DNA of 64,000 bases. It comes from Pocillopora damicornis (lineage: Eukaryota). The DNA lies in assembly GCF_003704095.1 (NCBI RefSeq), contig NW_020847627.1, positions 1 to 64,000 on the forward strand, written 5' to 3'. The position numbers and the translations under genes were made by a program. Each line of letters begins with the position of its first letter. Within the stretch, counting starts at the first letter, position 1. Positions 1 through 64,000 of the stretch are shown piece after piece. The notes below the pieces were generated by a model that was not told the DNA's origin, did no database searches, and saw only the letters and a program-made list of their open reading frames with translations.

Positions 1-1014
1 ATCGAGTTTCTCGATTGTTTGGACGTTCCCCTTAGGATGACTGAGAATTCAGTGGTTGTCGCAGTTGGGGAATTTTTAAGAAAGTTTGAAGCTATCAGAT
101 GTGTTTCTATTTCGCGGTGTAATTTCACGTGCATTCTGCGTTACCATAACGGCCAGGCGTTTTTTTACATCACTCGTTTGGACCTGTATTGTAATGACCA
201 TGCTGACTTATTTGATGTCACCAACTTGACTTCCACTCCATCCCACTCCACAAGTTCGTCATCAGAGGGATTCTGTTTGAAATATCTAAGCTTTCTTCAC
301 GTTTATACAGATGGCAACGAGCGAACGATGAAATGTCTTGTTACCATTTTTAGAGATTGTAAGAATTTAAAAGATATTTCAATTCAGGGTGTTACTAAAC
401 GTACTTGTGAACTTCTTCGATATGTACCAAACCCCCGTACGTGTCGGGTACAGTTTCGTTTTTTCTCCTTTTTTCCTTTTCGCGAACCGTCGCTGACGTT
501 ATTCGACGTAATGAAGCTCGCTGGTTTGTTACCACAGTTTAAGAATCTCGTCTCCCTTGACCTTAACTTGAATAACTGTTGTGCTGAAGCAGTAAACAAA
601 CTGGTTTCTAGTATCACGCACAAGACTCTTGAGAAACTGGGACTGTGTGGCATTAAACTGACTCCAGTCACAGCCGCCGCGCTTGGTCGGTCAATTTCTG
701 AAATGTCGTCCTTACGTATGCTCTCGATATCTGGGCCGAGAAGAGGGTTTCTAGAAACAGGATTTGACAGAACATCTCTGGTTTCACAATTATTTACGTT
801 CAACACAGGAGGTTGTCGTTTCTTGCCCAGTTTGCATGAGTTATTTCTTGAGCGTTTAAATTTGAATGAACGGGGCTTACGTGAGCTGTTGGATAATTTG
901 AAATTCTTCTCAGAGCTGACACTCTTAAGCCTATATGGCAATCCACTGGGTGACGCGCACACGGTTCACTCTATGGTGAAAAAAGCACTGCCTCGGGTTC
1001 ATGTTTCTTATTGA
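1..1014 (+). CDS. C-terminal leucine-rich-repeat region of an NLR (NACHT-LRR)-like receptor; 5' end lies outside the window
   Basis: Frame 1 is open from base 1 (IEFLDCLDVP...) to TGA at 1012-1014. RI-like LRR units: LKYLSFLHV, LKDISIQG, LVSLDLNLNNC, LEKLGLCGIKLT, LRMLSISG, LHELFLERLNL, LTLLSLYGNPLG. No NACHT domain is visible in the window, so the NLR call is an inference. Confidence 0.7.
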   Translation: MEFLDCLDVPLRMTENSVVVAVGEFLRKFEAIRCVSISRCNFTCILRYHNGQAFFYITRLDLYCNDHADLFDVTNLTSTPSHSTSSSSEGFCLKYLSFLHVYTDGNERTMKCLVTIFRDCKNLKDISIQGVTKRTCELLRYVPNPRTCRVQFRFFSFFPFREPSLTLFDVMKLAGLLPQFKNLVSLDLNLNNCCAEAVNKLVSSITHKTLEKLGLCGIKLTPVTAAALGRSISEMSSLRMLSISGPRRGFLETGFDRTSLVSQLFTFNTGGCRFLPSLHELFLERLNLNERGLRELLDNLKFFSELTLLSLYGNPLGDAHTVHSMVKKALPRVHVSY

Positions 1015-2559
1015 TAACGCCAAGTTCATTCACCAAGTGAAGGACACAGACGTTTGCACTGACAGAAGGAATGATTGTCTTTAGTATCGCGTCACTTAAG
1101 TATCACGTCTGCCACTTACATTGCCTGACGTCATGGAATGTCAATTGTAACAACAGGCAATGGAACTTGTCTCCAGCTACTTGTTAGATGACTCGAGTTT
1201 ACATTTCATTTTAGGTTAGAATCAAGAACTATTAATTAATGTTTTAATTTTAACGGAGAAAGGTTTGAATGTATGAAAAACTTTCAATAGGTAATTAAAA
1301 ATTCATGGAATTGAATCAGCCTTTCCAAGTTTTATTCATTTTTATTTTGGTACGTGAGAGGAGCGCATAATGTCGAGTGCGCGGAGCGAGAGTCCTTGCG
1401 GAGCACAAAAAACGAAGAGAATAATGTTCTCGTCTAAGACTTAATAAAAAGACGGTTTCTCGACTTCTCCTCAAGTCATTACCATATCTTTTTAACATTT
1501 TCCCTCACGACACTACGAAATTGCGTGTCAAGTTTAAATCAACACGAGTCTGCTTCAGATAAGCTTAAATTCATTTTGTCTCCATAATTAGTGAAGGCAA
1601 ATATGTAAACAAGAGCAGTTTTTATATTTGAAAAAAAGTATTTTTCAATACGATCATAGCATGCAGATACGTGGACGGGCTCTGAAAACAGTGCTCTAAA
1701 CGATGAGCTAAGACAAAGTGGATGGTCTGTGAACAGGTCACCATAGGATATTTTCTTTTAAAATTTACGTTAAAAAAATATCATTTCTTTGCATCCTACC
1801 TAAAGTCTAAAATTGATAGATATTGATGTAGAACAGTTTCCTCCAAGTTCAGAAATAGTATAGTTCCTCAAATTGGCATGTCAGTTGTCCATAGTCTACT
1901 TCATACTTCTGTCATCATCAGGGAACACACAGAGGGAGAGACTTTTTTTAAAAAAAAAAAGAAAAAAGAAAAAAGTCCTGCTAAGCATGCCTTCACCCCC
2001 CTGCCTTGTTGGCTTAAGGTGATGGGTTTGCCTCAAGCCTACCCCCTCCCTCCCCTATTCAAAAATTTGCCAATTGACTTAATGCACGTGAAGAGTTCTT
2101 ATAACTATTAATAAAGGGTGTAAGTTTCTAAAGAAACCAAGGTGCTGTGTCGGGGTAGATGGGGAGTATAACAAGATAATTTTAGTTTCACCAACTGAGT
2201 TGATAATGTAAATTGGCTTTCGTAAAGAGTTTCTAAAGCTGTCTTTTGTTTTTCTGAAGCCTCTCAGCAGGCCAGCCTTTAAAATCTGATTGGCTGTAAT
2301 GAGTAAAGCTTTAAACCACAGTCAAAAAAGTTAAGTTAGGCTGTAGGTTTGTCTGCTCGTAGTCAAAACCTTGGGTACTGTTTCTTCCCATATAGACCTC
2401 CCAACCAGTAATAAGCATTTATCTATGCCTGACTGCTTCTTTTGCAAGGCAAAAAGCTCCCCAGAGGACTCTATCAGAGTTTCTTGGGTAACAGCTTTCT
2501 TACCAAATTTGTTTGCTATTTTTCTAGAATAAACAAAAACAGCTGTTCTTCAGTAACCC

Positions 2560-2659
2560 NNNNNNNNNNNNNNNNNNNNNNNNNNNNNNNNNNNNNNNNN
2601 NNNNNNNNNNNNNNNNNNNNNNNNNNNNNNNNNNNNNNNNNNNNNNNNNNNNNNNNNNN
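2560..2659. other. Assembly gap (100 N); other 100-N gaps at 18289-18388, 24964-25063, 28412-28511 and 63209-63308
   Basis: Runs of exactly 100 N are placeholders for gaps of unknown size. Confidence 0.98.
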
Positions 2660-2798
2660 GGGGGGGTATATTAAAACCTCATAGAATTATAATGGGGGTC
2701 CATATTTTTCCCTTAAAACTTGCTTCAGTCTAAGCCTCTCCCTGCTCCAGAGCTACAGCTGTAAGTATTGTTGCATAACACCTTTAAAAGTTACATAC

Positions 2799-5700
2799 CA
2801 CAGCAATGGAAGGAAAAGCGTACTGTGATGCAATGTAACCAAATGTGAATGTTGCAATTATTGACAACAGGAAGTTGATTATTGAAGACAACTGTTTGCC
2901 ACCAGAGCGAACTGAAAGGAAAAACATGAGTCACAGTTTTAGCATGTGTTGGAGGAAACAAATTGGTCACAGATATGAATTACTATGAAAAACCCACAAG
3001 GAAATAAATAGTGATATCAGCCAAATATTTAACAGATTTAAGTGATATTGCAGAAAAGAAGACTGAGCTTAAATTACAGCTCACCTGAAAGGATTATTTC
3101 TCCAACATGAATTGTTTCATTAAATTTTTATCAGATTCCACCACAGGAAAACCAGAACCCACCAAAATTTGTATCACTCCCTACCTGTGGCTCTTAAGTA
3201 CAGTTTGTAGTGGCACCCAACAAGTATCTGGGAGACATGGGTTTGAATCACATTGAAGCTAAAATTTTTAAGCCTCTTTTCTGCAATTGCCATAATTGTA
3301 GCTCACCAACAAGGCCCATTTCTCCACTTGAGTTTCATCTGCACATTTAGATGATGTAATTAATTTCAATAAAATTGTCAACACTCACCTTCTTGTCCAA
3401 ATTGCATTCCATCAGTTTGATGCCACTACAGAGAAAAACAAAGAAAACCGGAGTTAAGAACACACAAGCTCCAAAAAATTCACAATTTCTTAGCAGACCA
3501 AAAAGGGCTTGTGAAGAAACAAATGTTACTTTTTGGTACAAAGAATGTTCTATTCTTATATTTGATTTTTGGAATTCCTTTTGATGTTCAAAATCAACAT
3601 TTCCTAATTGGGCATGTAGGAATTATGGTTTCAAACTATGTAACCACCCCCCAAACTGCAAGCATTACAATATTGAAAGTTTCAGCTCTAACCCCTCACA
3701 CCCTAATATCAGAATGTATATTCTCCATACTGTTCTCTAAACATTTCCTAAGATGCCAACATGGAGAATTTGTCTAACAATCAAGAGTTTATTCAGTGGG
3801 TGATCAGCTGCTTTATTCTCCTGACCTTAATTTTTGATTCAAGGGTGATATGGTAAGGAGAAATTAGATGCCAGTCATTCTTAGAAGTTAAAGGGTTAAT
3901 TATTCAGGTCAGTCTACTCATTTCTGTACCATCCCACCACTTTGCCTCAGACAAAGTAAAATATAATTATTCTCAGGCTACCCTTGGGAAAATAAATGCT
4001 AACAAAGTCAAGATCTTGGTGGTCTCTTATCAGGAATTTGCCTTTGCTTGGTTTCCCTGTGCCCTAATGTCTCAGCCCTACCAAGCTCACAGTTATTTTA
4101 ATTACTTCTATTAGTTTATGACCTTAAATGACTCCCATAGTGGTAAGATGCAGACACTGATACTAGGTGTCGCAAGATGGAGGAAATAACACTATGTTTG
4201 AAAGTAAGTTTTCAGTGACTTAAGGTATCACAGAAGGAAAAATCACTATTTTCATTCTAACTGAAATAGCATAAAAATTATTTGTGCTACCCCTATAAAA
4301 TGTGAATTACAAGAACAATCTCTCTAGCTCTCTCAAAGAACTAAAGTAAGTATAGACTTGATAATGATTGAGCAATTTCAAAAACTCTACAGTGCATCAT
4401 TGTAAATCAATAATGGATATGTTATCATTAATTAGGTGACAAGAAGTTGACATAATGTGTCATCAATCTTGCTTCTTCCAATCTACTCTCTACTTTATAT
4501 CTCATGAAGTAAAAAAGATACAAATATGAAATTTTCAGAATCTAGTAGATCTTTATTTCCTTTTTTAGTAGATAAGAAATTTTCAGGAAATTGAAGACAA
4601 AATGATTTTTTTTCCTTCCATGATACCTTAACTGTACATGGAATTGCAAAGGCCTCAAAGCTACTAAAAGGGAAAGTATGCCCCAGAAAAAAGTAACCTT
4701 AACTGACGCTCTGGAAAAGTTTGCACATAAAAAATTTACCCTTTACATGTAATGCAACTTGAGACTCCAACTTGTAACACAATCATTCAAAAATTTTGCT
4801 TAAAACATGATAGGGGTGGCCACTATTTTGACAACAAGTCACAATCATCTGGGCCTGATATGCTTCAAATGGGAAGGAACTAAAACATTTGTTTCATGAT
4901 AGTATCTACTCTGGTTGTCACGCGAAAAAAAACATCATTTGACTCAAGAATATCTTATTTCACAAGTTACCAAGAGCTGGGAAACAATGGAGTTAGATTA
5001 TCATTTGTTTTAAAGTAATGTTATCAGCTGAACAATTAGGTTACTAAGGAAAATTCAAGGTCAAAGCATCTGTATACAAATTTTTAGTATGTTGAAGGTA
5101 ATTTGCCAACAGCAAAGTTACCCTTTTGATCTCAAAGCCTGATCACTGCCATGTTTCATTTACAGTACTTCTATGAACAAGTGCCCATGAACTGATAAGG
5201 GTCCTACCCCAAAACGGTGGCCATGCCATCAGCAATAATGTAAAAAAAGCACCCCTATCAAATAAGCGCCCCCACCTCCTTCACTTTCTTAAATGGTTGA
5301 TATAGAAGTAAAACCTGTTTCTACTACCACTTTATTTAACTCTCGTTTTAGCTTTGCCTACAGCGGAATCAGTACAAGAGAATAATAAGCCCCCCACTCT
5401 TTCCAAGAAATGCCCCTCCTTTTAATCAAAATTTTGAATAAGCACTCAGGTGATTATTTGAGAAAATATGGTCTTTCATGTAGTTAAGACAATTATGTTT
5501 CTGGAGCGACCTTTTCCCTCAAGCAAGAAAGTTTCAGGATTATGCACTACCTTTTGATCAATATTTGAAACCATTCTTTCATACTCCACTTTTTCTTGTT
5601 TTGCTTTTAGTTTCTTAAGACGTGCTACAAGCTCTGGACTCTGAATGAAAAAAAAACTAATGTTATTCACATTAGAAAATTTGGATAGATGTGTACATGT

Positions 5701-6405
5701 AAAGTAAAATTTACGGTCTGATGAAAAGACAAAGGAGAGGGAGTCAATGGCTAAATTCAAACTGGGCATTTAAGAGAGTTTTCAGTGATTACATTATATT
5801 TTATCACCTACCTTTTCTGGTAGTTTTAGTGGCTCTACATAAACTTCACTTCCACAAAGCAACTCATGTAAATACATATTTGAGCTTGAATCTGGAAAGA
5901 AACAAAATTAAATACCCTTAGATAAAAAAAAAAAACAACGACAACAACAAACAGTTAATCGTTTGTCTCACGATGTAAAAGTCGGGCTATCAATTTTATT
6001 GATCGAGAGTGTCGTTTCTCGATCGACTTCTATACTGCTAATCTTCTAGGATTACTCCTTTTTAAAGAAAGGTCTTTTCCTACCGATGGCTAAGAAAGTA
6101 AAATTTATGAACTCTCTGAGTATGAAAGGTATCAAGATCATGTTCTCAAGAGCTTATACGTTAACTAAAGTAGCTCGAATTATTTTACCTGAATCATGCT
6201 TCTCTCGGACGCATTTCCAAAGTTGCTTCACTAACTTAAACGGAATAGGAACTTTGCAGACCCCTTGCGTGGAATCTTGTTTCTCCAGAGAAACATCTGT
6301 ATATTGTGATAGTCGTTCGGCGAGATCCTGTGGAATATGATCGTATTTGATGGCATTTACGATGGTGTTTTGGATGTGGCTTGTCAAAACAACATCTACC
6401 GCCAT
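2799..6405 (-). CDS. TMEM199: TMEM199/VMA12 V-ATPase assembly factor; exons 6405-6189, 5891-5812, 5640-5551, 3425-3389, 2911-2799; last exon not found (probably in gap 2560-2659)
   Basis: Frame-compatible GT-AG joins give MAVDVVLT...MYLHELLCGSEVYVEPLKLPEK-SPELVARLKKLKAKQEKVEYERMVSNIDQK-WHQTDGMQFGQE-VRSGGKQLSSIINFLLSIIATFTFGYIASQYAF. This matches the TMEM199 motifs YLHELL-GSE-Y and PELVARL plus TM1. Confidence 0.93.
3690..3899. mobile_element. Degenerate copy of the TTAA-flanked ~200-bp MITE family
   Basis: Ends in GTTAAAGGGTTAA; the interior resembles 46996-47207 and 59933-60138. Confidence 0.55.
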
Positions 6406-6557
6406 ACTTGTTTCGTTTGAAAACTGCTGACATACATTTGGCTCAATTTTGCTTGTGACCGGAAACAATCACCATTCCTCCAATCTCGCCAACTTCCGCG
6501 TTTTGAATTGAACTCTCCGCAATATTTAATTTTGCTTAGGCTTTCAAGGGAAGCTAA
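6406..6557. promoter_or_regulatory. Probable bidirectional promoter between TMEM199 (-) and the triple-DD gene (+)
   Basis: The divergent ATGs are 152 bp apart. ETS-like CCGGAA and ACTTCCG motifs and the block CTCGCCAACTTCCG are conserved in the duplicate at 13023-13171. Confidence 0.65.
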
Positions 6558-9500
6558 ATGGAGTCAATTACCACGACTTGTCTTATTGATCTTGCCTTTG
6601 ACTTATCAGTTGATTGGAAAACGCTTGCACGTGTTCTTGGTCTTTCTGAAGAAGTATCAAGAATATGTGATGACTACAAACGGAATGTCTTCGAGCAAGC
6701 TTACCGAATGCTGCAAACTTGGAAACGAAGAAACGGATCCCAGGCTACTTATCAAGCCTTAGGTGAAGCACTTTCACACGATGTGGTGTCGCGTAATGAT
6801 TTGGCACAAAAATACTGTGCGGGAAGAAACAGGAGCTCTTTGGACGAAGGTAAGAGATTGAAATCGTTTCGAAGCTTATTGCACAGCGCAAAAAGAGCGG
6901 CGAAATTTACGAAGAACTTCGATTTCTTACAAGTTATTTAATTTCTTTTGAAATAATTGGCTCAGTGATTCTTGATTTTAACACCTGGAAGAATATATCG
7001 TGTTTGTTACGTCCTTTAGCAATGACTGAGTCGAAAACGAGACAGTTTTATCGATCATCCATTCGAGTGTGACCGACAACAGCGTTACATCTTTGGTAAT
7101 CAATCCGACGATTTCTGGGCATTATTATTCAGTTGTTTAAATAACAGACAGACAAACAAACATAACAAAAACGCTTTACATATTTGCGCCAGAATCATCA
7201 GATTTGTTTGTGTTGGGTCAAACTGATCCTCAATAGTGTGTATACTTTCGACTACATATTGTTACAGTACATTGCAATATTGAATTATTTCGAGGCAAAA
7301 GAGGAAACGAAGCCCTTCAAATTCTTCAGGTCACAGGTAGATCATATAACCCATTGAATTTGAGAAAGTGTGCCGTCGGTTATTATTATCACTCGTGTGA
7401 TTATTAATCTGTATCGTTCACTATTATTTTCAACGATCAATCTCAGCCTGATTTAATTGATCGCAGAGTGTCGTGTCACTTATTACGTGCCGTCTGTGTC
7501 CTATCAGTTATCGCCGTGTATAAGTGGTTTTGTGCGATGTAAAGCGATAGTATTCATACCGTAGGGGGGAGGGGGGGGGGAACTTAAGATAAGTCGTGGC
7601 CGGGGTTGTGCTGCTTTATTATTTTATCTCTGACCTTCTTCTGAGCGAAATACGGCCCTCGATTCAATTGTTTTGGGTTTCGGAATATCGACTCGTTCAG
7701 CCTCGTATAGCCTTTTCAGACAGAATTAGAAATAGGGTAATTTAGAATTATCAACCGAGTTGATAACGTAAATTGGCCGCCGTAAAGAGTTTAAAAGCGG
7801 ACGTTTCGAGCGTTAGCAATTCGTCCGAGCGATTGGAGGAATTATGACTTGTGTGTGGGTTTCTATTCAGAAAATGGAGCGACGCTCCGTAATCATCCTG
7901 GGCAGCATATGGCAGTTTGCGGCCTTTCCCTACATCTAGGCAGTTCGGAAAGCCGCAAAACTCTAGAACAAAAGTCAACGAGCGCTTTTCATTCAATTAA
8001 TTTATTCTTAGAGAGAGATGTTTTTTAGTCTTGTGACGAGCGTGGGACAAAGAAAAAAAAATTTTTTGAGTCAAGTGATTCTGATGATGACTTCCACTCA
8101 GGTTTTCGAAACGTCGGTCACCACTACGGACAACAGTCCTTCTCAGGGCTACACTTACCCGGTCGATCAAACTACACTATTACATGTAACTGAAATGTAG
8201 TACAACAGCTTGGCCGTGAAAGGTCTGGGTACGAGACTAGTCCCCTAAGCTCTCCTACACTATAAAGGATCTCAGGGTGAATACCGTCCTGAAAGGTTGT
8301 GTGTCTCGACAAAGTTCCTCATTTGCAGTCGTTCGTATTCTTCTCCATCCTTAGCCATCCAGAGAGGATGAGTGGTCTCTCGTAGCCTTGATTTTTTTTA
8401 TCCCCTCTTTCGTTGGGATTTTCTTTCCACTGATGTGCCATTTTGTCTGGGTTCCTTAGCTTCCAGTTCTGCAAGAAGAGCTACGCCTCATTGTCTCGTT
8501 TTTTTTTTCTCTCTCAACGCCTTGCAGGGATCGACCTTAAAGGACTCAAGACCGGCATGGTTACCATCGCTGACATGGTCTCCATTGCCAACAACTTTGG
8601 AAAAGAGTGGATGTGGGTCGGCCGACTTCTCGGGCTTGAAGACTCCTTGTTAGACGGCATCAAAGAGGATCTCTCACAAACTTACGAATGTACTTACAAA
8701 ATGCTCGAGTGGTGGTGTAAGAAAAAAGATTCTGACGCAACTTACGAGTGCCTTGCACGGGCGTTGTTACACAGAACAGTTGGCATGCGGGAAGTTGCTG
8801 AAAAATTCTGCGTGGACCACCGAGAAAAAAAGATCGGTATGTTCCAGTTGCTGAATGAAATAACAACCCTCAGTCTCAGAGAATATCAGAAAACAAGACA
8901 AAAAGATTGCTAGAGCCGGTTCAGTTGAGCATATCCATAAGACGCTAAGGAAAAGTAGAACCTTTGCCTTTATACCCAGTGTTAACATCTGTAATGTTTT
9001 TTTCTTTAATTTCATGTCAGCCACGTTAAGAAAACGCTAGCTGGAGAAAAAGAAGCTGATCCCTGATCACTTGAGTTTCAAACAGTTCGTTAGCGATTGC
9101 AACCACATTTAACGAAGTGGTGATATAGGTTGTTTTTGCGAGTGATCATCGGCTAGAGACTATAAACCGGCCAATATTGTCTTGTAAGAGACTATATTCT
9201 CTTGCGTCTTGTTATTGTTTTATTGATCGTGTCACTATTTAAAACATTCGGGATTTCCGGGTGTACTTTTACATGACCCCTAATACGAAACTATTCCTCC
9301 CAAGAGAGCCCCTGATAAAGTCTTAATTGCATGTAGTAGCTTACGTTTTTTCATTACTTAAATCAGCCTCTGCTGCACCTTCTGGAGAAGGAAACACACC
9401 AATAGATAAGAAATTGAAGAATTTGACCCTGAATGGTTCTACGGCATGTGAATTCGCGGGAAGCTATACCGAGGCGCCAGGCGCAACAGGAAACAAAAGC

Positions 9501-10551
9501 TTAGCAGGTAAGCTCAGTCTGGACTCGTGGCTCAGTACATTTCTTTACTTTAATCACTATTGTTAAAGAAGGCAGTGCAAAGAAGGTTTAAACTGCTGGT
9601 GATAGTACAGTGAAGTGGTTAAAAGTTTAATTAGCAGATGAATGATTGAAAAATGGTCTGTTATTGAAACCCAGGACCCAGGTTTGCAGTGGGAGGGAGG
9701 GTAGAGTAAGGTAAGCGGAGTTGCTGTTGTTGTTGATGTTTCTCCTCCCCGTATATTTGCTGTCCGCAAAGCAAAGATTTCCTTCACCTAACTTTGTTTA
9801 GCGATTAATTAGTACCTATCTAAAGTAAGCTGGAAATCTTCGTGGACAATTAAGGAGATGAGAGTAAGAAAATCTCACCCTCAGAGTCAAACGAACAGAT
9901 AGGAAACACACCCGTCCGCGTGACAGGTGCGTAATGTTCTGAACTACAAAGCGAGCGGGTCGGGTTTGACTACTTGATTTGGCTTTTCGAACTTCTTTCT
10001 CCCTCTGTGGTAAAGCATTTTATTCTTTCTTGGTCGGCAACTACCACGACGTAGGGTCGAAATGAAAAGGAAAGAGAAAATGTCTTCCCATGGAACAACA
10101 TTCAGCATGATTCATTTGACCCTCACTGTTAAGTTAGCAAAAGCAAGGAGAAGGAAAACGAGGTTTAGAAATAACTATCAACTGAAAGTATTATACGTTT
10201 AACTTATGACCAGGTACCACGCCACCCAGAGTTCCTGAGCCGGCTGATGATTGCATAACTAAGAACGTCATCACCATTCTGCCATACAAAGTGTGGAAAG
10301 AATTGGCCATTAAACTAGATCCCGAGCGTCCATTAGGAGGAGATTACAAAGATCTCGCTTGTGAGATGGGATATACTGTGGAGAAGATCTTGTATTTCCA
10401 GTCGAGGAATGGTCCTACGGAAGCCCTACTCACTGACTGCGCAAACTCAGTCTCAATTGACGAACTTTGTAACAAGTTGGAGGCGATTGGAAGATCTGAT
10501 GCAAAGATAGTGGTTGATGAATGGATCAAGAAAAAGACTACAAATGTGTAG
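6558..10551 (+). CDS. Triple death-domain protein (DD1-DD2-linker-DD3), 359 aa; exons 6558-6849, 8528-8836, 9367-9507, 10214-10551
   Basis: All introns are GT-AG and phase 1; the spliced ORF is 1080 nt. DD1: DWKTLARVLGL...EQAYRMLQTW...ATYQALGEAL. DD2: EWMWVGRLLGL...YKMLEWW...ATYECLARAL. DD3 is MyD88-like: LDPERPLGGDYKDLACEMGY...PTEALL...LEAIGRSDA. Confidence 0.85.
8076..8120 (+). ncRNA. Minimal type I hammerhead-ribozyme motif in a Penelope-like repeat remnant (about 8070-8185)
   Basis: TGATT-CTGATGA-T-GAC...TTC-GAAA-CGTC-GGTCA: core boxes present, stem I has G-U pairs, stem II is imperfect. Confidence 0.5.
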
Positions 10552-11094
10552 CTTGCAATATTTAAACCGACCACCGGGTTGAATCCTTGAAAGAAGGGAA
10601 GATTTCGCAAAAAGTGTTTAACGGACAGCGAGCAGTCCGGAAATAGTATTACGCATTGATTTTCAAAGCTAGGAAGACATCGTTTGAGAAGAAGACTCAA
10701 TGACTTTTCATTTAGTAGTCTGTCTCATAGTGCGGTATTAATTCCGAAATTTGCAATCATTATGAGAAAGTTGCCCCTCTTTCTAGAGTATCTCCTCAAG
10801 AGGACAAGCATCCCACAAACCTAAATTAAGACTGAGCTTTTTAAAAAAGGACAGTTCTGTGTTTGTTTTTTTTTATTTTGCTTTTGTTATATTTTTCTAA
10901 TTCTTCCCAAATAAAATTGTTGCGGAAATCTGCTTGCCAATCATTCTTTGGAAATATCAACATCTTTAGCCGAATTCTTAGCATATTAAAGGACAATCTC
11001 CGAGCGGTTGGGATACTCTTTTGACTTTAGATCATGGCTACCGTTTTTCATACACCGACTATTTAATGGCAGAAATAATGGAAGATGATGTTGT

Positions 11095-13022
11095 TTCTAG
11101 AGCGTACTTTTCCCTCAAGCAAGAGAGCTTCTTCAAGCACTACTTTTACATTTGAGACTTATGAAAACTTATGACTTCATATTTGAAACTTATTATGACA
11201 GAAAGGGCCTTTCTGTCATAATCTCCTTCTACGTGTTCTGCTTTTAGTTTCTTAAGTCAAACTATTAGCTCTGGAGTGAGTGAAAAACAAAAAAATTGGT
11301 TTTCAACAGAGACTGTTTGGATATACACGAATCGGCTGTGGCAGAGAGTTTTAGTTTTTGGAGAAGACAAAGGTGGACGAGTCATTTGCTGAAAAAAATT
11401 GAACGTGTTAGTGTTATAACTATATGAAAGTTTGATAGTTTATCTCACGATATAGAGCCAGGATATCGATTGCATTGATCGCCACACCTGGTGCAACCTA
11501 AAGATCCCTTTTTTACACACCCTTGAAAATGTGGCAAACTATATATCGGCGAAACGGCGACAGCGATGACCGAAAGAATGAACGGGCATAAAAGAGACAT
11601 ACAGCTTGCTTAAACATACTGAGGGGTTTCAAAACACGCTAATGAAACAGGACATGTTCCTATTTGGAACCAAGTTAAGTTTATTGGCATGATGCGCTCC
11701 ACTGGTATACCCGTAGGGTTAAATAAGCCATCCACATAAGATATCATCCTAAGTAACGTCTTTAGAGACAACGGCATCGAAATTCCGAGCCTGCGAGCAG
11801 ACCCTTATAATTAGCGCTGCAAGACGCGCATTTTTCCGTTCTCGGGAAGATTTGAGAGGTCTAGGGGAGAGGTTAGCCGGGGGTCTGGTGCTAATAATAT
11901 CAGTGCTAGACCCATTGCAGAATTGTTGCTAACTCGCAAAGCTCGAGGCCTCATCCTGCGGGCGAAGAAACCCTCGCGCCCAAGCGCTTATGTTAGGGAC
12001 CTTTAACAAAACCACGACGGCGGCGGCAACGAGGACGTAGCAAAACGAAAGATCTAGTAAGCAGAATAATAGTTCATCACGTGCGTTTAAAAACTGTGTA
12101 CATTTCCTTGCCGTCCTGTGCAAAACGACAACGTGAAATCACCAAAATTTGCGTGGTCTGAGCAAGGAAACGGATCGATAAGGGAACATAATTCACGAGT
12201 CGGGATAATAACAAGGATCAACAAGGAGGATTCAAATGCAATGAATGCGCGTCAAACACATAAATAACAGCAAACCAAGGGGCTTTGTACAATAAAACGT
12301 ACGCATTTGTCTTGGTCGCCTGAGAAGCCTGGCAGTATAGCTGTCGGATCATCGCGATCAATATAGTACTACTTTTACATTAGGAGAGCGAGATTGAACT
12401 TTGAACCAAACACGCGTGTTTTTCTGTCATCTCGAATTATCACTATAAAGTTGTGGTAAATAAACCAGCTAAAAGGTTCAACGTTTAATTTACTGTTTAT
12501 CGTATTGAAGTCGCCCGTGAAACCGTCCGTAACTTCAACTGAATCGATAATGTAGACTGGCCACCGTAAAGAGTTCTATAGCTGACTTTTCGAACGTTAG
12601 TCCTTCATCAGAGCGAATGACAAAGGGCTAACCCTCGAAGCATTACAAATATTGATCTAAAGGGTGGGAAAACTGCCGAACAGGCCTCGTAAACCCAGCT
12701 AACAACTTCTTTACTCTCTCAGCAGGAAAAATCACAATATCATATTATATAGTGCTTATGTAGCAATCAAGGTTGCCCAAGTTATTTTTGTGTGACTCAT
12801 GTTTTTATTTCAGTATTTTCTCGAAAACATTACCAAAGTTGCTCCGCTGAATTAAGCGGAATAGGAAATATACTCTCCTCTGGTACGGAATATATTTTCC
12901 CCACAAAAATTCCTGTATAACTCGATAGTCTTTCTACGAGACCCTGTGGAATATGATTGTATTTTATGGCTTTTACGGTAGTGATTTGGATGCGGCTTGT
13001 TAAAAACAACATCGACCGCCAT
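11095..13022 (-). pseudogene. TMEM199: TMEM199 pseudogene (duplicated exon 1 and decayed exon 3)
   Basis: ATG GCG GTC GAT GTT GTT TTT AAC at 13022 carries a +1 T relative to the copy at 6405, causing a frameshift; a stop follows QLW. 11095-11280 is a broken copy of 5490-5650. Confidence 0.85.
12581..12614 (-). ncRNA. Minimal hammerhead-ribozyme motif in a dispersed repeat (relatives at about 2100-2240 and 7750-7860)
   Basis: The minus strand reads GCT-CTGATGA-A-GGAC-TAAC-GTTC-GAAA-A-GTC-AGC, with paired stems I and II. Confidence 0.45.
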
Positions 13023-13171
13023 CTCTGTTTCGTTTAAGAACTGCTGACCTACACCACAGTCGGCTCTCCTAAACCGGAACTATCAAAATTTCTCGAACTC
13101 GCCAACTTCCGTGAATTTGAGACGAGCTTTCTGTGATATTTTGGTTTGTTTAAGCCCTCAAAAGCCGCTTA

Positions 13172-14614
13172 ATGGAGTCGATTACCACGACTTGTCTTAT
13201 CGATCTTGCCTTTGACTTATCAGACGATTGGAAAAAGCTTGCACATGTTCTTGGTCTTTCTGGAGAAGTATCAAGAATATGTGATGACTACAGACGGAAT
13301 GTCTTCGAACAAGCTTACCGAATGCTGCAAACTTGGAAAGGGAAAAAGGGATCTCAGGCTACTTATCAAGTCTTGCGTGAGGCCCTTGCACACGAAGCCG
13401 TATTGCGTAATGATTTGGTTCAAGAATACTTTGAGGGAAGAGACAGGAGCTGTTTGGACGAAGGTAGGAGATTGAAATCTTTTCGAAGCTTATTGTACAG
13501 CACCTCAAACAACAAGAGCGGCGACATTTACAGAGAACTTAGATTTCTTAGGAGGGATTTCATTTACTCAAGTAGCTGGTTCACTGATTCTTGATTCTGG
13601 CATCTGGAAGAATATATAGTACATGTTACCTCCTTGTGGATTGACTTAGACAGTTTTTACACTGATTCATTCAAGTGTGACTGTTAACAGCTTTAGATCT
13701 TTCGGTAAACAATGGGATGAAGTTGAGACATAAGTATTCGGATGTTTCACTAGCAAACAACCGAAACAAAACCAAAGCACGTCACAGATGTGCGCTGAAA
13801 ATTATCAGAGTTGTTAGCAGTCAAAATGGTACATACTTTTAAGTGAGTGATATCAAAGTAAAATGCAATATTTAATCGTTTCGAGGGGGAGGTGGACAGA
13901 AATCCTTGAGGGCCGGGGTAGGGGAGGATTTGGTCGTATTTCTGAGCTATTGCTAAGATTTTGATGATATAACGCGATGCAAAACCATAGTAAACCAAAA
14001 AAGGGACTAAACCACGAATGCAACACGAATGAAAGGGTAGCGAAAAAAAAAGAGTTAATAAACGTGCGTCTCAAAACTTTGCACATTTCCGGGCCGTTCC
14101 TTACAAAATAACAACGTAAAATCACTTAATTTTCCAGGCTGGTCGTTTGCAATCCGTTGAATCTCCTCCACCTTCAACTACCCTTGCGCCTTCTCTATTT
14201 ATCATGGCCTTTCTTTCTAAGGAACTAACATTTTGTTTGGGCTCACTCGGATTTAAGGTAGTTTTGTAACAATAGCCACTCACCCGGCTGTCTCGTTTGT
14301 TGTCTCAATACTTTACAGAGATCGACCTTGAAGGACTCAAGCCCGGGGTAGTTTCCAGCAGTGACTTACTCTCCATCGCCAAAGACTTAGGATTAAAGTG
14401 GGTCTGGATTGGTCGACTTCTCGGGTTGGAAGACTCCTTGTTAGATGGCATCAGAGAAGATCACATACAAGTCTCTGATTGTCAATACAAAATGCTCGAG
14501 TTATGGAGGAGGGAAAAGACTACTGGGGCAACCTACCAGTGCCTTGCAAGGGCGTTGCTGCACAGAACAGTTTGCATGCGAGATGTTGCTGAGAAATTCT
14601 GTGTGGAGAATTAA
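13172..14614 (+). CDS. Two-death-domain paralog (DD1-DD2, 195 aa) or recent pseudogene; exons 13172-13463, 14319-14614
   Basis: Paralogous to exons 1-2 of 6558-10551 with the same splice phase. TAA at 14612-14614 lies a few codons before the retained G|GTATGT donor. Confidence 0.7.
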
Positions 14615-15105
14615 GAAAAACAGATGGGTATGTTTCAGTCGTTGAATAATGAGATGAACTTAACTCTCGTATAAATTATTAAAAAACAAGAAAAAAAATT
14701 ATAGAACTGCATGTTTCATATCTATAGGGAGAGAAGAAAAAGAAGAACCTTTGCTGTGATAATCGAACCTAAAATTTGTACTATTCTTTCCTCGTAAGCC
14801 TCTTAAAAAAGTCGCTGGACTGAGTTATGTGAGAGATAGAGACTACATGTTTATATGTATATATGTAAATATGTTTTGACTCCCATTTCGCCGCGAGAAT
14901 TTGCCCATAAGTTCTGATTCTGAAAACAAGATACATGATAGATTTGTGGTGAAAGAATTGGAAGAGAAAAATAGTTTCTCATGAAACAACATCAGGCATG
15001 ATTCACAATTTTCTAAACAAAAAAGCCAGAAATTGAGACAAAAAACCTGAGACACTAATAGAGGATTAATCAATTAATCTTATTTTACGTTTGACGCATG
15101 ACCAG

Positions 15106-15727
15106 GTTCAACGCGAAGAAACTGATGGATGAATGGATCAAGTCACAAGATTGCCAATAGGCAGCCTGCAATATTTCGATCTACCGCTTTCTTTTGTGGC
15201 ATGGGGATACAGAAAATCCTAGAAAGAAAAGAACAATTCTCAAAAATATGTCCCAGGGATAGCGAGCAAGCCAGAAATATATTTAATCATTGATTTTCTT
15301 GACGATGAAAAAAATGTTTGAGCAGTAGATTTCACTAAAAAGAGTTTAGAAAACGAAGCGTTGTTAATAGATAATCGATATATCCACCTGTGTTCCTTTT
15401 TTTCGAAAGACTAATGTATGTCACAATCATGAATACTAATTTATAATTGTATTCGAGTAAAGGAATTTTTGTTACTCTGTACGCCGTGAATTTGAAGAAT
15501 AGAAGCTTGTACGTTGCTTGAGTTTGGTCAGCTTGTTATTACGGTGTTCTAATAACTGATCAAGCAGCCTACGCGAATGTACTTATAAAATGCTCGAGTT
15601 GTCGTGCAAGAAAGGGGAATGCTAACGCAACATACAAGAGCCTTGCACAGACGTTATTAAACAGAGCAATTTGCATGCGAGAAGTTGCTGAGAAATTCTG
15701 CGTGGACCACTGAGGAAAAGAGATCGG
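15106..15727 (+). pseudogene. Death-domain exon remnants: internally deleted DD3 exon (15106-15180) and 3' part of a DD2 exon (15568-15727)
   Basis: The atgaccag|GT acceptor jumps to DEWIKSQDCQ*AACNI. The DD2 piece reads ECTYKMLEL...MREVAEKFCVDH* with a frameshift and a stop. Confidence 0.8.
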
Positions 15728-16393
15728 TATATTCCAGTTGTTGAATGAAATAATGACCCTCAGTCTCAGAGAATATCAGAAAACACTCAAGACAAAGGAT
15801 TGCAAGAGCCGGTTCAGTTGCGCATATCTACAAGGCGCTAAGGAAAAGTAGAGCGTTTGCCTTTATAACCAGCGTTAACATCTGTGATGTTTTTTCTTGA
15901 AATTTTACGCCAGCCACGTTGAGAAAACGCTAGTTGGAGAAAAAAAATCTGATCCTTGATCAGTTAAGTTAGTGATTGCAAACGCATTTAACGAAGTGGT
16001 GATATAGATCGTTTTTGCGATGAATCATTGGCCAGAGACTATTAACCGGCCAACGTTGTCTTGCAAGAGATTATAATCTCTTGTGTTTTGATATTGCAAA
16101 TCAATTGAGTGACTGCAGCCTTTCGAATAAAGTTACGATAAAGATTAATTTTGTATGGCTATTAGCCAGAGTTTATGAACTGAACAATATTGTTCAGAAA
16201 ACCCAAATACTTGGCAAACAGGCGTCTTTTGGCTTCTAAATCCGGTTTGCAAGACGTTGATACTAGCAGGTTTTGACTCACATTTCGCCGCTAGAATTTA
16301 CATATAAATTTAAATTCTGAAAACAAGATACATAATAAGTTTGTGGTGACTCCCAAATGTATTCCAGTCGTATTTAGGCGTTGCACATATATG

Positions 16394-16959
16394 TACCGTA
16401 CTGATTCGATTTAGCGCCTGGGACGTTTATTTCACTACTTTCACCTCAAGGGAGTGTGCTTATTCGAAACAAGGCGTTTATGAGGAGCCGGGCGTTAATT
16501 TTTTTTTTTATTAGAAACAGCAGAATGTGAAACAAACTTTTGATGTTTATTTGAAAGGATAAAAAAGACTGGGAAACAGACTTTTTTTCCCTGGATACTT
16601 CCTTCCTAGAATGACTATCCAAGCGATCGTCACAAAATTTTAAGACAGGATCTTCCGTTTGAAGGAACTGCGCTTTCACAGCAACATAAAAATCGAGAGA
16701 GACAAAGATCTCCTCTTTTTTCGTGAGGCTTTAAGTGAGCAATTAAAGGAAGATGGACCACGGTTAATCTCAATGTTCACGTACTCTAACAGTCCTATTA
16801 CTGAAACAGAATAGGGACGTTTATTGGAAAAGAGGTCCGTATTGGAATGAGGTGCTCATTCATTAGGGGCGCTTATTAACAAAAACCAAATTCGAGGGGG
16901 GAGTTTATTGGAGAGGGGCGCTTTATGAAAGGAGGGCGCTAAATTGAAGAGTTACGTTA
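16394..16959. mobile_element. Non-autonomous DNA transposon (MITE) with TACCGTA...TACG(T)TA ends and subterminal AATAAGCGCC-like repeats
   Basis: Inverted ends TACCGTA..GATTTAGCGCC and GGCGCTAAATT..TACGTTA; mirror copy at about 21100-21695; related fragment at about 5260-5470. Confidence 0.55.
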
Positions 16960-17327
16960 TGTTTGTTTGTTTCGTCGTCACCGTTGTTGATTTAATTGTT
17001 GCACGTTTATTTTTTGTTTGTTTTTTCAATTGACTAACAATATATGCTTAGACTAATTTCCAGCGCGAACCTTACGTCATGTACAAGAACGGTTCATTCG
17101 TTCGATTGATACTGGCATGCATGACCATCACTCCGAAGTAATGAGGATCGAATGCAATCATTGGTACAAGTAAGGTAACATTATGAAAAGTTCTTTACAA
17201 AGCAATTTAACGATTATAGAAAAATAACTACAGCCCTTGTCTCTTGCACAAAGCTTACAGCTAAAAGTAAGGCAGAACGGTTCGAAGAAGCATTAACTTT
17301 CTTGTTGGTGGCTGTGGAGCTTCTTTT

Positions 17328-17534
17328 TCACATTAAAGCCACCGTTTCTTCTCCGTTTTCAGGATCAACCCCGTTTCTGTTTCCATCTGCTCCTTTCATA
17401 GGCTCACTCTGATCGGAATACAAACTCTCCATGGTTGGTTGATTGAGAGTTTCCGGTAAAGTCATACATCCAATAGCAGCTGCGATCGCCAGACCAGCCA
17501 TTATCCCATAGGGAAGGAAACGATGAACGATCAA
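17328..17534 (-). CDS. Terminal exon of an SLC22-family transporter (second copy; upstream exons cut off by the gap)
   Basis: RFLPYGIMAGLAIAAAIGCMTLPETLNQPTME is TM12 plus the LPET motif; AG acceptor at 17535-17536. Confidence 0.7.
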   Translation of the reverse strand: MIVHRFLPYGIMAGLAIAAAIGCMTLPETLNQPTMESLYSDQSEPMKGADGNRNGVDPENGEETVALM

Positions 17535-18727
17535 CTATTGAAGATAGATCAGGGTTTATATTTAATTAAGGTTGTTACAGTCGAACCTTTCCAGGGAAAG
17601 GAGCTTTTAGTAATAAGTGACCGTCCAGGGGAAGGTGAGGATAATTACAAATATTTTATTTAAGTGGTTTGTAACATTTAGGTGGTTAGAACAATTCTTG
17701 ACAAAACATGTGCTTAAATTTACTTAGATTTAATGCTGTAAATTACGGCAAACATTCTGTCGTTAATACGTGCCCGCACTTTAAACGAGGAGGTCAAGAA
17801 ATCACATGGTCCTCAGTCTTTCGAGTTTCCTATCAGAAAATTTATTTCAGGTGTATAAATGATAACTGTGACTCTTGTGAAATATCCCGCCCATGAGTGC
17901 TGCGTAACTGTTGCGTCGTGAGATCTGAGAATAGTGCATTTTGGTGTCTGCTCTCATTTTCAATTTGGCTGTGCATGTCTGTATGTCTTTCTGTATGCCT
18001 TTCTCTCTCAATGTCTGTCTTAGCTCGTTATCTATTCATTCATTTATTCATTTCTTTGTTGTTGTTGATATTGTTGTCGTTGAATACCGTCTTAGACCTG
18101 AAGGAAACAACAAGTTTGTCTGTACACGCGTCATTTGCCACTCTGTCAGTCCGTTGGTCCGTCTGTCTGAACGATCGTAGTTTGTCAATCTGTCTGTTTA
18201 CAATTTCTTGCCACTACGTCTGAGCGTCTGTCTCCTTGTGTGTTTATTTCATTTGCAAAATTTGCTTGTTCCAAGCTTGGGGTGATCANNNNNNNNNNNN
18301 NNNNNNNNNNNNNNNNNNNNNNNNNNNNNNNNNNNNNNNNNNNNNNNNNNNNNNNNNNNNNNNNNNNNNNNNNNNNNNNNNNNNNNNNTGCCAGCATACC
18401 CAATAAGTGCTGCTTTGACGATGAAGTAAGTATTGCCATTGGATCCAAGAGACTTTATAGATCTGTTTCGTCTTATCTGTCTCTTTCATGTTTTTAAAAG
18501 TTTTTGATTTTCAAGATATCAATAATTGTTACAAAATGGTTAGTTTACATGCAAAATATGTTAATAAGTCAAGAAAAATTTAAGTCTGCTGCCAGTTTTA
18601 GAAAAGGATGATTCAATCAAAATTGCGGTTAAGTGAAGCAGCTTATAGATATCAAATTAAGTTTAACCATCGACATCCTTGTTGAGTTGTCGATTATGTT
18701 ACTAATTTCCTGCTGTTATTTCAACAG

Positions 18728-20730
18728 GTTCGGTCGCAGAAAGACTATAGGAGTAACGTTTCTATTAGCTGCTGTCGGAGCAATCGGGACACTTCTACTG
18801 TCAGACAAAGCTGAAAACGATAAAGGTGAAGCACTCACAAATTGATTTACGTATAGGACCTATTTTGTAAATAATTAGCAATTAGAAATGTCTCTAAACC
18901 CTCCAAACTAACTAGCCATTTAGCTGACCAGTCGAATGTTCATGACACTGCACTGAGATGCGCACATCGTTTCGGATGGAAAATTCGTAAGTAGTTAGAC
19001 TATTGGCTGAATTGTACGGCCATGAACTCTAACCATAGAAAACATTTTTTTTTGACTCTTGAAAAAACCTCGAATGGGCTTCCTAAGCTTTTATCTGAGC
19101 GTAAACTTATAAAGAGTTATGTTTGTTATTGCTAATCATTTAAAATTTTTTCCTTACCCAGGTTACATGGCTGGGAAAATCTTCATGTCCATGTTCGTTG
19201 CAAGGTTTAGCAATGAAATAGCCTTTTCATTGATTTACATTTACTCTGTTGAGTTGTTTCCAACAACCGTAAGGTAGACTAGACTGAAATATTTATACTG
19301 TAAAAGATGGGATCTCTCGATATATTTTTAAGGGCGTCCGTCATTTTAATGCGATTTTAAAAGTAATCGTCCGTCTCAACTATAAGCATACTCGGTTTGT
19401 TTCAGCTGCCCATGCTAGTGCGCTTTCATCTGAAAAAAAAAACAGACTTTCTAATGCCTTGTCTTTCTAGTGCCCAGTCCTCCACATTACAGCCGACAAA
19501 AAAACGCTGATATGACGCTTTTTACGTTACGTCACCATTTTCGTAAGCCTCCGTTCGCACCTTTCCACATCAGAGACGGAAAGTTTCGAAAACGACACAT
19601 TTTCAAAAGGCTTTAATTTTGGAATCATTTTGTAGGTCAGTTTTTACCTTAAAAGTATTTCCAAGCGAAGTTGTGTGAATGAGGCAAAAATCTGTCTGGA
19701 TTATGTGGCTGCGTTCTGGATGAACGCTTAAAATAATATTTTTGAGCTATCATAAGAACTGAATTCATCCAGACGATCCTTTAGATAAGGAGTTGCGAAC
19801 GCGTGAAGTCAAGGAGCATAGGCCTGCTATTGGTAATAGTGAAAAGTTATTAACTTTAGCCTTGGACCTACTGTAAGTCTTTTCAATTGATCAAGAATGA
19901 ATGACTCTTTTCATAAAATCAGATTAACACGTTCAGTTATACAGTTTACCAGCATAATGAGATTTGTTTTGTTCTTCTTTTAGGAATGTTGGAATGGGTA
20001 CATCTACAGCTTCCGCCCGCGTAAGCGCTTTTGCCTCAGCTTATGCTCCGCTCTTGGTAAATAATCAATTTATATTTCCTACATCCTATTACTATCATAA
20101 GTTTGGGTGGTTTGCTTCAGGTTTTTCGTTAAAGAAAACAAATAATCTCCCCAAACTTGGGACAAGCAAATTTTGCAAATGAAATAAACACACAAGGAGA
20201 CAGACGCTCATACAAAGGGGCAAGAAATTGTAAACAGACAGATTGACAAACTACGATCGTTCAGACAGATGGACCAACAGACTAACAGAATGGCAAATGA
20301 CGCGTGTGCTGACAAACTTGTTGTTTCCTTCAGGTCTAAGACGGTATTAAACAACAACAAAAAAGAAATGAAATAAAATATTTGTAATTATCCCCACCTT
20401 CCCCTGGGCAGTCACCCATCACTGAAAGCTCCTTTCCCTCTGTCCCTTAGGTGTCCACTGTGGAGAGATTCGACTGTAACAGCCTTAATTTAATATATAC
20501 CCTGATCTATCTTCTTTCAACAGTTGATCGTTGATCGTTTTCTTCCCTATGGGATAATGGCTGGTCTGGCAATAGCAGCTGCTATTGGATGTATGACTTT
20601 ACCGGAAACTCTCAATCAACCAACCATGGAGAGTTTGTATTCCGTTCAGAGTGAGCCTAAGAAGGGAGCAGATGAAAACAGAAACGAGGTTGTTCCTGAA
20701 AACGGAGGTGAAACGGTGGCTTCATTGTGA
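18728..20730 (+). CDS. SLC22/organic cation transporter-like MFS protein, 3' exons 18728-18825, 19162-19273, 19984-20056, 20524-20730
   Basis: RFGRRKT, IYIYSVELFPTTVR-NVGMGTSTASARVSAF and LPET are diagnostic SLC22 motifs; splice phases are compatible. Confidence 0.9.
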
Positions 20731-22340
20731 AAAAGCAGCTCCACAGGCACCAACAAGAAAGTTAATGCTTCTTCGAACCGTTGTGCCTTACTTCTAGCTG
20801 TAAGCTGTGTGCAAGAGACAAGGGCTGTAGTTATTTTTCTATAATCGTTAAATTGCTACGTAAAGAACTTTTCATAATGTTACCTTACTTTTACCAATTA
20901 TTGCATTCGATCCTCATTACTTCGGAGACAGCGCAGTCATGCATGCCAGCATCAATCGAACGAATGGACCGTTCTTGTACATGACGTGAGGTTCGCGCTG
21001 GAGATTGGTCTCAACAAATATTGTTAGTCAATTGAAAAAAAAAAACAAAAAAACGTGCAACAATTAAAACAACAACGGTGACCACAAAACAAACAAATAT
21101 AACGTAACTCTTCAATTTAGCGCCCTCCTTCCATAAAGTGCCCCCTCGCTAATAAACGCCTCCCTCGAATTTGGTTTTTGTTAATAACCGCCCCTATTCG
21201 ACCTACTCTAATAAGCGCCCCCTAACGAGTGAGCACCTCATTCCAATACGCACCTCTTTTCCAATAAACGCCCCTATTCTGTTTCAGTAATAAGACTAGT
21301 AGGGTACATGAACATTGAGATTAATCGTGGTCCATCTTCCTTTAATTCACTCACTTAAAACCTCACGACAAAAAAAAGAGAACTTCGTCTGTCTCTCAAT
21401 TATTATGTCGCCGCGAGGGCATAGTTCCTTCCAATGGAAGATCCCGTCTTAAAATTTTGCGACGGTTGCTTGGATAGACATCTTAGCAAGGAAGTATCCC
21501 GGTACAGCAAGTCTGTCTCCCAGTCTTTTCTTTCCTTTTGGATAAACATCAAAAGTTTGTTTCACATTCTGCTGTTTTTCAAAGGAGAAATAAGCGCCCT
21601 GTCCCTCATAAACGCCCTGTTTCGAATAAGCCCCCTCCCCTGAGGTAACAGCAGTGAAATAAGCGTCCCGGGCGCTAAATCGGATCAGTACGGCACATAT
21701 ATGTGCAACGCCTAAATACGACTGGAATACATTTGGGAGTCACCACAAACTTATTATGTATCTTGTTTTCAGAATTAAATTTATATGCAAATTCTAGCGG
21801 CGAAATGTGAGTCAAAACCGGCTAGTATCAACGTCTTGCAAAATGGATTTAGAAAGCCAAAAAACGGCCTGTTTATCAAGCATTTGGGTTTTCTGAACAA
21901 CATTGTTTAGTTCCCAAACTCTGGCTAATAGCCACACAAAATTAATCTTTATCGTAACTTTATTCGAAAGGCGGCAGTCGCTCAATTGATTTGCAATATC
22001 AAGACACAAGAGAATATAATCTCTTACAAGATAATGTTGGCCGTTATATAGTCTCTAGCCGATGATTCATCGCAAAAACGATCTATATCACCACTTCGTT
22101 AAATGTGTTTGCAATCGCTAACGAACCGTTCGAAACTCAACTGATCAAGGATCAGTTTCTTTTTCTTCAAATAGATCACAGATGTTAACGCTGGTTATAA
22201 AGGCAAACGCTCTACTTTTCCTTAGCGCCTTGTGGATATGCGCAAATGCTCAACTGAACCTGCTCTAGCAATCCTTTTGTCTTGAGTGTTTTCTGATATT
22301 CTCAGAGACTGAGGGTCATTGTTTCATTCAACAACTGGAA

Positions 22341-23185
22341 CATATCGATCTCTTTCTCTCAGTGGTCCACGCAGAATTTCTCAGCAACTTCGCGCATGCA
22401 AACTGCTCTGTGTTATAACGTCTGTGCAAGGCTCTTGTAAGTTGCGTTGGCATTCCTCTTTCTTGCACAACAACTCGAGCATTTTATAAGTACATTCGCG
22501 TAGGCTAGGTTGTTGATTTAAGGAACGCTCTGTTATATAATGGTTTATTTGTTCCCTAAGCCCAGCACCATAAAAATGACCTTCATTAGGCTATGGCTCT
22601 GTTTTAGTGGCCACACTATACATTCGACACTCAGAACAATTCTTCTGTGGGGAGCCAATGTAAGGCCTGGGCAACCGGGAGCCGAAAATTGATAAGCTGT
22701 AACGATGCATTTTAAAAGTATTTCTTGGGTGCTTGATCAGTTATTAGAGCACTGTAATAGCAAGCTGACCAAACTCCAGCAACGTACAAGCTTCTATTCT
22801 TCAAATCCACGGCGAACAGAGTGAAAACAATTCCTCTGCTCGACTACAATTATAGATTAATATTCATGATTGTGACATAAATTAGTCTTTCGAAAAAAAG
22901 GGAAAAAGGTGGATATATCGATTATCTATTAACAACGCTTCATTTTCTTAACTCTTATTAGTCAAATCTACTGCTCAAACACTTTTTTCTTTGTTGAATA
23001 AATCAATGATTAAATATATTTCTGGCCTACTCGCTATCCATGGGATAAATTTTTGAGAATTGTTCTTTTCTTTCTAGGATTTTCTGTATCCCCATACCAC
23101 ACAAAAAAGCGGTAGATCGAAATATTGCAGGCTGCACACTAGCAATCTTGTGACTTGATCCATCAGTTTCTTTGCGTTGAACCTG
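22341..23185 (-). pseudogene. Mirror copies of the DD2 fragment (22341-22504) and the DD3 remnant (about 23117-23185)
   Basis: Reverse complement of the 15106-15727 region; reads IKSQDC*CAACNI and MREVAEKFCVDH*. Confidence 0.75.
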
Positions 23186-24073
23186 GTCATGCGTCAAACG
23201 TAAAATAAGATTAATTGATGGTAATTTTTAATCCTTTATTGGTGTCTCGGGTTTTTTGTCTCAATTTCTGGCTTCTTTTGTTTACTGTAGAAAAAACATG
23301 TGACAAAACAGTGAGTCATGTCTGATGTTGTTTCATGAGAAAATATTTTTCTCTTCCTATTCTTTCACCACAAATCTATCATGTATCTTGTTTTCAGAAT
23401 CAGAGCTTATAGCCAAGTTCTCGCGGCGAAATGTGATTCAAAACCTGCTAGTATCAATGTCTTGCAAAATGTTTGGGTTTCTCGTAGTGAAAAGTTCTAA
23501 AAACAAATTTTTCTTCTCTTTTTTTGGTGCATTCGACATTTCTTGAGTGCGAACCTAATACTAAGGTGTTCCAGCTTGGGCTAAAAAAAATTGCATTGTG
23601 AAGTATTCTTCGGTTACATACTTATTCACTTCTTTGGTGCCTCATCAGATTGTCGAACTGTACAAGATCCCAAAACCTGTAAGAATCCGGTTTTTAACTC
23701 GGGTCTCTACTGAGTGGTAACAATGCAAACAAGTTTCAAGCAGTAAACCTATCTTTGTAAACCTATCTGTTACAATGTTAAGTATACTAAAGAGGTGCAC
23801 TCGGGTCATGGTCACCATGAATCATTAAAATGAAATAACGAAACCGCTTACTTAAAGATATAAGTGAAAAGCTAAATTTTCTGAAATAATTTTCACAAAA
23901 ATTGGTGACGAGTAATTGAAATCTTCAGCCCAAACAACCTTTTGTTTATTTAATTAAAAGCTCTACTCCGAGTTGCTCGCTGGAATTTTTTTTCTTTTTA
24001 AACATTCCCAGCCCCAACCCCCTCCCTCCTAAAAGAAAAACTTGTTGGCGTGCGTATAGTAGCTCTGGCTGTT

Positions 24074-24413
24074 GCAGGTTACACATTTGCAGTTTCGTCA
24101 CTTGATCCATTCATCAAGCACTTTCCTTGCATCAGATCTTCCAATCGCCTTCAGCTTGTCACAAAGTTTGTCAATTGAGACTGAGTTTGCGCAGTCATTG
24201 AGTTGAGCTTCTGTTAGATCTTTCCCAACTGGAAATACAAGATTTTCTCCATGTCATATCCAATTTCACTGGCGAGATCTTTGTAATCTCCTCCTAATTG
24301 GCGCAAGGGATCTAATTTAATGATCAATTCTCTCCACACTTTGTAGGGCAGAACGGTGATAACGTTCTCAGTTATGCAATCAGTCGGCTCAGGAACTCTG
24401 GGTGGCGTAGTAC
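24074..24413 (-). pseudogene. DD3 (MyD88-like death domain) exon pseudogene
   Basis: Homologous to 10214-10551; 1-nt deletion after ILYFQ; ends DEWIK*RNCKCVTC. Confidence 0.85.
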
Positions 24414-27400
24414 CTGGTCATAAGTGAAACATAAATTACGATTCATTGATAGCTATTTCTAAACCTCGTTCGCCGTCTCGTGTTTTTTTTTTCCTCATAT
24501 CGACTTCTAGCTTGTTATTGCTGACTGGACTGTGAGGGAAACATATGGTCAAATGGGTCATGCCTGATGTGAGAATATGTTTTAAAAGAAAATAAATGTT
24601 TTAAAACATACGTATTAATCGCTCAGCCAAATAAAGCATATAAAACAACTTCGTAACGCACTTACTGCATGTTCGAAAGTTGATCGGTCAGGTTGCGGAA
24701 TTCCATGCCTTGGTCTTTTTCCCTCTGCTTCTCTATCTGCTGCTTGTACCAGTTCACTGTTTGTACTTCCACTGTGGCCTGAAGTTTCAGGATCCGGTTT
24801 CTAGGTTGCTTATGGGTTTCTTTCATTTGTGTGCCAATGTCAGACAGTTTTATGTGACGCCCTGAAGTATCGCTTTGTTCTTGGTTCTTCTTTTGCCGTT
24901 TCGTTCTCCTTTTATTCGCTTCCATAACATCCCAGTCTTATTGATCAGTTTCTTTGCGACACANNNNNNNNNNNNNNNNNNNNNNNNNNNNNNNNNNNNN
25001 NNNNNNNNNNNNNNNNNNNNNNNNNNNNNNNNNNNNNNNNNNNNNNNNNNNNNNNNNNNNNNNTTCCAGACATACGACTCATGGTGCGGCGAGGCGTACG
25101 AGGCATACGAAACATAGAGGCAAACTATAGAAAAAAATTTTATTCAGATAAAAGGCAGTCTCTGACTGCATGTGCCTACTTTTGAATAGTTGTAGAGTAT
25201 GGCAGAAAAAACACTCTGGTGTAAAATGCAGACGGGTCAGAATGAACACCTCTTGTTATTGCTAAATTGCGACCAAAAGAGCACTTGGTTATGACAGAGT
25301 TTGTGCACTAATCGACTAACCCGCCGGATATAGGACAGGAAATTAATAAAGTAGGTACATGTATTAACTGTGCACAAGAGATTATAAACTGAGAATTTTA
25401 CAGTTTCTTGATGCGCATTAAATGAATTTTTAAACAAAACTTCACAGCTTCGTACGCTCTGCGTACCTAGCGCAATGTTCGTACCTTCTCCTTCAGGTTT
25501 GAGCCTTGGCCACGTTAACTTATTTTTGTTTTTCTTTTCCTTTTTTCTTTCTTTTTTTTAATCGACATTCTTCTTCAAGGATATGTTAGACGTGTTCAAA
25601 GTAAAATGCACATGTGAGAACAGTTTGACGACGAAGCGGTCACGTTCAAATCGATAACAAGTCGAAATTCAGAGGTGAGACCCTGAACAAACATCGAAGT
25701 AAACCCGACAAAACCAAAAATGAATCCAAAGAAACCCAATCAGATTCGTTCAACGATGGCCAGAGTTGGAGCTGGTCCAGATCACAAGAGTCGTTACGAG
25801 TGCCTCACGATAGTGCGCCATTTTGAAAACCGTGAGGTGTTTTAAGGAAGGTTTACAGACTTACACGACACCGTAACATAGTTCCTACCACAGGCCAACT
25901 GAAACGAATGTAATAACAACGCAAAAACACGTCCTTGATATTATCATTAAAAACCTACTAGAGGTTTCTTTGTAACTAAAAGAACATGGCTATTTTATCA
26001 TATTTTGCTAACCCATCTGGATTACAGCTATTCTACAAATCTGTCTCAATGCCGATGCAATAATAACTACTTAATTATGAAATATGAACGTAGATGCCTC
26101 ATCAATGTTGCACAATGCTGCAAAATCCTCTTAAGCTGATTTACAGAAGACAAAAGCCCCAAAAAGAACAAGCGATAAGGATGTTTGATTCCCACAACAA
26201 AGACTGTAAAAGGATCGAGTCTAAAAAAAGACACACACCCAAGAACACGTCGAGTGATTCACGGAGTCGAAGCGAGAGAGAAAATTCATTTAAGGAGGGG
26301 AGAGAAAGTAAAAAATTGTTTGTTCGACCTACGCTCTTTTGCTTCCACTAAATATTGGCGGCCGCGATTTCAACGTCACATGACGAAGGTTATTCTGTAG
26401 GCTTTTTCCAGTAGCAAAACGATACTAAGCCATAGCATTCTTCAAATATCTTAATCTAAAAAAAAATTATATAAAAGGCATTTTGCGATGGCTCGCATGT
26501 ATCGCATGCCTCGCCGACTCTCAATTTGTAACAACCTCATATTAATATGCTCAATTCTGGCCATTGTACGCAGTAAGTGAATTCATACTGACCTACGCTT
26601 TTCTCTGTTTCTGGGACTGACCGCGTGACTCGGACGATTGAGAGTGGGGACGTTACCTGTTGACGAAGAAAGTCAGGATTTTAAGGTTAAACAACATCGC
26701 ATTGACAAGTCATGTTAGGTGATTGTCCAGAAAAGCAGCAATTGACACAAGTTAACTCAATGATGGTCAAAAGGGAATTCACGCGGCCATCACTGTTATT
26801 TCGTTTCTTTTTCCAAGTTTTCCCATAGACAGAAGCAATACCACAATGCGAAAAGAGAGGAAGGTCGACGAGGGTAAAAGACTTCACAGATGGCACGACA
26901 TGGGCGCAAACCGAAATCACCAGCGACTTCAACCGATGATAGATGCGATGACACCTGAGAAACCTCATATGTGTCAAACACAATCGGACGATTGGTGGAC
27001 ATGTCACGCTAGATAGATATTTGGCGTGACATGTTAGCACTATAGTTTGCTTGCGGTCGTTAATTTCCTTAGAGCTGCATTATGCGACACGGCCAGCTGA
27101 AAAGTCAACCTATACCGTTTACGTTGTTTCAGAATTTGAGGTCCTTTTTCGACATGTTCCCTGATCCTAAACGCCTCGTTACGTATCCTCCACCCTAAAG
27201 ATGTTGCGCGGCTGGTTGACTTATTATTTTCGTTGTCACTCAGCCGTGGCATTTCATTTCGTACGTGATTGTATGTGATTTTTGTGTGTGTTTTTTTTGT
27301 ATGTGTTTTTTTTGTATGTGTTTTTGGTGTTTTCTTTCGGAACCAGTTCAACGACTGAGTCTATCAACACGGTTTCAACATTTACTTTTTTCAAGTCCTG

Positions 27401-28920
27401 TGTCCTCTTCCTTCGCTGTGAAGTGCCAACAAGTTAGTTGTAATCTTGTTTTCGTAATAAGCCAGATAATAATACAAGGCTCGTGAGACGCCTGTCAATT
27501 TCTCGTTGTAATTGCATGAATTCTTTCTAAAGGGTTAATTGACCTCGCGGCTTTTGTGTCAATAAGCGGTATATGACTGTTGACGCTCACGGAATAATTA
27601 TCTTCAAACCAGAAAATCTTGAATCAACCTGAGCCATCAAAGCTGTAATCATCCACAACGCGGACCAGAATTATCACACAGGCGGAAGAATCTTTATAAA
27701 TGAGGTGAGCACAATAAACTGAACACTTCTTACTCAAGGTTACTTGTCGTCGTGCAGTCTCATATCTGCCGTAAGATCGAAACATAACCCTGTTGGCTCT
27801 GAGACGAAAACGAAGTAGTCGAGCAGGATTAAAAATGGAAATGTTTAACCTTTCTTCCTAGAGCTAACTTAAGAGATGCACACCAAGATTACACGTATGC
27901 TTTCAGTGATCAGAACCACAAAATTGTTATTTCCGATTTTTCTTTTGTAAATGGAGCGAGTGCATATTGTTATATGTGCTGGCAAACTCATTGTACAGAA
28001 CACAAGCTACTTTTACTGAAGCTGTAATTTTATTGTTTGCCAAGGTATGCAGCCCTCGGCCCTCAGTTATTCCACTGATCTAGAAGGGCAGCGAAATGAC
28101 AACCAAACGGCTTCAGTGACTCATACCACTCATTTAGTAGCCTGCAGGGCTAAACTGCAGAATACCCTGCCACTCATTTACGTGTCATTGAATAGGAATA
28201 GCGTCTATTGTGTTATGTCTCGTCCTTGTAAGCTTCACGTCACATGTAAATGAGATGAACCAAAGTGGCAGGGTATTCTGCGGTTACTCCGCCTGCAGTG
28301 CAGGCGTCTTATTATGGCGAGCTGACGTTATAAGCTAGCGATCGTTTATCCGACCGGCCATGTTTTATTTCTTTAATTTCTCTCACTCGCATTTCTTTGC
28401 AATTTAAGTCANNNNNNNNNNNNNNNNNNNNNNNNNNNNNNNNNNNNNNNNNNNNNNNNNNNNNNNNNNNNNNNNNNNNNNNNNNNNNNNNNNNNNNNNN
28501 NNNNNNNNNNNCGCCTGTGTGATAATCCTGGTCCGCGTTGTAGATGATTACAGCTTTGATGGCTCAGGTTGATCTAAGATTTCCTAGTTTTGAAGATAAT
28601 TATGCCGTGAGCGTCAACAGTCAGATACTGCTCATTGACACAAAGCCGCGAGGTCAATTAACTCTTCAAAAAGAATTCATTGACAGGCTTCTAACAAGCC
28701 TTGTATTATTATTCAAATGTGTCCCTCTGGCTTATTGCATACGAAAACAATATTACAACTAAATTGTTAGCACTTCACAGCGAAGGAAGAGGACACAGGA
28801 CTTAAAAAAAGTAAATGTTGAAACCGTGTTGATAGACTCAGTCCCTGTACTGGTTCCGAAAGAAAACACCAATAGCCAAAAACACATACAATCACAACGA
28901 CATGAAATTCCAAATACCTC

Positions 28921-29000
28921 AAGTCGCCTTAAGTCGCCTTAAGTCGCCTTACGTCGCCTAAAGTCATCTAAAGTCACCCTAAGTCTCCTTAAGTTTCCGT
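28921..29000 (+). repeat. Tandem 10-mer (AAGTCGCCTT) x8, degenerating toward the 3' end
   Basis: Read directly. An inverted unit GGCGACTTAAGG at 29074-29085 suggests subterminal repeats of a small transposon remnant. Confidence 0.85.
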
Positions 29001-30280
29001 GGGTTGCTATTGGTTACGCAATGTCATAAGGGTTCCACCCTTCCCAATTGAACCTATCCACTCCACTCCAATCGGCGACTTAAGGTCCCAGGGTAGGCCT
29101 AAAGAGCGCAGTTTGGACAAACAAATTTTTTACTTTCTCTCCCCTCCTTAAATGAATTTTCTCTCTGGCTTCGACTCCGTGAATCACTCGACGTGTTCTT
29201 GGCTGGTGTGTCTTTTTTTAGACTCGATCCTTTTACAGTCTTTGTTGTGGGAATCAAATATCCTTATCGCTTGTTCTTTTTGGGGCTTTTGTCTTTTGTT
29301 AATCGGCTTAAGAGGATCTTGCAGCATTGTGCAACATTGATGAGGCATATACGTTCATTTTTCATAATTTAGTAGTAAGTATTACATTGGCATTGAGACA
29401 GATTTGTAGAATAGCTGTAATCCAGATGGGTTAGCAAAATATGATAAAATAGCCATGTTTTTTTAGTTACAAAGAAATCCCAAGTAGGTTTTTAATGGTA
29501 ATATTAAGGACGTGTTTTTGCGTTGTTATTATATTCGTTGCAGTTGTGGTAGGAACTATGTTAGCTGTTCATTCTGACCCGTCTGCATTTTACACCAGAA
29601 TGTTTTTACTGCAATACTCTACAACTATTCAACAGAAGGCACATGCAGTCAGAGACTGCCTTTAACTGAGTACAATTTTTTTTCTATAGTTTGTCTCTGT
29701 TTCGCATGCCTCGCACGCCTCGCCGCACCATGAGTCGCCTGCCTGGCATGCGTAATGGCAAGACTCATTAATGAGATCCTGTGGCGAGCAATTCAAGCTT
29801 GAAAGCTTAGTGAAACCGCCACAATTAGAGAAAAAAGTAATATAGTAATTTCGCAGTACTTGAAGTAACCTTTGCTAAAATAGTGAAACAGATTTTCCTT
29901 TATTATCATACCTTAGGAAGATTGAAGAAGAAGCAGCAGTAGACTTTCCAAAATTGGCCTTTTTGGGAACTTTTAGTATGAGAGGAGACATTGATTCGGT
30001 CTCACTTTTCTTCAAAAATCATTGCACTCATTACTGAAGCAGCTTACTAAAGATACACGTCTTCTCTGCGTATGGGCGTTTTTGTGTTCTTATTGAAGGA
30101 CAAAAAGTTGTAAACTTGAAGGATTGAAATCTTAACAATGGTTGCCATGATCGAAAAATGCAGTCACTTGCAGCTGTAACTAATAGTCTATAACCTGACA
30201 TGTAATTGAACACGCGTAAATCTAAAAGAGAACTTGTAGATTGCGCTTGAAAAGAAAGAAGCATGAATCCAAATGCGAAA

Positions 30281-30830
30281 ATGGCGGAGGGAAATGTTGA
30301 AATGTTTGGACCAGGAGCTCCCTTCAGAGCTCAAAGAACTCCTGCTCAGAACTTTAATCCTTCAAATGGTTGATGGTGACGATCATACCTTTTCAACGGG
30401 ATCTTTTGTGAGAATGGAAGAGGACAGAGAGGAGTTATAAGAACTGAGTCGGCTATAGTTCAAGCTAACGATCAAGCGATCGTTTTGAAGAATCTGCCTT
30501 CGATTGTGTCGCAAAGAAACTGATCTATAAGACTGGGATATTCTGGAAGCAAATAAAAGGAGAACGAAACGGCAAAAGGAGAACCAAGAACAAAGCCGAT
30601 ACTTGGACAATGCTTTTGCTGTATTCCCAAGAAATTGATCACAAAAAACTATCTGACATTGACACACAAATGAAAGAAACCCATAAGCAACCTCGAAACC
30701 AGATCCTGAAACTTCAGGCCACAGTGAAAGGGCAAGCAGTGAACTTGTATAAGCAGCAGAAAGAGTAGCAGAGGGAAAAACACTAAGACATGGATTTCCG
30801 CAACCTGATCGATCAACTTTCGAACATGCA
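30281..30830 (+). pseudogene. Decayed first exon encoding a predicted coiled-coil protein; mirror copy at 24667-24960 (-)
   Basis: AAAATGGCGG start (MAEGNVEMFGPGAP...), then a Q/E/K-rich helical stretch (LSDIDTQMKETHKQPRNQILKLQATV...) with stops, ending at a GTAAGT donor; lies about 1 kb upstream of a DD3 pseudo-exon. Confidence 0.45.
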
Positions 30831-31855
30831 GTAAGTGCGTTACGAAGTTGTTTTCTATGCTTTATTTGGCTGAGCGATTAATACGTTTATTTTGTTTTAA
30901 AACAATTTCTTTTTGTGTCGTCCATTTCTGTCTGTAATCATGCTCATGATTGTCAAATCAGACTTACGCTTCGCGGCCGCTCAATTTTGTTAATCACTCG
31001 TATGATTACAGACCGAATTGGACTCAACTCGGTCCTATTACCATTACTAGCAGAATGGAAGTTTCCTGAAGTCTCGCCGGTCTTCAAGTGCTTGAATTTT
31101 TATTGATTTTGTTGTTGATGTTCATCGTTCCCGTAAATTTGTTGTCAGTAAAGCAAAGATTTCCTTCACTAAAAATTTCCACAATTTATGGGAATTATTT
31201 TTACCCATTGAATAGTGCCTGTCTAAAAAAAGGTGAAAATCGTCGGGGATGATAAGGGAAAAAAGAGAAAGGAAATCTTGTCCCAGCCCCAGGAGTAAAA
31301 ACACATGCACTACAGAACGAGCAGGCCAGGGGCCCGTTTCTCAAAGGTCCCGGAAACTTAAAGCTAACAAGCCCATTGAGCTGTTTTGTTTTCATTCAAG
31401 ATGGGGGTTTCAAAAGTTTTGAAAATTATACAATAAAACTGTAAGGTAGAGAAGCAAAATGGATTAGTTGGAATGCCAGAACCAGTGTCTCTATTTTTAA
31501 AATTTTGATTGTTTTAAATTATGCCTTCGGGCCCGTTAAGCTACCAGAAATTTCGAGAAACGGGTCTCTGGTTTGACTGCTGATTTGGTTTTTCGAGCTT
31601 CTTCCTCCCTCCATTGTAAAGCATCTTATTCTTTCTTGGTCGGCAACTATGACGTATGGTCGGAAGGAAAAAAAGAAAGGAAAATACTTATCTATGAAAC
31701 AACATCAGGTATGATCCATTTGACCATATGTTTCCCTCACAGTTCAGTCAGCAATAACAAGCTAGAAGTCGATACGAGGAAAAAAAACACGAGACGGCGA
31801 ACGAGGTTTAGAAATAGCTATCAATGAATCGTAATTTATGTTCACTTATGACCAG

Positions 31856-32198
31856 GTACTACGCCACCTAGAGTTCCTGAGCCGGCTGATGATTGCATAA
31901 CTAAGAACGTCGTCACCATTCTGCCGTACAAAGTGTGGAGAGAATTGATCATTAAATTAGATCCCTTGCGCCAATTAGGAGGAGATTACAAAGATCTCAC
32001 CAGTGAAATGGGATATGACGTGGAGAAAATCTTGTATTTCCAATCGGGAAAGATCTAACAGAGGCCCAACTCATTGACTGCGCAAACTCAGTCTCAATTG
32101 ACAAACTTTGTAACAAGCTGAAGGCGATTGGAAGATCTGATGCAAGGAAAGTGCTTGATGAATGGATCAAGTGACGGAACTGCGAATGTGCAACCTGC
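31856..32198 (+). pseudogene. DD3 exon pseudogene
   Basis: TTPPRVPEPADDCITKNVVTILPYKVWRELIIKLDPLRQLGGDYKDL..., 1-nt deletion near 32045, ends DEWIK*RNCECATC. Confidence 0.88.
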
Positions 32199-32902
32199 AT
32201 CAGCTGGAGCCACTATGCGCACGCCAACAAGTATTTCTTTTTTAAGGAGGGAGGGGGTGGGGGTGGGAATGTCATAAAAAGAAAAAAATTCCAGCGAGCA
32301 ACTCAGGAGTAGAGCTTTTATTTAAATAAACAAGTTGTTTGGGCTGAAGATTTCAATTACTCGTCACCAATTTTTGTGAATATTATTTCAGAAAATTTAG
32401 CTTTTCACTTGTTTCTTTAGGTAAGCAGTTTCGTTATTTGATTTTAATGATTCATGGAGACCATGACCCGAATGCAGCTCTTTAGTGAACATACTATTGT
32501 GACAGGTAGGTTTGGAAACCTGCTTGAAACTTGTTTGCATTGTTACCACTCAGTAGAGACCCGAGTTAAAACCGGATTCTTACATGTTTTGAGATCTTGT
32601 ACAGTTCGACAACCTGATGAGGCACCAAAGAAAAGACACAAGCTGTTCCAACAGCTTGCAGAGTTCAGTGACACGAAGTAGAGTTTAGTGACATGAAAGT
32701 AAATAAGTACGTAACCGAATAATAATACGATGGAAGCGCATTAAAGAAACGTTAAAATCAAGGATTGCGTAGCTGCAGTTGGGGACTATCCCTTCCTTTC
32801 ACCCCAAAAACTTGTCACCCCTTCAAAATCGTGCTCCTCACACAGAGGCCTGGAAACAAGGATAGTTGTCAGTTCACTTCGTCCAAAGAGAGGAAGGCAG
32901 AA

Positions 32903-35900
32903 ATGACTTCCCAGAGGAACGAACAAGAGAACTTGCGGACTTCGATTTTCTCGATCGAATTATCTAAAGGTCCGCGCTCTCCTCCTATGAGGAAAGGAAC
33001 AGCCTTCACAGTGAAACTGGATGGATCATTTTCAACCTATTTGATGACTAGTTGCTCAGTGGTTGAACGAAGTGGAGCAACTTCCTCAAGCCGGCTAACT
33101 TGTAAGCGATTTGGTCAGTCTCTTCCGGAGGAGAAACATCCTATAAACCCAGATTCAGCAGAATCTACAAAAATGGAAGAATTCTGCTTTATTCCTTACG
33201 AATCGCCTTCGAACTTAAAATTAATCAGCGCCGATAAGCTGTGCAAAGAGGGAGAAATGATGACGCGGAAGTCTACTTGCAAATCATTTACATTCTTAGG
33301 AAATTCCTTCACCATCATGACTTGGGAATTCAAAAATGATGAAGAGACTTATGTTTTAACCGGAATTGATTCTGATGTGGAGCTTGTTGCGAGTTCTTGC
33401 AGGGGATCGCCTGTAGTTTCCATCGACGATCTACGGACGGTTATTGGAGTGGTGACCTGCTCGTCAAACGGAGACCTTGAATTGCTCTTCCTCGAAGCAA
33501 ACTCTCTACGTGAAATAGAAGGTAGGGATGTGCTTTAATGTAATTCTTAATGTTAATTCTTAGGGAAAATCCCCCTTTGAAATTTCCTGTGAGGTCTTCA
33601 GTGACAATGAAATATATGGTTTGAATTTTTTGGTTCCTTCGACTTCAATCCATCCTCCCCAGTCAGTGTGATGCTTGGCTGGCTGGCGGCGAAGGTACGT
33701 TAGTTGTAAACTTACGGTCGTTCTTTGACTTTTGTATGCAACCACATTAATCGAGAACAGGGAGTCACACTTATCTGAAGGCTTCTCTCAAAATGGTTCA
33801 GGTAGCGGTACAAAATTTTCGCCTACTTGCAGGGAAAAACAAATGCAACATAAGTTATGGTTAAAAGCAACTGGAACGAATAAAGTTTTGAAGTTAAGTA
33901 GCCTACTTAAAAACTATCTAGTGTTTGGCTAATAAATTTACAATATTGGGATAATTTTATCAAAACTTATCAAAACCATGCTGACTTTATCGATGATTAT
34001 CATTCTAGGACAACTTAAAGCCAGATGTTCAGATGACAGTGGAATTGATGTTGCAGACTCTCCCTTAATTGTACGTGGTCCACCATCATCTGCGTCTGCC
34101 CGTCATCAACGAAATACACATCCAGGTACAGTTTTCGCTGTGCTAGTAGAGCTAAGTTTACGATCACACACTTAATGAATTCAGTGAATAATTTTAGTTA
34201 AGCTATACTGAAAAAGGTCAATATCACGGAAGGAAAACGACAATATATGTATATATATATACATGTTAATTCGTCCAAATATACTCCAGTTATTTACGTA
34301 AATATGACCAGTTCAGTTGGGCCTAAATAATTATTCTCCTCCCTGAGCCTTTTTACAGTCTTTACCCTGGGAAGTAGTATTTCATTGCGAGTTTTATTGA
34401 GCTAGACAAATAACACTCTGGGATCTATTCGTAAACAGAAACCAAAGCAGAGAGAAGTTTTTTTTATTTTGATTGTATTGAAAGATGTTAAGATTGATTT
34501 TAACGCTGAGATAGTAGATTTAGATGACATTAAATGTTGGTAGAGTGCCTAAAGAAAGTTTACAGATCACTCTTCTTTTGCTTTTGGCTTACAAGATCTT
34601 CGAGATGTGTACTTATGCAGCAACATAAGGCAGTTTAATTGATATGAAGTGCATACAAATGCTTTGGGTTTGTAGATGTACAAAAAGATAGCTTTTTGAC
34701 CAATCAGACTGTACATGATACCTTATCTATATTGTAAATGCTTACACATCAAGATGACTATCAAAATATTGAAGCTTATATCTGCAATTAGACCTATAGG
34801 GGTATTAAAATGAAACTTGATTTTTAATATCACATTTAATTTGTGGCAACCCAGCAAACAGAAATCTTAATTTCCCTTTAGTGTGCAAAATAGTTTTCAG
34901 ATCTGATATTTTAAAAATACAAGGACTGTGGTGGTTCAGATTTGTTAACAGTGAATAATATTCTTACAATAATATTCTTGTTACAGTAAATATGTGTCAT
35001 AGCATTCAGGAACAATATTCATGCTCAAATGCTACATTCTTGTGAATAAATTGTGCTTGCTTGATTTGAAGGAAACCTGGTAGTTAATTTCTAGCACCCA
35101 TGTAATTGTTCTTAGTAATTTAAACTTAGTAATTACTGTCTTTTTACATACCAATACACAGAAGATACTGGAACTAATGCCCAAACATCATCTGAAGGTT
35201 TAGAAAAACGTCTATCACATGTGTCAGTTCAGGGTAAGAATTTCACATGTATTTCTTACTAGGACACTGATCCTCCATTAGAGATTTTTTCAACTGAGCT
35301 ACCTGCAGATTTAGCAATTTGGTAGTGTTTGATCTGTATGCATTTCTTAGAAGAAGGCTGGTCTTTCATCACAGATTTTCTGTAACTGTGCTACCTGCTG
35401 ATTTATTTAGCATATAAGTGGTGGTATTTGATCTGTTCCCCTTTTAGGATTTGAATAGGTCACAGAGAACCTGGAAAGTCTCAGAATTTCATTGTATTAT
35501 CAACTAGGCTTGGGAAGTCATGGAATTGCAGTTTTGGTCATGGAATATCAAGGGAAATGTCTTTCTGTGAACTTCAAATTTTGTCTATGGAAATCCTTTA
35601 CTTTGTACAATTGTTGTCACTCCCCTGACACTTATTGAAAGCAAGGTTTTCCTGTAGCTGAATAATTAAATAAATGATACAATTAATTTAACACAGGATT
35701 TTCTTGACATCTAGAGACAACTCCACATACAACACAGACTTCCTCCCATGAAAGTAAACCTGAAAAGATCAGATGCATTTGGGATGAACAGGTGTCATCT
35801 TTGAAATCTTCTCAAGATTTGATGAATGATTTGAAGTTACATCTGGACCCAAAGAGGGATCTTGGTGGAGATTATTGTTCATTAGCAAGTGCATTTGGAA

Positions 35901-36100
35901 AAAACATGAAGTATATATGGTATTTGGATTCAAGACCGAGTCCTGTTGAACATTTGATACGAGATTACTGTGCGACTTTAAGACAGCTTGAAAGGGCATT
36001 AATTAGTCCTATGGTCAACCGAGGAGATGTTTCAGACATAGTTAAGGAGTGGGTTGAAAAAGAGGGTTGTCACTGTGAAGAATGTGGTGGTATTCGTTAG
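32903..36100 (+). CDS. Trypsin-like (pseudo)protease - linker - MyD88-like death domain - CxCxxC protein, 397 aa; exons 32903-33521, 34009-34125, 35162-35233, 35715-36100
   Basis: All introns are GT-AG and phase 1; the ORF is 1194 nt. Trypsin_2-like motif order: GTAF, YLMTSCSVV, EEFCFI, SCRGSPVV, VIGVV. DD: LDPKRDLGGDYCSLASAFG...SPVEHLI...NRGDVSDIVKEW. Tail: CHCEEC. Confidence 0.8.
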
Positions 36101-39100
36101 GGTTTGATCTAATTTGCAGGTGTTATTTCTTTCTACTTATTTCCAAGATTCTACAGTTTGCCTGTGGGTGAGTAAACCACATTTTTTGATAAAGTGGAAC
36201 ACTAGATTTCTTCTGGAATCACAGGAAATTACACCAGTCCTATAGATAAGGCCAAATTGATATTTCCAAAGTTGACAGTTTTGTCACTTGGAAGTGGAAG
36301 TTGCCGAATTAAGCAAGGAAAAGGTACTTTATGACCAATTATCCATTTAACCCACAATGTTGTCAGTAATAATTAAAACATTTAACTGCTAGTCAAGATA
36401 GTTTTGCAAACTTAAACAAATGATTTAAAAGAAATGAGTGCAGTAAGAAGTTAGTATTTGTGATAGCCTTTGGGACTGGTTATCATTTCACAGGTGTCAA
36501 AACTCAACTTTAGCTCCTGTAGAGTTTAACAGATAAAATGATTGCTAAAAAGTAGATACGATAAAGATGATTACTAATACAGTGATATAATCTGTCCTTG
36601 AGAAGGATATTCCCAATGTTGGAAAAACCAGGAAATCACTTCCTTTTCATCTAACATACATGTTGTCACTGTACCTTTAAACCTCATAGATATTTAATTT
36701 ACCTTACTGACCAAAGTAGAGGTGAATAATGGTGGATATTTACCGAGCTGAGAAGCCGCAAGGTGAATATCAACCACTTTCTCGAACACTTGGGTGAATA
36801 ATTGTTTTAGTATATACCACACAGATACCAAAAAATTAGTTTTAATAATTTCTTTCAATATACTGATGCATTGCCTTACTTTTTACTTGCACAAATTTGT
36901 CAAAACTGTGGCCAGTGCAGTTGCAGAGCTCAAAGTATAGATGAAAAACAACAATGCAAGGGATAATGATGAATGTAATTTTTTAGTGTCTTTAAAAGAT
37001 GAAGCAAGAAGGTGTAGCTTATGTTTAATCCACTTTATCTTTAACAGATGTCTTGAAATATGCTGCACTATAAGTGTTTTTAGGCATGTATTTTTGCTAA
37101 GTATTTATAGTTCTATACTTATTTTATTCTCTGTAAATTAGGAATGAGGGTAAATATTGTTGTGAAACTATTAAAAATTATCTAGTAGGTACCTGAATAT
37201 TTTTAAGTTCAATGGAGTATTTTTTTTTATTCTGGCAGTAAGTGAATAAGTTCAGTACTGCTCATCTGTTTACTTTGTGGCTCACCAAAACCACTGCTAG
37301 CAGAAACTATTAGAAAGTAATTGCTTTTAGTAAAGTAACCAAGACACTGTATCTTCAGAGTAGTCACTTAATATGGTGAACCAGAAATTTGACTCATATT
37401 AGGTAGCAATTACGGCAAACAAAGTTTTCAGTTGTTGTAATTGTTGTTTTTTGTAATGATAGCATAACAATCTTCTTAGGTTGTTGGGTGGAACTCTCAA
37501 AAATATTTTATGTGCTTTATGCATCAATCAATTTGATGCTTCAAATTGAAAAAAGGACATGGTCAGTTTTACCAACAAGAAGAGATCTCAACACAAAGAT
37601 GAACTGTAACACTAAACTTTATTATTCACAAAATTGTCTTCATAATAAATAGTTTGATAGAAGTCTCTCAAAAAATAATTTGTCATACAATGTGATGGTC
37701 TGAAAGATTCCCTATCAAACAAATCTTGTGGTAACTGTAACAGTATAAAATAAATATCTCAATTGGGATAGATTTCTCAATATTTTTTAAAGTATCTTTG
37801 CAAATAGAAACATACATCTCAGAATTATATTATCATAACATCCGTTAACACAATGCAACAAGAACTACTATAATGGCAGTTTTATAATTTGTGTGAGAAG
37901 GCCTCTGACCACTATGAATGTAAATATCAATTCACTGAATGTTAATCGCTGACAGATACTAAAATGTGTCAAAAGGACAAGTATTGTTGAGATCAGTAGC
38001 CGAGAGGAAGCATTTCTGTCCTTTTCCTTTATAGCGCTTTAACACCCAAGATCTGATTGTTAATCCTCCCTTCAAGCTGCTACATATTTAGTTGTAAATA
38101 AGTCATGAGAATTTGATTAAAGATCAAGATAACTTCTACCTGGTAAGTTTCAGTATTCTCATTACCTGTTTGCTGGATAGTGTTCAGATATTATAGGGAG
38201 AAGATACAAGTGTTTAATATTTTGGTCTGATTCTTTCACTGCTGTCTTGCCACCTAATAAATTACCATGAGTTTACCAAACTGAAATTGTTTTCAATGTA
38301 TCACATGCATAATTTGTCCAGAGCCAGATGGGTATCAAAATATTGTGACATCTGTTAGTTACCTATTTCCCACATGGGTTGATAGAAAGAATGGTTTTAA
38401 TTAAGTGGACAGGCTCCATTGCGTAGTTTCTCCTAGGAAACAAATGGCGTACTAAAATACATCTTGGTAATCAAAACGTGAACTTTAAATGAAGAATAAG
38501 GTACAACAATAAGTACCACATCAACAACAACAGCCATAGCAAAGCTTTGTTGATTGCACGTGCAACACAGATATACAACAAACATCTTATGTAGCCCCTT
38601 AATTAAGGGATGTTTTTGGTCAAACACACTTGCAAAAGTAAGCATGCGGTAGGGTTTGCTGAGCGGTCAGTCGGTCAAAATCATCTGTGTCAAGCAAGTC
38701 ACCAAGAACAGCCAACAGATCTGCATCCTGCCACAAAATAGAGCACATGATCACTCAGGAAACTCCTCCTCTCTTCATGACACACCCAATGTTCTGGTAA
38801 GGGAGAGAGAGTGTTGCATGACCACAACAAAAAGTGGCTGCAAAGGAGACTGCACAAAAAGACAGGAAATCATGCAGGAAAATAGGGCAGTTCATCCAAG
38901 TTTGGGAGAAAGATCTTTGGTGCTCTAAAGGAGTACCTCTGATGGCACCTCATGTTTGTGGGATATTTTGGGGTTCATCAAGAAATTTTCATGCCCGAGC
39001 AATGAAAAAAATGCTATAAACCTAACACAATCAGAGGAGTCAAGTGAAGCATCTATGAAAGAATTACATTAAATTTTGAAAAGATAAAATCGCAAGAAAT

Positions 39101-40466
39101 TAATGGGATGTAGAAGGCATTTTAGGTCAGTATTAAAAATCAAGATTCTACAATAATGTTTACTTTAATATTTACAAACCTCAGTCAACTGAGAGAATGT
39201 TGTTGTAGAATCCTTATTGGGAAAATTCATCTGCAATGAAGACAATATAAGTGCTCCAATTAATTTATAAGTTTGCTCCCTCAACTTAAAAAACTATACT
39301 TGTTCATACCAAAACAAAATTTAACACCAACAGGCGGCCTAATTGTATTTTGAGGTCACTCCCAGGAGTGATCAAGAAGGAATTTCTCCTCTTGATATGA
39401 ATGAATACACTTTCAATGAGAGGGAGACAAAAATATCAACTAAGGAATATTTTCTGATGGAAAAAAAAAATCTCTGAGATAAAATTACAAGAAAAGGTTA
39501 GCACACTGTGCAGAGAATTGATAAGCAGAACTTGAGTGAAACAGGCTGAATGGTCATTGAAAGGTTGACTGAAAGGCTGAAGGCACTGGCTACTTTTTCT
39601 GTAGAAGATTTGTTGCTGCTTTCAAAATCTTATCAAAAAGAGATTAAAATGGCTTTTAACGAATGAACTTCCTTAACAAAGGAAACATAACATTTTGTTG
39701 TGTGAGCATCTTGATTTTGAGGAAAACATTTAAAGCTGTCAGGAGATTAAGAAAGAATGCTCACAACATTTTAAACCAACCTTCACAATTAACTCTCCAA
39801 ATAATTTCATATCTTGTGATGGGCTAGATTGCTTGAAAAAAGAATTTTTAATGAAATAAAACAATTAGTAAATCAAGAAACTCCCTGGCAACCTTGCCTT
39901 AAAGGTGTGACTATTACAAGTACATGTGGGAGTGTATCACTTCTTAAATCAAGCCAGCCTGATACCAAGATACACACTGTTCCTTGGGTATTAGGTGTTG
40001 CACAAAGTTCTGTGGTTAATGTGCACAATTCTCCTGCTAGATTTCAACAATATTAACCATGTTTTGATTTATATGTGGAGAATAATTCTCTCATTTCTTT
40101 GTACTGTTCTTCTCCCACTAATTTCTGAACATCATCACTTTTTTCTAATGAGAGAACAATTCAACCATGCATTACACTTGGTAGGGAAGGCACAAGAGCT
40201 TAGTGTAAAACAAAATGACTGCCCTTAGCTTTCTCACTTTGAAAGACCAAAAGCCTATATTCAATTACACAGGGCTAGTGTTTATGTCACAAATGAAAGA
40301 TTGTATGTAACCCTGTTTTAATTTGTTGACTATTCTTTATTTAAAATTCTGCACCACAAAATTATCAAATACATGCAAATTGAGTTGATTAGCATGTTGT
40401 CACCATGAGACAAAATTTAATGCTTTCAACTGTGAAATATATCAATATTAATAAGCAAATACTTAC

Positions 40467-43400
40467 TGTATTAATAAATGGGTAAAAATCTAGGACTCCT
40501 CTGTACTCTCCAGACCTTTTCTCAACAAATACACTTTGGAGGTGTATACAACCATGGAAAATGTTTTGTGAGTGCAGTGAATTAAGAGCCTCAAGTATGT
40601 CCCTCAGAACCAAAGAAATACCCTGCAAGTACAGATGCACAAGACATACAGTGCCGTAACAAATAATACTGTTATTAGTTATATGTTATCATAATAATAA
40701 TACATGGAAATCACCTCAAATAAAATGTGGAGTTTTTCTTCATTCCTGAAATGAACTTAGAGTCCTTTTACAATATCAATATAACATCTATATATCAGAA
40801 TGAAAATTAAATTAAGCAATGCCATTTTTTTCTCTCAAGGAGACAATAACATGTCTGTTAAAAATAACACTGATCAAGATAGACAGTCCTTTGAGTATCA
40901 CATGCTTTTTGTTTCATTCTCTTCTGACAATGGTCCCTTCAAGTAAACCTGCCACCTTTCTGACACCTAACAAGTATTTATATAGTTGGGGTAGTACTTG
41001 ACTTGAGAGTGATCTCCCTTTTAGCACTGACACATTTTGTGTTTACCTCAGGTGAACACTCTTGTAAAGCTATCCACTCTTCAGCACTCATCAAGAGAGG
41101 CATTTGGACAAATGCCCTGTTTCCCTGTAATAGAAAAAATATTACAGCTAGTATATATAAGAAATGCTAACACTAATTGACTTCCAATATCAAAACAGCC
41201 CCAGGTGAGAGGGAAATTTCCAAAGGATGGTTCAGAGCCAAGCATATTTAAATGGCTTGCTTTACTTCACTACGAGAAGGTCTTAGAAAATAGTCACCTT
41301 CCACCACAAAAGCAAAACTATAAACTGAATGCTGCTTCTTTTGACTTCAAGTTTTAAGAGGCTCCTTGTAATAAAGTTCTCAGCTCTGACTGGCTGCCAT
41401 AATGACTTTAACTTTTGCTTGAGGCATTCACTCAAAATGCACCCTAAAAGGGTTGTGTCACCTAGAATCATTGTTGCTGTGTTAACAATAACTACTGATG
41501 TAATCATGACCAGAGAAGTTTCCATTGGTAAGTAATGCTAATTATTGGGAGAATCATACTCAGTTGTGATTATTTTTATATAAAAAGGGCAAAGATTACA
41601 AAAATGAAACACACTTCTTGAGCAGTGACTTTCTCAAGAATACAAAAGGCACCATAACAGTTTGTTTTCACTGCATTTCCCTGAATTTAAAGTAAAATGT
41701 GTAAATTTAAAATTTAAATTTTGTTTGGTTCCTAAGAGGATGATTAACATCAGAATGAAAAATACCAACTAGGTAGCACTACTGCAAAAACAGTCACTAC
41801 TATTTCATGCACTTTAGGCAGTTTAAATGTTCTCGTTCCAAAGTTCCACAAAGGAATTTCCCAGTTCTCTATGCCAACTTGTACCTTAGCAAAGAAAGCA
41901 TCCAGCCGCATAAGGTAAGGGTTCTTTACACTGCTGAAGTGAACAGCATTTTTCTTCAGAGTTTCTATGTCCCCCACTTCTCTGTCAACACTTAGCTCCT
42001 ACCAAATAAAGACATGGGATTAGTTTCCAGTCAAAACCCAAAGAGAAGTTGGGATTTATTCATCTGAGCATTTGCCGTAACCAAGAACTGTGAATGATAA
42101 TTGAGGGGCAATCCTTTCCATCTATATGAGTGCAAATTACCTTTAATATACAAGGTCTTCCAGCAAATTCTGTCTTGATCACAGAGCACTTATCATGACT
42201 AACAGATGGTACACTATCATGGTGTGGATAATGTTCTAACTCTCTTCCTGGTTTTACCAGTCCATTAGAAGCCTGATAATTAAAAAAAGGACTCAATCAA
42301 ATCAATCATCAGTCTCAACTTTCAAAATTTTTACTTTTTGCAACAAACTCAAAACAGAATCAGTCTGTATTTTCAGGGTTATGTTTAGTTGGAAACTCTT
42401 TGGTGTATTATATCACTGTGCTCATCTGTGACATTTGGACATTTGTAGATGAAGATCAAAACCAATGTGGCAGACATCACAAGAGAGATGTGAATTGTTT
42501 CACAAGATTCAAAACAAAAAATTCTGTGATTTGTGATTGATATGGAGGATTTCAGTCCATTTGGTTTTTTCTTCCTCTCTTGTAAATGGCATTTTAATTC
42601 CTAGTTTCATGCAATGAAACTGCAAGTCGGTAGTTCTAAATCTCAAAGTTGGCTTTTTTTCTAAGGGCACAGCTATTAGTTATTTTTTGTTAAAAATGCT
42701 ATTGCATGTTATGATTATTATAACTAAAAACCAAAGAATCTCACTTATCACAAACTAATACAAAAGAGCTCTCAAATATTGGTCTTATATTTGACAAAAT
42801 AAACCTCATATTATTGCAGTTTCCACTGTTGATTACAAATAAAATGTGATGTAATTGAAAAAATAACACTAGTTACCAGATATTCTGATATTCCCAGTTC
42901 AGGATGAGCAATTGGGAGTTCAGGAAAGTGGTGTGAAGCAGCCTTGGCTACATCAGCCTGTCAGGAAGAAAAAATTACTGCATTAGTCTCATACTCATTA
43001 CTGGTAACACTTTCACCCTCAATGAGCTAATTTTTTCTTACACAAGTCACTCCTGAATCAAACATCAGTGTCATGAGAACAAAGGAAAACATTCTTATTG
43101 TCATTGCAATTTGAGAGAAAGATCCATTTTTGTACTCATTGAACAAACTAAAGTTGAAAATATTACGATATGGAGCTAAAAAATGGTCAGCCTATGAAAG
43201 GGAAACTGCTGCTAAACCACTAAGGGATATATACACCACCATGGACATTTGTCAAACAGTCATTAACTTTATGCAGAATTAAGATGGACAGAGTGATACT
43301 GCAGAATCACCATTCATTTATAGTTTTTACAGTAGCCAATAGTCATTAGTATTACTTTTATGAGTATTTGTGTGTGTGGACATGCTTGTGTATGTATCTG

Positions 43401-46400
43401 AGGGTGAGAGTGGGTGAATAAGTATGTGTGCCTCACCAACCTAGTTAATTAATTGTATTTATTTAAAATATCTAAGAACTTAGGCAAGCCCTTATGTTTT
43501 GTTTTGTTTTGTTGATTTCCTGCACCCTTATTTAATTAGTTTACTTCAGTCTGTATTTTAACTTCATAACCTTGTAAATAGTAGGTCAAATAAATATTGT
43601 CTCCTATCTCGGAAGTATAGTATGCAACCCTGGCCGCACCAATTTTTATTCCTCTCAGACTGTAAATGCTGTCCATTAATTCTCTGCAAGTTTAGATACA
43701 GCCATACAACCTTACATCCTCATGTCCCTCCCATTATCCTGATTGTCAATGTGTTAGAGACTTGAATAATTATGCCTCAGCAAGTCAGCGCTCAGTTGTA
43801 AAAAAAATGTGATGATAGTCATTGCAATAACCCATAGGTGACTTCTGACAGCTGAGTCATAAAATAATACCCCCTCATTCTACATGGAATAGACTCAAAA
43901 TACCACTTTATTAACCTTGGGGGAGATTCTGGTAGAAATCCATGGAAACAAGGAGTTTCTCAGTATGCTGCATACTTACCAAAAAATTGCTTTCATCCTC
44001 AAAACTTTGGTGAAGTTTTAAATAAATTTCAGAAATGTCTTTTTCCACCTATGAAGAAACAAACGCTTCAATAAAAACATGGGAAAAAATGAAATTGTTC
44101 CCCATCATCAGTCATGAATACACAGTCCAAGTGTTGTACAATTTTACACAAAAAATTCAATCATAACTACCTTTTGGAGATCTTCAGAAGTTTCTGGCTC
44201 ATCTCCCTACACACCAAACAAACAATTCAATCCAAAATCTGCTCTTTAATAACACTTCAGTGAATTATTTCTCACCACCTATGCATTAAATGAGTCATCA
44301 CTACTACCAATGAAAGAGAATTGCAGTCTGAGAGATATTAACCTTCAACTTTCATTTAAGTTGAAATATTGATGCCCTCTCAGACAAAACAACATGATTA
44401 AATTCCTGCTTCCCTTAAAAAAAATATCATATTTAATTTATAATACAACTGAATGATAAATGTTGTGATTGGTTTTATGTTGATAATCTATCAAAGTACA
44501 GATGTTTGTTTGTTTGACAGTGCACAGGTACAAAAATATTTGAAGATTATTCTGAATTAAGCAATCACAAGCAACAAACAAAGTCAAAAGGAGCTGTGTA
44601 TCAGGACAAAAAACATGACAACAAGAAAAAAATTATGAGCATCCTTGAAGACCCTAACTAGGGGCAAATGGCTGTAAATGAAATATGGAAGAGCTTTTCT
44701 CCCCATGGCATAAGCCCACAGATTCCATTATGCCATGTGTCATTGACAAACCCGTGTGAGGCTTGTGTGCCATTCTACTTCATCTGTGAACTATAAATCA
44801 ATATATTTCACAAGGCAAAATCATTTCATTTTCTTGAGCTGATCAACTATGCACCATTGCTGTCTGTCAAACCAACCTCTTCCAAGTCTTTCTTGTCTGC
44901 CAGTCTATGCCGCAGTCTTGAACGAAGGGTTTTGATACTTCTTTTTATTTCAATGACTTTCTTTATGTCAGGCTTGGTTTCCAGCCATGAACCCATATCA
45001 GTCTGTTAATTTTAAATCAGCAAATAAGTCAGAATAACACTGAAAGAGCTATATCAAAATAATGAGTATTCCAAATTTCATTCCAATTTTATAAAACCCT
45101 TATTGACATGTTTCATAGTGACTAATTTTCTGCACAACTGACTTTTTATCTTCTGGTTAATTTCCTTCTCTACCATAGAAAACTATTTGAAGGAGCTAAT
45201 TCCTTAATGATGAGTCAATAAGTATTTTGTTCAAAATAATGTTCTTATTTACTGAAGCGACAATGCAAATATCTAATTAAAATGTCTGAAAAAAAAGGGT
45301 TTCTTGACCCTTAGAAGGACAACCCAAGCAAATTGAGCTATGCCAAAAACTAAACTATATAAATATCTGCACTACAAAAAATGGGAAAAGCTGATACTGT
45401 ATCTGCATAGAAAAACACTGCCATTTTCAATCTCACTTCAGTATGCCTCTTGTCTCTGAAATTTTCATTTGTGTTTTTGATGTGTTGGTAAAGGTCATGC
45501 GTCAGCCGACACACTACTGATGCATTGGTGAGATTGAATGCATAAGACCAACCTCATTGGAATATAATTCTAAATCACTGCCATTTTTAGAACCAAACAC
45601 CAATACCTAGGCTTCTCCTAGTTTTTTTTTTTTTAAAAGGGTCAGATACTGTGTGAGTTAGCATGTTAAGCATTGGTAAGATCAACCACATGTCAGCCAA
45701 CACACTACCGAAACGTTGGTAAGATCGACCACATAAGAAAAGGAACTCTAAATCGTTGCCACTTTAAGGATGAAACACTAACTAGCATTGGAAGCAAGAC
45801 CAACCTTGTAGGAAAAGAAATCTAAATCAGTGCCATTTTGAGAATGAAATGCTAGTACCTAGGTCTATCCTTCTAGGAAAAATATAGGAAATGTTTATCT
45901 AATGCTCAGTCAGGATAAGTAACTGAGTGAGGACTGGGTTCCAATAACACAACAAACAAGATGGTGGCCAAAAGGAAATTATTCATTTTCATACTGTGAG
46001 CGAAAGTTTTCCAAAGAATATGTTATAGATAAGTGTGGAAAAGGAAGGTTCAGCATTGCTTTACATAAATAAGGCTCAAACAAAGTCACCGACACACCAC
46101 TGACACATCTTGTAGGTTGGAAGGATAAACGTTGGTCAATGTGTTGGTAGGATCAGATTTTTTACCTTCATTGGTGTGTTTTTGTTTAAAATTTAGTCTG
46201 TTGTAGGTTAATATCATATAAGAATATTTTGTTCTGAGGTATGAACTGTACATTTTGATTGTTTTTATTTATGTAAATTGAGTAAATTACATGTGGTCAA
46301 TAGCATATCCTACTAAACTGTGTTAGGAGAATGTCGGAAAAAACATTTGCAAAAAAATAGCAAACAAACAATTAAACTACAAGAAGTCTGAAACTTAAAA

Positions 46401-49400
46401 GGTTATCTAGTAATTATTTATGAGGAAACAATTGGATGGTATCTGTGTTAAAACTATATAATATTAATTTTGGCCTATAAAACTAACCTGCAGACCTTTG
46501 TAATTTATCACCAAATTGTCTCTGTAGAACATGACAGACAACAAGAGACATTTCCAAGTATTTGACTATAACCTGCTCATAAATAAACTTTTAATTTACT
46601 TAATAGATCTAAGTACAAGGCTCCATGATATGAGAGAAGTTGTGGGGTTTATTATCCAATTCTTTATGGCAATTATGTCTATTGAATAAAATGATTTAAG
46701 TGGAAGAATTTTTTGGAATGAGCCTCTTAAGTGCCTTTTCTTAATGTAATACCAACAGCCCTGAGTGTTGTAAGATGGAATACTAGACTATTTGAAAGGA
46801 GAATTTACAAGTTAATCAGTTCACTTACATGTCAGGCTATTTCATGCTCCCTTAAGTTCAACAGAAAGAAGAAATTATTGCTATAAATAGAACCACAAAA
46901 CCTACCAACTTTCAAAACTAAGTGTAGAGTAGTTCAGACTGATATATCACTTTACACAATAAACTGAATTATATCACACTTGCATTGATATTTACTTAAC
47001 CCTTTAACTCCCATGAGTGATCAAGACCGAATTTCTCCTTACAATATCAATACACTATCAACCAGATAAGTGATGAGAACAGAGAAAAATATCCATTTGG
47101 GGATAATTAGTTGATCCAACCCTAAATTCTCTGAACTAACATTATGAGAATTGTATGGTTGACAATATGAAGAATTACAATTTTCATCTGGGAGTTAAAG
47201 GGTTTAAATGATCTACTGGAGGACAGAGGCATTAAAGATGTCACCATTAACATTTTTGCTACTTTATCATATAACACAAATAAGTTCCATGTTACAGGTT
47301 TATTCTGTAACAGATTACAAAAAATGTCAAAATGTGGTGGGAACATCAGTGACACACTCACCATGCCTAGTGTGCCTCTTTAGTTCTACAGAACATTTTT
47401 TCATTATCTGTGATCTATTACTGAACAGAAGTACTGCAACATGGAAAATATTTGTTAGATACTTTTCAATAAGTCAGCATGCAAACTAGTGAAGACTCTA
47501 CAAGATAAATGTACTTCTTTTTCCCCAAAGAGTTTACCTCAGTTCCTGAATTTCCTGCAACTCTTTACTTAGTTCACCAATAAGTGCTTTTATTGTCTGA
47601 TCAACTAACTGCTGTGCCTCTTTATCCTCTGATACCTAAACATGTAAATCAATTTCAAAGTCCCCTTGAATTTAGCCACTGTTAAATGTTTCACTTTTTT
47701 CCCAAAAATCTACTGTGAAAAAAAAAAAATTCAAAGGTATGTGCCTACTGCTCCAGCATTGTTACTGTTGCTCACATTGTTAGGAAGTCCATAACAATTT
47801 TGACAAAGATAGTAGATTGAAGTAATTATCTTATCAGTAATTAAAACTGACAATAGTTATAGTACCTTAGACTTGTCCATTTCTTCGTGAATAGCTGAAG
47901 TCAAAGCATTGATCAATGTATCCATGTCATCAAACATAAGGGAGGTACTGACAGCTTCACTGCTCTTTTGTAATACTACCAGAGCCTATTAACACAAATT
48001 AAATGAATGGAAAAATCATGAATACAACTTGCTGAAAAAGTCCAGATTGCCATATTTTCTTTTGCCATATAGGGGTGCATTCATCATGTTCAACCCAACT
48101 TACCGACTGTAGATTGGACAGTGCTGTTACAAGGTCATCTGTACATTGGTTGACTTTCTGTCTTACATCTGCCATATCTTGATGGGTTCTCTCCTGTGAT
48201 GGAATGCAGAATTACTCAACACTCTAAAATATAAACTTCAAGGGAGTTTTGTATTCAAGCAAATATGAAATAGACTTCTCCATTATGCTAATTTAATTAA
48301 AGGAAATAAGAGTTAGAAAAACAAACAAACAGTGTAAGGTCCACACTCAACTTTAGTGACAGGCAAATAAAGATCAAAGGCAAGCGCATCACAATCTCTA
48401 TGGCATGCATTACCAGACTGGGAGTGTTTCTACTTCCTCAAAATGGGATGCCACACCCAATCCGTAACTTTTTAATCCCCCCCCCCTCCCCCACCCCATG
48501 CCCCTCTGCAATTCTTCAAGTTTCCCTGACATTTTGCTGGTACCTATTCAGATCCCTTGGTAGAGACAGAGGCATATAGTGAGTGAAGTGTCTTGCCCCT
48601 CTCCACTCAAAAGTATACAATGATCTCAGTAGAAATATTAAAAACTATTGGTAAGTTTATCTGATTGACACCAATCAATGAAACCATGGCCTGAGATTAT
48701 AATCACTGGGGTATTATAAATTATTCCTTTCTTCCTCTCAGTGAATATTAGTTGAGCTTTAACTGATACTTAAATGCAGGTTTTATCAATACATACCACC
48801 CAATCCTCATAAGCTTTAACAGCCTCTTCTACAGCTAGATCACACTTTGTATTGGAGCTGGCTGGAAAGTTATAAATTCAAAATTTCTTAATTTCATCTT
48901 TTAATCAAAAATTTTACATCAGGTTATCCATGGGAGTCTTTCCTCATGGGTCCACTTGTGGGAAAACCTTTTTGAGCAACCTTTGCAATATTCTTGCAAC
49001 TGTATCTCTTGATTGAGTTCTTTAATATCAAGCAAACTCTAAATGTGAATTAAATATCTTTTATTAACTAAGTCTGAGGTCTTTACTGAAAGTTTATGGC
49101 CAGAATGTGGAAAAAACAAGGTTCTGTAACTTAAAGTACGAACCAAAAGAAGTGAGGTTAGAGGATATCCATAAGAGATTAAAGCTCATTTGGCAACTAA
49201 AACAACCTTTTGAATTTCGCCAGCATTACACTGAAATATGGCCTGCTAAATTGAACAATAATAGTAAATGTATTAACTGAGAAACATAAATAAGTATGGT
49301 ATTTCAACTGCTAAATATCCTAGGAATTGAATAAAAATTAATATTTTCCACACTTTGGGGAAAGCTGTCAATACCTCCTTGGTCTTGAAGCTGAACCAGT

Positions 49401-63184: not shown

Positions 63185-64000
63185 CTTAAGGAAAGAAAGG
63201 AAAAATTANNNNNNNNNNNNNNNNNNNNNNNNNNNNNNNNNNNNNNNNNNNNNNNNNNNNNNNNNNNNNNNNNNNNNNNNNNNNNNNNNNNNNNNNNNNN
63301 NNNNNNNNTCACCTCAGAATTCATTCAACGGTGCTAATAATGAATGCATGCTATATAACGATGTGTAAAGAGAAGCAATTAAGGGGATATTAATTCAAAC
63401 AAAGGCGCAAACAAGGAATTAATTTAAATTTGGTAAATTTAATCTAATCTGTCAAAGTCAAACAAAAACATTGAATCAGTTGCTGTTCTTTAATATCATG
63501 AAATTCTATTTTTAGTAAATATTTTATCTCTTCACTGAGCAACCATTCGTTTTCCTTAAAGTTTTTTGATTAACCACTATCCAAACAGCGCGTTCAATAT
63601 CTTCAAACAGTAAAGTTCCAGTCTCCAGCGGTCCAATGTCTGCGCATGTGCTATCGTTGTAATAGCCAAGACGTGTGCTTTCAGGTTGTCAGAAGCAAAT
63701 TGCCTCAGAGGAGTTAAAAAAAATCCCACAAAAGTCAATAAGCCGTGGTATTTGAAATGCGTTTAACAAACAAAAATCGAAACAATAACGCATAAGCAAT
63801 CGATTATAATCTGCAGTTGCGTAAAAGTCAGCTGTAAACCCTAAATTAAATATTCATTGTGATCGAACAGTCTCTGTTTCTCCTCTACTTTTGCTTCCCT
63901 TTAAAGATTTATAAAAACGTTTTGATTTTCTATTCATATTTTACTTGACAGCGGCTGTTTCTTATATTTTCCGCTCAAACTGTGTGCAGGAAATTGGTGC

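Follow-up and report, generated by a model that had tools for sequence, protein, structure and literature searches.

The PIDDosome and the Myddosome are helical, multi-layer oligomers built from the death domains (DDs) of different proteins, and to our knowledge no vertebrate adaptor is made of three DDs only. Corals have enormously enlarged death-domain and NLR families, and we know of almost no coral gene from these families that has a known partner. Genomic clustering of a sensor, an adaptor and a terminal component is typical of bacteria and fungi. In one such bacterial arrangement, the gene of a STAND NTPase with a death-like domain adjoins a gene in which a death-like domain is joined to a trypsin-like peptidase, which has been described under the 'effector-associated domain principle' (Kaur et al. 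2021, PMC8195603). As to cnidarians, Nematostella vectensis has a trypsin-Death protein whose trypsin domain groups with the trypsin-PDZ (HtrA-like) proteins (Babonis et al. 2019, PMC6767649), and the combination of DD and NACHT has been reported in cnidarian NLR repertoires, that of Pocillopora damicornis included (Emery et al. 2021, PMC8260672).

Here, we analyse a locus at the start of a P. damicornis scaffold. The initial 64 kb of this scaffold are called the window below, and base 1 of the window is also where the scaffold begins (G000:C4262:1). We will show that the genes of this locus are real and that, in a distant coral, two are still found next to each other. A preliminary description had read the cluster as a receptor, a DD-only adaptor and a trypsin-fold/DD partner, and had stated that it knew of no described animal pathway with such a layout. 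The latter is an overstatement, in view of the trypsin-Death protein of Nematostella (PMC6767649) and the neighbouring STAND, death-like-domain and trypsin genes of bacteria (PMC8195603). The bacterial systems resemble the coral locus in that a sensor with a death-fold adaptor domain stands beside a gene for a death-fold/trypsin-fold fusion, for which homotypic pairing was proposed (PMC8195603). The coral locus differs in being animal, with intron-containing genes, and in having a DD-only protein interposed between sensor and trypsin-fold gene. Furthermore, its trypsin-fold domain appears catalytically dead, the DD of its sensor is not the closest relative of the neighbours' DDs, and the adjacency of the sensor is not seen within 17.8 kb in the divergent coral.

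The exons were searched singly, and the joined frames of the three intact genes, called A, B and C, were checked by script for length and stops. Gene A (6558-10551, forward strand) consists of three exons, each with a match to Pfam Death (PF00531; cut-off 22.6 bits). The first, DD1a (6558-6849; 8e-13, 48.7 bits), ends in a GT donor of fitting phase, the second, DD2a (8528-8836; 1e-8, 35.5 bits), has AG and GT ends, and the third, DD3a (10214-10551; 2e-7, 31.4 bits), follows an AG acceptor and contains the stop codon. The Pfam matches fall in the exon regions 6558-6941, 8443-8913 and 10291-10551. With GT/AG ends and matching phases throughout, the joined frame amounts to 312 aa with a single final stop, which bears out, as a gene model, the DD1-DD2-DD3 protein that had been placed here. 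The three-exon structure is kept in the distant coral, where the protein has 317 aa. By PDB sequence search, DD1a is of RIPK1/PIDD/FADD type and DD2a of RIPK1/FADD type. This is where the locus comes close to the PIDDosome and Myddosome, as DD1 and DD2 match the DDs of RIPK1, PIDD, FADD and CRADD by sequence; oligomerisation of the coral DDs is hypothetical.

Gene B (13172-14614, forward strand) is a truncated paralog with two DD exons, DD1b (13172-13463; Pfam Death 4e-11, 43.2 bits) and DD2b (14319-14614; 1.5e-6, 28.7 bits, against the same cut-off), the stop lying within the latter; the Pfam matches are in the regions 13172-13594 and 14297-14614. The joined exons encode 195 aa. A spliced, transcript-derived ORF from Logan (P0021) has the same length and is 98% identical over the first exon and 95% over the second, with the same end. 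The suggested DD1-DD2 paralog is hence matched by a spliced ORF, and gene B is expressed and spliced, as is gene C.

Gene C (32903-36100, forward strand) has four exons, which together encode 397 aa: a trypsin-fold domain of HtrA-like type (32903-33521), two in-frame linker exons (34009-34125 and 35162-35233), and a last exon with a death domain that we call DDz, a CxCxxC tail and the stop codon (35715-36100). Four studies provide poly(A) RNA contigs in which all three GT..AG joints, among them 33521|34009 and 35233|35715, are present, and the 3' UTR extends beyond 36749. A relative (P0062) also has the trypsin-fold/DD fusion within one transcript-derived ORF. Exon 1 is single-copy in the P. 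damicornis genome; on Tara Pacific scaffolds, the gene C unit occurs twice in tandem.

The AlphaFold2 (AF2) model of the N-terminal domain of gene C (pLDDT 75, pTM 0.79) is a double beta-barrel of chymotrypsin fold. With this model, Foldseek returned 392 PDB matches at E<=1e-3, which are PA-clan proteases only, led by HtrA1, MamO, DegP, V8 and 3C proteases with TM of ~0.6. In Pfam, the domain is without any match; Trypsin and Trypsin_2 matched 0 of the 10 members of the domain family, even at E<=10, and the protease-like profile found nothing significant when searched against PDB sequences. About ten true relatives were found among 1.8 billion cluster representatives; P0010-P0014, P0016 and P0017, which are WD40 and reverse-transcriptase proteins, were rejected as relatives, their matches being to short repeated motifs.

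The family has T-S-C-S-V-V where HtrA-type proteases carry T-N-A-H-V-V, and the histidine position is Ser, Ala, Glu or Asp in the motif alignment. The serine position is a nearly invariant Arg (R167), followed by an invariant G-S-P-V-V (compared to G-x-S-G-x-P). These assignments come from aligned motifs and from an hhalign match that is weak (E 0.097), rather than from residue-level structural superposition. The catalytic His and Ser thus appear to be missing from the domain, which would leave it without the His-Asp-Ser triad, and since this loss is read from a weak alignment we file gene C as a pseudoprotease, not as a protease. With His and Ser apparently gone, it would not be a catalytic effector. 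Of the protease-fold/DD protein suggested in the preliminary description, the fold, the exons and their RNA joints therefore stand, but a working protease apparently does not.

A trypsin-type domain combined with Death is what gene C shares with the trypsin-Death protein of Nematostella. The P. damicornis counterpart that Pfam recognises is, however, a second locus, C1935, where the Trypsin_2 exons contain the motifs T-N-N-H-V and G-S-S-G-S-P-V and a Death exon lies 1.7 kb downstream on the same strand. The gene C domain, on the other hand, goes unrecognised by Pfam Trypsin and Trypsin_2, has apparently lost His and Ser, and has only the about ten true relatives given above; the DD joined to it is of a private subtype with the CxCxxC tail. 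A second comparison can be made with the pseudo-caspase FLIP(L) (PMC7586951), a dead protease fold tethered to a death-fold domain that acts through assembly rather than catalysis; a similar role is proposed here for gene C. The differences are that gene C belongs to the PA clan and FLIP(L) to the caspases, that the former has a DD and the latter a DED, and that an active partner of gene C is only hypothetical.

The private subtype links gene C to gene A. DDz and DD3a are 33% identical (BLASTP E 1e-15), and of the at least 118 DD exons in the genome each is the other's best match. They align as one subfamily with a common CxCxxC tail, and the relatedness of the two DDs that had been noted earlier is in this way confirmed. 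Judged from these comparisons, the relationship is specific. Pfam Death does not match DDz at E<=0.1, and it matches the DDz orthologs of another coral weakly (0.0039). The AF2 model of DDz has 5-6 helices and is good in one of the five models; the top 14 rows in Foldseek are death domains, with prob up to 0.96 but E>0.1. The homology of DDz to death domains is convincing, even though the HMM by itself would not have identified it. A 'MyD88-like' label for DD3/DDz was tried and dropped, as MyD88 is absent from the sequence matches and not preferred among the fold matches. Unlike in the Myddosome, then, there is no MyD88 preference in this subtype, whose best weak matches are p75NTR and FADD.

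Genes A and C also stay together. In gap-free contigs of a divergent coral, C follows A on the same strand, with protein identities of 66% in DD1 and 48% in the protease-like domain. The 17.8 kb that precede the gene A ortholog there gave no NLR or LRR match. In this coral, the expected microsynteny is therefore seen for the A-C pair but not, within this distance, for the NLR. It should be pointed out that the A-C synteny could be the mere result of a local duplication of a DD3-type exon.

We now consider the receptor at the left end of the window. Frame 1 is open on the forward strand from base 1 to a stop at 1012-1014, and by ORF and homology this is the LRR-like C-terminal part of a giant NLR exon, truncated by the scaffold start. 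The ORF is a 100% match to pdam_00011668; a literature search for the identifiers pdam_00011668-73 found no paper. Two paralogs, on C4129 and C1135, have NACHT and tail in one ORF, and the window ORF shares 38% and 34% identity, respectively, with their tails. The Pfam LRR signal of the window ORF itself is weak (LRR_9, E 0.06; LRR_At5g56370, 0.5), the homologous tail on C1135 matches LRR_At5g56370 at 2.6e-4, and the relatives P0055, P0057 and P0058 carry PF24758.

Because base 1 of the window is base 1 of the scaffold, leftward extension is impossible, and the syntenic locus of P. verrucosa (L035) was read instead. There, a Death exon (Pfam 5e-13) lies directly upstream of a NACHT exon (5e-19), and NACHT is ~0.6-1.7 kb upstream of the tail, but in a different frame. 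The NLR exon of P. verrucosa is broken into three frames, and the NCBI model consists of two genes; for its 349-aa N-terminal ORF, neither Pfam nor Atlas gave an answer. Taken together with the C4129 and C1135 homology, the syntenic ortholog supports the earlier view that 1-1014 is the tail of a NACHT-LRR receptor. The preliminary description had also held that an NLR without a death-fold domain would speak against its model; since the ortholog has a Death exon, this test does not refute it. As DD-NACHT plus LRR tail, the P. verrucosa ortholog resembles the DD-NACHT combination of cnidarian NLR repertoires. The intact paralogs on C4129 and C1135, on the other hand, gave no Death match, and this subfamily uses other N-terminal exons, the upstream ORFs being a coiled coil and probably a DZIP3-type HEPN.

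Two small scaffolds, C2094 and C2599, were considered as the missing 5' part and rejected, being only 82-86% identical to the P. verrucosa upstream region in nucleotides and 63% in the DD at the amino acid level. Likewise, a copy of the LRR tail on C998 (47% identical) is a fragment of 205 aa that lies immediately 3' of an H6PD gene, and is therefore uninformative on the receptor.

DD1 and DD2 share their broad class with the Death domain of the P. verrucosa NLR. The latter is 34% identical to DD2b, 37% to DD1a and 31% to DD2a, and ~20 other DD exons of the genome are closer to it (40-53%). The P. damicornis genome has at least 118 Death exons, ~53 DD-bearing scaffolds and at least 65 NACHT exons, and many of the Death exons form tandem clusters on single scaffolds (e.g. 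C3172, C2908, C3496 and C2200). The number of NACHT-DD adjacencies within 10 kb expected by chance is ~0.3, which is a lower bound. With exons of both kinds so numerous, a single chance adjacency is plausible. The neighbourhood of NLR and gene A is seen only within Pocillopora, in P. verrucosa and a Tara scaffold; the adjacency is at the level of the genus and may be incidental.

The window also contains degenerate DD copies. Six dead exon copies had been counted, but only four could be found by tblastn, even at E<=10, and these are two relics, each mirrored within an inverted duplication. The DD2 relic (15512-15803, forward strand) comprises only the 3' part of the exon, with a frame change, and is a copy of gene A 8729-8895 (87%); its mirror copy is at 22287-22497 on the reverse strand. 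The DD3 relic has a frame change and a TGA, and lies at 31933-32198 on the forward strand, 0.7 kb upstream of gene C, with its mirror copy at 24068-24339 on the reverse strand. The first inverted duplication (15133-23163) has arms at 15133-18286 and 20145-23163 that are 90-94% complementary, and the second (23754-32518) has arms at 23754-26236 and 29206-32518 with 89-94%.

Both inverted duplications abut scaffold gaps, and this has to be seen against the assembly type, Illumina with Chicago/HiRise (PMC6208414). The interval holds four joins of 100 N, at 2560-2659, 18289-18388, 24964-25063 and 28412-28511. The second of these is surrounded by the first inverted duplication, whose arms lie in separate gap-delimited pieces of the HiRise scaffold, and the last two are within the second duplication. 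Three gaps lie between genes B and C, and the B-C order, distance and orientation in P. damicornis consequently rest on scaffold joins. All intact gene models are within gap-free pieces, and none is interrupted by a gap. In independent assemblies, 1-6190 (P. verrucosa) and 5372-18288 (Tara scaffold) are collinear with the window at 94-99%.

How these observations are best combined is a matter of probability. We consider it an even chance that the locus is a Pocillopora immune-gene neighbourhood which arose by tandem duplication and shuffling of DD exons, with the A-C pair at its core and a co-assembly of DD3 and DDz that we infer from their subtype. Gene A would contribute two DDs of RIPK1/FADD/PIDD type and one of the private subtype, and gene C an apparently dead trypsin-fold domain, a disordered linker and a DD of that same subtype. 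Through DD3/DDz, the two proteins could co-assemble into a helical DD oligomer. DD1 and DD2 of gene A, and those of gene B, may dock onto upstream DD-bearing proteins, and the dead protease domain would be a binding or scaffolding module, not an enzyme. In Pocillopora, the neighbouring DD-NACHT-LRR receptor would be one candidate upstream partner. The gene structures, the expression and splicing of genes B and C, the folds, the subtype relations among the DDs and the synteny are established, whereas all protein-protein contacts in this scheme, and the direction of signalling, are proposals. What makes them worth stating is that a conserved pair with a private DD subtype, coupling a DD-only protein to a dead HtrA-like domain, is a concrete and cheaply testable binding hypothesis. 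If the pair assembles, it would represent a new role of a pseudoprotease in death-fold signalling, and, with or without the NLR, it would extend the sensor-adaptor-terminal clustering of bacteria and fungi to animal innate immunity. If it does not, the locus remains a clear case of DD exons evolving by birth and death.

This last outcome is the essence of an alternative that we find possible but rather doubtful, namely an ordinary birth-and-death cluster without functional coupling, in which each gene acts in its own pathway. As DD exons duplicate and shuffle locally, the common subtypes of neighbours would then reflect descent only. The at least 118 Death exons with their many single-scaffold tandem clusters are consistent with it, as are the relics, the truncated gene B and the inverted duplications of the window, and a gene C unit whose copy number varies among Pocillopora samples (one here, two in Tara). 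Yet the A-C neighbourhood, its strand and the exon structure of gene A are kept at 48-66% protein identity, so that the linkage outlasts what would be expected without constraint in so fluid a region, which hints at constraint. The coupling proposed in the preliminary description is at the other extreme: a three-tier signalosome in which the DD-NACHT-LRR receptor recruits DD1/DD2 of the adaptor and DD3 co-polymerises with the trypsin-fold/DD protein, the genes being clustered through joint function. Parts of it have held up, i.e. the NLR with a Death exon of the same broad class as DD1/DD2, the specific DD3/DDz relationship as reciprocal best matches, and the A-C synteny. The single strand of all genes, the collinearity of 1-6190 and 5372-18288 and the precedent of bacterial STAND clustering (PMC8195603) also agree with it. 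What finds no support is the linkage of the NLR, with no NLR or LRR match in the 17.8 kb upstream in the divergent coral and ~0.3 adjacencies, as a lower bound, expected by chance; the closeness of the NLR DD to DD1/DD2, in view of the ~20 closer exons; and catalysis, as the last tier is apparently not a working protease. The three frames and two NCBI genes of the P. verrucosa NLR count against it as well, as do the C4129 and C1135 paralogs, which have other upstream ORFs and no Death match, and we regard the three-tier signalosome as unlikely. Its evolutionary variant, a clustered and tiered system in an animal that would correspond to the STAND/death-like-domain/trypsin conflict systems of bacteria, with A-C as the ancient core and the NLR recruited in Pocillopora, seems quite unlikely to us.

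Two further explanations have only a very small probability each. One is a decoy of the cFLIP kind, in which the dead trypsin-fold/DD protein pairs with and regulates an active Trypsin_2/DD protease at C1935. The motifs of the Trypsin_2 exons there, with the Death exon 1.7 kb downstream, would provide the partner, and the regulation of caspase-8 by the pseudo-caspase FLIP(L) (PMC7586951) the precedent. But the DD at C1935 did not come up as a relative of DDz, the two protease-like domains have no significant sequence similarity, and the joining of Trypsin_2 and DD at C1935 is only putative. It is about as improbable that the layout is an artefact of mis-joined or haplotype-duplicated pieces in the HiRise scaffold. 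Such an origin would fit the assembly type (PMC6208414), the four 100-N joins, the arms of both inverted duplications being in different gap-delimited pieces and 6-11% diverged, and the departure of the Tara scaffold from the window path at gap 18289. It could account for the mirrored relics, but not for the genes or their neighbourhood: the intact genes are all inside gap-free pieces, 1-6190 and 5372-18288 are reproduced independently, and the A-then-C order recurs in gap-free contigs of another coral.

The individual gaps can be characterised further. At 18289-18388, the Tara scaffold tracks the left flank to 18288 and then resembles the reverse complement of 19501-20360, and continuity at this gap is therefore only putative; the left arm of the first inverted duplication is confirmed by the Tara scaffold L024. 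P. verrucosa has the flanks on both sides of gap 2560-2659 in collinear order and on one strand. At gap 24964-25063, finally, the spacing fits that of the other palindrome arm (1039 vs 1093 nt).

The core of interest in the cluster is the conserved, subtype-sharing pair formed by gene A, which encodes three death domains (DD1a, DD2a and DD3a), and gene C, which combines a trypsin-fold domain with a C-terminal death domain (DDz). In the present analysis, the P. damicornis genome (234 Mb, 4393 scaffolds, with the window at a scaffold start, G000:C4262:1-64000) was searched, and exons and domains were queried and folded singly, never as joined spliced models. Because the assembly was made from Illumina and Chicago/HiRise data (PMC6208414), runs of 100 Ns are treated as scaffold joins. 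These gaps were checked first, and all intact gene models are free of them internally. The genes of the death-domain cluster are real; expression is seen for B and C.

Gene C (32903-36100) had been described as a protease-fold protein with a death domain. Its GT..AG joints (33521/34009, 34125/35162 and 35233/35715) are found in poly(A) RNA contigs from four studies, which also include a long 3' UTR, and the four joined exons give an open frame of 397 aa. Both domains also lie in a single frame of a 369-aa transcript-derived ORF of a relative (P0062), with identities of 74% and 62%. The N-terminal domain is present in one copy in the genome, has no match in Pfam even at E 10, and has no more than some 10 genuine relatives in a set of 1.84 billion cluster representatives; matches to WD40-repeat and reverse-transcriptase proteins were discarded as short repeated-motif matches. 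Its AF2 model (pLDDT 75, pTM 0.79) has structural matches to PA-clan proteases only (392 at E<=1e-3), the top ones being HtrA1, MamO, DegP, V8 and 3C with TM ~0.6. In the motif alignment of the family, the catalytic His position is occupied by Ser, Ala, Glu or Asp, and the nucleophile Ser position by a nearly invariant Arg, followed by an invariant G-S-P-V-V. As both positions are replaced, we infer that the domain is a pseudoprotease, the reservation being that it aligns only weakly to an active homolog. Within the 3' UTR, RNA word depth rises several-fold at 36722-36918, where 4/4 runs show many loose ends, at 36793 and at 36842; this stretch is probably a dispersed repeat.

The C-terminal domain of gene C is missed by Pfam. 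Its AF2 model is helical, and the best 14 Foldseek rows are all death domains, at E>0.1. Its closest relative in the genome is DD3a (33% identity, E 1e-15), whose closest intact relative is in turn DDz, which bears out the kinship with DD3 put forward in the preliminary description. Together with their orthologs and an inverted death domain of other corals, the two constitute one subfamily, marked by the motif L-D-P-x-R-x-L-G-G-D-Y and, as a rule, by CxCxxC at the C terminus.

We now consider the genes that encode death domains only, whose five exons all match Pfam Death. The exons of gene A (6558-6849, 8528-8836 and 10214-10551, plus strand) have canonical GT/AG ends and fitting phases, and their predicted joined frame encodes 312 aa with a lone stop at the end. 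This agrees with the proposed three-domain protein, and the structure is kept in a divergent coral (ERZ25067872, ctg20980), where exon 1 is identical in length (292 nt), the splice sites occupy homologous positions and the exons give an open frame of 317 aa. The two-domain paralog was likewise correctly recognized: gene B (13172-13463 and 14319-14614, plus strand) encodes 195 aa and stops five codons ahead of the position matching the second donor of gene A. An ORF of the same length from transcript-like Logan contigs (P0021) is 98% and 95% identical to exons 1 and 2, respectively, and terminates at the same residue, which indicates that gene B is expressed and spliced as modelled. DD1 and DD2 are similar to the death domains of RIPK1, PIDD, FADD and CRADD; DD3 has no more than weak matches, to p75NTR.

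The preliminary description had also placed an NLR in this cluster. In the window, frame 1 runs uninterrupted from the first base to a stop at 1012-1014, and this ORF is matched at 100% by pdam_00011668. Its LRRs are seen only weakly by Pfam (E 0.06). It shares 38% identity with the C-terminal part of a giant single-exon ORF of C4129 (1793 aa, NACHT 4e-14) and 34% with that of another such ORF, of C1135 (1010 aa, NACHT 2e-21 plus an LRR match). Since the window begins where the scaffold does, the gene is not extendable leftward in this assembly; Tara Pacific ORFs lengthen the frame upstream by up to ~140 aa (P0035). The syntenic ortholog lies in P. verrucosa (locus L035, CM071749.1: 5,300,443-5,321,435), which aligns with window 1-6190 at 94-99% nucleotide identity with an LTR retroelement in P. 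verrucosa as the sole interruption. In that locus an LRR-like tail (9926-10990) comes after a NACHT exon (8274-9347, 5e-19), which itself follows a Death exon (L035 7591-7908, Pfam 5e-13), in line with the supposed death-fold domain. Judging by this exon order, the window receptor is probably, at least ancestrally, a DD-NACHT-LRR NLR, a type reported among cnidarian NLRs (PMC8260672). NCBI models the ortholog as an 809-aa Death+NACHT protein and a separate 330-aa protein, owing to two frame changes within the large exon (~9305 and 9935-9974), with all aligned residues kept; these breaks may reflect a pseudogene or indel errors. Paralogs of the same NLR subfamily carry other N-terminal exons, namely a coiled coil and a candidate DZIP3-type HEPN (an Atlas lead).

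Some further observations concern this region. The P. damicornis scaffold starts right after the second frame-change site (L035 9965). The retroelement (L035 15853-19893, minus strand; 1347-aa ORF with RT, RNase H and integrase) lies between the P. verrucosa NLR and gene A, is missing at the matching window point (~5200), and is overlain by a Vma12 gene in the precomputed annotation. The closest copy of the LRR tail in the genome, a 205-aa fragment at 47% identity (G000:C998:663728-664342, minus strand), lies directly downstream of an H6PD (G6PD plus 6PGL) gene and is probably a relic.

Linkage across coral genomes separates the receptor from the pair. Among independent Pocillopora assemblies, window 1-6190 is reproduced in P. 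verrucosa and 5372-18288 in a Tara scaffold (L024, 98%), and in Tara loci L019-L022 the gene C unit occurs twice in tandem, the copies being separated by a DD3 relic. In the divergent coral, a gap-free 38.5-kb stretch contains DD1-DD2-DD3 on the plus strand, then an inverted death domain and, 7.3 kb downstream, a protease-like exon, with the death domain of the gene C ortholog 5.3 kb further; a second contig of the assembly has the identical layout. Neither the LRR tail nor two NLR paralogs have a match in the 17.8 kb upstream of the gene A ortholog. The A-C pair is therefore conserved, whereas the NLR adjacency is found in Pocillopora only. The inverted exon is intact in other corals, of the DD3/DDz subtype with the CxCxxC tail (L019 5637-5945; ctg20980 21443-21733, within L025/L026; L041 4198-4479; all minus strand), and may belong to the module as its third component; at this position the window has a frameshifted inverted DD3 copy only.

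It is important to consider what this means for the proposed signalosome of NLR, adaptor and pseudoprotease. Its closest analogue is found in bacteria, where STAND NTPase-death-like-domain fusions adjoin genes in which that same domain is joined to a trypsin-like peptidase (PMC8195603). The death domain of the NLR is not of the DD3/DDz kind and is closest to about 20 exons outside the window (40-53%), and those of the window rank later (DD2b 34%, DD1a 37%, DD2a 31%). Death exons number at least 118 in this genome, spread over ~53 scaffolds and frequently arranged in tandem, and NACHT exons number at least 65. From these lower-bound counts ~0.3 NLR/DD adjacencies within 10 kb are expected by chance, and a single such neighbourhood is thus not significant alone. 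We regard the full signalosome as an unlikely, minority reading; for co-assembly of the gene A and gene C proteins alone, the chances are about even.

A Nematostella trypsin-Death protein has been listed, grouping with HtrA-like trypsin-PDZ proteins (PMC6767649). Its probable counterpart is a second trypsin-type and Death locus on C1935 (L034, G000:C1935:1047000-1056999, plus strand; predicted exons ~3255-3545, 4666-5088 and 6822-7118), with Trypsin_2 (2e-9), T-N-N-H-V and G-S-S-G-S-P-V motifs containing the His and Ser, and a Death exon (3.5e-10) 1.7 kb downstream. With these and the bacterial parallels, gene C represents a divergent, and probably inactive, form of an architecture that has seldom been noted.

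How far gene C lies from A and B in this scaffold, and in which orientation, depends on HiRise joins, owing to the intervening gaps. At gap 2560-2659 the join is collinear, since the flanks (1-2559 and 2660-4394) match L035 9965-12546 and 13489-15225 in the same strand and order. At gap 24964-25063 the flanking repeat blocks are 1039 nt apart, compared to 1093 nt in the partner arm, which is consistent with continuity. At gap 18289-18388, L024 tracks the window at 98% up to 18288 and then runs on for ~650 nt that are 91% like the reverse complement of 19501-20360 and unlike the letters right of the gap. A further run lies at 28412-28511.

Six dead death-domain exon copies had been counted, of which four were found, even at E<=10. 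There is one forward and one inverted copy of each of two relics, the 3' part of a DD2 and a DD3 with a frameshift. The forward copies resemble the 3' half of a gene similar to A. All four fall within two inverted duplications (15133-18286 with 20145-23163, and 23754-26236 with 29206-32518; 89-94% complementarity). The arms of these are in different gap-delimited pieces, and their mirrored halves may be true palindromes or else divergent pieces of haplotypes that were misplaced. Amid the death-domain genes there are also exon-like ORFs of SLC22/MFS transporter type (17328-17534, minus; 18633-18845, 19964-20182 and 20524-20730, plus), called from a weak Pfam MFS_1 match and typical C-terminal motifs; the last exon occurs twice, once per arm of the first duplication.

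Elsewhere in the genome, large single-exon ORFs of 504-725 aa with a C-terminal Trypsin_2 and long N-terminal regions without Pfam match occur on C574, C2278, C2851 and C3577 (loci L028-L031). Near the window's end, a 267-aa ORF (62379-63182, minus strand) carries motifs of rhodopsin-type GPCRs (one D-R-Y-like, and an end of the D-P-x-x-Y type), and on its 5' side it reaches gap 63209-63308. An exon-like ORF at 40389-40640 (minus strand) resembles a protein-kinase catalytic-loop region with altered residues and belongs to a minus-strand gene downstream of the cluster.

Follow-up and report, generated by a model that had tools for sequence, protein, structure and literature searches.

A predicted trypsin-fold pseudo-protease domain joined to a death domain in an expressed coral gene

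The trypsin fold is known from several pseudo-proteases, among them the protease domain of MamO, the HGF beta-chain, protein Z, the scabies mite SMIPPs, and the S1C domain of RsgI9, in which catalysis is lost or degenerate and the fold is reused for binding. These proteins are mostly extracellular or periplasmic and are recognizable as S1 members by their sequence. Protease-shaped domains are also found paired with death-fold adaptors, namely in cFLIP, caspase-8/10, and the MALT1 paracaspase, the latter also carrying Ig domains. The protease-shaped domain of cFLIP is inactive, and cFLIP together with caspase-8 exemplifies the control of death-fold complexes by pseudo-enzyme regulators. Corals possess very large and poorly understood death-domain repertoires, which have been linked to immunity and symbiosis as well as to bleaching-related cell death. 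For bacteria, it was described that effectors of conflict systems pair a trypsin-like peptidase with a death-like domain (bDLD), which supports the literature premise of a first-pass annotation of the locus studied here (Kaur et al. 2021, PMC8195603).

The gene reported in this study was identified in a stretch of 64,000 nucleotides from a contig of Pocillopora damicornis, the whole of which is referred to as the window. Its product is predicted to be cytosolic and to consist of a catalytically dead trypsin-fold head, a linker of about 90 residues rich in Ser, Thr, and Pro, and a death domain that is followed by a short Cys-rich tail at the C-terminus.

Gene structure and expression

The gene comprises four exons on the plus strand (positions 32903-36100), and its open reading frame is unbroken across all of them, encoding a product of 397 amino acids (Table 1). 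Introns 1 to 3 are each of phase 1 with GT..AG ends. All three joints of the model were matched exactly by RNA contigs obtained from four runs of four studies, individual runs missing some of the joints; the corresponding contig positions are 33519/34007 (cut +2), 34122/35159 (cut +3), and 35232/35714 (cut +1). The proposed joining of exon 1 with the death-domain exon was thereby confirmed, and poly-A RNA of the gene was found in four studies. In addition, an RNA contig of a related coral (L002/P0005, 369 amino acids) features head, linker, and death domain in a single open frame, and exon 2 is kept in the same order in this contig and in two related scaffolds (L033 and L034).

The first in-frame ATG is located at position 32903, with an upstream in-frame stop just before 32765. 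An unspliced RNA contig colinear with the genome extends from 32270 to 33519 (run X1), and a second one starts at 32404 (run X8). An apparent longer isoform of 275 amino acids (P0026) was rejected, since it represents only an upstream-extended ORF call. The N-terminus is hydrophilic, with a helix predicted at residues 2-12, and was judged by eye to contain no signal peptide. At the other end of the gene, contigs of two runs extend the 3' untranslated region to position 37500 (X12 record 13, 35714-37500). A frameshifted death-domain relic was also observed just upstream of the gene (31933-32171).

Table 1. Features of the gene, given as positions in the window, and the evidence on which they are based.
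Feature	Position	Strand	Basis or remark
5' untranslated region (minimum extent)	32270..32902	+	RNA contigs of X1 and X8; in-frame stop before 32765
Exon 1, residues 1-206 and first base of codon 207; entire predicted trypsin-fold pseudo-protease domain	32903..33521	+	
Ser52 codon, putative catalytic His position	33056..33058	+	LTSCSVV aligned to LT..HV of triad-bearing Trypsin_2 genes
Glu93 codon, probable catalytic Asp position	33179..33181	+	Strand order in AF2 model
Cys166 and Arg167 codons; Arg167 at putative nucleophile Ser position	33398..33403	+	hhalign, hmmsearch
Exon 2, Ser/Pro-rich linker, phase 1-1	34009..34125	+	RNA contig joints
Exon 3, linker, phase 1-1	35162..35233	+	RNA contig joints; tblastn matches in L033 and L034
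Exon 4, linker end, death domain, Cys tail, and TAG stop	35715..36100	+	
Death domain within exon 4	about 35774-36058	+	Family profile
Cys-x-Cys-x-x-Cys tail within exon 4	36068-36085	+	Conserved in most orthologues
3' untranslated region (minimum extent)	36101..36749	+	X1 record 4 (35714-36749)

Fold and residue composition of the two domains

Sequence and fold searches were performed exon by exon. None of the exons alone, exon 4 included, matched Pfam; for exon 1, no match was obtained at E ≤ 10, and none of 18 family members gave one at E ≤ 1. Compared to PDB sequences, exon 1 yielded only spurious summed matches to WD40 repeats, and the family profile recovered no protease, its best match being a chance one to coronavirus nsp1 (E 1.2). 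Alignment of the exon 1 family with the Trypsin_2 domains of the own genome by means of hhalign reached a non-significant probability of 5-6%. Membership in a PA-clan profile family (Trypsin_2, PF13365, or Trypsin, PF00089) was therefore not found in the Pfam, PDB-profile, and hhalign tests.

The AlphaFold2 model of exon 1 calculated from an 18-sequence alignment achieved a pLDDT of 86.5 and a pTM of 0.86 (the single-sequence prediction, with a pLDDT of 35, was uninformative). Applying this model, Foldseek returned HtrA1, HtrA3, 3C, and MamO at E values of about 1e-6, and VIA-align returned 114 chains at Z ≥ 8, the top 50 of which all represent trypsin folds, with HtrA1/3, Deg2, and IgA1 protease among the matches (Z 12-14.8, TM about 0.6). 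Protein-language-model features (Atlas), which are independent of the structure model, scored 0.98 to Trypsin_2 clusters. According to this confident model, the head is predicted to form two six-stranded beta-barrels with a cleft between them, i.e., a PA-clan trypsin fold, and the double beta-barrel expected from the first-pass annotation agrees with all four lines of analysis. Since sequence homology to Trypsin_2 was not significant, the fold assignment is based on a predicted model from a shallow alignment.

The five motifs previously noticed in exon 1 are present at the residues proposed, namely GTAF (32-35), YLMTSCSVV (46-54), EEFCFI (92-97), SSCRGSPVV (164-172), and VIGVV (180-184). The triad was mapped from the order of motifs and strands rather than from a structural superposition, and hhalign to the own-genome Trypsin_2 domains was used solely to identify the residues opposite the Ser and His motifs. 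Ser52 and Arg167 were placed by aligning the profile locally with own-genome Trypsin_2 genes that bear the triad; in these alignments, CRGSPVV corresponds to NSGSPVV or CSGGPV of active genes (hhalign, hmmsearch), and Cys166 lies one residue ahead of the nucleophile position. Glu93 as the Asp position is less certain: it is the first residue of strand 94-99, by order the sixth strand of barrel 1 in the model, and global hhalign places the catalytic Asp at Asn104 instead.

As had been claimed, the canonical triad is lost, the three positions reading Ser52, Glu93, and Arg167 in this gene and being variable or hydrophobic elsewhere. Among 21 family sequences, the first column contains D, E, S, A, K, Q, or G and never His, the second contains E, Q, D, N, H, I, S, G, T, or K, and the third contains Arg in seven sequences and Ala, Val, or Leu in the other 14. 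The triad is also absent in the 12 full-length distant relatives aligned and in three own-genome paralogues. Invariant columns of the 18-sequence alignment comprise only M1, G32, A34, L47, T49, G168, P170, and G182, and no conserved His, Asp, Ser, or Cys column was found among the 21 members, which argues that the whole family would be inactive, with an apparently old and family-wide loss of catalysis.

For exon 4, a family profile built from 11 relatives (A5) matched the death domains of p75NTR (E 8.7e-5), NRADD (E 0.002), and MyD88 (E 0.0034), as well as those of UNC5 and RIPK1. PF00531 (Death) was matched by 5 of the 11 relatives (best E 1.1e-11). Based on these profile matches, exon 4 is regarded as a divergent death domain. 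Its former description as 'MyD88-like' is not retained, because p75NTR and NRADD outscore MyD88 and the gene encodes no TIR domain, the RNA-confirmed exons stopping right after the death domain; for the same reasons, a MyD88 orthologue was ruled out.

Family distribution and possible function

A profile search of 1.84 billion representatives yielded 20 proteins at E ≤ 0.001, none of them bacterial. A word-index protein search detected close orthologues only, and in the own genome a single-sequence search found no paralogue, the profile search then revealing three. The family is lineage-restricted and patchy in its distribution, and it is unannotated, with no Pfam model and no named homologue; members as distant as 22% identity retain the same structural motifs. 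The homologous head of the relatives is always encoded by the first exon, ending in phase 1. The exons downstream of it encode a death domain (L003, L008, and L029), FN3 (L009, L030, and C3982), or Ig (L031), C3982 belonging to the present genome, these domains having been assigned in other species by same-strand proximity, not by RNA. Placement of the same phase-1 first exon in front of different modules suggests that the head may be a portable module for binding that was spread through exon shuffling. In the tree, the death-domain-linked members fell to the same side of a branch supported by 96/95.

The frame is unbroken in five species-level copies, and the dN/dS values of exon 1 (0.27-0.56 over dS values of 0.15-0.9, below 0.6 in all ten pairs) show that the head is under constraint by purifying selection. 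The death-domain exon evolves fast, with dN/dS values between 0.17 and 1.5 (the latter in one pair), so that the specificity for partners may vary from one species to another.

The gene is located among clustered genes that encode death domains only, together with an LRR exon at 19-1014; neighbouring death domains are found at 6558-, 8443-, and 10291-10539. We regard it as probable that the expressed gene provides a cytosolic binding or scaffold head that participates in death-domain assemblies of this cluster. The head would retain the protease shape and bind a peptide or protein partner without cleaving it; the conserved G-S-P-V-V and V-V-G-V-V strands, which line the substrate groove in real proteases, seem to be retained. 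The death domain would recruit the head to homotypic death-domain assemblies. The neighbouring death-domain-only proteins would be the likeliest partners, because the closest paralogue of the gene's own death domain is the third death domain (10291-10539) of the adjacent tri-death-domain gene (E 6e-9, 37% identity), a linkage that recurs in another species (L003).

A bolder version, which we put forward only tentatively and consider rather unlikely, is that cnidarians invented a portable intracellular recognition head by stripping a protease fold of catalysis, the death-domain branch representing an integrated decoy or sensor. The head would then mimic a host protease and capture either a protease inhibitor or effector of a pathogen or a damage-exposed self peptide, and this binding would trigger death-domain oligomerization, nucleating a signalosome with the neighbouring death-domain-only adaptors. 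Such a role, itself of low probability, would be consistent with the gene cluster and its LRR exon, with the restricted and patchy distribution of the family, with a rate of head evolution that is rather high for a folded domain (dN/dS about 0.3-0.55), and with the conflict-system function of the bacterial trypsin/death-like fusions (PMC8195603); however, the FN3- and Ig-linked relatives do not simply fit a decoy for death signalling. If true, it would represent an animal counterpart of those bacterial systems.

Improbable, too, is a cFLIP-like regulator, i.e., a dead head that forms a pair with an active trypsin-like protease whose activity it tunes or blocks, the death domain directing both to a signalling complex. 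Pseudo-enzyme regulation of death-fold complexes is a known principle, and the own genome contains at least ten Trypsin_2 matches, several of which are large single-exon genes with intact His/Asp/Ser, one of them featuring an identical G-S-P-V-V stretch after its Ser. However, none of these active genes encodes a death domain by Pfam, none is located on this contig, and only dead relatives were obtained in the whole-library and own-genome profile searches. The earlier suggestion of an allosteric partner of an active paralog was thus not supported, all aligned members lacking the triad.

It is very unlikely that the head is still an enzyme with a non-canonical site, formed for example by Cys166, Cys51, or the serine of the G-S-P motif (Ser169). 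Within this orthologue group, the two cysteines are located next to the His and Ser positions, and Ser169 is present in 18 of the 21 members, but Cys166 is restricted to the closest clade, being found in 7 of 21 sequences, and was rejected as the potential nucleophile for this lack of conservation, Cys51 is likewise unconserved, Ser169 is replaced by Ala in three members, and no His or other general base is conserved family-wide. A decaying or functionless young gene with its protease-like shape as a relic, to which the missing Pfam family, the narrow distribution, the frameshifted relic upstream, and the single dN/dS value of 1.5 might point, is hardly credible in view of the unbroken copies, the constraint on the head at dS values up to 0.9, the poly-A RNA, and the motifs kept down to 22% identity.

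Comparison with described systems

No account of a coral trypsin/death-domain or pseudo-protease/death-domain fusion was found in the literature covered, subscription journals lying outside this coverage. The trypsin-fold dead head joined to a metazoan death domain appears to be new, the principles of pseudo-proteases and of protease/death-fold pairing being already known. The gene defines an unannotated trypsin-fold pseudo-enzyme family wired to death-domain, FN3, or Ig modules, and it illustrates that orphan coral exons can be placed by predicting their fold, even if the alignment is shallow. As a testable entry point, the family offers the ligand of the head and the clustered death-domain-only genes as candidate partners.

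Compared to bDLD/trypsin effectors, which are predicted to be active and carry the adaptor N-terminally, the coral protein features a dead head and a C-terminal death domain of the metazoan type; only 1 of 11 relatives gave a weak bDLD3 match (E 0.1), and with its inactive head and no bacterial relatives the gene was not placed among these effectors. The A5 match to MyD88 spans profile positions 20-102, nearly the whole length of the MyD88 death domain, whereas MyD88's TIR has no equivalent in the gene. With HtrA/DegP-type and other PA-clan proteases (Trypsin_2, S1), the head shares the predicted double beta-barrel, the motif order, and the C-terminal helix, as well as the G-x-P-V and V-G-V strands. 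Unlike these enzymes, the coral protein lacks the triad, a significant profile match, and a PDZ domain, is predicted to be cytosolic, and carries a death domain. Pseudo-proteases were also among the VIA-align matches (5hm9, Z 13.0; 1si5, Z 12.2; 3f1s, Z 12.1; 3h7o, Z 11.9; 7sjy, Z 13.4); in contrast to those described so far, the coral family is a sequence orphan and presumably intracellular, its heads being joined to death-domain, FN3, or Ig modules. Finally, cFLIP, caspase-8/10, and MALT1 resemble the gene in pairing a death-fold adaptor with a protease-shaped domain, but theirs has the caspase fold, and cFLIP has a close active paralogue, whereas none was found for the coral head. The gene thus adds a predicted trypsin-fold case to the death-fold pseudo-enzymes, which so far have mostly been of the caspase fold.

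Gene model and its transcription

The gene lies in AT-rich eukaryotic DNA (GC 0.32–0.43) and consists of four exons, with phase-1 introns and GT..AG ends in every case and a coding length of 1194 nt (397 codons plus stop). As the first-pass annotation had proposed, exon 1, encoding the N-terminal domain (residues 1–206, hereafter the head), is spliced to the exon encoding the death domain (DD). Four RNA runs, each from a separate study, supplied Logan contigs that match the three exon joints exactly (not all joints are seen in each run), a 2.8-kb RNA contig of a related coral (protein P0005 of locus L002) comprises head, linker, and DD in a single open frame, and the exon order is retained on the related scaffolds L033, L034, and L003. 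Over 32270–33519, one RNA contig is colinear with the genomic sequence. Since an in-frame stop precedes 32765, translation has its first in-frame ATG at 32903, a start position shared by the orthologues. The RNA runs holding the locus were labelled as coral metagenome or marine metatranscriptome, and TARA coral metagenome scaffolds carry close orthologues.

Relative to the window, low-depth, intron-covering contigs of three RNA runs contain approximately 40 extra bases at 35030/35031 in intron 2, reflecting either an indel polymorphism or variation among colonies or species. Many RNA contigs of all four runs break at 36787–36842 with loose ends differing on either side, which points to a dispersed repeat within the 3' UTR or immediately beyond it.

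Coordinates of the exons, neighbouring DD exons, head paralogues, and triad positions
Feature	Position	Strand	Basis or remark
Exon 1	32903–33521	+	sequence reading
Exon 2	34009–34125	+	sequence reading
Exon 3	35162–35233	+	sequence reading
Exon 4	35715–36100	+	sequence reading
Pfam Death exons	6558, 8443, 13172		E from 8e-13 to 1e-8
Further DD-like exons	10291–10539; 14288–15803		
DD-like exons	22287–24393	-	
LRR-like exon	19–1014		
Head paralogue	C3982:181355–182005	+	profile search
Head paralogue	C3982:187754–188356	-	profile search; then two FN3 exons
Head paralogue	C3982:195880–196479	-	profile search; then two FN3 exons
His position	Ser52		L-T-x-x-x-V-V locally aligned to L-T-x-x-H-V of active Trypsin_2 ORFs of the own genome
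Asp position	Glu93		strand order in the predicted model
Ser (nucleophile) position	Arg167		x-x-G-S-P-V-V locally aligned to x-S-G-(G/S)-P-V of the same ORFs

Fold and catalytic residues of the head

The double beta-barrel trypsin fold previously suggested for the head was recovered in the predicted model, with AlphaFold2, Foldseek, VIA-align, and protein-language-model features being in agreement. Modeling with an 18-row alignment achieved a pLDDT of 86.5 and a pTM of 0.86 (84.8–86.5 pLDDT across five models), compared to a pLDDT of 35 before the alignment. Foldseek matched the model to HtrA1, HtrA3, hepatitis A 3C, MamO, DegP, and MucD in the PDB (E ~1e-6 to 1e-5; TM 0.5–0.6). Independently of Foldseek, VIA-align returned 114 chains with Z >= 8, the top 50 all being trypsin-fold; the best matches were the trypsin-like domain of IgA1 protease (Z 14.8), HtrA3 (14.0), Deg2 (13.4), and the S1C domain of RsgI9 (13.4). 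Alignment-free language-model features placed the single head sequence among the Trypsin_2, S1, S39, and S29 clusters (score 0.98), with the ten best matches all belonging to one clan. For homology to Trypsin_2, hhalign gave a probability of only 5–6%, so that the fold alone is shown for the head, and not descent from Trypsin_2.

Regarding the triad, Ser52 and Arg167 were upheld by local alignment, whereas the Asp position is ambiguous, being Glu93 by strand order and Asn104 by global hhalign. In the family, the Ser52 column holds D, E, S, A, K, Q, or G and His in none, the Glu93 column E, Q, D, N, H, I, S, G, T, or K, and the Arg167 column Arg in 7 members and Ala, Val, or Leu in 14. Invariant columns of the 18-sequence alignment are only Met1, Gly32, Ala34, Leu47, Thr49, Gly168, Pro170, and Gly182, and none of the His, Asp, Glu, Cys, or Lys columns reaches 85% when the three own-genome paralogues are included. 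The sole partly conserved Ser is Ser169 in G-S-P (Ala in three members), and Cys166 is restricted to the nearest clade. Given the lack of a conserved catalytic residue across the aligned members, the loss of catalysis is ancient and family-wide.

A second, independent dead trypsin-like protein is encoded elsewhere in the own genome (C3577:438855–439292, +, locus L014): at 504 aa, this open frame includes a Pfam Trypsin_2 domain and has His and Asp in place, but Tyr for Ser in its nucleophile motif G-N-Y-G-S-P.

Rough pairwise dN/dS estimates (Nei–Gojobori, five orthologous copies) were 0.27–0.56 for exon 1 at dS 0.15 to 0.9, and 0.17–1.5 for the DD exon; the head is under constraint, yet fairly fast-evolving, and the DD is looser among close species.

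Relatives of the head, and the death domain cluster

Searches and structure prediction were carried out on single exons. At the sequence level, the head is an orphan. It had no Pfam match at E <= 10 and no real PDB match by sequence, and no more than eight close relatives (61–99% identity) emerged from a word-index search. Searching 1.84 billion representatives with a profile of six orthologues yielded 20 proteins at E <= 0.001, none of them named; twelve are full-length and only 19–41% identical. Nearly all are gene calls of approximately 210–230 aa ending shortly past a conserved Gly, in the single-exon, phase-1 layout of the gene studied. In the own-genome assembly (234.35 Mb, 4393 contigs), a profile search detected three divergent paralogues within 15 kb of contig C3982 (loci L027 and L026), the minus-strand pair each being followed by two FN3 exons rather than a DD. 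Homologous first exons in other assemblies precede, on the same strand, Pfam Death ORFs (L008, L029, and also L003), FN3 (L009, L030), or three Ig I-set ORFs (L031), all architectures outside the window being deduced from proximity only. In the maximum-likelihood tree, the DD-linked members lie to the same side of a branch supported at 96/95.

Exon 4 alone had no match in Pfam or PDB. A DD profile of 11 relatives, run against solved structures, matched the death domains of p75NTR (E 8.7e-5), NRADD (E 0.002), MyD88 (E 0.0034, nearly whole domain covered), and, more weakly, UNC5 and RIPK1, and 5 of the 11 relatives matched PF00531 (best E 1.1e-11). Exon 4 therefore encodes a divergent death domain; the earlier label "MyD88-like" is unspecific, as p75NTR and NRADD score better and a TIR domain is absent. 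A Cys-x-Cys-x-x-Cys tail and one upstream Cys are kept in most orthologues.

The gene sits within a cluster of DD exons, and the best own-genome paralogue of exon 4 is the third DD-like exon of a neighbouring DD-only gene (10291–10539; E 6e-9, 37% identity). Tandem genes or relics with DD exons only, of two subtypes, occupy 6558–10539 and 13172–15803 (+) and 22287–24393 (-), the second copy having stops within the 14288–14695 frame. Located 730 bp upstream of the ATG, a DD exon of the 10291–10539 subtype is broken by a frameshift (31933–32046 and 32031–32171, +). This is apparently a shared, old relic, because scaffold L034 of a related coral is split at the same place (1567–1674/1670–1783); positions 32000–32183 had no coverage in the four RNA runs. 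Positions 1–69 of L034 represent the end of a second DD-exon copy (87% identical to residues 104–126 of exon 4) and lie upstream of the orthologous gene by approximately 6 kb, which suggests a tandem duplicate in that coral. At 62379–63182 (-), a 267-aa open frame adjoining a masked N run at ~63.2 kb resembles part of a seven-transmembrane receptor.

Possible role and known systems

The most plausible role of the head is that of a protease-shaped binding or scaffold module, which the DD would bring into the local cluster's DD assemblies. A decoy or sensor function of the head would be an attractive alternative. A cFLIP-like role of the dead head is weakened, since no active close paralogue was found and the active Trypsin_2 genes of the own genome are on other contigs and show no DD.

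No description of a trypsin-fold/DD fusion in corals was found in the literature searched. For bacteria, the linkage cited in the first-pass annotation is documented, with trypsin-like effectors residing on death-like adaptors (PMC8195603). The coral gene differs from these bacterial systems in activity, domain order, and adaptor type.
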